DNA of 64,000 nucleotides from contig CBDCXR010000004.1 in the NCBI GenBank assembly GCA_965223845.1, positions 6,624,001 through 6,688,000 of the forward strand, given 5' to 3'. The DNA is from Planctomycetota bacterium. Its GTDB lineage: Bacteria; Planctomycetota; UBA8108; SXIK01. Position numbers and translations under genes: made by a program. A model generated the notes under the pieces. It was not told the DNA's origin, searched no databases, and saw only the letters and a program-made list of their open reading frames with translations. Positions within the stretch are counted from its first letter, which is position 1. Each line of letters starts with the position of its first letter. Below are positions 1 to 64,000 of the stretch, piece by piece.

Positions 1-435
1 CCGCAGAGCGAGACGTTCCTCCGCGACTTCAGTCTCCTCTTCAACTACGCGCTGATCGACTCCGAAGTGAAGCTCACTTCCGAGCAGGACGCGATCCTCA
101 CCAACGGCAGCCGCGAGCTGCAGGGACAACCCGAGTTCACGCTGAACACGGGACTCCTCTACGACTCGACGGACCTCGGTCTCACCGTCGCCGTGCTCGC
201 GAACACCTTCGGGGAGCGGATCTCCGCGGTCGGCGCCTTCGGGCTGCCCGACGAGAAGGAGGAGTCACGCTGGTCGCTCGACGTTTCGATTGCGAAGAAG
301 TTTGGCCGGAGCACGGTGAAGCTCACCGCACAGAACATTCTCGACGACAAGTTCAGCTTCAAGCAGGGAAGCATTACGACGCGAGAGTTCCGCCGCGGGT
401 TTTCGATCGGTCTGTCGTACAGCGTGTCGTTCTGA
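1..435 (+). CDS. TonB-dependent outer-membrane receptor, C-terminal part (runs off the window start)
   Basis: Frame 1 is open from base 1. Amphipathic barrel strands (RELQGQPEFTLNTGLLY, VKLTAQNILD) and a terminal ...GLSYSVSF with C-terminal Phe; lies upstream of an ExbB/ExbD/TonB operon. Confidence 0.85.
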   Translation, partial: PQSETFLRDFSLLFNYALIDSEVKLTSEQDAILTNGSRELQGQPEFTLNTGLLYDSTDLGLTVAVLANTFGERISAVGAFGLPDEKEESRWSLDVSIAKKFGRSTVKLTAQNILDDKFSFKQGSITTREFRRGFSIGLSYSVSF

Positions 436-469
436 GGGAGTTTGGGTGCACAGGAAGAGAGCCGAGACG

Positions 470-1141
470 ATGAATGCGCAGCGAGTGAAGAGGGTTCGGA
501 TCTTGGTGCCTTGCGCGGTCGCGATCGCCCTGTACGTCGCGAGCTGCGAGCGGCCGTCGAGCGTCGCGGAGCTGTCCGCTCCGGGATCTTCCGCGGCGAC
601 TGCTTCCCCGGTGGGGGCTCCGTCCCCGAACCGAGACGAGGCGGACGCCCTTCCAGTTCCAGCGACCGCGGCTGCCAGCGCCGAAGAGGAGAGCGCCGGG
701 CTGCCGCGTTCGATCTCCGGTGGAGAAGACTCGCGTGACGATCTCGCTCGAGCGGCTCTCGACGCTCTCGCGAGACGCGACGCCGACGCACTCCACGCGC
801 TCCGCATAAATCGCGCGGAGTACGAGCACATCCTCTGGCCCGAGTTCGAGAAGACGCAGTCGGAGCGGAGCACGCTCAAGTGGGATTTCCACTGGATGCT
901 TCTCGACTCCAAGAGCAACGCCGGAGTGCGCGATTCGCTCTCCGATTTCGGCGGACAGCCGCTCGAGCTCCTCGAGGTGATTCCGACGCAGGGAATCCGG
1001 GAGTACGACGGATTTCGTGTGCACCGCAAAGTAGAGCTTCGCGTTCGGCGTACGACCGACGGACACGAAGAGCAGATCCGCGCGTTCGGATCGGTGATCG
1101 AGCAGGACGGCCGGTTCAAGATTCTCAGCTTTCCGAGCTGA
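470..1141 (+). CDS. Hypothetical lipoprotein
   Basis: ATG at 470; basic N-region, hydrophobic stretch and lipobox-like VASC, then an Ala/Ser/Pro linker and a globular domain. Confidence 0.7.
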   Translation: MNAQRVKRVRILVPCAVAIALYVASCERPSSVAELSAPGSSAATASPVGAPSPNRDEADALPVPATAAASAEEESAGLPRSISGGEDSRDDLARAALDALARRDADALHALRINRAEYEHILWPEFEKTQSERSTLKWDFHWMLLDSKSNAGVRDSLSDFGGQPLELLEVIPTQGIREYDGFRVHRKVELRVRRTTDGHEEQIRAFGSVIEQDGRFKILSFPS

Positions 1142-1365
1142 GTTGAGATTCGATCGCCGCTCGGAGACCTAGGCCGGTTCTCTCGACCACTAGAACGAAG
1201 GCGGCGCCGACCGACGAGTCGCCGAGCGGTTTCCACGCGTCGTTCATAGAACGATGGTCAAAATCTCACTTTGCCTCTCGCGGCAGTTCGACGCAGGCAG
1301 TGGCGAAGCGCCGTCGCTTCGTTTTCGCGCGTGGCTTCGCCCGAACGAGTGCACTCGAACGATCC

Positions 1366-1414
1366 TTCACGATTCGTTTACGACAACGCGATCGTTTGAT
1401 CACGAAGTCGTCAC
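1366..1414 (+). promoter_or_regulatory. Pho-box-like array of 11-bp-spaced direct repeats
   Basis: TTCAC (1366), TTTAC (1377), ATCAC (1399) and GTCAC (1410) are in exact 11-bp register; a TATGAT -10-like hexamer is at 1490. Confidence 0.6.
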
Positions 1415-1585
1415 GCATCGATGGAAGCGTGCTCCGCGCCGTTCAACACAGATTCCCGCGGTCTTCTCCGCGCGTTTACGAGACCTGTCTATGATTCGTC
1501 ATCCATCGGGACGAGGCGACGAACCACACGCCGCTCGCGTTCCGAAGCGTCGGGGCGAATTCTTCGCTGGTTGAGTACGTACACC

Positions 1586-2509
1586 ATGACCTTCGAGTAC
1601 CGCGGGAGTTCGCGTCTTCTTGACCCGAATCGCCGCACCGGACGTACGGCAGCACTCTTCGTCTGCTCGGTGTTGTCCGCGAATCTACTCTCGGCTCAGA
1701 CTTCCGAGGGAGAGAACGAGTCACCGAACACGGAGTCTCCGTCCACCGCGGCGGCCGCCGATTCGATCGACTTTGGCGTCGCGAATGCGAAGCTACGAAC
1801 CGCACGCCGCGAGCTGCGCGATCTCGAGGACGAAGCGCTGAAGACGCGCCAGTCGCAGATCGAGCGCGAGCGGGAGCTCGTCGCCGAGGAGCGCCTCCTC
1901 GAGCGAAGCCTGAAACATCTCGAGAAGCTCGTCGCCGAGCGGGAAAAGAAGAAGGCCGAGATCGCCGCGAAGATCGCGGAGCGCGAGCAGCGGCTGCGGA
2001 CTCTCGGCGAGCGGGCGGCGCGCGTTCGCGCCGCGATCATCGAGTACCTCAGCGCCGTCGGCGAGAGTGTCGCGAGCGGAATCGAGTGGCAGAAGGAAGC
2101 GCGTCTTCGCTCGCTCGAGGAAACGAAGACGGCGGTGAAGAGCGAGTCCACGGAGCCCGCCGCCGCTCTCGCCTCCGCGGCGCGGATACAGAGCGAGCAG
2201 GAAGCGCTCGCGCGCTCGGTCGAAACGGGATCGATCAAGCTCGACATCGGCGGTGAGACGATCGCCGTGCACGCGTTTCATCTCGGCCTTCTCGCGGTCG
2301 TCTACGCGAGCGAGGACGGGAGCGTGGTCGGGTTCGCACCGGCGGGCGTGCCGCTCGAACGAGCTCGATCTCGCGACGTTGACGCCGATGCGGGCGCCGC
2401 GAACGGGTACCTCGTCGCCGTCGACATTCTCCGGCGCCGCCGGACTCCGGCCGTCGTCGACCTCGTCCTTCCCGCGCTCGATGCTTCGCCGGAAGCCGAG
2501 GAGGAATGA
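1586..2509 (+). CDS. DUF3450/TtpB-like periplasmic coiled-coil protein of a TonB system
   Basis: Signal peptide (ANLLSA-Q), long coiled coil, C-terminal FHLGLLAVVYASEDG motif; first gene of a TonB2-type gene order. Start uncertain. Confidence 0.7.
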   Translation: MTFEYRGSSRLLDPNRRTGRTAALFVCSVLSANLLSAQTSEGENESPNTESPSTAAAADSIDFGVANAKLRTARRELRDLEDEALKTRQSQIERERELVAEERLLERSLKHLEKLVAEREKKKAEIAAKIAEREQRLRTLGERAARVRAAIIEYLSAVGESVASGIEWQKEARLRSLEETKTAVKSESTEPAAALASAARIQSEQEALARSVETGSIKLDIGGETIAVHAFHLGLLAVVYASEDGSVVGFAPAGVPLERARSRDVDADAGAANGYLVAVDILRRRRTPAVVDLVLPALDASPEAEEE

Positions 2510-4401
2510 CCGTGCCTAGGAGCCTACGCGAAGACTTGGACTCGGCGAGACGATCGTCCTCTTTGTCGCGAGAACTCGACGGATTCTCTCGAGTCGCGCG
2601 CCGTTCGCTTAGCGATACCGTCCGAGTTGCGGCGTGTTTCTGCTTCGAATCGGTTCGGGCGCCGGCGAGGAAGGTTCGTCGACGGGAGTGGTCTCCGTCC
2701 CGCTGGGCACTGAGCCTCCTTGTGATCGCGCTCGGCTCTTCGGCCGACGCACAGGATCCCGCTCCGGTCGAAGTGCCCGTCGCTCCGAACGAGATCCGCG
2801 CCGCACTCGAACAGGCCGAGGCTCGCCTCGAGGAGCGGCGTCGCGAGTTCACCGAGGAGACGCAGAATCGGAACCGTGCGATCGCAGAGCGCCAGGCGAG
2901 CGTGTTCGAGCTCCAAGATCGCCAGCAGGCGCTGCGCGATCAGCTTCGTGCGCTCGATCGCGAGCTCGTCGACCTCGATGAGAAGTCGAGCGAAAGCGAA
3001 GCGGCGGTGAAGCAGAAGGAAACGGGGCTCGAGTCTCTCGCGAGCGAAGTCGAGTCGCAGCGATTCGATCTCGACGGGCGCATCCGTCATTCCCTTCTCG
3101 GTCTCGAGCAGCCGGAGCTCATCGAGCGCATCGACGCGCTCAAGCTGCGCGACGACGACGAGAGATCTCCGGAGGAGCGCGCGGAGGCGCTGCTCTCCGT
3201 CCACGCCGACGTGCTCGCTGCGGCTGACGCCATCGGGAAGATGGAGACCGAGGCTCGTCTGAGCGCGAAGGGGGGCGAGGTGAAGAACGTTCGCGCCCTT
3301 CGGCTCGGCCTTCTCGGGGGATTTTACTCCGACCCCGACGGCGGTGAATCCGGCTTCCTCACTCCGGACATCGAAGGCGAGCCGGGCTCGTTTGTCGGGC
3401 AATCGACCGGGCTCACGGCGGAGCAGAAGGCTCGCATCGCGATGTACATCGACGATCCGTCGGACGGCGGTGTTCTCCCGTTCGACGTCACCGGCGGGGC
3501 CGGCATCGCGATCCTTCAGAGCGAGGACACGCTCGCGCGCTGGTTCGAGGTGGGCGGAAAGTTCATGTATCCGCTCGTCGCCCTCGCGCTCATCGCGCTC
3601 GTGCTCAGCATCGAGCGCGGAATCTCGCTCGCGCTTCGGTCGGCCGGAATGAAACGTCGACTCCGTGCGGTGATCGCGCACGTCGAGGCCGGTCGGTTCG
3701 ACGCGGCGGAGGCGCTCGTCGACAAGTCGCGCGGCGCCGTGGGAAGTGTGTGTCGAGCGGCTCTCGTCCATCGCAGCCAGGGGCGCGCAGTGATGGAGGA
3801 TGCCGTTCAGGAAGCGCTTCTGCACCACGCCCCGAGTTTTCATTCTCGCCTCAGCTTCATCGCGCTCTGCGCTGCCATCGCTCCTCTCATGGGTCTCCTC
3901 GGTACCGTCACCGGAATGATCACGACCTTCAAGGCGGTCACGGTGTTCGGGACGAGCGATCCACGCTACATGGCCGGCGGAATCTCCGAGGCGCTGATCA
4001 CGACCCAGGGCGGACTCTACGTCGCGATCCCCGCGCTTCTTTTGCGCGGCGTGCTCGGAGCCGCGGCGGACGCGTCCGTCGGACGTCTCGAAGCGGGCGC
4101 GTTGTCGCTCGTGCGAGCGATCCTCGTCCGCACCGGGAAGTCCCCGGACGACGAACCGGAGGGCGACGGCGACGTTTCGACGGCGAGCGGTGCGGTCGAC
4201 TCAACTCTCGCCGGATCGACGGGTCGCTTCCTCGGCTCCGCCCAGGACCGAGAGGACGCCGAAGCCGAGGATCGCCTCTTCGCCGCGCTTGAGGGAATCG
4301 AGGACGTGGACGAGGTCGACGAAGTCGATCGCGCGTCGCCGCCGTTTAGGCGTCCGAGCGATCGCAGCGCGGAGATCGGCGGGGAGCTAGGTCATGAGTG
4401 A
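2506..4401 (+). CDS. Long ExbB/MotA/TolQ-family protein (TtpC-like) with N-terminal coiled coil
   Basis: APLMGLLGTVTGMITTF and GGISEALITTQGGL proton-channel motifs; ATGA overlap with the upstream gene; acidic C-terminal tail. Confidence 0.88.
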   Translation: MTVPRSLREDLDSARRSSSLSRELDGFSRVARRSLSDTVRVAACFCFESVRAPARKVRRREWSPSRWALSLLVIALGSSADAQDPAPVEVPVAPNEIRAALEQAEARLEERRREFTEETQNRNRAIAERQASVFELQDRQQALRDQLRALDRELVDLDEKSSESEAAVKQKETGLESLASEVESQRFDLDGRIRHSLLGLEQPELIERIDALKLRDDDERSPEERAEALLSVHADVLAAADAIGKMETEARLSAKGGEVKNVRALRLGLLGGFYSDPDGGESGFLTPDIEGEPGSFVGQSTGLTAEQKARIAMYIDDPSDGGVLPFDVTGGAGIAILQSEDTLARWFEVGGKFMYPLVALALIALVLSIERGISLALRSAGMKRRLRAVIAHVEAGRFDAAEALVDKSRGAVGSVCRAALVHRSQGRAVMEDAVQEALLHHAPSFHSRLSFIALCAAIAPLMGLLGTVTGMITTFKAVTVFGTSDPRYMAGGISEALITTQGGLYVAIPALLLRGVLGAAADASVGRLEAGALSLVRAILVRTGKSPDDEPEGDGDVSTASGAVDSTLAGSTGRFLGSAQDREDAEAEDRLFAALEGIEDVDEVDEVDRASPPFRRPSDRSAEIGGELGHE

Positions 4402-5086
4402 TCTCATCGAGAGCGCGCTCTCCATCATCCGTGAAGGAACGCTTCCCGTCATGCTGCCGCTCATCGCGTGCAGCATCGGGATCTGGATCCTCATCGTCGA
4501 ACGGAGCTGGTATCTCTTCGACACCGGTTTTTTGTTCTTCTGGCCACCCGCCCGACGGCGCGGGCTCGCCGTAAAGCGCGACGTCGCGCGCCGATTCGAC
4601 GCGTTCCTCGAGGAGCCAACGGAAGACCGGCGGGTTGAGCTCGTCACCGCGTGCGAACGCCACCGGAGCTCCTATCACAGCTTTCTCATCGACGCCCTCG
4701 GAAGAGCCTCCGGGCGCAGTGAACCGGCTGCGGATCTCCGACTGAAGACCGCGGTTCTCAGCGAAGAGCTCCACATGGAGCGCGGGCTCCGCATCCTGTC
4801 GACGCTCGCAAAGGTCGCTCCGCTGCTCGGTCTCCTCGGCACGGTCACCGGAATGATCAAAACATTCCAGATGATGATGGTGTCGACGTCGAACGATCCC
4901 CGGGCGCTCTCGGCCGGAATCTCCATCGCGCTCATCGCGACGGAGGTCGGGCTCGTCGTCTCGATGCCGGGAATCGTCGGCGTGAGCTGGCTCTCACGCC
5001 GAGCGCAGGTGATTCAGGAGGAGATCCGACTCGCCTCGATGCGAATCCTTCAGGCGATCACGCCGGAGAGGGGAGTTGTCTCATGA
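4394..5086 (+). CDS. exbB: ExbB/MotA/TolQ proton channel protein
   Basis: APLLGLLGTVTGMIKTF and AGISIALIATEVGL motifs. Confidence 0.88.
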   Translation: MSDLIESALSIIREGTLPVMLPLIACSIGIWILIVERSWYLFDTGFLFFWPPARRRGLAVKRDVARRFDAFLEEPTEDRRVELVTACERHRSSYHSFLIDALGRASGRSEPAADLRLKTAVLSEELHMERGLRILSTLAKVAPLLGLLGTVTGMIKTFQMMMVSTSNDPRALSAGISIALIATEVGLVVSMPGIVGVSWLSRRAQVIQEEIRLASMRILQAITPERGVVS

Positions 5087-5496
5087 TCGGCCTCAAGCGG
5101 CGATCGGCGCTCGAAGAGGCCGCGGTCGATATGGCGCCCCTTATCGACATGACCTTTCTCCTTCTCATCTTTTTTCTCGTCAACACGAACTTCATCAAAG
5201 AGACGGGGATCGAAGTGAAGCGCCCCGAAGCGACGTCCGGCGCCGCAAAGAAGGGCGATCTGATTCTCGTCGGAGTGAGCAGCGCGGGAACGATCCACAT
5301 GAACGGACGCCGCGTCGACTTGAGCGCTGTGCGCCCCACCGTCGCGCAGATGCGTCTCAAGACGCCGAACGCGCCGGTGATGGTGATCGCCGACGAAGCT
5401 GCGCGCGCGCAGACGATCGTCCGCGTGATCGACGAGTGCAAGCTCGCCGGCGCCGAAGAGATCAACTTCTCCACTCGCACTGGAGGCGAAGGATGA
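5083..5496 (+). CDS. exbD: Biopolymer transport protein ExbD/TolR
   Basis: DMAPLIDMTFLLLIFFLV transmembrane motif, VIADE, VIDECKLAGA; ATGA overlap. Confidence 0.92.
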   Translation: MIGLKRRSALEEAAVDMAPLIDMTFLLLIFFLVNTNFIKETGIEVKRPEATSGAAKKGDLILVGVSSAGTIHMNGRRVDLSAVRPTVAQMRLKTPNAPVMVIADEAARAQTIVRVIDECKLAGAEEINFSTRTGGEG

Positions 5497-6404
5497 ACTG
5501 GAACGTATTCAGCACTCTCGTGACCGCGGTACGCACGCAGCGACCGTCGGAGGCGCGCGGAAAGGAGTCGATCCCGGCGGCGCCTCCCTACGAAGCGATT
5601 CGAACGCGGCGCCGGTTTCCTTGGCTCGCCGCGGCGATCGGCGGGGGGATCTTCACGGCCCTCGTGTTTCTCTTTCTCGGCTCCCTGCAGCCGCCGGTGA
5701 ATAGCAGCGAGAGGCTCGAGCTTCCCCAAGTGCTCACCTTCGATCTCGAAGCGACGAAGGCTCGTAAGCCTCCGCCTCCCCCGCCGAAGCCGGAGAAGCA
5801 GAAGCCAAAGGAGCGAAAGCGTGTCCGGCCGAAGACCCAGACGAAGACCGTCGCGCGTACGACACGTTCGCTGTCGCCGCGACGGACGCGTTCGAGCGCG
5901 GCGCCGCGGATGCGCGCGGACATCGCTCGCGGGCTCGCCGGGATCTCGCTCTCGGCGGCGGGCTCGGGGCTGGGAGGCGGCGGGCTCGCGCTCGACCTTT
6001 CGGGCGAGGCGATGGACTTCGCGGCTGAGGCGGCGGACTTCCTTCAGTACCAGGAGCGCCGGCGCATGGCGAGAGAGCGTCAGTTCTCGCGTGAGCGAAC
6101 GGCGCGGCGATCGGCGTCGACCTCGGCACGCGCCGCGCGGCTCGAGCATCGCGCGCGGCCGGTCTACCCCTACGACGCGCGGAAGAACGAGATCGAGGGC
6201 TGGGTCGTCTTCGACATGCTCGTGGGGATCGACGGCGCCGTGGAGGAGTGCAAGGTGATCGACGGCTCGCCGCCGGGCGAGTTCGAGGACGCGATTCTCG
6301 CGATCGCTCCGCGCTGGCAGTTCTCGCCGGCGAAAGACGACACCGGTCGCCCCATCGAGGAGTGGGTGCGTTACCGCTACGAGTTCAAGCTGGAGGATGC
6401 CTGA
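5493..6404 (+). CDS. tonB: Energy transducer TonB
   Basis: ATGA overlap at 5493; single TM helix, KPPPPPPKPEK linker, TonB_C domain (PVYPYDARKNEIEGWV...RWQFSPA). Confidence 0.9.
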   Translation: MNWNVFSTLVTAVRTQRPSEARGKESIPAAPPYEAIRTRRRFPWLAAAIGGGIFTALVFLFLGSLQPPVNSSERLELPQVLTFDLEATKARKPPPPPPKPEKQKPKERKRVRPKTQTKTVARTTRSLSPRRTRSSAAPRMRADIARGLAGISLSAAGSGLGGGGLALDLSGEAMDFAAEAADFLQYQERRRMARERQFSRERTARRSASTSARAARLEHRARPVYPYDARKNEIEGWVVFDMLVGIDGAVEECKVIDGSPPGEFEDAILAIAPRWQFSPAKDDTGRPIEEWVRYRYEFKLEDA

Positions 6405-7972
6405 TGGCGTCGAGCTCTCCGCGGGGAGATCGGTATCGATGCATCGGCACGAGCGCATTGCTCGGCGTCTGGGTCGCCGGGGCGGTCGCGTGCAAGAGCA
6501 TGACGACCGTCCAGGAACGCTTCAGCCGAGAGCAGCAGCGGGCCGAAGAGACTCGGGCCCAAGTGAAGAAGGACGCCGCACGGGACGTCGCGGCGCTCGA
6601 GGAAGAGGAGCGTGAGCTTCGCCGCCAGGGAAAGCGAATCGAGCTTCAACGAAAGCGGCAAGAACTCCGCGCAGAAGCAGGGGAGGCGCTCGCCGCCGGG
6701 GAGAATGCGCGCGTCCTCGAGATCGCCCGCGAGATCTTCGATCTCTCGGAGACGGGCGACTTCGATGTCGATCTCGAGGAGTTCATCAAGGCGCCGGAAA
6801 TGGCGCGCGCCGAGCGCGCGCGAGTGTTCTCGCTGATCGGCTCGGCGCACTATCAGCTCGGGAACAAGGACAAAGCGATCACCGCGCTGCAAAAAGCGTC
6901 GGAGCTCGATCGGACGCTCCGCGACGCGCGACGAAACCTCGGCAAGATCCTCTTCGTCGAGGGGCGTTACGCCGAGGCCGTGAAGGCATTTGAAAAGGAG
7001 CTCGCGGACGGGTACCAGGACGCGGATCTCCTCTTCCTCCTCGCGAAGGCGCGCTACGAGCTCGCGCACTCATCGGGCGAAGCCTTTCACAAGGAAGCGG
7101 CGCGTCTCGCGCTCGAGCGCGTGGTGGTCGAGCGACCCGGCGACCGCGACGCCCGCTACTGGCGCGCGATGCTCACCTACGAGACGGGCCGCTATCGCGA
7201 AGCGATTCGACTTCTCGCGGAGCTTCGACAGAGTGAGCCGCTCGAGATCGAGCACGTGACGCGACTCGCGGACGCGCACCGGAAGCTCGATCAGAACGAG
7301 CAAGCCATCGACTATCTCGAGCTCGCGGCGCAGATCTACGAGGCGAAGGCGAAGCCAGTGCCGAAGTCGATCGCGCTCGATCTCTCGGCGCTTTACGCCG
7401 ACACCGGCAACGCGCCGGGAAGCGCCGCGGCGTGGCTCAGTCGGGCCTACGGTGACGATCCCACGGGCGCGACGAACGGGGATCGCCTCCTCGCGGGTCT
7501 CCTCTTCGCCGATGCCGGAATCTACGCGAAGGCGACGCGCTGGCTCGACGCGGTGGACGAGAGCTCGGACTCCGAGTTCGTCGACGCGCAGGCACGGCTC
7601 GCCGTGATCTACGAAGAGCGCGGCGACTCGGCCCTCGCGATCACCGCGTACGACCGCGTGCGAGCACGCCGGCCGGACGACGGTTACGCCCATCTGGCGG
7701 CCGCAGATATCTACATGGATCGCGGCCGGCACGACGAAGCGCTCGCGGCCTACGCGAAAGCCGCGGCGCTCGAGGACACGAAGGCCGACGGACTCGCCGG
7801 TGTCGCAGAGGTGCACTACGCGAAGGGCAACCTCGACGCCGCTCTCAAGGAGTACGAGCGCGCGCTCGAAGTGCGACCGGACGATCCGCGCTATGAGGCG
7901 GCCGCGCGAGAGATCCGCGCGGAGCGGGACCAGGCGCGCGCGGAAGAAGAGCGAACGCGCGCGGGGGACTGA
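6404..7972 (+). CDS. TPR-repeat lipoprotein (TtpD-like position)
   Basis: TGATG overlap with tonB; lipobox-like AVAC; many TPR motifs (e.g. LGKILFVEGRYAEAVKAFEKEL). Confidence 0.85.
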   Translation: MASSSPRGDRYRCIGTSALLGVWVAGAVACKSMTTVQERFSREQQRAEETRAQVKKDAARDVAALEEEERELRRQGKRIELQRKRQELRAEAGEALAAGENARVLEIAREIFDLSETGDFDVDLEEFIKAPEMARAERARVFSLIGSAHYQLGNKDKAITALQKASELDRTLRDARRNLGKILFVEGRYAEAVKAFEKELADGYQDADLLFLLAKARYELAHSSGEAFHKEAARLALERVVVERPGDRDARYWRAMLTYETGRYREAIRLLAELRQSEPLEIEHVTRLADAHRKLDQNEQAIDYLELAAQIYEAKAKPVPKSIALDLSALYADTGNAPGSAAAWLSRAYGDDPTGATNGDRLLAGLLFADAGIYAKATRWLDAVDESSDSEFVDAQARLAVIYEERGDSALAITAYDRVRARRPDDGYAHLAAADIYMDRGRHDEALAAYAKAAALEDTKADGLAGVAEVHYAKGNLDAALKEYERALEVRPDDPRYEAAAREIRAERDQARAEEERTRAGD

Positions 7973-8079
7973 ACGGGACGGTTTGTCGGCCCGACCAGTC
8001 GGTGTCGCTGAGCGGAACGCGGCTGGACGAGTTGGATTCGTACCACGTGAGATCGCCTTCGCCCCTATGATGGGCGGTC

Positions 8080-8526
8080 ATGAAATCTCGCGATTCGAGT
8101 CGAGCCAAGAAGATCGTCGACACACTCGTGTCCCTGATCGCGCTCATGGTCCTCATGGCCGTTGTCTACGGTTTCCATACGAACGTTCGGCAAAGTCCCG
8201 TCTTCGGAGAGCGATCTTCGTCGTACTCGAAAGGGGCGCTTGGCGATGAGGACTGGGTCGAGAGAAATCCAGAGCTCGCAGCGTGGGTTCGTTCTCTACC
8301 CCTGCGCGGACTGGGAAACATCGCCGCGCTCTGTGCCTTGGGTTTAGCCTGGACATGGGTCTACTTCCTCCCCGTCGCAGCGCTCGCCGCGGGGATAGCT
8401 CGCGTACTCGAGTCGCTTCTTTTTCGCCGAGGTCGGGTCGCCCTCTGGTGGCTATTACCCGCCACGCTCACCATCGGATTCTCGTTGCCCGTACTGAAGG
8501 GTGCGATCATCGTGTGCCTCGATTGA
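8080..8526 (+). CDS. Hypothetical membrane protein
   Basis: 148 aa with 3-4 hydrophobic segments; no recognised motif. Confidence 0.55.
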   Translation: MKSRDSSRAKKIVDTLVSLIALMVLMAVVYGFHTNVRQSPVFGERSSSYSKGALGDEDWVERNPELAAWVRSLPLRGLGNIAALCALGLAWTWVYFLPVAALAAGIARVLESLLFRRGRVALWWLLPATLTIGFSLPVLKGAIIVCLD

Positions 8527-8540
8527 CGGGCGAGGTCAAG

Positions 8541-9053
8541 GTGCCGCATTCGTTTCCTTTGGTCATCGATCGGCCCGACATTGAGCACGACTTCTTGAAG
8601 CCAGTCTCCTCGCGATCATTCTTACTCCTAGGACTGATGGGGTTCGCGATGCTCGTCGTCGGGTCGCGTACCGACCGCGCCGAAATGGATCTCTGGGCGG
8701 ATCGGCGGCTCTGCGTGAGCCGCTCGCTCGAACGGGGCGGTCGGTCGTACAAGCGTCGACTCGAACTCTACGCGGACGCCGAGCGCGTCGACGCGCTCGA
8801 GCTATTTACCGACACCGGAGGCTACAGTCGCGTCAACGTGTTCGGGTCGACGCCGAAGCGCGGCGTGGTCATCGCGACCTTCGACGAGGTGTACGAAGTC
8901 TCTACCGAGCGGTTCCGGCCGCTCCCACGGTCGGGCCACGCGGCGTCGGACGGAACCTTCCTCGGTGCGTTCGACGTCGATCGCGCGGGAAGGTGGCGAT
9001 TCATCTCGGCGAACGAGGCGCCCCTTCGACCGACCGAGAGACGCGGCGGATAA
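8541..9053 (+). CDS. Hypothetical membrane-anchored/secreted protein
   Basis: Hydrophobic segment FLLLGLMGFAMLVVG followed by a beta-rich domain; start uncertain (GTG 8541 chosen). Confidence 0.45.
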   Translation: MPHSFPLVIDRPDIEHDFLKPVSSRSFLLLGLMGFAMLVVGSRTDRAEMDLWADRRLCVSRSLERGGRSYKRRLELYADAERVDALELFTDTGGYSRVNVFGSTPKRGVVIATFDEVYEVSTERFRPLPRSGHAASDGTFLGAFDVDRAGRWRFISANEAPLRPTERRGG

Positions 9054-9104
9054 ACTCTCGCCTACAAACCCCTCTCCTCTTTCCCGCCCCACGCTCGCCT
9101 GTCC

Positions 9105-9150
9105 CCTCTTCCTTCGTCTTCCTTCGCGACCTTCGCGCTCTTCGTGTGAA
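9105..9150 (+). repeat. Interspersed pyrimidine-rich repeat, copy 1
   Basis: CCTTCGTCTTCCTTCGCGACCTTCGCGCTCTTCGTGTGAA; matches the copies at 17149 (-), 17345 (+) and 41934 (+). Confidence 0.75.
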
Positions 9151-9169
9151 CCTCTTCTCTTCTCTTCTC

Positions 9170-9877
9170 TTACCGCGGCGATGCCACGTCCTGTTCCGCG
9201 AGCTTGTAGCCCACGCCCCGCACCGTCACGATCAGATCGCGTGCGGGTCCGAGCTTACTTCGAATCGAGCGGATGCGTACGTCGATGTTCCGCTCGTCGA
9301 CCCTTCCGCCGCGCTGCATGCGCTGCAGAAGCTCTTCGCGTGTGAAGGCCCGACCGGGCTGGGTTGCAAGCGCAACGAGGAGCTGAAACTCGGAGAGACT
9401 GAGTGAGACTTCCGTGCCGTCGACGAGAACGACGTGTCGATCGGTGTCGATGAAGATGCCGTTGTGCTCGATCGCGATCCCCGGCGGGAGCGATACGCGG
9501 ATGCGGCGCCGCTTGATGATCTGGCGGAGGCGCTCGACGCAGCGGTCGGTTTCGATCGGGCCGAAGACGCAGTCGTCGGCTCCCTGGGCCCGACAGCCGT
9601 CGATGTGGCACGATCCCGGGTGGAGGGCGAGTAGCACGATCGCCGCCTCGCGCGACCCCGGTTCTTCGCGGAGCCGCTGGATCCAATCGAAGCGGTCGTC
9701 GCCGGGTGAGCTCGGCGAAACGAGGACGAGACTCGGGCAGATCTCGTGCGCGGCGCGGACGCAGCGCTCGTCGCGTTCCTCCGAACGGACCGTGGCACCT
9801 TCCAGTTCGAGGGCTTCAGAGAGCTCGGAGATCTCAGCGTCGGGATAACCGACGCACAGTATGGTTTCGCCTTTCAT
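9170..9877 (-). CDS. OmpR/PhoB-family response regulator with a degenerate receiver domain
   Basis: Intact winged-helix domain (EFQLL...FTREELL...RNIDVRIRSIRSKLG...IVTVRGVGYKL); the receiver lacks the acidic pair, the phospho-Asp and the conserved Lys. Confidence 0.88.
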   Translation of the reverse strand: MKGETILCVGYPDAEISELSEALELEGATVRSEERDERCVRAAHEICPSLVLVSPSSPGDDRFDWIQRLREEPGSREAAIVLLALHPGSCHIDGCRAQGADDCVFGPIETDRCVERLRQIIKRRRIRVSLPPGIAIEHNGIFIDTDRHVVLVDGTEVSLSLSEFQLLVALATQPGRAFTREELLQRMQRGGRVDERNIDVRIRSIRSKLGPARDLIVTVRGVGYKLAEQDVASPR

Positions 9878-10015
9878 CGTGCGCGAGTCTTGAAGTCTTC
9901 GAGGCTCCTTTGTTGCGGAGAGAATCGTCGCCGAACGACGCGAACCCCGGCGAATCGCGGTCGCGCGGTTCGCCGGAGCTCTCGTCTTGACCTCGACGTG
10001 CCCGAGGCACTCCCC

Positions 10016-10318
10016 CTAGCCGCCCTTCCGCTCCTCGTACGCGGCAATCAGACGCTCCTGTAACGACGGATCGTCCGTATCGACCTCGAAGACGAGCGTC
10101 TCGCCGTTCGGACCTTCACCGATCATGGTGTAGGTGTACGGCATGTGCTGCGTCTCCTTGAAACCGTTCAAGCTCTCCTCGCTGCCGAAGACGTAGATCC
10201 GCCCTTCGTGCGCGTGCTCGAAGTAGTCGCCGTCGCCACCGCCGTGCTCTGAGAAGAGATGGCATCCGGAGAAGAGGCCGAGGGTGAGCGACAGACAAGC
10301 GAGTCTCATCCAAAACAT
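10016..10318 (-). CDS. Small lipoprotein (100 aa)
   Basis: GGAGG RBS before ATG 10318; lipobox FSGC; motifs HEGRIYVFGS and IGEGPNGETLVFE. Confidence 0.8.
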   Translation of the reverse strand: MFWMRLACLSLTLGLFSGCHLFSEHGGGDGDYFEHAHEGRIYVFGSEESLNGFKETQHMPYTYTMIGEGPNGETLVFEVDTDDPSLQERLIAAYEERKGG

Positions 10319-10599
10319 TGCGATCCATACCTCCCACGCGTCCGACACCGACCCGCAGTCGAGAGGTCGGACTCGGGCTTCGAAGCTAAACCGCCGGAAT
10401 GCGCGGCCCGCGAAGAACGGACGGCAGAACATGCCGGCACGAAACGACTCGCCGGTAGCGATACGAGGGCGATCCACCGGATTCCCCGATCGCGGGGAGC
10501 ACGGAGCTCACCTCGTCGCTGACTGGCGTGGGGGGCGGGGGCTCGGAACCGCGTTAGCTCGGCGCTCCCGGGCCTTCGCGATGAACCTAACGGGTTTTC

Positions 10600-10626
10600 G
10601 TGAAGTGGGGGTGAACTCGGCGTGAA
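10600..10626 (-). promoter_or_regulatory. Pho-box-like array facing the lipoprotein and regulator genes
   Basis: Three perfect GTGAA (TTCAC on the - strand) at 10600, 10611 and 10622, exactly 11 bp apart. Confidence 0.7.
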
Positions 10627-10698
10627 AACGCGAGGCGGTGGAGAGGATCACGGGCGCCGCATCCCTCCGCCGGCCGGCGCGACCGGATCGCGAACAGC

Positions 10699-10736
10699 TT
10701 CACACCGAATTTACCGAGCGTCTACTCGTCGATCAC
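10699..10736 (+). promoter_or_regulatory. Pho-box-like array upstream of pstS
   Basis: TTCAC (10699), TTTAC (10710), TCTAC (10721) and ATCAC (10732) in 11-bp register. Confidence 0.72.
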
Positions 10737-10990
10737 ATTGCGCGGCTAACCTCCGAGGCGTCGACTCGATTCGATCGATGGTCTTTTGCCCGATTGCTTC
10801 GGGCGGCCGAGGCTCTCGAGAGTCCGGAAGCGGAGGAGAGTTTCCCCACCGGGGGGCGGAGGAAGCTCGAACCCGCGAGACGAGATCGTTTCGAGACGCA
10901 GACCGTTCGATTCTCGATGTTGTTCGACGCGCCCATTAGCGGCGATTTGCGACCAAGGAAACCCCATAGGGAACAAGGAGTTCGATTCGC

Positions 10991-11977
10991 ATGAAATCGA
11001 TCACGACGTACGCAGTCATTCTCGGTGTCGCGCTGTTCTCCGGCAGCGCGTTCGCGCAGGCCGTGAAGGTCGACCCGAAGCTTCCGAAGTACAAGCCGGT
11101 GAGCGGAATCTCCGGAAACCTGAGCTCGGTCGGCTCCGACACGCTCAACAATCTGATGACGCTCTGGGCGGAGAGCTACCGGAAGCAGTATCCGAGTGTA
11201 CGGATTCAGATCGAGGGCAAGGGATCGTCGACCGCGCCGCCCGCGCTGATTTCCGGAACCGCTCAGTTCGGCCCGATGAGCCGGAAGATGAAGGACACGG
11301 AGATCGACGCGTTCGAGAAGAAGTACGGCTACAAGCCGACGATGATCCCGGTCGCAATCGACGCGCTCGCGGTCTACGTGAACAAGGACAACCCGATCAA
11401 GGGTCTCTCCCTGCCGCAGGTCGACGCGATCTTCTCGAAGACGCGGAACGGCTCCTACCCGAAAGACGTCATCACGTGGGGTGACGCCGGGCTCCCCTCG
11501 AGCTGGGCGGCGAAGCCGATCAGCCTCTACGGCCGGAACTCGGCCTCGGGAACGTACGGCTACTTCAAGAAGGTCGCGCTCTTCAAGGGCGACTATCGCG
11601 AGACCGTGAAGGAGCAGCCGGGCTCGGCTTCGGTCGTTCAGGGTGTCACCGAGGATCTCTACGGCATCGGCTACAGCGGCATCGGCTACAAGACGTCCGG
11701 CGTCCGCACCGTCCCCCTCGCGAAAGAAGAAGGCGGTAAGTTCATCGAAGCGAACGCTCAGGGCGTCCTCTCCGGTAAGTATCCGCTTTCGCGTTTCCTC
11801 TACGTCTACGTGAACAAGGCCCCCAACAAGCCGCTCGATCCGCTCGTCGGTGAGTTCATCCGCTTCGTTCACAGCCGCGAAGGTCAGACGATCGTTGTGA
11901 AGGACGGCTATCTCCCGCTCTCCGCTCCGATCATTGCGAAGACCCACAAGGCGCTCAAGGGCCGCTCGATCGACTAG
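10991..11977 (+). CDS. pstS: Phosphate ABC transporter substrate-binding protein
   Basis: AAGGAG RBS; signal peptide; [30 protein letters not shown] and [10 protein letters not shown] motifs. Confidence 0.97.
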
Positions 11978-11996
11978 CCGATCGGTTGCCCACCAT

Positions 11997-12035
11997 CGAG
12001 CTCGAGCGTCCCCGTTCGGGGGCCGCCCGAGCTCG
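11997..12035 (+). terminator. GC-rich hairpin after pstS (partial terminator or mRNA stabiliser)
   Basis: CGAGCTCG-AGCG-TCCCC-GTTC-GGGGG-CCGC-C-CGAGCTCG imperfect inverted repeat; no U-tract. Confidence 0.4.
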
Positions 12036-12203
12036 CACCCACTCGGGGGGTGGATCCCCGCGCCGCGGAGGTCGATCTGCGGGCGGAGATTCACCCCCGA
12101 TCCGTCTCCCGAAGGAAAGCCGGCGCGCGGCGAAGCACGTGAGCGCTCACTTCGGGAAGAGCCATCACACGACGCCCGACGCGCTGCGGGAAGCGAATTG
12201 ACC

Positions 12204-14495
12204 GTGAGTTCGACTAACGAGAACGAAGACCAGCCAGCGATCCGGAACGACACGCTCGTCATCGGTACGATCCCGACGGCGAGGCGGATCTTCGATCGCA
12301 TCGCGACGAGCGGCGTGACGGGTGGCGGAGTCGCGATCATCCTCGCGATCTTCGGTATCCTCGCGTTCCTTCTCGCCGAGGTTCTGCCGCTTTGGTCGAA
12401 AGCCGAAATCGACGTAGGCACGCGATTGCGCTGGGCGGGCGAGCCGCCGGCCGCGCTCCTATGCGACGAGTACCGCACCCTGTTGGCGACTCTCTCCGCC
12501 GATGGCGCCCTGCGCCTAGTTCGATTCAGCAGCGGCGAAGTCGAGGCCGAAGCCAACCTCTTTCCGCCGTCCGAGGACGCCGACGAAGCCGCGCGTCGTC
12601 TCGTCCATGTTTCCCGTCTCGGGAGAAGCTCACTTCTCGCGGGATCCACCGAGGACGGGCACGTCCTCATCCGCGGCGTCGACTGGGAGATCGAATTCGA
12701 CGACGAGGGGCGGCGCTCGATCAATGGAAGCTTCGGAGTCGTCATCGATTTCGAGTTCGATCCGGACGGGAAACCCGTCCGCACCTATTCCGTCGCCCCC
12801 GGCGAAGGAGAGGGCGCCGCGATCGAGCTCAGCGGGGCGGCGCAGCTGGCGGACGGTCGGATCGTCCTCGTGCGTCGAACGGCCGAGGAGAATCTGTTCA
12901 CCGAGGAAGTCGAGGAGACCATCGAGCGAGTCGAAGGTCCGACCGCTCCGCCCCTTCGGTTCTTGGCCACCGGTGCGGACGGCTCTCGTTACTTCGCCGT
13001 CGGCGAGGACGACGCTCTCTACTGGTGGATTGCGGACGGCCGCACGCTCGGGGAGACACAGCGCGTCGCGCGCCCGGCCGACGCGCCGTCGATCACTGCT
13101 GCACATCTTCTCCACGGAGGTCGTTCCCTGGCCGTCGGGACGGAAACCGGATCGATCGAGATTTGGTCGACGGCTCGCGGCGAGGGTTCGGCCCTCCGTT
13201 TCGTCGAGATGCATAGCTTTCCGGCGACCGGTTCGGCCGCTCGGACGATCGCCGTGTCACCGCGGAACCGAACGTTCGCGGTCGTCGATGCGGACAGTGA
13301 GCTCCACCTCCACCACTCGACGGCGGAGCGGGGCGTCTGGACGGGCGCGGCGCCGGTTTCGCCGGTCACCGCTCTGAGCTTCGCCCCGAAGTCCGACGGG
13401 ATCTGCGTCGCGTCACCGGGCGAGCTCGTCCTACTCGACATCGACAATCCGCATCCGGAGACCAGCGCGTCGGCACTCTTCGGCGAGGTCTGGTACGAGA
13501 ACTATCCGGAGCCGGATCACGTCTGGCAGTCGACGGGAGGCGTGGACACGTTCGAGCCGAAGCTCAGCCTCACGCCGCTCCTCTTCGGCACGCTCAAGGG
13601 AACGATCTACTCGCTTCTCCTCGCGATTCCGCTCGGCGTGCTCGGCGCTCTCTACACTTCGCAGTTCATCGGCCGACGTCTCCAACGCGTCGTCAAGCCG
13701 ACCGTCGAGATCATGGCTGCGCTGCCGACGGTGATTCTGGGATTTCTCGCCGGACTGTGGCTCGCGCCGCGCATGGAACAGTACTTCCCCGTGCTGCTCG
13801 TCCTCGTCGTTCTCCTCCCGACGCTTACTCTTCTCGCTGGGCGCTACTGGGAGAAGATCGTCCATCGCTACCGCTTGTTCTCGCTTCCCGACGGGTTTGA
13901 CGTCCTCGTCTTCGCGGTCGTGATCACCGCTGCCGTCGGTCTCAGCCTCCTCCTCGGCCCCGTCCTCGAGGGGCTCGTGTTCCGCGGTGACTTTCGCACC
14001 TGGCTCTTCGAGGTCACGGGCCTCCGCTACGATCAGCGAAACGCGATCGTCGTCGGGCTCGCAATGGGCTTTGCGGTGATCCCGATCGTCTTCACGATCT
14101 CCGAGGAGGCGTTTTCGAGCGTCCCGCGCAATCTCATCTCGGGATCGCTCGCGCTCGGGGCGAGCCGCTGGCAGACCGTCGCTCGCGTCGTTCTTCCCGC
14201 CGCGAGTCCGGGGGTATTCGCCGCGATCATGGTCGGATTCGGTCGCGCCGTCGGCGAGACGATGATCGTCCTCATGGCGACCGGAAACACGCCCACGATG
14301 GACTGGAGCCCGTTCAACGGCTTCCGCACGCTGTCGGCGAACATCGCGGTCGAGATTCCGGAGGCGCCGCACGGCGGAACGCTCTACCGGACGCTCTTTC
14401 TCTCGGCCCTTCTTCTCTTCGGCGTGACGTTCGCCGTGAACACGATCGCCGAGGTCGTCCGTGTTCGCCTCCGCAAGCGGTTCTCGCAGTTCTAG
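12204..14495 (+). CDS. pstC: Phosphate ABC transporter permease PstC, long form with WD40-like periplasmic propeller
   Basis: PLLFGTLKG, VEIMAALPTVILGF, GRAVGETMIVLMATGN and RTLSANIAVEIPEA motifs; start uncertain (TTG 12198 or GTG 12204). Confidence 0.92.
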   Translation: MSSTNENEDQPAIRNDTLVIGTIPTARRIFDRIATSGVTGGGVAIILAIFGILAFLLAEVLPLWSKAEIDVGTRLRWAGEPPAALLCDEYRTLLATLSADGALRLVRFSSGEVEAEANLFPPSEDADEAARRLVHVSRLGRSSLLAGSTEDGHVLIRGVDWEIEFDDEGRRSINGSFGVVIDFEFDPDGKPVRTYSVAPGEGEGAAIELSGAAQLADGRIVLVRRTAEENLFTEEVEETIERVEGPTAPPLRFLATGADGSRYFAVGEDDALYWWIADGRTLGETQRVARPADAPSITAAHLLHGGRSLAVGTETGSIEIWSTARGEGSALRFVEMHSFPATGSAARTIAVSPRNRTFAVVDADSELHLHHSTAERGVWTGAAPVSPVTALSFAPKSDGICVASPGELVLLDIDNPHPETSASALFGEVWYENYPEPDHVWQSTGGVDTFEPKLSLTPLLFGTLKGTIYSLLLAIPLGVLGALYTSQFIGRRLQRVVKPTVEIMAALPTVILGFLAGLWLAPRMEQYFPVLLVLVVLLPTLTLLAGRYWEKIVHRYRLFSLPDGFDVLVFAVVITAAVGLSLLLGPVLEGLVFRGDFRTWLFEVTGLRYDQRNAIVVGLAMGFAVIPIVFTISEEAFSSVPRNLISGSLALGASRWQTVARVVLPAASPGVFAAIMVGFGRAVGETMIVLMATGNTPTMDWSPFNGFRTLSANIAVEIPEAPHGGTLYRTLFLSALLLFGVTFAVNTIAEVVRVRLRKRFSQF

Positions 14496-14537
14496 ATTCC
14501 CGCACGAAGTGTCCGTTTTTACTTTGGAGCCTCAAGT

Positions 14538-16232
14538 TTGGATCTCTCCCACGGAGTGACGAGCGCGAAGAAGCGCGATCCCTACGGCCGCTACATGGTG
14601 TGGCTGTGCAGCGCCGCGCTCGCGTTCAATCTGCTCATGGTCGGCGGGATGATCGCGCTGCTCGTCTATCACGGCTTCGGCGCGTTTTGGCCGGCACGAG
14701 TCCACGAGCTCGCTCTCAAGGACGGAACGCGCGTGCTCGGCGAGATTCACGAGCGCGAGGAGCGGCACGTCTTCGCCGAAGAAGTCGAGGACGCTCCCGA
14801 CGACGCGACGGCCGCGCCCGAATCGGACTCAGGCGAATATCGTCTCCGGCTCAAGGTCGGGAACAAGGATCTAACGGACAAGGACTTCGTGTGGGTCGAC
14901 GAGAGCGAGATCGAGACCCGCAGCGTTCCCCCGGACGCCGCCGTTCTCGAGCGGGTCGAGTGGGGGAACTTCTACGGCTACCCCGTGGAGCTTCGACGCG
15001 GCGAAGAGGTGCTCGCGACCGCGGGAGAGGGTTTCTGGGATGAGTTCGAACAGGTTTACGGAAACACACGAGATCTCCTCGGCCAGGTCGAAGCCCTCGA
15101 GAAGGGCGAGATCGACGACCTGAACTACGCGATCTCAGCGCTCCGGCTCGAACGAAGGGGAATCGAGAAGCGGAAGCTCCCCGCCGAGGACGAGCAACGG
15201 GAGCTCGCTAGGATCGACTCCGAGCTCGACGAGCTTCAGAAGCGTTACGGCGAGAAGGCGACCGAGCTCTTCGCGCTTCGCGATCAAGCGGACATCGAAA
15301 CTCTCGTCATGCGCGACGCGAACGGAACCGAAAAGGAAATCCTCCTGAGCGCGGTCGTCGACGTGACTCTCCCGAACGCACTCGAGACTTCGGAGTCGTG
15401 GGGGGTCTTCTTTCATCGCATGAAGGGATTCCTGCTCGACAACCCGCGCGAAGCGAACACCGAGGGCGGCATCTTCCCGGCGATCTTCGGGACGGTGATG
15501 ATGGTCTTCCTCATGACGCTCTTCGTCGTTCCTCTCGGCGTCCTCGCGGCACTCTACCTTCGCGAGTACGCGAAGGACGGCGTCGTCGTCCGTCTCGTGC
15601 GCATCGCCGTCAACAACCTCGCCGGAGTGCCCTCGATCGTCTTCGGAGTGTTCGGACTCGGATTCTTCGTCTATCTCTGCGGCAATTCGATCGACGCGCT
15701 CTTCTATTCCGATGCGCTGCCGACTCCGACTTTCGGAACCGGCGGCATCCTTTGGGCGAGTCTGACTCTAGCCCTACTCACGCTCCCCGTCGTGATCGTT
15801 GCGACCGAAGAAGGCCTCGCGGCGGTGCCGAGTGCCCTCCGGGCCGGCTCCCTAGCACTCGGTGCGACCAAGTGGGAGACCATTCGCCGAGTCGTTCTCC
15901 CGAGCGCTTTCCCCGGCGTTCTCACCGGAACGATCCTCGCCATGGCGCGTGCGGCCGGCGAAGTCGCGCCGCTCATGATCGTCGGGATGGTGAAGCTCGC
16001 CGACACTCTTCCCGTCGACCATCACTTCCCGTATGTGCACGTCGACCGGAAATTCATGCACCTCGGGTTCCACATCTACGACGTCGGCTTCCAGAGTCCG
16101 AACGTCGAAGCGGGGAAGCCGCTCGTCTTTGCGACGTCGCTCCTTCTCGTGGTTCTCGTCGTTCTCATGAATCTGGTCGCGATCGCCGTCCGTAACCACC
16201 TCCGGAGCAAGTACACCTCGAGTTCCGTTTAA
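14538..16232 (+). CDS. pstA: Phosphate ABC transporter permease PstA, long form with periplasmic coiled coil
   Basis: [29 protein letters not shown] and [11 protein letters not shown] motifs. Confidence 0.95.
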
Positions 16233-16240
16233 TCGTCGAG

Positions 16241-17131
16241 ATGTCTCCCATGTACGACATGTCAAAAGCGAGCGAGGCGGGCGCTGCGCCGCCGATTCCG
16301 AACGACCTCACCGATGCCGGCCCGGTCACCGAAGTGTCCGAGAGCGGCAGCGACCCCGCCGAGAACTTCGACAACGCAACACCCGCGCTCGTCGTGAAGT
16401 CGCTGTCGCTCTGGTACGAGCGGGCGCAGGCCCTCTTCGACGTGTCGCTCGAGATCCCCGAACGCCGCATCACGGCGTTCATCGGTCCTTCGGGCTGCGG
16501 CAAGTCCACGCTTCTGCGGTGCTTCAATCGTCTGAACGATCTCATCCCGGGGGTTCGCATCGAAGGGGACATCGAGCTCTACGGCGCGAGCCTGCTCGAT
16601 CCGTCCGTCGATGTGACGGCGCTCCGCCAGCACATCGGCATGCTCTTTCAAAAATCGAACCCGTTCCCGATGTCGATCTACGAAAACGTCGCCTACGGGT
16701 GCCGCATCCTCGGGATGAAGGACCGGCGAGAGTTCGACGAGATCGTCGAGCGGAGCCTCCGCGGTGCGGCCCTCTGGGACGAGGTGAAGGATCGAATGAA
16801 GGAGTCGGCGATGGGACTTTCGGGCGGGCAGCAGCAGCGACTCTGCATCGCGCGGGCGATCGCCGTGGAGCCGGAAGTGATCCTTCTCGACGAGCCGTGC
16901 TCGGCGCTCGATCCGATCGCGACGATGAAGATCGAGGACCTGATGCAGGACCTGAAGAAGAAGTACACGCTGGTCATCGTGACCCACAACATGCAGCAGG
17001 CGTCACGCGTTTCGGACTACACGGCGTTCATGTACCTCGGAAAGCTCGTCGAGGTGGGGCCGACGGAGAAGATGTTCGTGAAACCGGAGAACGAGCAGAC
17101 TCGGGATTACATCTCGGGGCGCTTCGGGTAG
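16241..17131 (+). CDS. pstB: Phosphate ABC transporter ATP-binding protein
   Basis: Walker [35 protein letters not shown], terminal YISGRFG. Confidence 0.97.
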
Positions 17132-17148
17132 GAGGGAGAGAGAACCGG

Positions 17149-17372
17149 TTCACACGAAGTGCGCGAAGGGGACGCGAAGGAAGACGAAGGAGAGAGGGAA
17201 TAGAGGATGTGAGATTGAGTGTGTCGGAGATTCTACGTCTCACTCGACGTTCGTCGTCTCCGTCGATTTGCTGGTTGGGCCGCTGCCCTCTCGTTCGCAT
17301 CGCTCTTCTCTCTCCGCCTTCTACAAATCAACGATTTCCTCTGCTTCCTCTTCCTTCGCGCACTTCGTGTGA
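17149..17372. repeat. Inverted pair of the interspersed repeat (copies 2 and 3) between convergent genes
   Basis: TCACACGAAGTGCGCGAAGG (17150-17169) is the exact reverse complement of CCTTCGCGCACTTCGTGTGA (17353-17372). Confidence 0.78.
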
Positions 17373-17397
17373 GTCTCTTTCCCTTCCGAATCACGCT

Positions 17398-20364
17398 TCA
17401 GCATCCCACTTCCCCACCCGGAGCCGCCCCCTCGCCAAACAGGAAGTTGAGCACCCGCAGCGCGTCCCCCAGCTCGAGGCTTCCCGACCCGTCCGTGTCG
17501 CAAGCCTCGCGACATCCCGGTGCGCCTCCTCCGCCGTAGAGGTGGAAGATGAGGTGCACCGCGTCGGCGATGTTGAGCCGCCCGTTCGCGTCGCAATCGC
17601 CGCGGAGGAAGCGATCCCCCGGGACGCTCGACGCATCGGCGGGATCCGTCCCGGCGTCGATCTCGTCACCGTCAAACGCTCCGTCACCGTCGCGGTCGAG
17701 CCCGAAGCGTGTCCCCATCGTTCGCGGCACGATCGTGAAGGTCATCACCGCATCGTTTCGCTCGATCGCGCTCAGTAGGTCGACGTCGGTCAGGCTCTCC
17801 GTCGCCCGGTCCGCTTGAAATCGTCCTTCCGGCGTGAGGACGAATCCGCGTTCTTCGCTTGCGAATCGACCGCGCGCGACGAGCTCGCCGTCCCCGGCGC
17901 CGGCGCGAAGGCGGAGAAGCTCGTAACGCGTTCGGCGCTCCGCGATCGTGTCGGCCCGGAGGGTGATCTGCTGCCCGACGATCGGCGCGAGACCGGTCGG
18001 GAACTCGAGCATGTAGGCTTCGAGCTCGCGCGCTTTTTGATCTCCGCTCCGTCCGCCGATTCCGTCCGGGAACGTGAAATCGCCGAGCGCATTTCGGAAG
18101 AAGTTGTAGATCGTCGGCATGGCGCCGTCATTCAGGAACCCGAACCCGCGCACTTGATCACCGAGGTGCGGCGTCGGAACGGGAGTGAAGAGGAGGGGTT
18201 CCTCACTCACGACGTCCGGCATCGAGAAGCCGAACATGCCGACCTTCTGGTAGAGCGCGCGGAGGTGGGGGACTTTGAAATCCTGCGGCAGCGCGATGAA
18301 CGCGCCCTTGCCGTCGGCTCCGTCGGCCCCGGGGTGGCACTGTGCGCAGGCCGTACCGTCTCCACCGAGTCCGGTTCGACTGCCCGGACCGTCGAAGATC
18401 TCTTTTCCCGCTACGGCCACGGGGCTGAACGATCCGCCGAGTGGCGCGATCGGGTTGGGGCCGAGACGGATCGGCAGCACGAAGTCGGCGAGTTGCTCCA
18501 TCGTCTCGTCCGGAAGCGGCTCTCGGCGCCCGAGGAGTCGCTCGAAGGTCGGCTTGAACGACAAGAAGCTCTTTCGAGTGTCGAGCGGGTCGTCTTCGCC
18601 GCCATTCTGATCGCCGCGCCAGTGTAGGCTTCCCGCGCCGTCGAGGCCGCGGAAGCTCAGCGTCGTCATCGGCCCCTTGAGCGGATGGAAGGGCGCGAGA
18701 GTCGTCCCCGCCTGCGGGAGGACGGGCGGAACGACATTCGCCTCGATCGCACCCTCGGGATCGCCGAGGTTCCACGCGAGAGCGTCGATATCGCCAAAGA
18801 TGTGACAGCTCGCGCACGAAGAGTCGGCGTGAGCCGACTGCCGCGTATCGTAGAGGACGGCGCGGCCCGTGCGAATCGCCGCCGGCTCGGGGTCGTGTCC
18901 GATCGGGATGGCCGTTACCGCTCGGCGAGCTTCCGTGTCGACAACGGAGATCGTGTGGTCGACGCGATCGAAGACGTAGAGACGCGCGCGTTCGGGGTCG
19001 AGGGCGAGGCCCGAGGGTCCCTTTCCGACGGCGATGCGATCGATGACGGCGCCGCTCGAATCGATCACCGCAACGCGATCCGATCCCATCGCGGCGATAT
19101 ACGCTCGCTCTCCAGACGGATCGAACAGGATCTCGGTCGGGAGGGCGAGGGCCTGGGCGCGAAGCTCGTCCGTGCTTTCGCGAGTGCGGTCGATCTGCGG
19201 GTTGAGGTCGACCGCGCGGATCGTTTCGCTCGCCGTTCGCGGATCGATGATCGAAACTCGGTTGTCGACGATGTGGCCTTCGAGCCGCGTGAGAAAGGGC
19301 GTCGCGTTCCGCGACTCGAGGTTCGTCGCGAAGACCCGACCCGTCGCCGGATCGACCGCGAGACCGAAGATCGTCGTCCCGACCGAACTCACCCGCGCGG
19401 TCTCGCGGGGCGGTGTCGTGGTCGCGTCGATCTCGAAGACGTCGTAGTCGGGGAGATCGAACCGGATGCGCGGCGACCAATCCCGGCCGTCTGCGTCGAG
19501 CCATCTCGAGCCGTCGAAGCGGACGATGATCCCCGTCTCGGGTGGCTGATCCCCGGGAGGACCCTGGTACTCGCGGGGCGGAGGAAGCGATCCCGGCGCC
19601 GAGAAGCCGTCGTCGATGAGCCGGTCGGCATCGAGCGAGCGGGAAGCGGCGACGAAGTGGATGCTCGTCGTCTGATTGCCCGAAAGAAACGCGGCGGCAT
19701 AGACGCGCCGGCCGTCGGGACTCACCGCGAGAGCGCGCGGAGTATCCGCGAATAGACTCAGAATTGTCGGTTCGGTGCTCGGATCCGAGACTTCGAAGAC
19801 CCACACGTCCGCGCGGCCGACGCCGGGTGTCGTGAGCTCCGGATCTCCCGGGCGGTTCTGTCCGCGGTGCGCCGCGGTGATGAACGCGCGCTCACGCGCG
19901 GCGCCCGCGAAAACGATGTCGCGCGGTTCGTCACCGACGAGGAGCGTCTCGCGCACGAACGGACGCTGCGGATCGCGGACGTCGACGATCGAGACGCTGT
20001 CGGAGAGATGATTGACGACCCAGAGCTCGCCGTCGCGCGCCGCAATCGCGACCGGCTCGAGCCCGACGGCGACGGACGCGATGCGGGTGAAGTCGGACGC
20101 GTTCTCGCGCGCGCCGGAGAGCCGGAAGATCTCGACGTGGTGGTCGGAGATGTTCGCGGCAAAGAGGAGATCGCCTCCCGGAGAGAGAGCGATCGGGCGC
20201 ACGGGGCCCGACTCGAAGTGCACGAATCCAGCGTCGTCGCTTGCGCCGTCTGCGATCGCGAACGACGCCAGCACGCTCGCGATCGCGACGATCCCGAGCG
20301 AGCCTTTGATCCGGATCGGCGCGTCTTGCCGCTGGTGAATTCTTGTTGTTCTCGCGCTACTCAT
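17398..20364 (-). CDS. Secreted YVTN/YncE-like beta-propeller + di-heme cytochrome c (peroxidase/MauG-like) + dockerin-like domain
   Basis: Propeller repeats (VGLEPVAIA, VGDEPRDI, VGKGPSGLALD); CASCH (18802-18816) and CAQCH (18334-18348); KVPHLRALY; C-terminal FLRGDCDANG...; ATGA overlap with the upstream gene. Confidence 0.82.
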   Translation of the reverse strand: MSSARTTRIHQRQDAPIRIKGSLGIVAIASVLASFAIADGASDDAGFVHFESGPVRPIALSPGGDLLFAANISDHHVEIFRLSGARENASDFTRIASVAVGLEPVAIAARDGELWVVNHLSDSVSIVDVRDPQRPFVRETLLVGDEPRDIVFAGAARERAFITAAHRGQNRPGDPELTTPGVGRADVWVFEVSDPSTEPTILSLFADTPRALAVSPDGRRVYAAAFLSGNQTTSIHFVAASRSLDADRLIDDGFSAPGSLPPPREYQGPPGDQPPETGIIVRFDGSRWLDADGRDWSPRIRFDLPDYDVFEIDATTTPPRETARVSSVGTTIFGLAVDPATGRVFATNLESRNATPFLTRLEGHIVDNRVSIIDPRTASETIRAVDLNPQIDRTRESTDELRAQALALPTEILFDPSGERAYIAAMGSDRVAVIDSSGAVIDRIAVGKGPSGLALDPERARLYVFDRVDHTISVVDTEARRAVTAIPIGHDPEPAAIRTGRAVLYDTRQSAHADSSCASCHIFGDIDALAWNLGDPEGAIEANVVPPVLPQAGTTLAPFHPLKGPMTTLSFRGLDGAGSLHWRGDQNGGEDDPLDTRKSFLSFKPTFERLLGRREPLPDETMEQLADFVLPIRLGPNPIAPLGGSFSPVAVAGKEIFDGPGSRTGLGGDGTACAQCHPGADGADGKGAFIALPQDFKVPHLRALYQKVGMFGFSMPDVVSEEPLLFTPVPTPHLGDQVRGFGFLNDGAMPTIYNFFRNALGDFTFPDGIGGRSGDQKARELEAYMLEFPTGLAPIVGQQITLRADTIAERRTRYELLRLRAGAGDGELVARGRFASEERGFVLTPEGRFQADRATESLTDVDLLSAIERNDAVMTFTIVPRTMGTRFGLDRDGDGAFDGDEIDAGTDPADASSVPGDRFLRGDCDANGRLNIADAVHLIFHLYGGGGAPGCREACDTDGSGSLELGDALRVLNFLFGEGAAPGGEVGC

Positions 20365-23300
20365 CCCTCGCATCCCGGAAAGATCCCGCACGCGAGCTCG
20401 GCGTCGGGAAGCACGGCATCGCACTCGTCGAACGGCGGCGGGGGAGGCATCCCGTCCCCGAAGAGGTAGTTCAAGTGGTAGATCGGATCGGCGATGTTGA
20501 GCGCGTCGTCCGCATTGGTGTCCGCGGAGGCCGCGCAGTCGAGCGTCGTCTCGTCCGCGAAGAGGAATCCCAACACGAAGATCGGGTCGGCGATGTTGCT
20601 ATCGCCGTCGATGTTCGCATCGCCGCGACGAAACTTCGACGAAACGAACTCGAGCGCCCCCATGTCGACTGCGGGCCCGAGGATGCGCGGTCGACCGTCG
20701 AGATCGATCGTGGTCGGGACGGGCTCCGAGCCTGAATCGATCGCGGGTGACCCGGCCCGGAGGCGGTAGTCGCCCGCTACCCAAACGACGCCCTCGCCTT
20801 CGCCCGGCCGACGGAACATCGGATCGGCGTCGAGGACCTCGGTGATCTCCGCGTGCCCGGGAAGCACTCCTTCGACGATCGAGTGCGACACGCGGGTGAA
20901 CCCGACGGGTTGCTCCTCGTTTCTCTCGTGCACGATGCCCTTCCCCACGCCGTTACCCGAGACGACGGAGTTCCGCACGGTCAGCTCGGACTGCCAGACG
21001 TGGACAGCCGACGTATCGTCGCCGGCTTGATCCCCGTTGTTCTCTGTGATCGTGCAGCCGACGAGGTCGACGCGGAGCTCGCCACCGACCAGCGCGCTAC
21101 CGGAATAGCCGTGATTCCCGGCGATGATCGAGTCCCAGATCGTAAAGGACGAGTTGTAGCTCTGAATCCCCGATAGCCCGTTCGCGACGATTCGACTGCC
21201 GACGATCTTGAGGTCGTCGCCCTGTGACGAGAAGATCCCGTTCACGAAATTGCGCTCGATGCGGCAAGCCGTGAGCTCGGCCTTGACCGATCCGGCCGAG
21301 TAGAAGCCTCCGCCGAAGCGCCTTCCGTGACCCCCCACGAAGCCGCGGGAGCGGGAGAGGACCGAGCGCTCGATCACGACCTTCGCGTCCTCCCAGCAGG
21401 TCACGCCGTTCTGCTCGTTCTCGTCGATGATCGCGTCCGCGATGCGCACCTCGGACTTGGGCCCGCAGACGATCCCGGAACTGGCGTGCCTGACCACGAC
21501 GACGCGCTCGACGTTCGATGCAGAATCCGCGGACACGAAGATGCCGATGCCGTCGCTGCCCTCGACTCGAAGGTCGGAAACGTTTCCCCGAACGTCGACG
21601 AGCCGTCCGGAGATCGTGCTGCTCGAGGGACCCGATCCGGCGAGGCTCACGCCGGGTCCGAGAAGAAAGGTGCCGACGTACGTTCCCGGAGCGAGGTGGA
21701 TCGTGCGGTTCGGCGCGCTCGGAGCCGAACAGGTGGGAAACGGTGCACCCATGTCGCCTGCGTCACGCCCGGTGCCGAGGCACGGCGATTCCTGCGAGAG
21801 GGCGAAGCTCGGATCGACCGCGCGATCGAGCGTCTGGTACGGCCGGTCTCGCGTTCCGTCGCCCCCGGGCTCGACGTCGGCATCCACCCAGACCGCCGCG
21901 GATTCACCAAACCCACAGAATCTCGGATCGAGGTTTATGTTTCCTTCGCCCGCGGGCGGCTCACCCTCGACGCACGAGAACGACACCTCGACCGGATTCT
22001 CTTCGAGCGCACCCGCGAGGCCGCCGGCCGAATTGTCCCAGAGGATGCTGCTCTGAATCTGCGCCGGACCGCCCACCCAGACGCCGCAGCCGAAGACTCC
22101 GAAATTGTGCGCGATCGTCGTGCGATCGATCCAAAGTTGGGTGCCATGTGTGGTCACCGCGCATCCGTCGTTGGCTACGAGCAGCGATCGGGAGACGTCG
22201 GCGCTGCCGTCGACGAAGTTGAGCCCACCCGCATTTCGCTCGATCCGCGAGTCCTCGATTTCGATCTCTGCGCCTCGAGAGGCGAGGCCGATTCCGTTGT
22301 TGCCGCGGATCGTGACGTTTGCGAACGACGGTTTGGAGCCGATCTCGCAGAACGCTCCTCCGAACGCTCCTTCCGTGATGAGAGAGTCCTCGATCAGTGG
22401 CTCGGACTCGACGCCACACTGGAGAGCGTAGGGAAAGCCTCCCCGCAGTGTGCACGCCGTAATGACGGGGGCCGCGCCGCGCGCGACGTAGACGTGTCCT
22501 TCGACTGTGACGTCGCGCACGACGGCATCCGCCCGTACGTCGCGAAGGTCTCCGGCGATGGTCGTGCGCGACGCTCCCGCACCCGCGATCGAGAGCGGGG
22601 CGGGAAGCGCGGCGACGATCTCGTACCGACCACTCGCCAGATGAAGCGCGGCGCTACTCGGGCCCGGTTCGTCGCACGAGGTCCCCGGCCAGCCTCGATC
22701 CGCGCCGTTCTCGCCGGTCGCTCGACACGGTGAGTTCGGTGCGAGCGCCCAGTCGTAGGCGCTATCGAGACGGAGAGCGCGAAACGGCCGATCGGCAGTA
22801 CCGTCGCCGCCGGCGGCGGCGCCCGCGTCGACGTAGAAATCGCCGCGTGCCCAACCGCAGAAGAGTGGATCGACGGAGATGTTGTTCTGGCCTCGGTCGA
22901 CGAAGGGCTCGGGCAGGCAGGAGAAATCGACGAGGAGTTGACCGTCGCCGTGGATCAAGATCTCCTCGTCCGCGGAGTTCGCCCACACGACCGAGTCGCG
23001 AAGTGAAACTTGCCCGCCGTTGATCCGCAAACCGATCGACGAATTTCCCGCGATGGTGACGCCTCGCGCGTTCACGCTGCTAGCATTGTCGACGACGAAG
23101 ATGCCCGCGGCGCCTGCGGAGGACACGTTCGCGGCGACCAAGCAGTCCGCGATCTCCGCCCGGGTGGCGATCAGATAGATTCCGGCACCGAAAAAGCCGT
23201 CGGTTAAGTTCGCTAGCACGCGGCAACTTCTGATCTCGACGCGCATCGATCTCATGAACAAGCCACCGGTTCCGCGGCAGCGAACGACATCGACGTTCTC

Positions 23301-24767
23301 GAGCGCCGAGGATGCGTCGGGCAAGGTCGGTTCGTCGGCCCAGATCCCTCCAGCCGGACCAACCTCGATCGTGACGTCGCGGACGGAGGAACCCGGCCGT
23401 AGGCCGACGAGCGTACCTTGGACGGTGGTTTGATCGCGCCCTGCTCCGTGTAGAGTCACGTTCCGGTGGAGCGGAAGAACCGCGGCGGCGTAGCGCCCCG
23501 GTGCGGCGATCAGGGTCGTGCGATCCGGACCCTTCTCCGCGCATCCGGGGACGTCCGCTCCGATCGGACCACCGTCGCCGCCGGCCGTCATGCAAGGCGA
23601 CGCGGCCGAGAGGCCGTAGTCGTACCGAAGCGCCTCGCCGATCGAAGCGAACGGACGCTCGGCAGATCCGTCGCCATCCGGTGGAGCACCGGCGGAAACG
23701 TAACGGGTGTCGCCGCCCCAAGCGCAGAAAAGCGGATCTGTATCGATGACCGTTTCGGCGAACTCTAGCTCGTAGTCTTCGAGGCAGGAGTGCTTGACGT
23801 CGATCAGCCCATCGAGGCGCCACGAACCGCGCCACAGATTTCCCCAGACGATCGAGTTCGTGAGCTCTCCCCCCCCGCTCATTCTGAGCGGCTGCTCGAA
23901 GAGATGGTTCCCGGCGAGCGTGAGCCGGTCGACGGAGATGCTTTGTTCTCCGTACATGTCGATTCCGTGGCCACGACTGAAGTTGTCCGCGACGAGGCAG
24001 TTCGAGATCGAGACGACGCGATCGTAGAGACCGACGAGAGATCCCCACTGCTGATTCTGGTTCGCGATGATCCGCACGCCGTCGATCGTCACGTCGGAGT
24101 TGGTCGAGTAGATCGCGACGAAGGAGTCAGCGATGTTGCCCCTGAGCTCCGTGTCGACGAGCTCGAGGGTGGCGTTCTCCAAATGAAAGCCTCCGCCGAT
24201 GCGGAACGTACTCCCACTCGAGCGCGTCAAATTCTCGACGACGAGACACTTCGAGACGCGCACGGCCGAACGATCGCGAATGAGAAACCCACCGCCTGCG
24301 CGCTGCGTGCGGACGCCGCGTCCACCGACGGTTCTCGTGAGTCTCCCTTGGCCCTCGCGGACCGTAAAGCCCTCGACCACGCTCCGGATCGATTCTCCGC
24401 GCTCGAACACGAAGACACTCGACTCGTCGGGATCGTCGGGCGTCTCGCTCATCCGAATGATCGTCGCCTCTGCACCCGTTTCGGAACGGAGCTCGAGATC
24501 TTTGCGCGGAGGCGACGTGTCGTCGCCCGGAACGTGCAGGCGATTGAAGTTGAGCGGCGCCGAGATCGCGTACTCGCCTGGAGCGACGAGCACGGTGTCC
24601 CCGTCCGCGGCGACGTCGAGCGCCTCTTGAATCGTCGGGCGATCGGCGGGTACGCGGATGACATCTCCCGCCGCGCGACCCGGGCTCATCGTGACGACGA
24701 TGGCGGCGAGAAGCACCGCGGGCAGAGAAATGCGGAGTGGCTCGGAAACGATTCGGTTTGCTCCCAC
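20361..24767 (-). CDS. Secreted parallel beta-helix repeat protein with C-terminal dockerin-like domain, paralog 1
   Basis: GTG start, signal peptide, VPADRPTIQEALDVAADGDTVLVAPGEY, repeated NSIVWGN, DYRLRAGSPAIDSG...VDMGALE, FRRGDANIDG. Confidence 0.88.
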   Translation of the reverse strand: MGANRIVSEPLRISLPAVLLAAIVVTMSPGRAAGDVIRVPADRPTIQEALDVAADGDTVLVAPGEYAISAPLNFNRLHVPGDDTSPPRKDLELRSETGAEATIIRMSETPDDPDESSVFVFERGESIRSVVEGFTVREGQGRLTRTVGGRGVRTQRAGGGFLIRDRSAVRVSKCLVVENLTRSSGSTFRIGGGFHLENATLELVDTELRGNIADSFVAIYSTNSDVTIDGVRIIANQNQQWGSLVGLYDRVVSISNCLVADNFSRGHGIDMYGEQSISVDRLTLAGNHLFEQPLRMSGGGELTNSIVWGNLWRGSWRLDGLIDVKHSCLEDYELEFAETVIDTDPLFCAWGGDTRYVSAGAPPDGDGSAERPFASIGEALRYDYGLSAASPCMTAGGDGGPIGADVPGCAEKGPDRTTLIAAPGRYAAAVLPLHRNVTLHGAGRDQTTVQGTLVGLRPGSSVRDVTIEVGPAGGIWADEPTLPDASSALENVDVVRCRGTGGLFMRSMRVEIRSCRVLANLTDGFFGAGIYLIATRAEIADCLVAANVSSAGAAGIFVVDNASSVNARGVTIAGNSSIGLRINGGQVSLRDSVVWANSADEEILIHGDGQLLVDFSCLPEPFVDRGQNNISVDPLFCGWARGDFYVDAGAAAGGDGTADRPFRALRLDSAYDWALAPNSPCRATGENGADRGWPGTSCDEPGPSSAALHLASGRYEIVAALPAPLSIAGAGASRTTIAGDLRDVRADAVVRDVTVEGHVYVARGAAPVITACTLRGGFPYALQCGVESEPLIEDSLITEGAFGGAFCEIGSKPSFANVTIRGNNGIGLASRGAEIEIEDSRIERNAGGLNFVDGSADVSRSLLVANDGCAVTTHGTQLWIDRTTIAHNFGVFGCGVWVGGPAQIQSSILWDNSAGGLAGALEENPVEVSFSCVEGEPPAGEGNINLDPRFCGFGESAAVWVDADVEPGGDGTRDRPYQTLDRAVDPSFALSQESPCLGTGRDAGDMGAPFPTCSAPSAPNRTIHLAPGTYVGTFLLGPGVSLAGSGPSSSTISGRLVDVRGNVSDLRVEGSDGIGIFVSADSASNVERVVVVRHASSGIVCGPKSEVRIADAIIDENEQNGVTCWEDAKVVIERSVLSRSRGFVGGHGRRFGGGFYSAGSVKAELTACRIERNFVNGIFSSQGDDLKIVGSRIVANGLSGIQSYNSSFTIWDSIIAGNHGYSGSALVGGELRVDLVGCTITENNGDQAGDDTSAVHVWQSELTVRNSVVSGNGVGKGIVHERNEEQPVGFTRVSHSIVEGVLPGHAEITEVLDADPMFRRPGEGEGVVWVAGDYRLRAGSPAIDSGSEPVPTTIDLDGRPRILGPAVDMGALEFVSSKFRRGDANIDGDSNIADPIFVLGFLFADETTLDCAASADTNADDALNIADPIYHLNYLFGDGMPPPPPFDECDAVLPDAELACGIFPGCEG

Positions 24768-24889
24768 GGGACTTCCCCAGATTCCCTGCCGCTGGTCTAG
24801 CCTGTCGACGCGCTGAGCGATCGAACGTCACACCCGTCCGCACGCCCCGAGGATGCTTTCCATTCTCAACGTTCTCGACGGCGCGAGCA

Positions 24890-27800
24890 TCATTCGCAGC
24901 CAGGAAAGATCTCGCAGTCGAGCATCTGTTCGGGTGACGTTTCCCCGCATTCCTCGAACGGAGGCGGCGGAGGAGATCCGTCGCCGAAGAGATAGTTCAG
25001 GTGATAGATCGGATCGGCGATGTTGAGAGAGTCGTCCGCATTGACGTCGGCGGCGGCGGCGCAGTCGAGCGCGGCTCCGTCCTCGAAAAGGAATCCGAGC
25101 ACGAAGATCGGGTCGGCGATATTGCTCGCGCCGTCGAGATTCGCGTCACTCCGGCGGAAGGGCGACGTGCAGTATTCGTATGCTCCGAGATCGACGAGCG
25201 GTCCGCAGACTCGCGCGCGTCCGACGAGATCGACCGACGTGGGAACCGGCATCGAGCCGACATCGATCGCGGGAGAGCTCGGCTGAAGCCGGTAGTCACC
25301 CCTCTCCCAAGCAGCGCCGTCTCCTTCGCCGCGGGCGTGAAAGAGCGGATCGGCATTGATGACATCCGCGAGTTCCGCATGCTCGGGGAGCTCGCCTTCG
25401 ACGAGCGAGCTCGTCACCTTCGTGAATCCCTGCGGAGGATCTTCGTTTCGGTAGTGCATGATGCTCGCTCCGAGTCCGTTCCCCCAAACAATCGAATTGC
25501 GGAGAGTGAACTCGGAGTTGTGGAGAACGATCGCCTGAGTCCTGTCGTCTCCCGGACCGCTGCGATTCTCGGTCACGGTGCAGCCGATCATCTCGACCGT
25601 TAGGTTTCCGCCGGTGAGCGCCGTTCCGTCGTAGCTGTGGTTCCCCGCGATGAGCGAATCGGTGAGCTGCAGCTTGCCGTTGTGCGCTTGAATGCCCGAC
25701 TGATTGTTAGCGGTCACCTCACATGCCACGATGGAGATTTCGTCGCCGTTCCCCGCGAAGATCCCGCTCACGTCGTTGCGCTCGAGAAGACAGTGAGTGA
25801 GAGTCGCTTTCACGAGGCTCGCCGCGTAGAATCCTCCGCCGAAACGGGAACCGTGCCGCCCCGGGAAGCCCGCGGATCGAGCGATCGTCGTGTGATGGAC
25901 CTCGATCTGAGCCCCTTCCCAGCACGCGATGCCGGCTTCGCCGTTGTCGTCGAAAACGGAACTCTCGACCACGACGTTCGAATTCGGTCCGCAGACGATG
26001 CCGGATCGCGCCGCTCCGACGACGAACACGCGCTCGATGTGCGCGCTCGCTCCCGTCGAGACGAGGATTCCATCGGCGTCGCTCCCGTCGACACGAAGAT
26101 TCGAGACGCCTCCGCGCAAGTCGGCGATCCCGCCGTGGATCACCGTCTCCCCTGAGCCCGCTCCGACGAGATCGATTCCGGAGCCGAGGACGATCGGTCC
26201 GGAATAGTCGCCGCTCGCGAGATGGATCGTCCTCGCGTCGGCGCCGGTGGTCGCACACGGCTCGAATGGGATTCCGATATCACCGCCGTCCGTGCCGGCG
26301 CCGAGGCAGGGTGAGCCTTCGGCGAGCGCGAAGCTGAACTCGGTCGCCGCGTTCGGGTGGGTGAACGGAGTCTCGCGCGAGCCGTCGCCACCGGCGGGAG
26401 CGTTCGCGTCGACCCACATTTCGTCGGCCGCACCGAGTCCGCAAAATGCGGGATCGAGATTCAGGTTTCCTTCACCTGGTACGAGCTCGCCTTCAACGCA
26501 AGAGTAGGAAACGGTCGCGTTCGCTGCGCTGAGGAGACTCTTCTCGGTGTTGCCCCATATGATGCTGTCTCGAATCGTCGTTTCGCCGGACGCGGTAACC
26601 GTGCAAGAAAACGCACCGTAGTTCCGAGCGATCGTCGTTTGGGCGACGGTGAGCTGCGTCCGCTGCGAGGAAATCGGGCAGCCCGAGTTGCGCGCGATGA
26701 GGCAGCGCGTGATCGTCGCGGAACCGCTGTTGAGACTGAGCCCACCTCCGTTCGCGAGGATGCTCGAGTCGACGAGCTCGATGGTCGCCTCTTGAGAGAT
26801 GAGCGCGACGCCGACATACCCTCGGACTTCGATGCCCTGAAATACGGGTCGAGACGTCGATTCACAGGTGATCGCGTTGGCCGAACCGTCCCTGAACGTC
26901 GTGTCGGAGATCAAAGGATCGGATCCTGCGCGGCAAACGAGAGCGGTGCTCGATCCGCCGCTGAGGACGCTGTTCTCGATCGTCGCCGATGCCTCCCTCG
27001 CCACGTAGACCGTTCCCTCGACCGCTAGGTCGCGGAGACTCGAAGTACCGGAGAGCTCGGCGATGCCTCCCGCGATGGTCGTTTGATCGGCTCCCGCGCC
27101 TTCGATTCGAACGGGTCCGGGGAAGGATGCGTCGAGGCGATACCGTCCCGCCGCGATGTCGATCGAGAGCTCCGCGGGGCCGCGGTCGCCGCAGGACGGC
27201 GCCGACCAACCGCGATCGACTCCGTTCTCACCGGATCCGCGGCAAGGCGACGCGTCCGCGAGCGCCCAGTTGTAACCGAGACCGGCATCGAACGAACGGA
27301 GCGGTCGTTCCGCGCTGCCGTCGCCGCCCACTGGAGCGGCCGCGTCGACATGCAGGCTTTCGCGTCCCCATCCGCAGAAAAGCGGATCGACCGAAATGTT
27401 CTCCTTGCCGCGCGCGAACGGTTCCGGCAGGCACGAGTACTCCGCGTCGAGTACGCCGCCGGACAGTCGGATGTCTTCGCTCGAAGCGTTCCCCCACACG
27501 ATCGAGTTTTTCATCGTGACTTGGCCGTTCCCGATGAGAAGACCGGTACCCGACGGTGTCCAATTGCCCGCGATCGTCACGCGGTTGAGGTCGACGGACG
27601 GAGCAACTCCCGAGACCGTGAGGGCGCCGCTCCCCGAGAGGAAGCGATTCCCGGCGATGAGACTGTCTTCCATTTTGATCGCTCCGCCTGAATGCCAGAC
27701 GGCGCTTCCGAGCGTCCAATCGGCGGAATTGTCGACGACGCGGCAGGCGCGCATCGTGAGATTCGCGTTCTGCACGACCACGCCGCCGTTCGCCCGGCAG

Positions 27801-29296
27801 CGGCGGATGTCGACCGATTCCATCACGACCGGCGGCTCGGCGATGGTCATCTCGCCGATCCAGACTCCGCCCGATGGTCCTTCGGCGATCGTGATGTCGC
27901 GAATCTCCGCCCCGGGGCGTGCGCCGACGAGCGTTCCGCGAACTGTCGTCGCTTGGGCGTCGCTTCCGTGAATGCTCACGTTCTGACCGAGCGGGACGAT
28001 CGGAAGCTCGTAGTCTCCCGGCTCGAGAACGATTCGCGTGCGATCGCGACCGGCAGTCTCGCACGACTCGAGCTCCGCCCCGATGGGCCCGCCGTCCTCA
28101 CCGGCGGTTCGACACGGCGATGTCGCGCCGAGACCGTAGCCGTAGCGGAGTGCGTCGCGAAGCGAATCGAACGGTCGCTCCGGAGTCCCGTCTCCTCCCG
28201 GTGCGGCATCGTCATCTACTCGAAGTGATTCGAGATCTCCCCAGGCGCAGAACTCGGGATCCTGATCGATCACCGTTTCGCCGAGTCGAGGGGCTCGGTT
28301 CTGAATGCACGAGTGGTGGACGTCGACCGCCTCGGAGAAGTCGATGGGCGGGCGATGAAGGTTTCCCCAGATGATCGAATTCTCGAGCTCGGCGGGGACG
28401 CTCAAGTAGATCGGCGCGTCGCGGAAGAGGTTCCCGGCGATGGTGAGTCGATCGATCGAGGCGGGGTTCGCGCCCCAGATGTTGACTCCCCCCGCTTGGC
28501 TGTAGTTGTCGGCGACGAGGCAGTCGGAAATCCTGAGCTCGCAGTTCCCGAACTGCGCCATCGGGACCCAGCCGCGGTTGTGATTCGCCAGGATGCGAAC
28601 CGTCGCGAGAGAGACGTCGGAGTCGGTCATAAAGACTGCGGCACCCCAGTCGCCGACGTTTGCGCTGATTTCGCTCTCGGTGATCTCGACGATCGAGTTT
28701 TCGACGTAGAGACCGCCGCCCACGTGGGAGGTGTTCTCCTGAATCCGAGTGAAGTTCCCCGTGATCGCGCAGCTCGCAATGCGTACCGCAGACCGGTCTC
28801 GGATGAGGAAGCCGCCTCCCTGTCGCTGCGGGCCGTAGCAAAAGAAACAGCTCACGCTCGTGGCGAGGCGGCCCTGTCCGCCCGTGACGGTGAATCCTTC
28901 TACGAAGCTCCGGTTCGATTCGCCTTTCTCGAACACGAAGACACTCGCCTCGTCGGGGTCGTCCGGCTCGTCGTGCATTCGAATCACGGTCGCGTCGGCG
29001 CCGGATTCGGAGCGAAGCTCGAGATCCTTGAGCGCGGGCGAGGTAGCGTCGAGTGGATCGTGAAATCGATTGAAGCTGAGCGGGTTCGTGATGACGTACT
29101 CGCCCGGGGCGACGAGGATCGTGTCGCCGTCTGCGGCGACGTCGAGAGCCTCTTGAATGGTGGCGTGATCAGCGGGGACGCGGAGGATGTCGGTGTGCCC
29201 GACTCGGGCTCCGAGCGCGATCACTCCGAGCGCGATGATTCCGCGCAGGCTCAGGCGGTCCGGCCGACTGGTCCGCTCGATCGAGTTCGATCCCAC
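24890..29296 (-). CDS. Secreted parallel beta-helix repeat protein with dockerin-like domain, paralog 2
   Basis: Colinear with paralog 1; GTG 29296 follows GAGGGG, then a signal peptide. Confidence 0.88.
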   Translation of the reverse strand: MGSNSIERTSRPDRLSLRGIIALGVIALGARVGHTDILRVPADHATIQEALDVAADGDTILVAPGEYVITNPLSFNRFHDPLDATSPALKDLELRSESGADATVIRMHDEPDDPDEASVFVFEKGESNRSFVEGFTVTGGQGRLATSVSCFFCYGPQRQGGGFLIRDRSAVRIASCAITGNFTRIQENTSHVGGGLYVENSIVEITESEISANVGDWGAAVFMTDSDVSLATVRILANHNRGWVPMAQFGNCELRISDCLVADNYSQAGGVNIWGANPASIDRLTIAGNLFRDAPIYLSVPAELENSIIWGNLHRPPIDFSEAVDVHHSCIQNRAPRLGETVIDQDPEFCAWGDLESLRVDDDAAPGGDGTPERPFDSLRDALRYGYGLGATSPCRTAGEDGGPIGAELESCETAGRDRTRIVLEPGDYELPIVPLGQNVSIHGSDAQATTVRGTLVGARPGAEIRDITIAEGPSGGVWIGEMTIAEPPVVMESVDIRRCRANGGVVVQNANLTMRACRVVDNSADWTLGSAVWHSGGAIKMEDSLIAGNRFLSGSGALTVSGVAPSVDLNRVTIAGNWTPSGTGLLIGNGQVTMKNSIVWGNASSEDIRLSGGVLDAEYSCLPEPFARGKENISVDPLFCGWGRESLHVDAAAPVGGDGSAERPLRSFDAGLGYNWALADASPCRGSGENGVDRGWSAPSCGDRGPAELSIDIAAGRYRLDASFPGPVRIEGAGADQTTIAGGIAELSGTSSLRDLAVEGTVYVAREASATIENSVLSGGSSTALVCRAGSDPLISDTTFRDGSANAITCESTSRPVFQGIEVRGYVGVALISQEATIELVDSSILANGGGLSLNSGSATITRCLIARNSGCPISSQRTQLTVAQTTIARNYGAFSCTVTASGETTIRDSIIWGNTEKSLLSAANATVSYSCVEGELVPGEGNLNLDPAFCGLGAADEMWVDANAPAGGDGSRETPFTHPNAATEFSFALAEGSPCLGAGTDGGDIGIPFEPCATTGADARTIHLASGDYSGPIVLGSGIDLVGAGSGETVIHGGIADLRGGVSNLRVDGSDADGILVSTGASAHIERVFVVGAARSGIVCGPNSNVVVESSVFDDNGEAGIACWEGAQIEVHHTTIARSAGFPGRHGSRFGGGFYAASLVKATLTHCLLERNDVSGIFAGNGDEISIVACEVTANNQSGIQAHNGKLQLTDSLIAGNHSYDGTALTGGNLTVEMIGCTVTENRSGPGDDRTQAIVLHNSEFTLRNSIVWGNGLGASIMHYRNEDPPQGFTKVTSSLVEGELPEHAELADVINADPLFHARGEGDGAAWERGDYRLQPSSPAIDVGSMPVPTSVDLVGRARVCGPLVDLGAYEYCTSPFRRSDANLDGASNIADPIFVLGFLFEDGAALDCAAAADVNADDSLNIADPIYHLNYLFGDGSPPPPPFEECGETSPEQMLDCEIFPGCE

Positions 29297-29421
29297 GGGG
29301 TCCCCCTCGGATTCAACGGTGGAAGCGAGAATGACTCGAGCGAACGGTGGACCCTCGAGATTCGCGCACACTTCGAAACGACTTGGCACCATTCTCTGCC
29401 CTCTTTTCGCCGCCCGCATCA

Positions 29422-32400
29422 TCATTCGCAGCCGGGAAAGGCCTCGCAGTCGAGCGTCTCGTCGGGATCGGCTTCGCCGCACGCCTCGAACGGCGGCGGC
29501 GGAGGCGAACCGTCACCGAAGAGATAATTAAGCAGGTAGATGGGATCGGCGACGTTCACTCCGTCGTCGGCGTTGAGATCCGCGGCGGCGGCGCACTCGA
29601 GCGTGATGCCGCCCTCGAAGAGGAATCCGAGGACGAAGATCGCATCGGCGATGTTGCCCGCACCGTCGGTGTTCGCGTCGCCGCGGCGGAAGGCGGACGT
29701 GCAGTACTCGTACGCGCCGAGGTCGCTGGCGGGACCGCAGACGCGGGGACGACCCGCGAGGTCCATCGCCGTCGGGATGGGTTCCGCGCCGGCGTCGATC
29801 GCGGGAGAGTCCCGACGAAGACGGTAGTCGCCGCGAGTCCAGCTCGGACCCTGCCCGTCGCCGCGCAACCGGAAGAGCGGGTCGGTGCCGACGATGCCGG
29901 TCAGCTCGGCGTGCTCGGGGATCTCGCCGTCGACGATCGAGTTCGTGAGTTTCGTAAACCCGATGGGGTCTTCGTCGCTCCGGTTGTTCTCGATGCTCTG
30001 CCCGTTGCCGTTTCCCCACACGATCGAGTTCCGCACGCGAATTTCGGATTCGTGCGCCGCGATCGCCGCGTGGACGTCTCCGGCGCCCGCTCGAAACCCA
30101 CCGAATTGATTCTCCGTCACGGTGCAGCCGACCAGTTCGAGAACGAGTTGGTGTCCGGTGATCGCAGTGCCACTGAAGTTCTCGTTGCCGGTCAGAAGCG
30201 AATCGACCACGCTCAGTCTCGCGCCAAACCCTTGAATCCCTGCCCGGCCGTTCGCGCTGATGTCGCAGGCGGTGAGGACGACGTCGTTCTCGCTTGACGC
30301 GACGATGCCGGTCACGCGATTCCGCACTACGCGAGAGCGAGTGAGCTCCGCCTTCACGTCCTCGGCGAAGAGGAGACCGCCGCCGAACAGAGCTCCGTGG
30401 CGGCCGGGGACGCCGCGCGTATGGGAAACCGTCAACCCGTGAGCGCGAAGCTGCGTGCCCGACCAACACTCGACTCCGCTCGCACCGCTTCCGTCGATCC
30501 ACGTGCCGGTGATGCTTACATTTGAATCCGATCCGCAGACGACCGCAGACCGCTCTGCGCCTTCGATCGCCAGCCTTTCGAGAACTGCGGTGGCTCCGGC
30601 CGGAACGATGACTCCGTCGCCCACGATCGGCTCGACGCGGAGATCCGCGACTCGTGCGTGTACATCGACGACCGCTCCGCGAATGATCGTTCTCGTCCGC
30701 CCGGCACCCGCGAGCGTCACCCCCGGGCCCAGTCCGATCGATTGCGGATAGATGCCTTGCGCCAGATTCACCGCGCGCTTCGCCAGTCCGGGCGCAGGGC
30801 AGATACCGAGGGACGCACCGATGTCGCCCCCGTCGCTGGCGGAGGCGCGGCACGGAGAGTTCTCCGCCAGCGAATAACGAAAATCGAGTGCATCGAGGAG
30901 GCTGCGGTGCGGTCGTTCGCGGGACCCGTTCCCTTCTGCCGGAGCGGACGGATCGACCCAGGTGTCCTCTGCCCCGTCGAAACCGCAGAACATCGGATCG
31001 ACATTCAAGTTCCCCTCGCCGGGGAAGAGCTCTCCTTCGATGCACGAATGGGAGACGACGAGGCCTCGGCCAGCGGTGAGGGTCAGTCCAGAATTCGCCC
31101 ACACGATGGAGTCGCGAATCGTCGTCGAGCCTTCGAGCAACACGCTCGCCGAAGTCGGATTCGTGTTGTGCGCAATCGTGGTGCCGACGAGTGTCAGCAC
31201 GGTGCGCGAAGCCACGATGAGCTGGCCGAAGTTGCGCGCGACGAGTCCACCGGAGATGCGAGCGACTCCTCCGGACAAATGCAGTCCGCCCGCGTTCCTG
31301 AGGATCTTCGGTTCGAGGAGCTCGACTTCGGCGCCGTTGGCACTGAGCGCGACACCGCCGTTATCGGAGATGACCACGCGCTCGAAAATCGGCTGCGAGC
31401 GGTCCCCGCAGACGACCGCCGTCGTCGCGCTGCCCGTGATCGTCGTGTCGACGACGCGCGGCGCCGATTCACGTTCACACACGAGCCCACTCTCATCGTC
31501 GCCGCGAAGCGTGCAAGATTCGATCAGGGCTGAATCGCCGGCAGCGACGTAGACCGAACCTTCGATCGTGAGTCCGCGCAGCGCGGAGCCCTCGCGAAGA
31601 CGGCGAACGTCCCCGGCGACGATGGTGTTCTCCGCTCCTTCCCCCTCGATCACGATGGAATCGTTGAGGGGCGTATCCAGCACGTAGCGGCCGCGGGCGA
31701 GTCGGACCGTCGTCGCGCGGACTCGATCGCCTACGCACGGTTCGGCCGACCACCCGCGATCCACTCCGTCTTTGCCGGTCCCGCGACAGGGAGAGTCCTC
31801 CGCGAGCGCCCAACTGTACTCGAGTCCGTCGGTGAGCGCTCTAAACGGGCGGCTTTCGGTGCCATCCCCGCCGTTTGCTTCGCGAGCGTCGACATAGGCG
31901 AGATCTCGCGCCCATCCGCAGAAGAGCGGGTCGACCGCGATATTGTTCGAGCCGAAGTCGGTGAACGTCTCAGGTATGCAAGAGAACTCCGGGAAAAACA
32001 CTCCGCCGTTGCCTATTCGGATCGCCCCACTCTCCGAAGTCTCCCAAACGATCGAGCTCCCAAGCTCGACGATGCCTCTTGCGATGTGGAGACTCGCTCC
32101 CGCCGGGGACCAGTTGCCGGCGATCGTGACTCGGTCGATCGTCACGACGGAATCGCCTCCGACGAAAAACGCGGCGACGCCCGAGTGCGAGCGGTTCTCG
32201 GCGATCAGGCAGTCGGAGATTTCCAGCTCGGTCGAGAAGACGAAGGCTCCGCTTCCAGTTTCCGAGTTCGCGGAATTGCGAACGATCCGGCAGCTCGTCA
32301 TTTCGACCCGCGCAAACTCCGCGACGAGCCCTCCGTTCCCGCGGCAACCGCGAATGTCGAGCGCTTCGAGGATCGCAGGCCCTGCGTCGGGGGAGCTGCG

Positions 32401-33837
32401 AGACATCCAAATGCCTCCCGCCGGTCCGTCCGTCACGGTGAGGTCTTGCACCTCGGCATCCGAGCGGACACCGACGATCGTCCCGCGTACGGTCGTCTCC
32501 GATGTCCCCTCGCCGATCAGGCTGACGTGCTCCGTGAGCGGAATCACGGCGAGCTCGTGCTCGCCCGTACCGAGTGCGACGCGAACAGCGTCGCGCCCGG
32601 CCTCTTCGCACGAGGCGAGTCGAGCCCCGATCGCTCCGCCGTCTTCGCCCGCCGTTCGACAGGGCGACGTGGCCGCGAGACCGTACCCGAAGCGAAGCGC
32701 GTCGCGGAGCGAGCCGAACGGACGATCCTCGGATCCGTCGCCGCCGGCCGGAGCACCCGCGGACACGTGGCGGGTGCTCTGCGGACCCCACGCACAGAAT
32801 TCCGGGTCCGATTCGATCACCGTTTCGTGAATGACGCCGGCGATGCAGGAGTGGTGGACATCGAACTCCGGCGGAAACTCGACCGACTGGAGAAAGCCGT
32901 TGTTCCAAAGGATCGAGTTCTTCAGCTCTCCGCGGCTCTGAACGACGAGGGGCGAACCCGCGAAGTCGTTCCCCGAGATGGTGATCCGGTCCATTGTTAC
33001 CGGCGCGATTCCGCCGATCCGGATTCCTTCAGAGCGGCTGAAATTGCCGGCGACGAGAACATCCGTCATCGTCGACGCCGTACCGGCGAGTTCGATCAGC
33101 GGACCGAGTCGTGAGCGATTGTGATTCGAGAGGATCCGCACGCCGCTCAAGGAGACGTCCCCGTTGTGCGCGATGATCGCCGCGCCCACGTCGCCGAAGT
33201 TCTCTCGGATCTCCGTTCCTGAGAGCTCGACGGTCGAGTCTTCGACGAACAGCCCTCCGCCCGTGTAGAGACTGCCTGTCCGAGTCTCGCTGAAGTTCCC
33301 CGCGATGACACAGTCACGGATGTGAACGGACGATCGCTGGACGACGAGAAATCCGCCACCGCGATACTCGAGCCCCGCGCAATAGAAACACAGGGTGTTC
33401 GCCAACCGAGTGCCTTGCCCTCCCGTAACGGTGAATCCCGCTACGACACTCCGGGTCGACTCTCCGCTCTCGAACACGAAGACGCTCGCGTCGCCGGAGT
33501 CGATCGGGGTTTCGCTCATCCGGATGATCGTCGCCTCGGCGCCGGCCTCCGATCGGAGCTCGAGATCCTTGAGCGGCGGCGACGAATCGTCGAAGGGATC
33601 GTGCCAGCGATTGAAATCCAGCGGGCTCGAGATCAAGTACTCGCCCGGAGCGACGAGCACGGTGTCGCCGTCGGCGGCGACATCGAGGGCTTCTTGGATC
33701 GTCGGGTGGTCCGCGGGGACGCGGAGGATGTCCGCGTGCACGTGAGGCGATTCGAGCGCGATCAGACCGAGCGCGACGATTCCTACTGCGACCCAGGAAT
33801 CGGGGTGAACGATCCGCCCCATCGGTTTCGAATCCAC
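29422..33837 (-). CDS. Secreted parallel beta-helix repeat protein with dockerin-like domain, paralog 3
   Basis: Colinear with the other paralogs; GTG 33837 follows GGGAGG. Confidence 0.88.
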   Translation of the reverse strand: MDSKPMGRIVHPDSWVAVGIVALGLIALESPHVHADILRVPADHPTIQEALDVAADGDTVLVAPGEYLISSPLDFNRWHDPFDDSSPPLKDLELRSEAGAEATIIRMSETPIDSGDASVFVFESGESTRSVVAGFTVTGGQGTRLANTLCFYCAGLEYRGGGFLVVQRSSVHIRDCVIAGNFSETRTGSLYTGGGLFVEDSTVELSGTEIRENFGDVGAAIIAHNGDVSLSGVRILSNHNRSRLGPLIELAGTASTMTDVLVAGNFSRSEGIRIGGIAPVTMDRITISGNDFAGSPLVVQSRGELKNSILWNNGFLQSVEFPPEFDVHHSCIAGVIHETVIESDPEFCAWGPQSTRHVSAGAPAGGDGSEDRPFGSLRDALRFGYGLAATSPCRTAGEDGGAIGARLASCEEAGRDAVRVALGTGEHELAVIPLTEHVSLIGEGTSETTVRGTIVGVRSDAEVQDLTVTDGPAGGIWMSRSSPDAGPAILEALDIRGCRGNGGLVAEFARVEMTSCRIVRNSANSETGSGAFVFSTELEISDCLIAENRSHSGVAAFFVGGDSVVTIDRVTIAGNWSPAGASLHIARGIVELGSSIVWETSESGAIRIGNGGVFFPEFSCIPETFTDFGSNNIAVDPLFCGWARDLAYVDAREANGGDGTESRPFRALTDGLEYSWALAEDSPCRGTGKDGVDRGWSAEPCVGDRVRATTVRLARGRYVLDTPLNDSIVIEGEGAENTIVAGDVRRLREGSALRGLTIEGSVYVAAGDSALIESCTLRGDDESGLVCERESAPRVVDTTITGSATTAVVCGDRSQPIFERVVISDNGGVALSANGAEVELLEPKILRNAGGLHLSGGVARISGGLVARNFGQLIVASRTVLTLVGTTIAHNTNPTSASVLLEGSTTIRDSIVWANSGLTLTAGRGLVVSHSCIEGELFPGEGNLNVDPMFCGFDGAEDTWVDPSAPAEGNGSRERPHRSLLDALDFRYSLAENSPCRASASDGGDIGASLGICPAPGLAKRAVNLAQGIYPQSIGLGPGVTLAGAGRTRTIIRGAVVDVHARVADLRVEPIVGDGVIVPAGATAVLERLAIEGAERSAVVCGSDSNVSITGTWIDGSGASGVECWSGTQLRAHGLTVSHTRGVPGRHGALFGGGLLFAEDVKAELTRSRVVRNRVTGIVASSENDVVLTACDISANGRAGIQGFGARLSVVDSLLTGNENFSGTAITGHQLVLELVGCTVTENQFGGFRAGAGDVHAAIAAHESEIRVRNSIVWGNGNGQSIENNRSDEDPIGFTKLTNSIVDGEIPEHAELTGIVGTDPLFRLRGDGQGPSWTRGDYRLRRDSPAIDAGAEPIPTAMDLAGRPRVCGPASDLGAYEYCTSAFRRGDANTDGAGNIADAIFVLGFLFEGGITLECAAAADLNADDGVNVADPIYLLNYLFGDGSPPPPPFEACGEADPDETLDCEAFPGCE

Positions 33838-33939
33838 GCCGTCCTCCCTCGGACTTCTCGACGGAACCAGCGGCACCTCAGCCGATGCTGCAGCACGCGT
33901 TCCGGTCCATTCTCGTCGCTTCCTTCGCCGGCGGCACGA

Positions 33940-36900
33940 TCATTCACACGCCGGAAAGATCTCACAGTCGAGCGCCGCCTCGGGAGCGGTTTCGCCGCAC
34001 TCCTCGAACGGCGGCGGTGGCGGTGCTCCATCGCCGAACAGGAAGTTCAAGTGGTAGATCGGATCAGCGATGTTGAGCGCGTCGTCGGCGTTCGTGTCCG
34101 CGGCGGCGGCGCAATCGAGCGCGAGTCCGTTTCCAAAGAGAAATCCGAGCACGAAGATCGCATCGGCGATGTTTCCTTCGCCGTCGGTGTTGGCATCACC
34201 GCGGCGAAACGGCGATGTGCAGTACTCGTACGCGCCGAGATCGACGACCGGGCCGCAGACGCGGGTCCGGCCCGCGAGATCGACCGACGTCGGCACTGGC
34301 GTCGAGCCGAAGTCGATCGCCGGCGAATCGGGCTGAAGACGGTAATCTCCCCTCTCCCAGTCGGTACCGTCCCTTTTGCCGCGGACGCGAAAGAGCGGAT
34401 CGACATCGATGACATCGGTAAGCTGCGCCTGCTCGGGAAGCTCACCTTCGACGAGCGAATTCGTGACCGTCGGGAATGCCTCCGCCATGACGCTCGTTCT
34501 GGATCCGTTTCCCCACACGATCGAATTGCGGATCGTAAGATCGGAGTTGTGGACGACGATCGGCGGGGTGCCGTCATCTCCCAGGCCGCGATTCTCGGTC
34601 ACGGTGCAGCCGATCAGCTCGACGGTGAGGTTTGCGCCCCGGAGCGCCGGTCCGTTGTAGCCGTGATTTCCTGCAATGAGCGAATCGGTGAGACTCAGCA
34701 TGCCGCTGTGCCCCTCAACTCCCGCTAGATTGTTGGCGGTCACTTCGCACGCGACGATCGACAGTTCAGTGCCGTTTCCCGCGAAGATCCCGTTCACATC
34801 GTTGCGCTCGAAGCGAGAGCGGGTGAGCTTCGCCTTCACGAATCCGGCGGCGTGGAATCCGCCGCCGAACCGTAAGCCGTGTCGCCCGGCAAACCCCGCG
34901 GACCGAGCGATCGTCGTTCGATCGACCTCGATCTGCGCCCCTTCCCAGCATGCGATCCCCGCTTCGCCGTTGTCGTCGACGATGGAGTTGTCGACGACGA
35001 CGCTCGAATCCGGCCCGCAGAGGATCCCGGATCGCGCCGCGTTCACGACGACGACTCGCTCGATGTGCGCCTCAGCTCCCGCTGAAATCAGAATTCCGTC
35101 CGCGCTGCTCCCGTCGACACGGAGACCGAAGACGATTCCGTCGACGTCTGCGAGCGCGCCGCGGATGACCGTTTCTTCGGAGCCGGCCCCGATGAGATCG
35201 ATGCCGGGGCCGAGGACGACCGATCCCGAATACTCGCCTTCGGCGAGGCGAATCGTTCTCTTGGCAGTACCGCTCGATGCACAGGTCTCGAACGGGACTC
35301 CGATATCTCCACCTTCCGTGCCAGCGCCGAGGCAGGGAGAACCCTCCGCGAGCGCGAAGCTGAACTCGGTGGCCGCATTCGGGTGAGCGAAGGGATTCTC
35401 TCGCGTCCCGTCGCCTCCTTCGTCGGCGGCCGCATCCACCCAGACTTCGTCGGCCGCGCCGAGTCCACAGAACGCGGGGTCGACGTTTAGGTTTCCTTCG
35501 CCCGTGACGAGCTCGCCTTCGATGCAGGAGTACGAAACGGTTGCGGCATCCGCGCTGAGGAGGCTCGACTCGGTGTTGCCCCAGATGATGCTGTCCCGAA
35601 TCGTCGTTTCGCCGGTGGCCGTCACCGCGCAAGGAAACGTGCCGTAGTTTCGCGCGATCGTCGATTGAGTGACCGTGAGCTTCGTCCGCTGCGAGGAGAT
35701 GGGACAGCCCGAGTTGCGCGCGATGAGGCACCGCGTCAACGTCGCGGAGCCAGCGATGAGTCTGATCCCATCGCCATTCGCGAGAACGCTCGAATCGACG
35801 AGCGCGACCTCCGCCTCTTGCGAGACGAGCGCAACTCCGGCGTTCCCCCGAATTTCGACTTCACGAAACAAGGGGCGGGAAGCGGATTCACACAAGATCG
35901 CCCGGGTCGCGCAGTCGGTGATCGTCGACTTGCCGACAATCGGCGTCGATCCGGCACGGCAGACGAGCGCGGTGCCCGATCCTCCCTTGAGGACGCAATT
36001 CTCGATCGTTGCCGTACCGGCTTTCGCTATGTAGACGGTTCCTTCGACCGCGAGGTCGCGCAGGCTGGATCCTTCGGAGAGCTCGGCGATGCCTCCGGCG
36101 ATGGTCGTTCGCTCGGCTCCCGCGCCCTCGATGCGAACTCGCCCCGGCAACGACGCGTCGAGGCGATACCGCCCCGCCGCCACGCGGATCGAGGGCTCCG
36201 CGGGTCCTGGGTTGTCGCATGACGGCGCAGGCCAGCCGCGATCGACTCCATTCTCACCCGTCCCGCGACAAGGCGACCCGTCCGTGAGCGCCCAGCTGAA
36301 GCCGAGGTTCGAATCGAACGACCGAAAAGGTCGCTCGGCGCTGCCGTCTCCGCCTTCGTCCCCGTTCGCATCGACGTAGATTTCGTCACGCGGCCAACCG
36401 CAGAACATCGGATCGGCGGCGATGTTCTGCTCTCCGCGGGCGACGAACGCCTCGGGTACGCACGAATAGTCGATCGACAGACCAGTGCCGCCGCCGTTCC
36501 CCAGCACGATCTCTTCGTCCGAAGAGTTTCCCCAAATGATGCTGTCCCGGAGCGTGACGCGTCCGCCGTTGATCAGGAGTCCTCCGCCCGCGGAGGTCCA
36601 GTTGCCTGCGATAGTCACTCCCTTCGCGTTCACGGTAGCGCCGTTCCCGACGAGGACCGCGCCGCCTCCGAGCGAGTTGGTGTTCGCCGCGATGAGGCTG
36701 TCCGTGATCTGGAGACTTGTCTGCACCGCCCAGATTCCACTCCCAAAGCCGGAGTCGATGGTGTTCGCGAGAACACGGCTCCGATGAATCTCGAGCCTCA
36801 CGAACTGCGCGAGCACACCGCCGTTCCCGCGGCAGCGACGAATGTCGACGTCTTCGATTCTGGCGATCGCCTCTGACGGGGCCGGCTGGAAGGCCCAGAT

Positions 36901-38304
36901 TCCCCCGACCGGGCCCTCCTCGATCGTGAGCTCGCGGATTTCGAACCCGGGGCGAAATCCGACGACGGTTCCGCGAATGAACGTGTTCTCGCGGCCTCCG
37001 CCCGCGAGGCTCGCGCCCTGCTGTAGAGGGATCACAGGAAATTCGTAGTGTCCCGGCGCGAGGACGATCGTCGTCCGATCCGTGCCCGTGTCGTCGCACG
37101 CCCCGGCGTTCGCTCCGATCGCCCCTCCGTCGTCCCCGGCGGTGAGGTACGGGGACGCGGCGGAGAGGCCGTAGCGGTACTGAGTCGCTTCTCGGAGCGA
37201 CGCGAACGGGCGCTCGACGGAACCGTCGCCCCCTGCGGGTGCGTTAGTGGACACGTGATGAGTGTCGGAAATCCATCCGCAGAAGAGAGGGTCGGTATCG
37301 ACAATCGTGTCGCCGCCTGGGCCGGCGTAGTTCTGCAGACAGGAGTGATGGACGTTCATGTTTTCGTTGAGGCGCCACTCACCGGGGAAAGTGTTCCCCC
37401 AAACGATCGAGTTTTTCAGCTCGCCAGGAGCACCGAGATCGAGCGGCGTGCCGAACAGCTGATTCCCGGCGACGGTCAAGCGGTCGATCGTGACGGACTC
37501 TCCGGACCAAACGTGGAGACCGCCTCCCGAACTGAAGTTGTCCGCGACGAGACAATCGTGGATCGCCACCGAACTATTCGAGAGCGTCACGATCGCTCCC
37601 CACTGGCGATTGTGATTCGCAAGGATGCGAACTCCGTCGAAAGATACGCCGGCGTTCACCGCGAAGATCGCCGCTGAGGTGTCGCCGATGTGGCCGCTCA
37701 CCTCGCTGTTGACGAGCTCTAAGGTCGAGTTTTCGACGTAGAGTCCACCGCCCGAGTGGAACGTGTTCGGCTCGAGTCGCGTCGAGCCTCCCGTGATCCG
37801 GCACGCGGCGATGCGTATCGAGGAGCGCTCTCGGATGAGGAATCCACCCCCCAGTCGCTGAGGGCCGAAGCAGAAGAAACAATCCGAGTTTGCGACGACC
37901 CGCCCTCGCCCGCCCGTCACCGTGAAGCCTTCGACGATGCTCCGGTTCGACTCACCCTTCTCGAAGAGGAAGACGCTCGCCTCGCCGGGATCGTCCGGTG
38001 TTTCGCTCATTCGGATGACGGTCGCGTCCGCGCCGTCTTCGGAGCGAAGCTCGAGATCCTTGAGCGGAGGCGACGTCACGTCCAGCGGGTCGTGGAAGCG
38101 ATTGAAGTTGAGCGGACTCGAGATGACGTACTCGCCCGGCGCGACGAGGACGGTGTCGCCGTCGGCCGCGACATCGAGCGCCTCTTGGATGGTGCCGTAG
38201 TCGGCGGGGACCTGGAGGATGTTGGCGCACGCTCGCGTCGTGCTCAGTGCGACAACGAGAAGCGCGGTAACCGTGCCGGCGATGCGGAGCGAAATCGTTC
38301 TCAC
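33940..38304 (-). CDS. Secreted parallel beta-helix repeat protein with dockerin-like domain, paralog 4
   Basis: Colinear with the other paralogs; GTG 38304 follows GAAGGA; signal peptide ends TRACA. Confidence 0.88.
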   Translation of the reverse strand: MRTISLRIAGTVTALLVVALSTTRACANILQVPADYGTIQEALDVAADGDTVLVAPGEYVISSPLNFNRFHDPLDVTSPPLKDLELRSEDGADATVIRMSETPDDPGEASVFLFEKGESNRSIVEGFTVTGGRGRVVANSDCFFCFGPQRLGGGFLIRERSSIRIAACRITGGSTRLEPNTFHSGGGLYVENSTLELVNSEVSGHIGDTSAAIFAVNAGVSFDGVRILANHNRQWGAIVTLSNSSVAIHDCLVADNFSSGGGLHVWSGESVTIDRLTVAGNQLFGTPLDLGAPGELKNSIVWGNTFPGEWRLNENMNVHHSCLQNYAGPGGDTIVDTDPLFCGWISDTHHVSTNAPAGGDGSVERPFASLREATQYRYGLSAASPYLTAGDDGGAIGANAGACDDTGTDRTTIVLAPGHYEFPVIPLQQGASLAGGGRENTFIRGTVVGFRPGFEIRELTIEEGPVGGIWAFQPAPSEAIARIEDVDIRRCRGNGGVLAQFVRLEIHRSRVLANTIDSGFGSGIWAVQTSLQITDSLIAANTNSLGGGAVLVGNGATVNAKGVTIAGNWTSAGGGLLINGGRVTLRDSIIWGNSSDEEIVLGNGGGTGLSIDYSCVPEAFVARGEQNIAADPMFCGWPRDEIYVDANGDEGGDGSAERPFRSFDSNLGFSWALTDGSPCRGTGENGVDRGWPAPSCDNPGPAEPSIRVAAGRYRLDASLPGRVRIEGAGAERTTIAGGIAELSEGSSLRDLAVEGTVYIAKAGTATIENCVLKGGSGTALVCRAGSTPIVGKSTITDCATRAILCESASRPLFREVEIRGNAGVALVSQEAEVALVDSSVLANGDGIRLIAGSATLTRCLIARNSGCPISSQRTKLTVTQSTIARNYGTFPCAVTATGETTIRDSIIWGNTESSLLSADAATVSYSCIEGELVTGEGNLNVDPAFCGLGAADEVWVDAAADEGGDGTRENPFAHPNAATEFSFALAEGSPCLGAGTEGGDIGVPFETCASSGTAKRTIRLAEGEYSGSVVLGPGIDLIGAGSEETVIRGALADVDGIVFGLRVDGSSADGILISAGAEAHIERVVVVNAARSGILCGPDSSVVVDNSIVDDNGEAGIACWEGAQIEVDRTTIARSAGFAGRHGLRFGGGFHAAGFVKAKLTRSRFERNDVNGIFAGNGTELSIVACEVTANNLAGVEGHSGMLSLTDSLIAGNHGYNGPALRGANLTVELIGCTVTENRGLGDDGTPPIVVHNSDLTIRNSIVWGNGSRTSVMAEAFPTVTNSLVEGELPEQAQLTDVIDVDPLFRVRGKRDGTDWERGDYRLQPDSPAIDFGSTPVPTSVDLAGRTRVCGPVVDLGAYEYCTSPFRRGDANTDGEGNIADAIFVLGFLFGNGLALDCAAAADTNADDALNIADPIYHLNFLFGDGAPPPPPFEECGETAPEAALDCEIFPACE

Positions 38305-38632
38305 GGGAATTCCTTCGGGTTCGACATCGCTCGGAGCGGTCAAAAGGGAGCTGCCCCAACGGCGACAGAACGGCGATCGTTCTCTCGTCACCCGCATTCT
38401 CGAGCTCTCCCCGTCACGGAGCACAAGACTACCTCGCGTTCGCGCTCGACTCAAAAACCGTTGTGCGCCGATTCCTCGGGCCTTGCGCATTCGGCGGCTG
38501 CGCTACAATGCGCGCCGCTTTCGGCGTGGTGCACGCCGGGAGCGAGCGGAGTCGACTGCCGGCTCGCCGCGCGTCGATCGTCCGTCCCACCGCGATTTCT
38601 CTTTACTCCCCGAACACCGAGACCCGTTAGCG

Positions 38633-40228
38633 ATGGCCTACGACCCTCACCGCACGGCGCCCGATCCGAAGGAAACCGGCTGGCCGCGTGGGATCCCCTA
38701 CATCATCGGGAACGAAGCTTGCGAGCGCTTCAGCTACTACGGAATGCGCTCGATTCTTCAGGTGTATCTGACCTTTCTCTACAGCCAGGTCGCGCTCGAG
38801 GGGATCACACCCGAGCAGCAGGCGACGTCGACGGTCCATCTTTTCTACGCCGGCGTCTACGCGTTCCCGATGATCGGCGCCCTCATCGCCGATCGTTTTC
38901 TCGGGAAGTACCGCGTGATCCTCTGGCTCTCGCTCGTCTACTGCGCGGGTCACGGGTTTCTCGCGGTGTTCGAGGACTCGCTGGGCGGTGTCCTCGCCGG
39001 TCTCATGATGATTGCGATCGGTTCGGGCGGCATCAAATCCTGCGTCTCCGCGCACGTGGGCGACCAGTTCGGAGCGGGAAATTGGTCGAAGCTTCCACGC
39101 GTCTACCAGATCTTCTACTTCAGTGTGAACTTCGGATCGTTTTTCGCTTCGCTCCTGATTCCGTACACGAAAGAAACCCTGGGGGTTGAGTACGCTTTCG
39201 GGATCCCGGGCATCTTGATGTTCATCGCGACGATCTTTTTCTGGCTCGGGAGAAACACATTCGTTCATGTTCCAGCGAAGCCTGGCGGTCGCCTGGGACT
39301 GCTCGACGCAGTCAGCTCGACCTTGATCTTCATGGCGCTCGGCTGCTTCTCGTTCTTTGGCGACGACACTAGCACTTGGGTCAAGTTGATCGTGCCGATC
39401 GCGTTTCTGGGATCCGGATTGCTTCTCTTCGGGATTCGTCAGGAGATCGCTCGGGACGACGGCTTTCTCGCCGTTCTGCTGCTCGCCGTCCGGCGCGGGC
39501 TCCGCGGCGCTCGAGACACTCTCGGCAGCGAGCCGGTGGAGGGCTTCGTCGCCGTGCTGAAGATCCTGAGCGTCTTCGTCTTCATCAGCATGTTCTGGGC
39601 GCTCTTTGACCAGCACTCGACGACGTGGATCCGCCAAGCGGAACTGATGGATCGGCAGTTCTTGATCTTCGGCTGGGAATTCGAGGTTCTGCCGTCACAG
39701 ACTCTGGCCTGGAATCCCTTGTTCGTCATGATCCTGATTCCCTTTACGGGGTTCTTCCTCTACCCGCTCCTCGATCGTTGCGGATTCGCGATGACGCCGC
39801 TCCGGCGCATTTCGCTAGGGATGTACGTCGGATTCGTCTCATTCGTCGTCGTCGCGATGCTGCAGGACCGGATCGAGGACGCGGCGACTGCGGCCGCGCT
39901 CGATCCGTCGAGCCCGGCCGCGCAACCGGTGCATCTCGCCTGGCAGATCATCCCGCAGCTATTGATCACACTTTCGGAAGTGATGATTTCGATCACCGGC
40001 CTCGAGTTCGCCTACAGCCAGGCGCCGAAGCGCATGAAGTCGACGATCATGGGCTTCTGGCTCCTCACGATCGCGCTCGGGAACATCTTCGTCAGCCTCC
40101 TCACGAAGTTCCTCCCCGAGATGACCCTCGCGCGGAACTTCTGGCTGTTCACCTGGCTGATGCTCGGAGCCGCAGTCCTCGTTACGATTCGGTCGGCGTT
40201 CTATCGCTACCGGGAATACACTCAGTAG
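38633..40228 (+). CDS. POT/PTR family proton-dependent oligopeptide transporter
   Basis: NEACERFSYYGMR (ExxERFxYY), GGIK...GDQF, FYFSVNFGS and GLEFAYSQAP motifs. Confidence 0.95.
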   Translation: MAYDPHRTAPDPKETGWPRGIPYIIGNEACERFSYYGMRSILQVYLTFLYSQVALEGITPEQQATSTVHLFYAGVYAFPMIGALIADRFLGKYRVILWLSLVYCAGHGFLAVFEDSLGGVLAGLMMIAIGSGGIKSCVSAHVGDQFGAGNWSKLPRVYQIFYFSVNFGSFFASLLIPYTKETLGVEYAFGIPGILMFIATIFFWLGRNTFVHVPAKPGGRLGLLDAVSSTLIFMALGCFSFFGDDTSTWVKLIVPIAFLGSGLLLFGIRQEIARDDGFLAVLLLAVRRGLRGARDTLGSEPVEGFVAVLKILSVFVFISMFWALFDQHSTTWIRQAELMDRQFLIFGWEFEVLPSQTLAWNPLFVMILIPFTGFFLYPLLDRCGFAMTPLRRISLGMYVGFVSFVVVAMLQDRIEDAATAAALDPSSPAAQPVHLAWQIIPQLLITLSEVMISITGLEFAYSQAPKRMKSTIMGFWLLTIALGNIFVSLLTKFLPEMTLARNFWLFTWLMLGAAVLVTIRSAFYRYREYTQ

Positions 40229-40877
40229 GGGGCGATTCGGATTCGAACGGCACGCGGGAGAGTAAACCGCCCACCGACAGAACGATGGTGAGATAAAAGG
40301 GCAGCCACAAGTAGATCCAGACGTTCGCCGATCGCTCGGCTCCCTCGATGGCTGAGATCTTCTCGAAGAGCTCCTTGATCGTCTCGCTTTCGAAGAAACG
40401 TGGGATGACAACGCTCGCGAGCCAGAGCGCGACGATCGCAACGAAGTGATGGACGAGGGTGGACTCGAGGCGAGAGACGCGCGCGCCCAGAAGTCGCTCG
40501 ATCCCGGCGTCGAGGACGCCCGGCCGACCAGAGGACGAGGTCCTCGCGCGCCCACCGATCCGGCGGAGGACCACCTTCACTGTCAGAAGAACGCCGAGCA
40601 TCCAGACGAAGATGGAGACGAAGCCCGTCCACCAGTGGGCGGGAAGGACGTTCCAAAAGACGAGAATGCCCTTCGTGTACCAGCCGGGCGCGGTCGAGTA
40701 ATCCCCGGACGTGATCGCGAAAATCGCGGCGAGATTCATCGCCGCGACGAGCGTCGCCCAGCAGACGTTGGGCGCGGGGACGCCGGCGATTCGGCGAAGC
40801 CACTGAAAGATCGCCGCTTCGACGGCCGCGTGGCCGAGCAGCGCGACCGTCACGCTCACGAACAGAATGGCATCCAC
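40182..40877 (-). CDS. Hypothetical multi-pass membrane protein
   Basis: About five hydrophobic helices; GTG start after a purine-rich RBS; 3' end overlaps the convergent POT gene. Confidence 0.6.
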   Translation of the reverse strand: MDAILFVSVTVALLGHAAVEAAIFQWLRRIAGVPAPNVCWATLVAAMNLAAIFAITSGDYSTAPGWYTKGILVFWNVLPAHWWTGFVSIFVWMLGVLLTVKVVLRRIGGRARTSSSGRPGVLDAGIERLLGARVSRLESTLVHHFVAIVALWLASVVIPRFFESETIKELFEKISAIEGAERSANVWIYLWLPFYLTIVLSVGGLLSRVPFESESPPTECIPGSDRTPTES

Positions 40878-41074
40878 GGTTTCCTCGCCCTCTCGCGCGA
40901 TTCTGCGCGGCGAGCGCTCCTCGCGAGTGAATCCTGATTTCGGGTCGATGTTCTACCATCTGTAGCCGCGGCCCACCAATCGCCGGATCACTCGTTGCGC
41001 CGGTGGGCAGAGCCGCGTCAAGATGGCCTCTACGGATGCGGAAGTCGACGGCACGAGACGAAAGGACGGGAACC

Positions 41075-41851
41075 ATGACGAAGATCGTCGCTCTAGTGAA
41101 TCGCGCGTCGATGTTGACCGCCGCGCTTCTCGTCTCGACCTCCGTGGTTACGGCCCAAAACCGTTCCTTCATTCGCGGCGACGCTAACGCCGACGGCGCA
41201 TTCAACATCGCGGACCCGGTCGCGACGCTGAACTACCTCTTCGACGACGGCGCAGAATTACCGTGTCTCGACGCCGCCGATGCGAGCGACGTCGGGTCGG
41301 TGACCATCAGCTCGGCGATCTACTCGCTCAATTTTCTCTTCGGGGACGGCGACACCATCCCGGCGCCCGGAAGCGAAGAGTGCGGCCTCGATCCCACCGA
41401 AGACAAGTTGTCCTGTGAGTCGTATTCGCGCTGTGACGAAGAGTGCGACTGCCTCGAGGACTTCTACTGCGCAACCGCGCCTGGTGATTGCGACGGGCAC
41501 GGCGAATGCGTCGAACGTCCGCGTGCTTGCACGCGCGAGTTCGACCCCGTCTGCGGCTGCGACGGCGTCACCTACTCGAATCCCTGCAATGCCGCCGCAG
41601 CTGGGGTGAGCGTCGCTTACGAGGGTGAGTGTGACCGAGAGCGCGGCTGCGAATCGAACGACGACTGCGCCCTTCGCCAGTACTGCGCAAAGGAAACCTG
41701 CGACGACGAGTTCGGCGAATGCGCCACGCGAGCTGAAGTGTGCCCACTCGTATTCGATCCGGTGTGCGGCTGCGACGGCAAAACCTACGGCAACGAGTGC
41801 GAAGCCGCGGCGGCCGGGGTCAACATCGTGTCGCGCGGCGAGTGTCCGTAG
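41075..41851 (+). CDS. Secreted dockerin-like domain + two Kazal-type serine protease inhibitor domains
   Basis: Signal peptide, FIRGDANADG..., then CTREFDPVCGCDGVTYSNPC and CPLVFDPVCGCDGKTYGNEC. Confidence 0.9.
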   Translation: MTKIVALVNRASMLTAALLVSTSVVTAQNRSFIRGDANADGAFNIADPVATLNYLFDDGAELPCLDAADASDVGSVTISSAIYSLNFLFGDGDTIPAPGSEECGLDPTEDKLSCESYSRCDEECDCLEDFYCATAPGDCDGHGECVERPRACTREFDPVCGCDGVTYSNPCNAAAAGVSVAYEGECDRERGCESNDDCALRQYCAKETCDDEFGECATRAEVCPLVFDPVCGCDGKTYGNECEAAAAGVNIVSRGECP

Positions 41852-41933
41852 GGAGCACCGGCGCGCTATTCCAGACCCTCAAGCCGCGCCGATCCACTTC
41901 CTCATTCTCATTCCTATTCCTACTCTCTTGCCC

Positions 41934-41980
41934 GTCTTCCTTCCTCTTCCTTCGCGATCCTTCGCGCTCTTCGTGTGAAA
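41934..41980 (+). repeat. Interspersed pyrimidine-rich repeat, copy 4
   Basis: CTTCCTTCGCGATCCTTCGCGCTCTTCGTGTGAA, preceded by short ATTCTC/ATTCCT repeats. Confidence 0.75.
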
Positions 41981-41986
41981 CTCTTC

Positions 41987-43867
41987 TCAAGGACTCGCCG
42001 AGCGCACTAGCCGAAGAGCCGCCCGAACCACCATCGGCCCCGCCGCCGGCCCGAGCGACATCGACTCCTCGTACGCCCCCTCGCGGAAGTCGTACCCCGG
42101 AATCAAGTACCCGAGCTGATCGTTAGCGAGACCGACGATCATGCGCGGCGAGCCCTTCATGCGCTCGAGGATCTCGAACGAGAGCTCGGGAAGAAGCTCG
42201 CCCGGGATCGTCACCATCTCCGCGCTTCCGAGCCGCAGGTGAAAGAGCTCCGACACGATGCGACCGCGGTACGTCGGCCGGCGCTTCTCATGCATCTTCA
42301 TGAAGAGGCGCATACGCGGGTTCGTCACGGGGATTTCGATGCGTTGCCGACGAATCGCGAGGGTCCGCTCGATCGGTCGTGACGTCGCGAGGATTCGCTC
42401 CGCGATCCCTGCGAGTCGGCGGCCGCATCGTTCGGCTTCTTCGTGCGTCCGCGAGTCCGTGTCGCCCGACACCATCCCGCCGACCGCACCGTTCAGAAAG
42501 AGCGCCTGCGCGCCCGTCGTCCCGCGCAGCGCGTCGCAGAGGTAACCGGGGAAGTCTGCCGTCACCTCGAGCGGTCCGCCGTCCGGGCTGTCGATCCCTT
42601 CGACGTGACAAGCGAATTGAACGATCGTCGCGATCGGGCGATCGTTCTCGCCGATCGCCTGCAGGGCGACGACGTTGGGGTCGACGATGCCGGGATTGCG
42701 CGCGTTTCGAAAGAGCCCTGCGACGCGTGCCCCCGCGAGCGACAGCTCCTCGGACCCGGCGCGAAGCTCTTTGACCGGTCTTGCGTTCGCGAGCGCCTCG
42801 AGGACCGCCGACTCGATTCCGCGCTGAATCTTCTCAACGTACTTCTCGGGATAGAATCCGTAGATACCGATCGGATCGCCCGCCGTGTGGTTGTGCGACA
42901 TCGAGATGACGAGATGCGAAACCCCGCGTTTGCGGAGTCGTTCTTCCACGGGATCGATCTCGCTTTTCAGCATCCCGAAGATATCCGCGCCGACCACGGC
43001 GACCGCGAGTTCTCCGTAAACGAACACGGCAGCTCGCGCGCGCAGCGGATCGCGGATGACGTACTTGGTGGGGCCGAGCGCATTCTCGCCTTCGGGGGAA
43101 ATGTCCGCTTCGGCCGCGCCGCAGCGAAGGCGAGGGATCGGGTCGCCGGTGGCTGGTGAACCCCGACCGCCCGCGGCCCCGTCGCGGCGAAGACTGAGCG
43201 ACGCGCGCTCCCCCGCGTGAACGCGCGGGTGACCGTGCGGGAAGTGCGCGGCGCCGATCGTGCGCCCCCGCTCGTCGATCGTGAATCGAACGCCGAGGGC
43301 GGAGTAATCGAGGAGGGCTTGGCGCTCGAACTCGAGGCGGAACTCCGGCGCGCCGAGCTTCGTGCGGATCTTCGTCTCGGTCTCACACCCCGTCGGGATC
43401 GAGAACGCCTCGATCGTTCCGATCTTTCCCGCTTGCCGGCCTTTCTGAAGATGGAACGAGTCGAACGCGCCCTCGACCGTCGAGGGATAGAGCATCTTCC
43501 AGGCGTACCACTTCGCGGCGCGATCGGGCTTGCCGCGTTTCGCGACGAGATCGTCTACGGTCGAGAGCCCGGGGAGGAGGCCGTGGTGGAGGACGGGAGG
43601 AGGAGACTCGCCCGCAGGGTCACCTTTGACGGCTTGAGCGCGCGCGGACGAACCGACCGCGAACGCAATAACGCTCGCGAGGACGAGGGTGACGGGCGGT
43701 GCGGCGGTTTCTCGCGCCGAGCAAACGTTGCAGCACACGGGGCAGACTCCATCTATGGGTTCGGGTTGTCGTGCCGCCGACCGGGGCGGCCGCCGAGGCT
43801 GGCTCTCGAGACGTTCGAGTGTGAGCTTCACATTACGGATCTTCGCTGCGGCTTCGTTGTCGAGCAA
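41987..43867 (-). CDS. Neutral/alkaline ceramidase-superfamily metallo-amidohydrolase with extra N-terminal domain
   Basis: DPLRARA, SHNHTAGD, FACH, FLNGAVGG, TIPGEL and GLANDQLGY motifs; the true start is probably downstream, near the signal-peptide-like LVLASVIAFAVGSSARA. Confidence 0.75.
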   Translation of the reverse strand: MLDNEAAAKIRNVKLTLERLESQPRRPPRSAARQPEPIDGVCPVCCNVCSARETAAPPVTLVLASVIAFAVGSSARAQAVKGDPAGESPPPVLHHGLLPGLSTVDDLVAKRGKPDRAAKWYAWKMLYPSTVEGAFDSFHLQKGRQAGKIGTIEAFSIPTGCETETKIRTKLGAPEFRLEFERQALLDYSALGVRFTIDERGRTIGAAHFPHGHPRVHAGERASLSLRRDGAAGGRGSPATGDPIPRLRCGAAEADISPEGENALGPTKYVIRDPLRARAAVFVYGELAVAVVGADIFGMLKSEIDPVEERLRKRGVSHLVISMSHNHTAGDPIGIYGFYPEKYVEKIQRGIESAVLEALANARPVKELRAGSEELSLAGARVAGLFRNARNPGIVDPNVVALQAIGENDRPIATIVQFACHVEGIDSPDGGPLEVTADFPGYLCDALRGTTGAQALFLNGAVGGMVSGDTDSRTHEEAERCGRRLAGIAERILATSRPIERTLAIRRQRIEIPVTNPRMRLFMKMHEKRRPTYRGRIVSELFHLRLGSAEMVTIPGELLPELSFEILERMKGSPRMIVGLANDQLGYLIPGYDFREGAYEESMSLGPAAGPMVVRAALRLVRSASP

Positions 43868-44256
43868 GATTCCCGTTGACTCGCTCTTCGTAGCGGCGCG
43901 ATCATGGCCGAGTCGGGGTGGAGATCGATTGATCGGGTCAACCTACTGGTAGCGGTAGAGAGAGGCGTCAATTCGGCCGGAGGGCGGTAGAGATCTGCCC
44001 TCGCGAGTCTGGCGCCAGGGCAGTGTTCTTCCGGAGACGCGTTTCCCAGCGAATCCGGAACGGTCCCAGACCGGTTGGCAACGCTGAAGATAGGTAGCGT
44101 GTCAACAGAGTCATCGCGTCGTTCTCAGGCGCGATCGAGATAGACGCGTCCAACACCGTGATTCTTCGATTCGCGGGGCATTCGGACTCGGCGCGAAGGC
44201 GGCCTCCGAGTCCGACGTCACTGTCGCCCAAATCGCGAGTACTGGAGGGTTTCGGC

Positions 44257-47200
44257 ATGTTTCGCGCGGTCTTGCTCATTTCCTCGTCGATTGTTCTCTA
44301 TGCCGAGACGTCTCTCAGCTTTCCGCTCGACCCCCAGAATAAAGTCGCGGGTATTTCGTGGGCGGTCGAACGCGGTTTTGGCGCGCTGCCGCTTCGTTTC
44401 GAGCCGAATTTCGGGCAAGTCGCTGCGGAGGCTCGGTATCTGGCCCGCGGGGCGGGGTACGCGATCTGCATCGAGCCGATCGGCGCGACGATGGTCTTTC
44501 GCCAGAACGCGGGCGATGCCGATTCCGCGCGCGGTTCGGTCGTTCGGCTTCGATTCGTCGCTGCGAATCCGCGAGCCTCGTTTTCGAGCGTGGGTCGTCT
44601 CCCAGGGGTCAGCCATTACATCACGGGTCGAGATCGATCGCGCTGGATGGCCCGGGTCCCGCACTTCTCCCGCGTCGAGGCCGCCGAGGTGTATTCCGGA
44701 ATCGATGTCGCGTACTACGGCTCCGATCGGAGGCTCGAGTACGACTTCGTTCTCTCTCCCGGTGCGGATCCGGACTCGATCTGTCTTCGTTTCGACGGCG
44801 TGACGAACATCGCGATCGATAGCGACGGAAACCTCATCCTCGACACCGCGAACGTTCCGATTCGTCAGCGAGCTCCGCTAGCGTATCAGCGCGCCTCGGA
44901 CGGGTCGCACCAGCCGGTAAGAGTTGCGTACACTCTCGACTCCGAGCAACGTGTAAAGTTCGATCTCGGACCGTACGACCCCGACCGTGAGCTCGTGATC
45001 GATCCGATCGTCGACTACGCGACGCTCCTTGGAGGAGACGCGCAGGACCTCGCGAACGATGTCGCGGTGGACGGGTCTGGCGCGATGTACTTGACCGGAC
45101 ACACGAGTTCGACCGACTTCCCAACGAAGGCCGGCGGGTTCGACGTGACGAAGGACGCGAGCGACGCGTTTGTCACCAAGATCTCGCCGGACGGTCGAAA
45201 CGTCATCTACTCGACGTACCTCGGAGGTCCGGAGAGCGAGGGCGGGACCGGTCACGCGATCGTCGTCGATGATCTCGGACGGGCCCACATCGGCGGATCC
45301 ACTCTCGCGAGCTACTACGTGACACCGAACGCGGTCCAGGAGGTCGGGGAACGACCCGCGTTCGCGATGCGCCTGAGTGCTGACGGATCGGATGTCGAGT
45401 ACGGGACGCTGTTCACCGGGGCCGTCGGCGCGACGATACGCGATATCGCCGTGAGCGACGGGTTGATGTACGTCGTCGGTGACACGGACTCGACCGACCT
45501 TCCGATCCGCGGCGGCTTCCAAACGAACGCCTTCGGCGGCAGCGAAGCCTTCGTCGCCGTCTTCGACCCTGACGCACCGGCCGTGATCGGCGGCGTCGCC
45601 GAATCGCTCGTCTATTCGACCTACCTGGGCGGATCCGGCGACGATTTCGGGCGCGGGATCGCGATGTTCGGACCGGGGAACGTGGTCGTCACGGGTGCGA
45701 CCCGATCGACATCGGTTCTCGCGCGAATGTTCCCGACTCGGAACGCGATTCAGAACGATCCGGGTGCTTCCGCGATGACGACGGCGTTCGTCACGGGGAT
45801 CGCGACGCGAGTGGCCGGACCGGGATCATTGACCTTCTCGACCTTCCTCGGCGGATCGGCGGCCGAAAATGACGGGGAAGACGACGGCGGAATCGCGACC
45901 GACGCCGCCGGCACTATCTGGGTCGTCGGGTCGACGCGTTCGCTCGACTTTCCGGTTTCCGAAGATGCGGACCAGGGAAAGAACCTCGGCGAGCGAGACG
46001 CGTTCGTCGCGCGCATTGGGGATGAGGGGACAGGACTCGAGTACGCGACGTACCTCGGCGGCCAGTCGGACGACTACGCGGTCGACGTCGAAGTCGACAC
46101 CGCAGGTGACGTGCACGTCGTCGGTGATTCCGCGTCCAGCTCCTTCCCCTTGCTTGACCCCGTCCAGTCGGCCGCAGGGAGTTTCGACGCGTTTCTCGCC
46201 CTCTACTCCGGAAACGGCTCCCGCATCCATTCGACTCTCTACGGGGGCGATGGACGCGAACGAGTCGGGGGCGTTGCTGTGCGCGCCCCGGGTGCGTCGG
46301 TTTTCGCGGGGTCTACGCGAGAGCACACCGTCTCACGGTTTCCGACGACCGAGGGCGCCATTCAGTCCACGTTTTGGGGCTCGTCGATGGCGTTTGTCGT
46401 CGCAATTGGAGGCGACTCTTCTTGTCCTGAAGACGCACGACTCGAAGGAGTGACTCCGAAACTCGTGTCGACTGCGGGTGGGGATCTCAGTTTCCTGGGC
46501 GAAGGATTCACGGACGAAGTCGACGCGTACGTCGGAGATCAGCTACTCGAGTCGCCCGAGCGATCGGACGAACGGATTGCCGGATTTCTTCCGGCGCTTC
46601 CTGCAGGCGTGTACGACGCATCGCTCCGCTGCGGTGGGGAGATCTTGTCTGTCCTCGAGGACGCGGTCGTGGTCGCGCCGCCGCCGATTCTCGAGGGCGT
46701 CGAGCCGAACACTTTTCCACTCGACGGCGGAGTCGCTGTCGAGGTCATCGGCGGGAACTTCCGCGGTGAAACCGTAGTTCGACTCGGGGACGTCCCGCTC
46801 GCCAATCCTCTTGTGGCGGCTGACGGCCGCAGCATCCGTGGCGTCGCGCCTGCGCAGGCCGCACCGGGACAATACGACGTCGTCGCGACGGACTCTCGGG
46901 GCGTGTCGCGACTGGAGGGCGCGGTGACCTACTTCGCGTTCGATCCGTGTGACGGCGAAGACGTTCGGATCGACGGCGTTTCACCGGACGTGATCGAGCC
47001 ACTGGTCGAGACTGCGATCGACGTCCGCGGCGCCGGTTTCGTCGCGGAACACTCTCTTCGCCTCGAGAGCGGCCGCGTGGTTAGTGCATCAGTCGAATCT
47101 CCCGAGTTGATTCGAGCGAACATCGATGGCGTCGAGCCAGGTCTGTGGGACGTGGAGCTACTCTGTCCGACGGGTGCGGTCGTAGCGCGTCTGCGTGACG

Positions 47201-50200
47201 CACTGGAGGCTCGCCGTGGAGCTCCGTCGCTCACTCGAGTCGAGCCGCACGAAGTTCAGATCGAAGGGGGAGATAGCGTCGACGTCTTCGGCGAGAATCT
47301 GACGGAGGACACCGTCATCTTCTTCGCCCACCGACCTTTGCGAGACGCCAGACTCGTCGAAGGGCGCGAGGAGACGTTCATCCGCGGCATCGCGCCCGTG
47401 GGCGATGTCATCGGGCCCGTCGACGTGACTGCGCGCGACCCGGCCGGCGACTTCGTGCTCGAGGGCGGAGTTCGGTACGTGCGAGAGGGCAACCACATCC
47501 TCGGACCGGAGCAGGGCGAGGCGAGCCTCGCCGAGGGAACGGCGCGGTTCTCGTGGTACAACCCGGTCGCCTTCGAACGGATCGAAGTCTTGGACGAAGG
47601 CGGCAACCTCATCGACGAGCTCGACGGCGAAGCAACGGCCTACCGTTCGGACGCCGGGGATCGAGAGTCGATCACGTATTCCTTCGTTGGTTACTCCTCG
47701 GCCGATCAAGCGTCCGCGGAGCTTTCCCTCACGGCCGTTGCCCAGGACTGTGACACTCCTCCGCCATTGAGCGCCGTCGTTCAGGCACTCGATCAACGTC
47801 TCGGGGGTCTCGAGTACGCCGACGTCGAATTCAGTCTCTACGGCGCACATTCAGAGGCTGACTCCGATCGCTGCGCCGAGCCAGGCGGCGTGCTCAAGTT
47901 GGCGGCGGCAGATCTGCCACCGAGAACGGGCGCGCTCGAACCAGGCGTGGGCAACATTTCTCGGCCGAATCTTCCCGATGCGAAGCTGCCTCAAAGCGAA
48001 GCGGTGACGGGATTCTCGCTCGAAAATCCAGCGACGAAACTCGAGTTCGCGGTCCACTATCGAAAGCTCGCGGTCGCGGCGGGCGTGCGTCTGCGCGGCC
48101 ATCTCATCCAAACTTCTCCGGATTCAGGCTTTGAGGACGAGTTCTCATTTCCGCCGGTCAACATTTCGGCGACCAACGATTGGCACGTCGTCACCTACTT
48201 CCGCGCCGATTCGGACATCGGACGTGAACTCGAGGGACCCAACGATCCCGGTCCCCGGCCTTGCGGCGGCGGCGAGTGCGCCGGGGCGGAGATACCGGCC
48301 GGCGACTACGTTCTCAAGCTGTACGCGGTGAGCGGCGACCGCCAGATCCCCTACTACGCGCTCAGTAGTAATCCCGAGCCGGACGAGCTGCTCATTCCCG
48401 GGACACCCTGTCCGCCCTATCCGCTCGTACGAGTTCGCGATGTTTCCGGCGAGGCGACGCTGCCGCTCGTGTCGGGTCTCCACTGCGGGAAGCTCGAGGG
48501 AGTGCAGTGCTCCAACGACGATGTCCGCGTTCGAGTGACGGCTTTGGGTTTTTGGCTGGACGAGTGCAATCAAACTCACTCCCTCGAGCCGGTCGATCCT
48601 CGTTTCGAGTTTCAGTGGAAGATCTATACCGGATCAGTCCCGCGGGTGATTCCCTGGAGCCACCGAAACTGGTTTGAGGCTTGCCTCGCCTGCGGCTGTT
48701 ACGAGGTCGAGATTTCCGTTCGGCAAACGGGCTGTCCGACCGTTCTCAAGTACACTCGAGAGCTCGTGGTCACGCCGCCGAACTTGGCCTGTAATCCGTC
48801 GCGTCGCTTCGAGTTCCTGTACCCTCAACCTTCGCCGGCCGGCCTCGACGGCATCATCGGACTCAATCCGCCGGATGGACGACTCGGACTCGGCTCCGCG
48901 GATGAGCGCCCCTTGGAGTTTCAGATCCTCGTTTCGCCGAACACGACTTGCGGCGGTCCAGGCACGGGAAGCGTTGACAAGGACGATATCGAATTCGACA
49001 TCGGCATCCCTGGCACCAATACCTTCCGCATGGGAATTCCGTTCGAAGTCACGGACGGCTGCCCGAACACGATCGGCGGGAGCAAATACTTTCGAGTTAG
49101 GATCGCTGACCTCGGTGCCGTTCCGTATCACCCGGCGCTCGAAAGTTTCAACGGGACGCAGCTCTGGGTAATCGGCCACGCGAAGGGGACGAACGAGCCG
49201 TGGCAATCATTCTCTGGCACTCTGCGGCTCTATAATCCGCCGGCGTGCTTGGCGACGAACTCGTGGCGCGGTACCTGGGAAGAACCCGGATGCTATCGTT
49301 TCGAAACTCGCTCCAGCGAACAGCCGGAACAGCGCTTCTCGATGGGGCCGAGTCTGCCGATTGACATCGACCTTCCGGAGCTCGGTGACGGGGGGGCGGC
49401 GTCGATCAACGTCGAGGGCCATTCGTCAAACGCGGTCCAGGGCGGCTTCACCTCCCAGTTCACTCTCGAGGGCGGTGTGTGGTCCGAAGAGTCGGGCGTC
49501 GGCGGTATGCGCGGTGGCATGATGGGAAACGACATCACCGGCGCGCCGCTCGAGGTGGAGCCGAGCAGTGGCGCCGCCAAACGGCGGTGGAAGGGGGCCG
49601 ACGGAGACGACGACGATGACAACGACGATGACAAGAAACTGCCGTCGTGGGAATGGTGTGATGGCGGCAACCTCTTTAACTACGAGTTCAAGGAGGATCT
49701 CTACTCGGGCGTTATCTATCAGGGGACGATTTGGGTTATCCCGGTCAGCATCTGGGCAAATATCGGCTTCGGCTTTTTTCTCAATATTGATTACCAGCTC
49801 ACATTCAAGCTCCATCCGTTCGCGATCATCGACGGGTTCGATGCCGTCTGCGATGCGTTCGACGTCCCTCCGTGCAATCCGCTCGAGGGCTGCAATCCGT
49901 TCGAACCCGATTCCTGCAACATCAATTTCGAGAACTGCAAGATCTCGCTCGCCGACGCGTGGATGTACCTTCTTGTGCAGGCGGGAATCAATATTCCGGC
50001 GTCGATTCGCGCCGACATCCTCTTCGGAGTAGCCTCGGTCGCGATCACGGTGAAGCCGGAGGCGTCGTTTCACATCACGCCGTGGATCGAGGCGCACGCG
50101 CAGCTCCCCGATCCCGTGTTCGCCCCGCACATGGATCTCGGCGCGAGATTCAAACTCTTCGCCTCGTTGAAAGCCTGCATCTTCTGGGGGCTACAGTGCA

Positions 50201-52875
50201 TTTCGATCCCCGACCCGGTCGACACTCCCATCATCGACGAACCGATTTTCGAGTGCCCGAACCCTCCGTTCGATTGCGTGTCACCCAACTGCATCGAAGT
50301 GTGCGAGGAAGATGAAGAAGGCGATAAATTCCGGCAACGATTCTTCGATAAGGATCGGGCCGCGAGACTTGCTGGGCGCCAGGACAAGGGTGGTGCCGGG
50401 ACGGGGATCTTCAAGATCCACGAGGTCGTCTCCATTCCCGAGACGTTCTACTCGCCGGACGGAGGGACCTACGTCGACGTCTGGATGAGTGCGGAGGAGG
50501 GAGACGGTGGTGCACTCAACGTGCGCCGCGTCGGTGACGTCTCCCGTGACTACGTCTTCACGTTGGGCGGCCCGAACCCGTTCTTCCTCGACCCGTCTGG
50601 TGCTTTCATCACCGACGATATCGCTCTGATCGCGTTCACGCAGTCGAATCCCAACTTGATGATGAATCTTCCGGCGCTCGACATCGATGATCCGGGGCCG
50701 CACGTCGACGCCTCGAACCACAACGCGGCGGTCGCCAATATTCGCGTCCACGCCCTAACCCCCACAACTTCCGGTTCGGCACAGCTCATCAGTTCGGGCG
50801 AGGACGTTTCGGAGGCGTCGGTGAACCAGGCGAGTTGGCGGGCCGATGGAATGGCGTCCATGGCCGGCATGCCGGGCGCGTCCGAGGCTTGGCTCGCGTG
50901 GGTGCGCTACAACGATGAGTTCCTCGAGGATAAGGGCACCCGCGAGATTCGAGTGTACTGCACCCCACCGGGATGCCGCTCGGGTCGCACGTTCGAGACG
51001 GAGGTCGTCCGAGATCTACAGCCGACGCTCAACCGAACGGGCGTCTACGTTCGACGCATCACCTACACCGAGCAGGACGGCGTGCACGCGGTACCTGGTT
51101 CGTCTCCGATGGAAGTCTCCACCGTCGCCGGTATCAACATCGAACCGGAAGTCGCGGCCCTTCGTGACGGGAGCGCCGCGGTTTGCGTGTGGGTTCACAA
51201 CGGCCAGCACGAAAACATGACGGACGACAATCGCGGTTGGAATTTGCATTTCTCGCGTTGGGAGCGAACCACCGGTCAGTGGAGCGCTCCCGTCGACGTC
51301 GTCGACTCCGCCATCCTTGCAGATTACCCGGGAATCCTCGAGCCGCGCGTGGTGGTGAAGCCCGGAGATGCCGGGAGATTCGAGGGCCTTCTCGCGTTCA
51401 CGGCCGTTCCCCCCGGAGCGGAGCCGAACGACACCGGGTTGGGCGGCCTTCGGTTCCTCTACACCCTTCGTTTCCGAGAAGAGGCCAACGGTACGGTCAC
51501 GTTCGATACGCCGATCCGAATTCGGGGACGGTGCGACGCCCCGATATACGTCTGGGACTACGAGTTCGGCTACGAGCTCGATGTCTTTGCCCCCAGCCCG
51601 GAGGACGACCTACTCTTCAAGTACGGCCCGGAGGCAGTGATCGTGTTCCAGTGCCGCGGCGTGCCGGGTACGAGGGCGAGCGCCGGCGATGTCATGGTCA
51701 CCGCGCTTCCGGATTCGACGGACGAGTGGTCCCCGCCCGTCTGCGTGACTGGGAGCGACCGGACCATTACGAACACGGTGGCGTCGGTCAGCCCGATTGG
51801 CGGCGTTCACGCGGTGTATCTCGACCAGGGCGCCTCGATCGAGGGGTTCGCGGCGGAGATTCAGCAGAACGGCCGCGTCGCAGCGATTCAGGGAATTCCC
51901 CCGCGCGGTTACCAAACCATCGACTGCGCGCTCGACCCCGACTTAGCGCTCGTGCGCTGCGATCTGAGTCATCAGTTCGCGGGTCCCGGTTCGACCGTCA
52001 CGGCCCGAGTACGCGTCGAGAACCGCGGACTCGCAGGGTCCGCGGTCGATTCTGGTGGGAATAGCCTCAGCGGCGTGCAGATTCTCTACTATTCGGATGA
52101 CCCGGAGTTTCGGGACGACCCAGGGCGCGTGGTCGCGGCGCTCGAGCTGCCCGAGATTCCGCCGGGCATGACGCATGACCTAACGTTCGAGATCGAGATG
52201 CCCCACGACCCCGTTCGACTCGAAGCGCGTGTGTTCCCGAATCCCATCGATCGCGACGATTCGAACAACAAGAAATCGTGCGATTTCGGCGCGCCTCGAC
52301 CGCTCGATCTCTTCTGCCAGGCGAGAATCATCGAAGACAGCGAGCGGGGCGAGAACATCGTCGCCGTGCTCGAGTGGCAGAATCCCGTTAAGTACGAGGA
52401 GATGCTCGTCTACCGCGATCAGAAACTGATCGCGTCGATCCCGGGATCCGTCGAACGTTTCGTCGACATCGAAATCGAGGAGACGGTCAACCTCGGCGTC
52501 GAACATGTCTACTCGATTCGAGGTTGCCTTGGCGTGTCGCGCTCGAGCTACGCAACGTGTGCACTGCAGCCGCCGATCGAATCTTCCGGTGACTTCCGTC
52601 GTGGCGACGCCAACGCGGACGGCGCAGTCAACATCTCCGACCCGATATTCGGCCTGAACCGGCTGTTCGGCGACGGCGAAGTCTTGCCGTGTCTTGAGAG
52701 CGGCGACGTCAACGCCGACGCGGCGTTCAACATCGCGGATCCGATTTTCCTCCTCAACAATCTGTTCGGCGACGGACCTTCGCCCGTCGAAGGCCACGGG
52801 GCGCGCGGATTCGACTGTGGTCCAGATCCCGATCCGGAGTCGTCGCTCGGTTGCGACCTCTACGACAAGTGCTGA
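44257..52875 (+). CDS. Giant secreted protein (~2,870 aa): SBBP beta-propeller, IPT/TIG repeats, unknown core, CARDB-like Ig domain, dockerin-like C-terminus
   Basis: GGAGG RBS; LRFEPNFGQ and LEYDFVLSPGADP; repeated YSTYLGG; four IPT-like units (e.g. GVEPNTFPLDGGVAVEVIGGNF); VRVENRG; FRRGDANADG. Confidence 0.88.
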   Translation: MFRAVLLISSSIVLYAETSLSFPLDPQNKVAGISWAVERGFGALPLRFEPNFGQVAAEARYLARGAGYAICIEPIGATMVFRQNAGDADSARGSVVRLRFVAANPRASFSSVGRLPGVSHYITGRDRSRWMARVPHFSRVEAAEVYSGIDVAYYGSDRRLEYDFVLSPGADPDSICLRFDGVTNIAIDSDGNLILDTANVPIRQRAPLAYQRASDGSHQPVRVAYTLDSEQRVKFDLGPYDPDRELVIDPIVDYATLLGGDAQDLANDVAVDGSGAMYLTGHTSSTDFPTKAGGFDVTKDASDAFVTKISPDGRNVIYSTYLGGPESEGGTGHAIVVDDLGRAHIGGSTLASYYVTPNAVQEVGERPAFAMRLSADGSDVEYGTLFTGAVGATIRDIAVSDGLMYVVGDTDSTDLPIRGGFQTNAFGGSEAFVAVFDPDAPAVIGGVAESLVYSTYLGGSGDDFGRGIAMFGPGNVVVTGATRSTSVLARMFPTRNAIQNDPGASAMTTAFVTGIATRVAGPGSLTFSTFLGGSAAENDGEDDGGIATDAAGTIWVVGSTRSLDFPVSEDADQGKNLGERDAFVARIGDEGTGLEYATYLGGQSDDYAVDVEVDTAGDVHVVGDSASSSFPLLDPVQSAAGSFDAFLALYSGNGSRIHSTLYGGDGRERVGGVAVRAPGASVFAGSTREHTVSRFPTTEGAIQSTFWGSSMAFVVAIGGDSSCPEDARLEGVTPKLVSTAGGDLSFLGEGFTDEVDAYVGDQLLESPERSDERIAGFLPALPAGVYDASLRCGGEILSVLEDAVVVAPPPILEGVEPNTFPLDGGVAVEVIGGNFRGETVVRLGDVPLANPLVAADGRSIRGVAPAQAAPGQYDVVATDSRGVSRLEGAVTYFAFDPCDGEDVRIDGVSPDVIEPLVETAIDVRGAGFVAEHSLRLESGRVVSASVESPELIRANIDGVEPGLWDVELLCPTGAVVARLRDALEARRGAPSLTRVEPHEVQIEGGDSVDVFGENLTEDTVIFFAHRPLRDARLVEGREETFIRGIAPVGDVIGPVDVTARDPAGDFVLEGGVRYVREGNHILGPEQGEASLAEGTARFSWYNPVAFERIEVLDEGGNLIDELDGEATAYRSDAGDRESITYSFVGYSSADQASAELSLTAVAQDCDTPPPLSAVVQALDQRLGGLEYADVEFSLYGAHSEADSDRCAEPGGVLKLAAADLPPRTGALEPGVGNISRPNLPDAKLPQSEAVTGFSLENPATKLEFAVHYRKLAVAAGVRLRGHLIQTSPDSGFEDEFSFPPVNISATNDWHVVTYFRADSDIGRELEGPNDPGPRPCGGGECAGAEIPAGDYVLKLYAVSGDRQIPYYALSSNPEPDELLIPGTPCPPYPLVRVRDVSGEATLPLVSGLHCGKLEGVQCSNDDVRVRVTALGFWLDECNQTHSLEPVDPRFEFQWKIYTGSVPRVIPWSHRNWFEACLACGCYEVEISVRQTGCPTVLKYTRELVVTPPNLACNPSRRFEFLYPQPSPAGLDGIIGLNPPDGRLGLGSADERPLEFQILVSPNTTCGGPGTGSVDKDDIEFDIGIPGTNTFRMGIPFEVTDGCPNTIGGSKYFRVRIADLGAVPYHPALESFNGTQLWVIGHAKGTNEPWQSFSGTLRLYNPPACLATNSWRGTWEEPGCYRFETRSSEQPEQRFSMGPSLPIDIDLPELGDGGAASINVEGHSSNAVQGGFTSQFTLEGGVWSEESGVGGMRGGMMGNDITGAPLEVEPSSGAAKRRWKGADGDDDDDNDDDKKLPSWEWCDGGNLFNYEFKEDLYSGVIYQGTIWVIPVSIWANIGFGFFLNIDYQLTFKLHPFAIIDGFDAVCDAFDVPPCNPLEGCNPFEPDSCNINFENCKISLADAWMYLLVQAGINIPASIRADILFGVASVAITVKPEASFHITPWIEAHAQLPDPVFAPHMDLGARFKLFASLKACIFWGLQCISIPDPVDTPIIDEPIFECPNPPFDCVSPNCIEVCEEDEEGDKFRQRFFDKDRAARLAGRQDKGGAGTGIFKIHEVVSIPETFYSPDGGTYVDVWMSAEEGDGGALNVRRVGDVSRDYVFTLGGPNPFFLDPSGAFITDDIALIAFTQSNPNLMMNLPALDIDDPGPHVDASNHNAAVANIRVHALTPTTSGSAQLISSGEDVSEASVNQASWRADGMASMAGMPGASEAWLAWVRYNDEFLEDKGTREIRVYCTPPGCRSGRTFETEVVRDLQPTLNRTGVYVRRITYTEQDGVHAVPGSSPMEVSTVAGINIEPEVAALRDGSAAVCVWVHNGQHENMTDDNRGWNLHFSRWERTTGQWSAPVDVVDSAILADYPGILEPRVVVKPGDAGRFEGLLAFTAVPPGAEPNDTGLGGLRFLYTLRFREEANGTVTFDTPIRIRGRCDAPIYVWDYEFGYELDVFAPSPEDDLLFKYGPEAVIVFQCRGVPGTRASAGDVMVTALPDSTDEWSPPVCVTGSDRTITNTVASVSPIGGVHAVYLDQGASIEGFAAEIQQNGRVAAIQGIPPRGYQTIDCALDPDLALVRCDLSHQFAGPGSTVTARVRVENRGLAGSAVDSGGNSLSGVQILYYSDDPEFRDDPGRVVAALELPEIPPGMTHDLTFEIEMPHDPVRLEARVFPNPIDRDDSNNKKSCDFGAPRPLDLFCQARIIEDSERGENIVAVLEWQNPVKYEEMLVYRDQKLIASIPGSVERFVDIEIEETVNLGVEHVYSIRGCLGVSRSSYATCALQPPIESSGDFRRGDANADGAVNISDPIFGLNRLFGDGEVLPCLESGDVNADAAFNIADPIFLLNNLFGDGPSPVEGHGARGFDCGPDPDPESSLGCDLYDKC

Positions 52876-52893
52876 CCGGAAGAGGAACCTCGG

Positions 52894-53910
52894 TTACCGA
52901 GCGTCTTCGTGGGTTTTCGTCGAACTCGCGCCCGTCCCAGTCGAAAGCGCGGAAATCGCGTAGCGCGCGTTGATCGCGAGCGACGCGGCTTCACTCGTCG
53001 ATCCGTCGGGCCAGCTGACGCTGACCCGCACCCGCGCGGAGTCGGGAACATCTCCGAGGCCGATATGGACCCTTTGCGGACCGCCGGTTCGCCGAGCGGG
53101 GGTGCAGGTCCGACGGTCGATTCCCTCGCCGGTGATCGTCATCTGAATCACCGCCCGTGACTCGTCGTCGGTCTCGTCCGCCGCGACAAGATGGTTCTCC
53201 GGTGGCGATAGATCGAGCGTGAGGTAGGCGCGCGGCTGAAATCCGTTCCAAAGAAGAACCGTCGGCTCGGAAGGTCCGAGGAGGAGTCCGAGATCGAGTC
53301 GGCCGTCCCGGTCGAAATCCTCGCAGACGATACCGCGGACGCCGGGCGCCACGTCGAACGCGGTTCCGAGTCGCGCGCCGACTTCGCGGAATCCGGTCTC
53401 GTCGCTGAGGTAAAACCGGAGTCGACGCGGCGCACCGAGCTCGCCGACGGGCGGCGGGGCGACGACGTCGATGTCGCCGTCGTTGTCCGCGTCGAACCAG
53501 AGACCGAGGCGAACGACGTCGCCGGGAAGCTGGGTGGGCGAATCGCCGCAATCGCTCTCGATGAGCCAGGCGACGCGATGTCGCTGGTCGGCGGCGATCC
53601 ACTCCTGCGCGATCGCTTCGAACTCACGCTCCGGCTTCCACGTCGCGAATCCGAGTCGACCCGTCCGAAGATCGACATCGAGGTCGCGCTCGTCGCGGTG
53701 GTCACCGGAAGCGATCGCGGGCACGACGCGCACCGAGAGCAGAGCGGGATCCGCGACCCGAGGGAGAGGAACGCCCGGTCGAAGCCGCTCGGCGGTCCAG
53801 ACCTCAGCCACCGGGCGCGGACCGAGCCAGTAGAGGAGAGCTCCGATCGAGACGGCAGCGATGGCGAAACTCGCCGCGCGACGACCGCTTCCGCGGGGCG
53901 ATTGCGGCAT
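52894..53910 (-). CDS. Membrane-anchored FG-GAP/ASPIC-UnbV (CRTAC1-like) protein, short and degenerate
   Basis: N-terminal TM helix; WFDADNDGDIDV, EDFDRDGRLDL, VHIGLG...VSWPDG. Confidence 0.65.
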   Translation of the reverse strand: MPQSPRGSGRRAASFAIAAVSIGALLYWLGPRPVAEVWTAERLRPGVPLPRVADPALLSVRVVPAIASGDHRDERDLDVDLRTGRLGFATWKPEREFEAIAQEWIAADQRHRVAWLIESDCGDSPTQLPGDVVRLGLWFDADNDGDIDVVAPPPVGELGAPRRLRFYLSDETGFREVGARLGTAFDVAPGVRGIVCEDFDRDGRLDLGLLLGPSEPTVLLWNGFQPRAYLTLDLSPPENHLVAADETDDESRAVIQMTITGEGIDRRTCTPARRTGGPQRVHIGLGDVPDSARVRVSVSWPDGSTSEAASLAINARYAISALSTGTGASSTKTHEDAR

Positions 53911-54062
53911 GACGATCCTCCGATCGGACGCTTGCTCGAACGGACGAGCCCGGCGCGGCGGACGGCAACGATCCGCCGGACGCGCGGCATCATCCCGGAA
54001 CGATGCTCCGTTGGCCAAGGAAAACGCGATGGCGAGAGAACAGCACACACCCTCTCGATGAC

Positions 54063-54332
54063 TCAGCGCTGGACGCGTCTCCCATATCGGTAGATCGAAT
54101 AGACGTCGCGGTCGAGCTTCCGGAGCGCCCGGAGCAGTATCGCCGCGACCCGCTTTCGTGACCGTCCCGTGCGGCGGGCGATGTCGACGATGGATGTTCC
54201 TTCGACCCCGGCGAGTGCGATGACTCGCCGCTCGTCGCGGTCGAGCGTGCGGAGTGCCTCGCGGAGTCGACGGTAGTAGTAAGGGTCGCCCCGGCAGGCG
54301 CGGATCGAGCGGCGACGCAGGCGCATCCTCAT
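54063..54332 (-). CDS. Stand-alone sigma-70 region 4 (ECF-type HTH) protein
   Basis: GAGGAGG RBS; LREALRTLDRDERRVIALAGVEGTSIVDIARRTGRS...LLRALRKL; no region 2 upstream. Confidence 0.65.
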   Translation of the reverse strand: MRMRLRRRSIRACRGDPYYYRRLREALRTLDRDERRVIALAGVEGTSIVDIARRTGRSRKRVAAILLRALRKLDRDVYSIYRYGRRVQR

Positions 54333-54659
54333 CTCCGGTCCTCCTCGGCTGCAGCCTCGCGACTGAACGCGAGTGAGTGAGGGGTTCGGTTGCGGGCCGG
54401 GATCCACTGTCCCTTCCGTCGGCAATCTCGCCCGCGAAACTCTCCATCGTGATTTACCATCGAGTTCTCCCGAGGTTCGATCAGGAGAGACCGGACGAAG
54501 AGCGATCGTAACGCGTAGACCGTATTGCGGTGCCATCTCTGCTCGGATTCGCGCGGAATCAGGCTGCCGCGGAAAATGAGCGGTTACGCGCTCAGGAGTT
54601 TCGTTCTCCAAAGCACGTTGTCGGCGAGTGGATGCTCTTGGCTCGAGGGGTGTAGATCG

Positions 54660-56711
54660 ATGGAGAATCAGAAGACGGTAGTTGCCAAAGCGAGCCTGTG
54701 GGGCGTCGTGCTTGCGTCAGTGGCCGGGGTTTCGCCGGTTTCGTTCGCGCAGCTTTGCGAGCGCGAGGATCCGGTCGAGATCCGTCTCTACTTTCCCACG
54801 GCGTCTGGAACGTACGTGGGGATCAAGGCGCCGAGCTACCGCGACGAGATCGTCGGCGGGATGACCGAGCCGTTTCACGCCAGCAATCTCGATTTCGACC
54901 CCGCTCTCGTCAGCGACGACGATCTCATCCGTTCGATCTCGGATCTCATCCGCAAGGATTTCGAGGAATTCGACGTGGTCGTCACGACGTCTCGCGATCC
55001 GTTCGAGCATCCCGAGCCGCGTTCGGGGACTCGCACCGCGGTGATCTGCACGGATTCGAAAGCCGTCGAGATCACGGGGGGCGGCTGCGGTCATCTCATC
55101 GGATACGGTCACAACACGGGTCCGTCCGGGTATCTCGGTTGGCCGGACGTCGGTTACGCGCGCATCTGGGCCGCGAGTCTGACCGAGGTGCCGCCGACGA
55201 CGCCCTGTGCGGCCGGAACGCCGCCGTGCCGTTCCTGGCTGATCGGGACACACCACACGTTGGCGAACTGGACTCGCGCGATCGGCTCGACGCTCGCGCA
55301 TGAGATTGGCCACTCCTTCGAGCTGGGCCACTGCGAGGCGCGCGGCGGTCCGGGTGGAGACACCGACCACATCATGGCGCCGAGCACGTTCAAGTGCATG
55401 GGGACGACGACCGCCGGCCTCACCTGCGACGATCGCGTAGACAAGAGACGCTACTTCAGCGATACGAGCTACGGGATCATCGGATCGAAGACCGGGCTCG
55501 CCGTTCACACGATGCACAACTGGGACTTCGTCAACACGAACAGCACCGAAGCGGTGGAGTTTAGCATCGATTTCGTAAGCCCGAGCCTCTCGCTCGACAC
55601 GCTCTGGTCGTACGAAGGCGCGGACTGCCCGTGGGGTCCTCCCACGCTCACCTCGACGGGTCTGACGACCTTTCGCGGACGCAGCTATCCGTCGTACCGG
55701 GTCACCTGGCGAGATCCTCGCCCTTGGAGCGGCGGCACGAGCGGGCGCGTCCCGGGTGGGGGGAAGTTCCACGTCGGAGTGTCCTTCGTGCAGAAAGCAC
55801 CGGTCATCCCTACGCTCGTTCGCTTCTGGGAGAAAGATGCGAGCGGAGCTCTAGTCGAGTTGTCCGATCATCCTCGTTTCGTCGCCTACGACGACGCGGC
55901 CCTCACCGCGAGCGCTCCATGTCTCTTCGAGCTCACACTCTACAATCCCGGGAATTCGGTCCTTCGGATCGCTGACTTCCACGTGCGGTTCCTCCCGCGA
56001 TTGCCCTCGCTCGAGAGCCTCGTCGAGTCGCAGATTCTGTCTCCTCTAGATCGCGCGGGACGCCCCATCACGCGGCACGACCGGTTCAAGCTGCCGAACG
56101 ATATCCTGCTCGCGGGAGGATCGTCGGTGCAGGTCCCGCTGGCGGCCCTCTCCGACGACCGATTCATCGACATCGCCGCCAAGGTCGAACCGTCCGACGA
56201 CGAAGGGCACTACTTCGTCGGGAACCGTCTCCTCGGGCCCTTCCCGGCGACGGTGACGTACGTCACGGCGGAGATCCACGACATCGAAACGGAGAGCGTC
56301 TCGCGGATGTACTACACGATTTCGGGACACGTTCCGGACTGCAACTGCAACGGGCGAGACGACAAGCTCGAGATCGCCGACGGCAGCCTCGCCGACGCGA
56401 ATGCGAACGGAATGCCGGACATTTGCGAGCGAGAGTTCATCCGCGGCGATTCGAACGGCGACGGGACACCGAATCTGTCCGACGCCCTCTACACGCTCGA
56501 TTGGATGTTCGGTTTCTCGGGCGCTCCGATCTTCCCCGATTGCTTCGACGCTCTCGATAGTTCCGACCAAGGATCGATCAACATCTCCTCGCCGGTCTAT
56601 CTCCTCAACTACCTCTTTAGCTCGGGGCCCGCACCGCCCGCGCCGTTCCCGGGGTGCGGTCAGGATTTGACTCTCGACATCCTCGACTGCAATCGCCTCA
56701 GTTGTCCGTGA
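54660..56711 (+). CDS. Secreted metzincin-like zinc metalloprotease with dockerin-like C-terminus
   Basis: Signal peptide; DFEEFDVVVTT; HEIGHSFELGH with Met-turn HIMAP; DCNCNG...DANANGMPDICE; FIRGDSNGDG. Confidence 0.82.
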   Translation: MENQKTVVAKASLWGVVLASVAGVSPVSFAQLCEREDPVEIRLYFPTASGTYVGIKAPSYRDEIVGGMTEPFHASNLDFDPALVSDDDLIRSISDLIRKDFEEFDVVVTTSRDPFEHPEPRSGTRTAVICTDSKAVEITGGGCGHLIGYGHNTGPSGYLGWPDVGYARIWAASLTEVPPTTPCAAGTPPCRSWLIGTHHTLANWTRAIGSTLAHEIGHSFELGHCEARGGPGGDTDHIMAPSTFKCMGTTTAGLTCDDRVDKRRYFSDTSYGIIGSKTGLAVHTMHNWDFVNTNSTEAVEFSIDFVSPSLSLDTLWSYEGADCPWGPPTLTSTGLTTFRGRSYPSYRVTWRDPRPWSGGTSGRVPGGGKFHVGVSFVQKAPVIPTLVRFWEKDASGALVELSDHPRFVAYDDAALTASAPCLFELTLYNPGNSVLRIADFHVRFLPRLPSLESLVESQILSPLDRAGRPITRHDRFKLPNDILLAGGSSVQVPLAALSDDRFIDIAAKVEPSDDEGHYFVGNRLLGPFPATVTYVTAEIHDIETESVSRMYYTISGHVPDCNCNGRDDKLEIADGSLADANANGMPDICEREFIRGDSNGDGTPNLSDALYTLDWMFGFSGAPIFPDCFDALDSSDQGSINISSPVYLLNYLFSSGPAPPAPFPGCGQDLTLDILDCNRLSCP

Positions 56712-59700
56712 CCCGGTCGAGCCGCGAGACCTCGATGCCGGACACGCAAGGGATCGACCTCTCGAGGCCCTCGGCACGGAAGAAAACAATGTCGAGAAAA
56801 CCGTCGTCGACCTCCGTGTCGATGACGCGAACGATCGGCTTTCCGAATCCGTGCGCCGCGGGCTCGAACGATTCGATCTCGCGATTGTCTTCCACCGCGA
56901 CGTCAAAGATGCGAGGCCACTTGAGCGCGCGTTCACCCGCGATGAAGTGGAGAGTCACGCGGTACTCTCCCGGCGGGACGGGGATGCCGTAGCCCGGCAG
57001 CCGGGTTCCCTCTTCGTTGAATCGTCGCTCGGTCTGATAGATCGGCCGGTGCTCGAGCTCGATCTGCGGTTCGTTGAGATCCGGAACGTAATCGAGCTCT
57101 CCGCCCCGGAAGAAGCGATCGTAGCTCCAGATCGCATCCTCGCGACGATAGTTGTCGCGCGCGCCGCAGTTGATCCGGAGTGACTTCCCGGCGGCGAGCT
57201 GCTCGAGAAGCCAGTGCGCGTCGCGGGCGGAGTGAGGGAGCTCGGTGAGGTCGACCTCGCCGCGGGGAAATTCAGCGGCGAGTCGCTCGACGTCCATCTC
57301 CGCGTTGAACGCGGCCGCGAGCCATTCGTCCCAAACCGTCTCGCGCTTCGAGTGCCCCGATTCGAGTGCACGACGGAGCTCCGCCTCAGCGCGCGCGTGA
57401 TGTCCTAGCTGGGCGAGAGCATCGGCGAGCCGGAGAAACGGTTCCACATGGGCGGTGTCGGCGGCGAGGACGTCGGCGTACGCCTCGGCGGCGGCGTCCC
57501 AGCGGCTCTCCAGCTCGGCGATGCGGCCTTCGAAGTACTGCACGCGAGGGGTGTCGTCCTCGCGGGCGGCCGCGCGGAACGCAGCGAGCTTCGCGCGAGC
57601 GTCCGCGAGACGCTCGGTGGCAGAGATCTCAACGCTGACGCGGGCGTCTAGATAGAGATCGTCGTCGTCCGGCGCGGCGTTGAGGACGCGTACGGCGATG
57701 ACGTTCTCTCCGGCGCGGAGCCAGTCCGGAGGAATCGGGAGACGGTCGCTATACCAGAGATCGTGCCGGTACTGCGCGACCGCATCCGGCGCGACCGGTG
57801 TCCCCGGTTTACTCTCCAGGCTTCGCACGATCTCCCGGCCGTTCACGCATGCGACGTAGTCGTCGTCCATGCGAAAGTGGACGGCGTATCCTTCGCGACT
57901 CGATGCGTCGTCGAGCGTGAATCGCCACCGGGCGTAGAGCGACGCGGAGTTGCCCCGCATCGCGCTCACGTCCGTTCCGCCCGTCCGGCACTGCGGGTAC
58001 GCGAGGGGCGACGATCCCGTCGCCCAATCGTCGTCGCGGTATTCCGGCTCGATCCAGTTCTCGAGATCTCGGACTGAGTCGCCGATCGCGTAGCGGCACG
58101 TGGCATGCGCGGCGACCGGAAAGCGCGGCGCGTCGATCGCTGCGTCAACGGAGGCGTAACTGACGAGTCGGGGAGCGAGGTGCTCGCGGTCTTGCTCGAT
58201 GAGGGTCGTGATCGCTCGACTATGTGTATCGGTGAGCGAAGCTTTTTCGAGGCGGCGAAGCTGCGCCGCGACGGTGTCCACCTCGCCGAAGGGCTTCCGA
58301 TCTTGAAGGTGGATCTTCGAGTAGACGTGGTAGACGCCGTCGTAGTCGGGCGCGAAGGATTGAACCTTGTGGACTCGTTCGAGCGCCTCGTCGCGACGAT
58401 CCGCTTTGTAAAGAGTCTCCGTCAAGTACTTCCAGGGCGGGCACCAGTTCTCCGTGAGCTCGATGGTTCTCTCGTACGCGGCGATCCGTTCGCTCCGAAG
58501 AGCGGGGTTTCGTTCGTAAACGTTCCCGAGGCGATACCACGCCAGCCAACTGTCCGGATAGCGTTCGAGCGCGCTCTTGTACTCGGAGATCGCCTCGTCC
58601 TTCTTTCTCGCCTTGCGAAGGCACGAACCGAGATTGCACCGAACGAGCTCTCCTTCCATTCCGGCGGCCATCGCCGCGCGGTACTCGTCCGCAGCTTCAG
58701 CGAACATTCGCCGCCGCTCGAGAAGCCACGCGAGGTTGTAATGCGCGGCGGAGAGGGGCGCCGCGCCGCTCGTCGCGCGGCGATAGAGACCTTCTGCGCG
58801 GTGCGACTCGCCTCGCTCTTCGCAGATGGTTCCGAGGTGGTTGAGGGCGACGGATTGCTCCGGCGCGATCGCGAGGCTTCGCTCGAGCTCTGCTTCCGCC
58901 GCGTCGAGGTTTCCTCGCGCTTGGAGGGTTCGCGCGAGGCTGAGGCGCGCGCCGACGAAGCTCGAGTCGAGTCGAATCGCTTCGCGGAGCGACTTCTCCC
59001 CGCTCGCGAACTGTCCTCGGCGGGTGCGAGCGATGCCGGCGCCGACGAGCGCGGTGACGTTCCGCGGATCGCGGCGAGCGACGCTTTGATAGAGTTCGGT
59101 CGCGCGCTCGAGCTCGCCGCTCGCGAGCCGGATGTGCCCTTCGATGAGACTCGCACCGACGAGTCCGGGAGAAGACATCCGAACTTCGCGACAGACGGCG
59201 AGAGCTTCCTCGACCCGGCCGGCAGCGAAGAGCGCCCGTGAACGCTCGAGCTGGGCGGACGGGTCGTCGGAGAATCGTTCGCTCCACGCGACCGCGCGAT
59301 CGACGTCGCCGAGGTTGAGCAGCATCCAGGCGACGCTCCGCACAATCTCGTCCCGGCCCTCCGGCAGCGATCCGTCCGGCGCCACACGCCGGAGCAAGGC
59401 GTCCGCCTCCGTCGGTCGATCGAGGAGAAAGAGCGCCTTCGCGCCGAGGATCACTGGCTCCGCCCAACCATCGCGCAGGTTTTCTGCGGCAGCGAATGCA
59501 CGTGAGGCGATGACCGGGTCGCCGCGCTCGAGCTGCACGCGTCCGTAGTCGACGCGGCTTTGGAGGACGAGAAGATCAAGATCACTCTTCGGCCCCGACT
59601 CAATCGATTGCGCACTCACGGCGCCGAGCGCGGACGCGGCCGCCTCCCAGCGGGAGTCGAGCATCGCCCTCTGTCCGGCGACCCAGTGGCGGAGCCATGC

Positions 59701-61533
59701 GGGACCGGCAGCGAGTGCGCGATCTAGCTCGGCCGCGGCCGCGGTCGCCGCCGACGTGCGCTGGAGCCGAACGAGTGCTTCGTGACGCAGAAACTGCGCC
59801 GGCACGAACCTCCGATCCTTGGTGAGCGCGAGCGACGCGGCGGAATTCGCCGCGGCCGCTCGACCGCTCTCGAGGTGCGTGCGTCCGAGAAAGTAGTGCC
59901 CGATCGGGCGATCCGGCGCGAGGGCGATCGCGGCGCGAAACGAGGTGACGGCGCGTTCGAGCGGATCATCGGCGCCGGGCCACTCGAGCGCTCCCGCTTC
60001 GACGATCTCGGGGTGAGAGCGCAGAATCGGGAACCGATCGCCGAACGGTAGCTCGAGACGGAGCGGGTGGCGCCGTTTCCGATCTTCGAGGATTTCGTCG
60101 ACCGCCATTCTCTCGAGAGTCGCCTCGGGTCGCATTGCGACGCGCGCGAGCTCGGTGATCCCTCGGATCACGTGTCCTTCGTGTTCCGACTGAACTCGGT
60201 CGCGGTGGAGACTCCAGAACTGATTTCCCGCCGCAGCGCCGAGAGCGGCCAGGATCACGGTGAACGCGCCGATCGCGACCCCGACTCGGTGCCGCCGCAG
60301 CCAGTAGCCGATGCGATTCGCGCGCGTGAGGCGCGGCGTCTCACCGGGATCACCGCGCGCGATGCGAACGAGTTCTTCGCGCAGCGCCGCGGCGCTGCGG
60401 AAGCGCTCCGTCGGCTTCTTCCGGAGACACTTCATCGCGACCGCTTCGAGATCCGCCGAGACGTCGGGCGCGAGGCTCCTCACCGGTACGGGATCTTCGC
60501 TCCGGATCTTTCGCAGGGTCTCGAGGTCGTGCCGGCCCTCGAGTGGAGGACGGAGCGTCAGCATCTCGTAGAGCGTCGCACCGAGGCTGTAGATGTCCGA
60601 CGCCTCCTCGGCCGGCTGCGGCGGATCGGCGGCTTGCTCGGGGCTCATATAGAGGACGGTCCCGACGCGCTCGCCCGACTCCGTGAGACCGCTCTCGCCC
60701 TTGACGCGTGCGATTCCGAAGTCGAGGACTCGAAGATCGCCATCGGGACTCACGATGAGATTCGACGGCTTGATGTCGCGGTGCACGATGTCGTGGCTGT
60801 GCGCGTGATCGAGTCCCGCCGCGGCGCCCGCGAACGCGCGCGCGAGCCAGCGGCAGTACGAGTCGTGCGGACTTCGCGCCTCTGTCGGCTCGGCCGGCGA
60901 CCAGCGGCCGCGCGAGTCGTCGGGGAAACGTTCCGTCTCATCGCCCCAAGTCGAGCCCGACGCCTCGAGCTCGGAGAGCACGTGCCGCCGGAACTCCGCG
61001 AGCGATCCTCCGCTCGACGAACCGCAGCGCTCCCCGAGCGTCTTTAGAGTCTCGCCCTCGGCGAGCTCCATCGCGTAGTAGGGAACTCCGCCCGCGACGC
61101 CCCCGGCGAGCACAGAAACCACGTTCGGATGGCGGAGCCGCGCGGCCATGAGGGATTCGCGGCGGAATCGCGCGCGCGCCTTCGGATTCGAAGCGAGCGC
61201 CGCCGGAAGAATCTTGACCGCCGCGTCGCGATCGAGCGAACGCTGTCTCGCGCGGCAGACGATGCCCATTCCGCCCGTGTCGAGGATGCCGAGAATATCG
61301 AAGTCGCCGAGGCGCTCGGGAAGTGGCGGATCTTCGGCGAGCGCGCGGAGCTCCTCGAGGACGTCGAGCTCGTCGGTGAGGTTGCGAGCGGCGTCCGGGT
61401 TCTCGCGCAGAACTCGCGCTAGCTCTCCCGAGCCGGCTCGCGCCCTCAGGTCGAGTAGCTCGGCTAGGCGCAGCGCATCGTCGCGCTTCTCGGCCTCGTC
61501 TTCGGGATCACGAGGAGGATGACGATCGGACAT
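56698..61533 (-). CDS. Hanks-type Ser/Thr kinase - TM - TPR repeats - jelly-roll - TPR - malectin domain
   Basis: GGMGIV, AVKIL, HRDIKPSN, DFG and YMSPEQ; TM VGVAIGAFTVILAALG; C-terminal RINCG...IYQTER...GEYRVTLHF...RIFDV...VSGIEV. Confidence 0.92.
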   Translation of the reverse strand: MSDRHPPRDPEDEAEKRDDALRLAELLDLRARAGSGELARVLRENPDAARNLTDELDVLEELRALAEDPPLPERLGDFDILGILDTGGMGIVCRARQRSLDRDAAVKILPAALASNPKARARFRRESLMAARLRHPNVVSVLAGGVAGGVPYYAMELAEGETLKTLGERCGSSSGGSLAEFRRHVLSELEASGSTWGDETERFPDDSRGRWSPAEPTEARSPHDSYCRWLARAFAGAAAGLDHAHSHDIVHRDIKPSNLIVSPDGDLRVLDFGIARVKGESGLTESGERVGTVLYMSPEQAADPPQPAEEASDIYSLGATLYEMLTLRPPLEGRHDLETLRKIRSEDPVPVRSLAPDVSADLEAVAMKCLRKKPTERFRSAAALREELVRIARGDPGETPRLTRANRIGYWLRRHRVGVAIGAFTVILAALGAAAGNQFWSLHRDRVQSEHEGHVIRGITELARVAMRPEATLERMAVDEILEDRKRRHPLRLELPFGDRFPILRSHPEIVEAGALEWPGADDPLERAVTSFRAAIALAPDRPIGHYFLGRTHLESGRAAAANSAASLALTKDRRFVPAQFLRHEALVRLQRTSAATAAAAELDRALAAGPAWLRHWVAGQRAMLDSRWEAAASALGAVSAQSIESGPKSDLDLLVLQSRVDYGRVQLERGDPVIASRAFAAAENLRDGWAEPVILGAKALFLLDRPTEADALLRRVAPDGSLPEGRDEIVRSVAWMLLNLGDVDRAVAWSERFSDDPSAQLERSRALFAAGRVEEALAVCREVRMSSPGLVGASLIEGHIRLASGELERATELYQSVARRDPRNVTALVGAGIARTRRGQFASGEKSLREAIRLDSSFVGARLSLARTLQARGNLDAAEAELERSLAIAPEQSVALNHLGTICEERGESHRAEGLYRRATSGAAPLSAAHYNLAWLLERRRMFAEAADEYRAAMAAGMEGELVRCNLGSCLRKARKKDEAISEYKSALERYPDSWLAWYRLGNVYERNPALRSERIAAYERTIELTENWCPPWKYLTETLYKADRRDEALERVHKVQSFAPDYDGVYHVYSKIHLQDRKPFGEVDTVAAQLRRLEKASLTDTHSRAITTLIEQDREHLAPRLVSYASVDAAIDAPRFPVAAHATCRYAIGDSVRDLENWIEPEYRDDDWATGSSPLAYPQCRTGGTDVSAMRGNSASLYARWRFTLDDASSREGYAVHFRMDDDYVACVNGREIVRSLESKPGTPVAPDAVAQYRHDLWYSDRLPIPPDWLRAGENVIAVRVLNAAPDDDDLYLDARVSVEISATERLADARAKLAAFRAAAREDDTPRVQYFEGRIAELESRWDAAAEAYADVLAADTAHVEPFLRLADALAQLGHHARAEAELRRALESGHSKRETVWDEWLAAAFNAEMDVERLAAEFPRGEVDLTELPHSARDAHWLLEQLAAGKSLRINCGARDNYRREDAIWSYDRFFRGGELDYVPDLNEPQIELEHRPIYQTERRFNEEGTRLPGYGIPVPPGEYRVTLHFIAGERALKWPRIFDVAVEDNREIESFEPAAHGFGKPIVRVIDTEVDDGFLDIVFFRAEGLERSIPCVSGIEVSRLDRVTDN

Positions 61534-62230
61534 CGCGGTTCCGCCCCGTCCAGCTCGACTTAGCGCTCAGTGAGCGATCGCGCGGAAGGCTGAAGCTGTC
61601 AGTCGGGCCGAATCTCCGCCGCAGCTTCTGAAGGGCTCTTTTGAGGCGCATGGAAGTCGCCTCGCGAGTGAGACCGAGGCGCCGAGCCATCTCATTGACG
61701 GGCAGGTTCTCGATCTGAGTCATCAGGATGAGAGTTCGGTCGGCCTGCGGCAAACCGGCGAGCGCGCGCTCGAGGCGTTCGAATCGCTCCGTCTGCCGGA
61801 TGCGCGTTCCCTCCGTACTCCCTTTACGACGAGTTGGGTAGACCGAATCGTCGAGTTTTTTCGGGTTACCAGGCGCTCGCTTTCCGGTCTTGAAGTAGTG
61901 GCGGTCGTGATTGCGGATGACGTTCTCCGCCACACTCGCCAGCCAGCGGCGGAAGGTCGCGTGGGCCTTCGTTCGCGAGCTGTCGCCTTGCCACTTGAAC
62001 GAATCGATCGCCTTGATGGCCTGAAGGAGCGCATCCTGGACGACGTCCTCGACGGTTTCTCGCGTGCGGAGGCGCGGACCGAGTCGCGCGCGCACGAAGG
62101 CTTCGAGGTGAGGTCTCTGCGCAACGAGGAGTTGCTGCGACGCCGCGCGGTCGCCGTCGACCGCGGCGAGAACGAGTTTTTCTTCGCCGCGATCGTCGTG
62201 TCGCGGAGAAGAACGTGACGACCGTTGCAT
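61508..62230 (-). CDS. ECF RNA polymerase sigma factor
   Basis: AVDGDRAA, VEDVVQDALL, FRRWLASVAENVIRN; region 4 LPQADR...EMARRLG...RALQKLR; overlaps the kinase start. Confidence 0.9.
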   Translation of the reverse strand: MQRSSRSSPRHDDRGEEKLVLAAVDGDRAASQQLLVAQRPHLEAFVRARLGPRLRTRETVEDVVQDALLQAIKAIDSFKWQGDSSRTKAHATFRRWLASVAENVIRNHDRHYFKTGKRAPGNPKKLDDSVYPTRRKGSTEGTRIRQTERFERLERALAGLPQADRTLILMTQIENLPVNEMARRLGLTREATSMRLKRALQKLRRRFGPTDSFSLPRDRSLSAKSSWTGRNRDVRSSSSS

Positions 62231-62638
62231 AGTGGCGTTCTCCTATTCTTGTCGCCCCGATCGATGCGGCAGCGTGCGCGGAGGAGGCGATCCACCGCGA
62301 ACCCAGCCGTTCCCACACTGGGAGAACGGAAGTGCCGGCGCCGTAACGAAAAAACCGCGAGTGACGTCGGCGTGCCCGAGGACGAGATGATAGCCTGGAC
62401 CTCTCACCGGATTCCACTGCGTCACCCTAGCTCGAGGACCGAACATCGGATGCGTCGACGCGCGGATCGCGATGGGGTCTGAGCGCAGCTTCGGTCCGCG
62501 CGGCGCCACTTCCTTGTCAGTTCAGGACTTACAGCCGCTGCGCTCACCGAATCCGATCCGTGGGAGCGGGGCTGCGACAAAGGCGAACCTCGCCCGCGGC
62601 CAACCGGGCAAACCGGAGAGGTCTCCGGAGGCGCGACG

Positions 62639-63571
62639 ATGAGATCGAGCATCATCATTCCGGCGCACAACGAGGGCGAGCTTCTCGCGAAGACGATCGC
62701 GAGCTGTCTCGAGACGACCGCTGATCTCAGCACGGAGATCATCGTGGTCGACGATGCTTCGACGGACGGATGCCTCGACGATGTTCGCGTGCGATTTCCC
62801 TCGATCCGCGTCTACCGTTCGCGGCGGCGACTCGGACCCGGCCCCACTCGCCACCTCGGAGCTCGCAAGGCTCGCGGACGCGTTCTCGTCTTTCTCGACG
62901 GCCACTGTAAGCCGGCGCCGTGCGCGATCGAGCGCCTCGTGACGGACGTCGAGCTCTCGGACGGGGAAACCCTCTTTACTCCGCGCGTGGCCGATCTCGA
63001 TACCGCGAGCTGGGAGGAAGACCTGAGCAGCGTCGGCCACGGGTACGAGATCCAGCTCAAGGATTACTTCGCGCGTTGGGCTCGACGCCGCACCCTCGAG
63101 CGCCGCGGATCGTACTACGTCTCGCCGGCACTCACGAGTTGCGTGCTCGCGATGAGTCGGCGGCTCTACCGACGGGTGCGCGGTTTTGATCGCCACATGC
63201 GCGAGTGGGGCGTCGAAGATCTGGATCTCGGGCTGAAGACTTGGCTCATGGGCTCCGCCATCCTCAACAATCCGATCGCCACCGTGGGCCATCGCTTTCG
63301 GAAAGAAGGCGAGGCGGTCTACCCCGTCGCTCAAGACGCGATCGTGTGCAACCAGATGATCTCGGCGCGAAAGAACCTTACGGACGCGAGTTGGGAGCAC
63401 TGGCAGGCGCGTCTCCGCCGGCACCGCAGCGCAGAGGTCGTCGAAGCGGCGCAGTCTCGGTTCGACCGGGTTCGAGCCGGTGTCGAGCGCGAGCGTCGCT
63501 ACTTGATGCGGAACCGGGCGCGCGACGAGTTCTGGTTCGCGCGCCGGTTTGGGCTCGATTGGCCGGCTTGA
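62639..63571 (+). CDS. GT-A fold glycosyltransferase (GT2/GT27 polypeptide GalNAc-transferase-like)
   Basis: GGAGG RBS; SIIIPAHNE, IIVVDDASTD, VFLDGHC, WGVEDLDLGLKTW and VGHRFRK motifs. Confidence 0.88.
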   Translation: MRSSIIIPAHNEGELLAKTIASCLETTADLSTEIIVVDDASTDGCLDDVRVRFPSIRVYRSRRRLGPGPTRHLGARKARGRVLVFLDGHCKPAPCAIERLVTDVELSDGETLFTPRVADLDTASWEEDLSSVGHGYEIQLKDYFARWARRRTLERRGSYYVSPALTSCVLAMSRRLYRRVRGFDRHMREWGVEDLDLGLKTWLMGSAILNNPIATVGHRFRKEGEAVYPVAQDAIVCNQMISARKNLTDASWEHWQARLRRHRSAEVVEAAQSRFDRVRAGVERERRYLMRNRARDEFWFARRFGLDWPA

Positions 63572-63592
63572 CCGATCGTCGACATCGTCCGA

Positions 63593-63880
63593 TCAGGTTC
63601 CGAGCGCGTAACCGACGAGCAACCCGAGTGCGAGTCCGACGACGAGTCCGACGAGGCCGCCGATGATCGCCCCCTGCAGGAAGGCGCATTTGCACTTCTC
63701 GGCGCACTCGGCGAGGCCGCACTTTTTCCCGCGCTCGAACTCCTCGTCCGATGCAGTCGTCGAATCGCCGCCGCCGTCGTCGGAACCGGCCGAGCTCGTC
63801 GACGTCGTATGATCGCCGCCGCCCGATCGTCCGCTGCCGTGTTCCCCGTGTCCCTCTGATCGTTCCGCGCTGTGCGCCAT
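63593..63880 (-). CDS. Small Ser/Thr/Gly-rich protein with Cys cluster and C-terminal glycine-zipper TM helix
   Basis: AAGGAG RBS before ATG 63880; 95 aa; ends GAIIGGLVGLVVGLALGLLVGYALGT. Confidence 0.72.
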   Translation of the reverse strand: MAHSAERSEGHGEHGSGRSGGGDHTTSTSSAGSDDGGGDSTTASDEEFERGKKCGLAECAEKCKCAFLQGAIIGGLVGLVVGLALGLLVGYALGT

Positions 63881-64000
63881 GGTGTTCTCCTTCTCTGCCT
63901 CGTACGCGCCGAGAGCCCGCGCAAGATTTGAATTCGGCCGGAGATCGGGTCCGCTCGAACGCCCGTTCGATCGCGAGTCCTCGACCATTCGTTCCGAATC

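Follow-up and report, generated by a model that had tools for sequence, protein, structure and literature searches.

In the window analysed here, which is the whole stretch of 64,000 nucleotides from a Planctomycetota chromosome, eight predicted secreted proteins begin or end with a copy of one dockerin-like tag. The locus raises the question of what this tag is and what it might bind.

Identity of the tag

All eight copies listed in the first-pass annotation were recovered, in frame and at ORF ends, and these ORFs were backed by third-position GC (8/8 copies). Tag limits were set from the F of F-x-R-G/S-D, as first residue, through the tag end, giving a size of ~75-95 residues:

Tag copy A, 17610-17398, minus strand: short, divergent copy at the C-terminus of ORF 17398-20424, without the Pro/Cys extension
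Tag copy B, 20633-20361, minus strand: extended form, four Cys
Tag copy C, 25159-24890, minus strand: extended form
Tag copy D, 29691-29422, minus strand: extended form; Pfam Dockerin_1 15.4 bits, under cut-off
Tag copy E, 34209-33940, minus strand: extended form
Tag copy F2, 41168 to ~41443, plus strand: N-terminal copy, right after a signal-peptide-like stretch
Tag copy G, 52594-52875, plus strand: extended form; Pfam Dockerin_1 17.4 bits, under cut-off
Tag copy H, 56436-56711, plus strand: extended form

The expression [FLIVY].R[GS]D.[ND].[DN]G gave eight matches in the six-frame translation of the window, every one in a tag. Following shuffling of the sequence, matches averaged 0 (maximum 0) in 200 mononucleotide shuffles and 0.01 (maximum 1) in 200 triplet shuffles. 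No ninth copy was found in the window when an eight-copy HMM was run against six-frame ORFs of at least 60 aa.

Type I dockerins were defined by two segments of ~22 residues, each consisting of a D-x-[DN]-x-[DN]-G-x-x-x-x-x-D loop followed by a helix. Both tandem F-hand segments (Ca loop plus helix) were present in 8/8 copies. A profile of the eight copies was compared with PDB sequences, resulting in 29 matches at E<=10, of which the best 15 were all dockerin modules (top match 2y3n_B, E 1.6e-4). Copy B was modelled with AlphaFold (pLDDT 73.2; core blocks 71-90, C-terminal extension at low confidence with blocks 50-64) and the model was searched with Foldseek. Ranks 1-34 were all dockerin chains, the nine best having TM scores (normalised to the target) of 0.72-0.85 at an rmsd of 1.3-4.0 Å. 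E-values were modest (best 2.6e-3, none <=0.001) because the domain is small. By profile and by predicted fold, the tag can be classed as a genuine, though diverged, dockerin of type-I-like character, which bears out its description as dockerin-like in the first-pass annotation.

None of the eight copies reached the Pfam Dockerin_1 gathering cut-off of 22.9 bits: three scored 15.4-19.5 bits and five had no match. The best direct match was that of copy A (19.5 bits), which is 34-44% identical to the other copies. NCBIfam models gave no match to the tag copies. Tags of relatives do pass the Dockerin_1 cut-off (for example P0003, 47.8 bits, and P0044, 44.0 bits), and the window copies therefore form a divergent lineage within it. 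Judged from the second loop, the window contains two or more tag subtypes, with D-x-N-A-D-D-x-x-N-I-A-D in B-E and G versus D-x-S-D-x-G-x-x-x-I-S-S in F2 and H. The loops of the latter two (D-A-S-D-V-G-S-V-T-I-S-S in F2 and D-S-S-D-Q-G-S-I-N-I-S-S in H) are non-canonical, with V or Q at ligand position 5 and S at ligand position 12. Across the 645 tag domains of the family set described below, Ca-ligand columns were occupied by D, N, S, T or E in 610 (loop 1) and 615 (loop 2).

In seven of the eight copies the F-hands are followed by a Pro-rich tail of ~25 residues, P-x-P-F-x-x-C-G...L-x-C...C, which is absent from copy A. Cys38 and Cys87 occurred together in 432 of the 453 family domains that extend to column 87. 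Cys76 and a tail Cys were both present in 114 domains, both missing in 268 and single in 71. The tail may thus be pinned back onto the tag module by one or two disulfides, the pairing being read from Cys co-occurrence only. A Cys-bearing extension of this kind was not found in print.

Cargo and position of the tag

Carriers and their domains were as follows:

Cargo A, 17398..20424, minus strand: secreted YVTN-type beta-propeller (Pfam Lactonase 32 bits, NCBIfam beta_rpt_yvtn 67.3 bits)
Cargo B, 20361..24767, minus strand: 1468-aa right-handed beta-helix protein (Pfam Beta_helix 119.9 bits, NosD 38.1 bits)
Choice-of-anchor Q domain of cargo B, residues 1334-1374, window 20646-20768, minus strand: NF041518 38.3 bits, cut-off 25
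Cargo C, 24890..29482, minus strand: beta-helix paralogue
Choice-of-anchor Q domain of cargo C, residues 1397-1437, window 25172-25294, minus strand: NF041518 37.3 bits
Cargo D, 29422..33876, minus strand: beta-helix paralogue
Choice-of-anchor Q domain of cargo D, residues 1333-1391, window 29704-29880, minus strand: NF041518 34.7 bits
Cargo E, 33940..38490, minus strand: beta-helix paralogue
Choice-of-anchor Q domain of cargo E, residues 1383-1423, window 34222-34344, minus strand: NF041518 37.4 bits
Cargo F2, 41003..41851, plus strand: small secreted protein, rich in Cys, in which two Kazal-type inhibitor domains follow the tag
Cargo G, 44158..52875, plus strand: giant protein with an ATG and signal peptide at 44257, DUF7948, SBBP repeats and an IPT/TIG (choice-of-anchor Z) repeat
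Cargo H, 54525..56711, plus strand: secreted protein with a HEIGHSFELGH zinc-site-like motif

Cargo A probably starts at the Met at 20373. CxxCH haem motifs are located at its ORF residues 537 and 693, and its tag is preceded by a TSP3 repeat; Pfam matches to SGL, TSP3_bac and CCP_MauG were sub-threshold. The inhibitor domains of F2 were detected by Kazal_1 (62.8 bits, two stretches) and Kazal_2 (40.4 bits). For the ~1,800 other residues of G, neither a family match nor internal repeats were detected, and a feature-based comparison pointed to fn3-rich proteins at a score of only 0.82. Cargo H, termed a metalloprotease in the first-pass annotation, does hold the HEIGHSFELGH motif. No Pfam family was matched at E<=0.01; matches to Reprolysin_3/4/5 (12-14 bits) fell under their cut-offs and a feature-based lead scored 0.81, all of which is weak. 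From its sequence, H may be a distant relative of reprolysin-like metallopeptidases.

Neither the eight window carriers (0/8) nor the 28 other tag carriers scanned (0/28) contained a glycoside hydrolase or plant-cell-wall enzyme domain. The latter carry PKD, fn3, Laminin_G_3, DUF7619, PPC, He_PIG and GBD_T9SS_assoc domains. With BLASTP at E<=1e-3, the cargo regions of A, F2, G and H matched neither one another nor B-E. The latter four are paralogues, with cargo parts 46-63% identical and tags 69-82% identical, and the window therefore holds five independent cargo classes, not eight. The earlier statement that the tag is attached to unrelated cargo is accurate for these five secreted classes and has to be narrowed for B-E.

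Tandem duplication of one gene explains four of the eight copies, and the cluster could accordingly be viewed as secreted proteins of unrelated kinds that expanded locally and inherited one promiscuous domain, with no shared assembly, partners that differ or are absent, and co-location by coincidence. The occurrence of two or more tag subtypes (B-E and G versus F2 and H) would fit this view, as would the abundance of the domain, for which 24,218 clusters were retrieved at E<=1e-10 and 40,949 at E<=0.001. It is nevertheless improbable, given five unrelated cargo classes within 40 kb and similar clustering at a locus of another Planctomycetota MAG (L001), where a stretch of 13 kb contains four tags in four adjacent ORFs, of which one encodes a beta-helix protein and another a reprolysin-IPT-cohesin-tag protein (Reprolysin_5 56.2 bits). 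In addition, the tags of B-E are more conserved than their cargo, a pattern that points to selection for an interaction common to them.

The choice-of-anchor Q domain (34.7-38.3 bits) present in 4/4 beta-helix paralogues ends 4-5 residues upstream of the tag (four residues in carrier B). According to the published account, 'choice-of-anchor' domains are named for preceding alternative surface anchors (10.1101/2023.03.06.531300), and by sequence the tag of these paralogues appears to occupy the anchoring position. This position, that of sorting signals in other phyla according to the same account, is what would be expected if the tag were a sorting or secretion signal comparable to the T9SS C-terminal domain, PEP-CTERM or LPXTG, read and possibly removed by a dedicated machine. 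The C-terminal location of seven of the eight window tags and the presence of GBD_T9SS_assoc in 3 of the 28 other carriers scanned point the same way. On the other hand, the tag of the Kazal protein F2 is N-terminal (1/8), and the tag has neither a transmembrane (hydrophobic) helix nor a sortase-type motif. The T9SS C-terminal domain is a beta-sandwich, whereas the predicted fold of the tag is that of a helical F-hand dockerin. Family-wide, the best 241 proteins contain 645 tag domains (228 C-terminal, 210 N-terminal and 207 internal, thus 417/645 N-terminal or internal), with up to 10 tag repeats in one protein. The spread over both termini and the interior therefore identifies the tag as a module and not as a terminal signal, and we regard the sorting-signal explanation as very improbable.

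Cohesin modules outside the window

No cohesin was detected within the window, in agreement with the first-pass annotation, which had recognised no classical cohesin there and had placed the partner elsewhere or in a new type of protein. Four proteins (P0003, P0029, P0044 and P0109) whose longest listed contig, 7,869,199 bp, is identical in length to that of the window's own proteins, and which by this measure would stem from the same genome, alternate the tag with one to three cohesin-like modules in the order dockerin-cohesin-dockerin. Using a profile of 187 inter-tag modules, 3, 2, 2 and 1 modules were found in P0003, P0029, P0044 and P0109, respectively, or eight in all; those of P0029 and P0044 lay outside the training set of the profile. 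P0109 was modelled with 74 relatives (pLDDT 89.9, pTM 0.83). All Foldseek matches listed for this model were cohesins (2vn5_C, E 4.8e-10; 92 matches at E<=0.001), with TM scores of 0.7-0.8 to single-cohesin chains. By predicted fold, the inter-tag module of P0109 is a cohesin, a type of module built as a nine-stranded beta-sandwich. At a Pfam Cohesin cut-off of 24.1 bits, P0109 (23.6), P0044 (21.4) and P0029 (17.4) scored just below and P0003 had no match; orthologues P0007 (56.2 bits), P0037 (32.8 bits) and P0115 (27.1 bits) scored above it.

A partner located elsewhere fits these results. With cohesins of classical predicted fold apparently encoded in the genome, there is no need to invoke the proposed new type of partner. 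The common scaffold or surface receptor that had also been envisaged finds no support in the cohesin carriers, which have a tag at both their ends and no recognisable anchor: by Pfam, no CBM or SLH domain was present in the four proteins, and no membrane, wall or sortase anchor could be recognised in them. We found no published description of dockerin-cohesin-dockerin adaptors.

Multiple tags (two or more) occur in 236 of the best 241 proteins and a cohesin-sized inter-tag spacer in 139, and dockerin-cohesin-dockerin, also as two to four units, is the dominant architecture. PF00963 was present in the precomputed annotation of 22 of the 120 tag-bearing proteins listed. Planctomycetota accounted for 15/15 organism-named matches.

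The cohesins encoded outside the window might serve only the adaptors' own tags, the window tag being a Ca-/disulfide-stabilised module that binds a non-cohesin ligand (envelope glycan, peptidoglycan or an S-layer-like protein) or a mere cap. The lack of a cohesin in the window would agree with this, as would the non-canonical second loops of F2 and H and the excess of known tags over known cohesin modules in this genome, 18 versus 8 in the searches made. The pTM of 0.83 for the P0109 model, over three domains, is also compatible with a cohesin filled in cis by its own tags; tags packed in this way, as the model hints, would compete with cargo. Against it, the tag has the fold and profile of cohesin-binding dockerins, tags and cohesins share proteins in the numbers given above, and the window tags resemble the C-terminal tags of the adaptors, 7/8 gaining 4-16 bits when scored with the C-tag profile. 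We therefore consider a non-cohesin ligand or cap unlikely, though still clearly ahead of a sorting signal.

Proposed assembly and comparison with known systems

Somewhat favoured overall is a non-cellulolytic, 'planctosome'-like cohesin-dockerin assembly in which the tag plugs into cohesins encoded elsewhere on the chromosome. In short, carriers, in which N-terminal hydrophobic leaders are visible, would be exported via the Sec pathway and would fold in an oxidising, Ca-containing compartment, after which the tag would plug non-covalently into cohesin modules. At least four adaptors (P0109, P0029, P0044 and P0003), with one to three cohesins each between dockerins, would take up cargo and also be taken up themselves. 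In this way the giant SBBP/IPT protein, the beta-helix proteins, the haem beta-propeller, the Kazal inhibitor and the putative metallopeptidase would be joined in a heterogeneous assembly outside the cytoplasm. The docking role assigned to the tag earlier is retained in this assembly, together with its dockerin nature, its unrelated secreted cargo and a partner outside the window; the new partner type is not needed, and a common scaffold or surface receptor would be conjectural. Published experiments on any member of the tag family were not found.

A bolder version, to which we give a rather small chance, is that tag and cohesin form a self-polymerising 'plug-and-socket' material instead of a hierarchical scaffold. 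If so, dockerin-cohesin-dockerin proteins, linked head-to-tail or in branches, could build a protein mesh, either extracellular or at the cell surface, on which any secreted protein with a disulfide-clasped tag (protease, inhibitor, haem protein, beta-helix adhesin or lyase) would hang. Planctomycetota would then have a modular surface matrix throughout the phylum, in which tag subtypes provide addressable positions.

Duplicated Ca-binding F-hands are shared with the clostridial and ruminococcal type I dockerin-cohesin pairs (PF00404/PF00963; PDB 2y3n, 4uyp, 4fl4 and 1ohz), and the tag and its putative same-genome partner module share the folds of such pairs by prediction. In contrast to type I dockerins, the window tags remain under the Pfam cut-off and carry the Pro-rich, Cys-bearing C-terminal extension. 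The helices of the window tag are near-symmetrical. Near-symmetrical helices are a trait of dual-binding-mode dockerins. Compared with the cellulosome, in which cohesins are strung beside a CBM, cohesin carriers here alternate cohesins with dockerins, no SLH or sortase anchor was seen in them, and the cargo is not carbohydrate-active. The host is probably of the diderm Planctomycetota type and not a Gram-positive anaerobe.

The idea that Planctomycetes possess a cohesin/dockerin machine of non-cellulolytic type has been published before under the name 'planctosome', a hypothesis for freshwater Planctomycetes (Nemodlikiaceae) without a cellulose link (Andrei et al. 2019, PMC6461901), presented in its main text as a proposal with no experimental test. 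As described there, cargo consists of dockerin-bearing Zn-peptidases (M12B reprolysin-like), an adaptor combines dockerin and cohesin with a hyaline repeat, and an LTD-anchored protein has P-domains and one terminal cohesin (PMC6461901). Cohesin/dockerin modules without a cellulase link are common to both systems, as are proposed adaptors that bear both kinds of module. With respect to Zn-peptidase cargo, H is weak (motif plus sub-threshold matches), and the reprolysin-IPT-cohesin-tag protein of L001 is a clear case. The cargo here is broader than in that main text, including beta-helix proteins, a haem propeller and a Kazal inhibitor, and the Cys-bearing extension and dockerin-cohesin-dockerin chains are absent from its main-text description.

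For the non-cellulolytic bacterium Ca. Stygibacter (Cloacimonadota), a cellulosome-like complex was proposed, comprising peptidases and other enzymes with signal peptides and C-terminal dockerins, and a scaffoldin of 3,755 aa that contains tandem cohesins and CBMs and is attached to the surface by a C-terminal domain of T9SS type (PMC8542988). Relative to that published outline, the secreted dockerin carriers are alike, and a comparable scaffoldin was not found among the proteins examined here. The 'Dockerin-type' giant proteins of Omnitrophota are described as repeats of dockerin-like helix pairs in turn with CBM35-like beta-barrel modules, units that pack in cis as a ladder, at >=30,000 aa (10.1101/2023.11.21.568195). 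Likewise, a dockerin-like helix pair alternates with a beta-sandwich in P0003, P0008 and P0121; the beta module here is, however, a cohesin by predicted fold, and the proteins measure 350-1,100 aa.

The double-dockerin S8 protease Clo1313_0689 of C. thermocellum (PDB 8x39/8x3a), which was among both the profile and the fold matches of the tag, is thought, in the published account, to be anchored to a cell-bound cohesin and not to the enzyme scaffold (PMC12484212). The 'intramolecular clasp' of its first dockerin is non-covalent, and the putatively disulfide-pinned tail of the window tags may stabilise them likewise. Clo1313_0689 belongs to a cellulolytic organism and has two adjacent dockerins, whereas the adaptor dockerins described here flank a cohesin.

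Tag copies and their carriers

Eight large open reading frames (ORFs) with strong third-position GC bias, located between 17.4 and 56.7 kb of the window (G+C content 62-67%), each carry one copy of the dockerin-like module, here called the tag. The motif [FLIVY].R[GS]D.[ND].[DN]G was found eight times in the six-frame translation of the window, each match opening a tag module, against 0 to 0.01 times per window after shuffling (200 shuffles of each of two kinds). The eight shared copies reported in the first-pass annotation were thus confirmed, with coordinates correct to within one or two codons. No ninth copy was detected in the window ORFs using an HMM built from the eight. All eight carriers start with a signal-peptide-like hydrophobic stretch, as read directly from the sequence. 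The tag is C-terminal in seven of them and N-terminal, directly behind the leader, in the Kazal protein (41003-41851).

Tag-bearing proteins encoded in the window
17398-20424, minus strand: protein A, YVTN-type beta-propeller with two CxxCH motifs
20361-38490, minus strand: proteins B-E, right-handed beta-helix proteins, four paralogues in tandem, 1468-1530 aa
41003-41851, plus strand: protein F2, two Kazal domains
44158-52875, plus strand: protein G, 2,905-aa ORF with DUF7948, SBBP and IPT/TIG, followed by ~1,800 unmatched residues
54525-56711, plus strand: protein H, HEIGHSFELGH motif, reprolysin similarity sub-threshold only

Identity among proteins B-E amounts to 46-63% in the cargo parts and 69-82% in the tags. 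As no other pair of cargo parts gave a BLASTP match at E<=1e-3, the tag sits on five unrelated cargo classes; its attachment to unrelated cargo, claimed earlier, therefore holds, but for five classes and not eight, since B-E are paralogues. None of the five classes is a carbohydrate-active enzyme. In all four beta-helix paralogues, 4-5 residues separate the tag from the end of a choice-of-anchor Q domain (NCBIfam, 34.7-38.3 bits against a cut-off of 25), and a choice-of-anchor Z repeat is present in protein G. Choice-of-anchor domains were named for preceding alternative surface anchors in different bacteria (10.1101/2023.03.06.531300). Judging from the sequence, the dockerin appears to occupy the anchor's place in the beta-helix paralogues, a position that fits a role in attachment. 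For the ~1,800-residue part of protein G (47155-52557, plus strand), neither Pfam (E<=0.1) nor a BLASTP search for internal repeats gave a match; the sole hint is a feature-based lead to fn3-rich proteins, which is weak (0.82). Cohesin-like modules or repeats within protein G were rejected as candidates: the cohesin profile, Pfam beyond residue 1000 and BLASTP self-comparison all came back empty.

Whole carriers gave no match to Pfam Dockerin_1 at E<=0.01. Three of the eight isolated tags scored 15.4-19.5 bits, under the cut-off of 22.9, and NCBIfam returned nothing meaningful on the tags. When a profile of the eight copies was compared with the PDB, the 15 best matches were all solved dockerins (best E 1.6e-4). 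An AlphaFold model of copy B, based on 8 sequences, reached a pLDDT of 73.2, with the core predicted well and the tail poorly. Foldseek ranks 1-34 for this model were exclusively dockerin chains; for the nine best, target-normalised TM was 0.72-0.85 and rmsd 1.3-4.0 Å, and the small size of the domain keeps the E-values modest. The tags have both Ca loops, the second being degenerate in F2 and H. Within the type I dockerin family the tag is best placed as a diverged branch: it falls below the curated score cut-off and has the architecture and predicted fold of a dockerin. PDB matches, predicted fold and the two Ca loops agree with the dockerin-like character proposed earlier.

Copy A is short and divergent; the remaining seven have a tail of ~25 residues bearing three further cysteines. 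The second Ca loop reads D-x-S-D-x-G-x-x-x-I-S-S, without canonical ligands at positions 5 and 12, in F2 (41168-41443), in H (56436-56711) and in the C-terminal tags of P0029 and P0044, two further tag-bearing proteins from the protein collection. In tags B-E and G it reads D-x-N-A-D-D-x-x-N-I-A-D. These two subtypes may possibly correspond to two cohesin specificities. Profiles of N-terminal versus C-terminal tags separated the window tags only slightly.

The tag family across genomes

The tag profile matched 40,949 clusters at E<=0.001, 24,218 at E<=1e-10 and 452 at E<=1e-30 (clusters at 50% identity among 1.84 billion representatives), and a word-indexed search with the tag matched 1,405 of 8,000 scored candidates. 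An NCBI organism name was present in 15 listed rows, all of them Planctomycetota or Planctomycetes. As far as the searches show, the family is very large and experimentally untouched.

A consensus drawn from 645 tag domains of the 241 best-scoring proteins reads F-x-R-G-D-x-N-x-D-G...D...L-F-x-G-G-x-x-P-x-C-x-D-A-A-D-x-N-D-D-G...D...L-L-x-Y-L-F-x-G-G-P-x-P-P-x-P-F-P-x-[C/P]-G-x-D-P-T-x-D-x-L-x-C. Cys38 and Cys87 occur together in 432 of the 453 domains that extend far enough; Cys76 and the tail cysteine are both present in 114, both absent in 268 and found one alone in 71. We infer one constant disulfide (Cys38-Cys87) and one optional disulfide (Cys76-tail Cys), which would pin the proline-rich tail onto the module. 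The cysteines for both are found in all seven extended window copies.

Among these 645 domains, tags are N-terminal (210), internal (207) or C-terminal (228), so that the tag is a module and not a terminal signal. The non-tag parts of 28 other family members contained PKD, fn3, Laminin_G_3, DUF7619, PPC, He_PIG and GBD_T9SS_assoc domains, and no glycoside hydrolase was found among the 28 scanned. In one tag-bearing protein, P0090 (842 aa), an N-terminal sigma-70 region 4 precedes two tags; either the gene call is a fusion, or P0090 is a regulator whose extracytoplasmic part bears the tags.

Cohesin modules and tag-cohesin adaptors

No cohesin was found by Pfam in the eight tag proteins, the adjacent kinase and 21 other ORFs of the window, and a profile of 187 inter-tag modules gave nothing at E<=10 against the six-frame ORFs. 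Both results bear out the first-pass statement that no classical cohesin is recognisable here. The best tag matches in the protein collection were dominated by proteins with tags alternating with modules of ~165-180 residues, arranged as tag-X-tag (~350-435 aa), tag-X-X-tag (~550-600 aa) or with three, four or five tags (~610-1,090 aa). Two or more tags were present in 236 of 241 proteins and a cohesin-sized spacer in 139 of 241, in a list ordered by total score and hence biased to multi-copy proteins. Precomputed Pfam annotation gave a cohesin in 22 of 120 listed tag proteins.

Four adaptors, in which tag and cohesin modules alternate in one chain (P0109, 394 aa; P0029, 589 aa; P0044, 586 aa; P0003, 906 aa), appear to be encoded on the same chromosome as the window, to judge from a longest contig of 7,869,199 bp recorded for all four and equally for the window's own proteins, its PstB included. 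Sequence similarity to cohesins was too weak, so the fold was needed: direct Pfam cohesin scores of P0109, P0029 and P0044 were just under the cut-off and P0003 had no match, while orthologues from other genomes pass; phmmer of P0044 and another tag-bearing protein, P0007, against the PDB gave a best E of 0.012. The model of P0109, built with 74 relatives, had a pLDDT of 89.9 and a pTM of 0.83. Every Foldseek match listed for it was a cohesin (2vn5_C, E 4.8e-10; 92 matches at E<=0.001), with TM ~0.8 against single cohesin chains. The module profile found one module in P0109, two each in P0029 and P0044, and three in P0003. The predicted P0109 fold and these profile matches place classical-fold cohesins in what is probably the same genome, outside the window and always flanked by the same tag. 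Of the two options raised earlier, a partner elsewhere or one of a new type, the first agrees with cohesin modules on what seems to be the same chromosome, and the classical fold of the P0109 model makes the second unnecessary. A protein search with the cohesin profile gave 10 matches and missed P0029 and P0003, and is thus too insensitive to exclude further carriers. No membrane or wall anchor was seen in the four adaptors. Complex prediction of tag B with the P0109 cohesin (residues 125-303) gave a score of 0.02 and a mark of 0.32, which speaks neither for nor against binding. The high pTM of the P0109 model gives a hint of possible packing of the protein's own tags against its cohesin.

A contig search with P0029 matched one distant locus (28% identity) in another Planctomycetota MAG. 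There, four neighbouring ORFs within 13 kb carry one tag each, in a row at 1-10690 on the plus strand that includes:
6004-7602, plus strand: beta-helix tag protein
7835-10690, plus strand: 952-aa protein with reprolysin peptidase, IPT/TIG, cohesin-like module and tag

Proposed assembly, known systems and neighbouring genes

The analysis shows that the tag is homologous to dockerins and has their predicted fold, that candidate partners with a cohesin fold are linked to the same contig, that the carriers have secretion-type leaders, and that the tag is placed in a modular way and at sites where anchors usually stand. In the proposed assembly, the eight tagged proteins would dock in a Ca-dependent manner onto the cohesins of the dockerin-cohesin-dockerin adaptors, disulfides would stabilise the tag, and a mixed extracytoplasmic assembly would form. 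The docking system put forward in the first-pass annotation is therefore supported in part, by the dockerin homology and fold and by the cohesin-fold modules; docking and mixed assembly are steps that we infer. Carriers of the tag include proteases, inhibitors, redox proteins and adhesin-like proteins, and the adaptors bear both plug and socket; a plug-and-socket polymer, if real, would raise the significance of the tag system. If binding holds, it would show how these bacteria organise secreted proteins and would give protein engineering new orthogonal docking pairs stabilised by disulfides. Should binding not be borne out, the tag would be a common stabilising module and the cluster ordinary.

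Cohesin-dockerin pairing is among the strongest non-covalent protein interactions and, to our knowledge, work on it has been confined almost entirely to cellulose-degrading Firmicutes. Non-cellulosomal cohesins and dockerins were reportedly treated by Peer et al. in 2009. According to Andrei et al. 2019, freshwater Planctomycetes have cohesin/dockerin modules without a link to cellulose, and a peptide-degrading 'planctosome' was proposed with dockerin-bearing M12B and M14 peptidases as cargo (PMC6461901). A similar idea appears in a study on Cloacimonadota (PMC8542988), and a further report describes giant Omnitrophota proteins in which dockerin-like units alternate with beta-barrel units (10.1101/2023.11.21.568195); given these proposals, the general idea is not new. 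Expanded dockerin counts in planctomycete genomes are mentioned in a kelp-microbiome study (PMC5264255), and a survey of cellulosome-bearing genomes mentions a single PVC-superphylum bacterium, with two cohesins in its largest scaffoldin (PMC11557425). The full-text literature searched yielded no experiment on such a system and no description of the Cys-bearing tail or of dockerin-cohesin-dockerin adaptors in Planctomycetes; the supplement of Andrei et al. and Peer et al. 2009 may bear on this. The POT transporter, the Kazal inhibitor and the putative metallopeptidase H would be compatible with a role linked to proteolysis, in line with the 'planctosome' model, of which binding, if true, would provide a concrete test.

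The POT/PTR2 di- and tripeptide transporter gene (38219-40228, plus strand, 244 bits) lies between the beta-helix array and the Kazal gene and fits a peptide-harvesting theme. The listed start overlaps gene E; translation probably begins well downstream of it. Three tag-free ORFs interleave with the tag genes on the minus strand: those at 41987-43867 (626 aa) and 40182-40877 (231 aa) had no Pfam or NCBIfam match, and that at 52894-54447 (517 aa) encodes an FG-GAP/ASPIC-UnbV protein without NCBIfam match. Rfam and tRNA scans of the window were empty.

Upstream, a row at 1421-7972 (plus strand) encodes DUF3450, two ExbB proteins, of which the first is long, belongs to the ExbB/MotA family and resembles a coiled coil at its N-terminus, then a protein with a TonB C-terminal domain and a TPR protein; by its domain content this would be an energising system of the TonB type, immediately ahead of the cluster of secreted proteins. 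A PstS/permease/permease/PstB-like row follows at 10991-17131. The first permease (11934-14495, plus strand, 853 aa) has WD40-type beta-propeller matches (residues ~344-520) inserted ahead of BPD_transp_1, a fusion that is unusual among Pst permeases. The nearest non-self relatives of the PstB (16241-17131, plus strand) are at most 78% identical and belong to mixed phyla; the protein collection seems to lack close relatives of the source lineage.

At the other end, a Ser/Thr kinase of 1,611 aa, which contains TPR repeats and has a malectin domain at its C-terminus, is encoded within 56698-62230 (minus strand). Directly upstream of it lies an ECF-type sigma factor gene (61508-62230, minus strand), the two ORFs overlapping by 26 bases. 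The 3′ ends of the kinase ORF and tag gene H overlap convergently by 14 bases (56698-56711), and the kinase could regulate the tag cluster.
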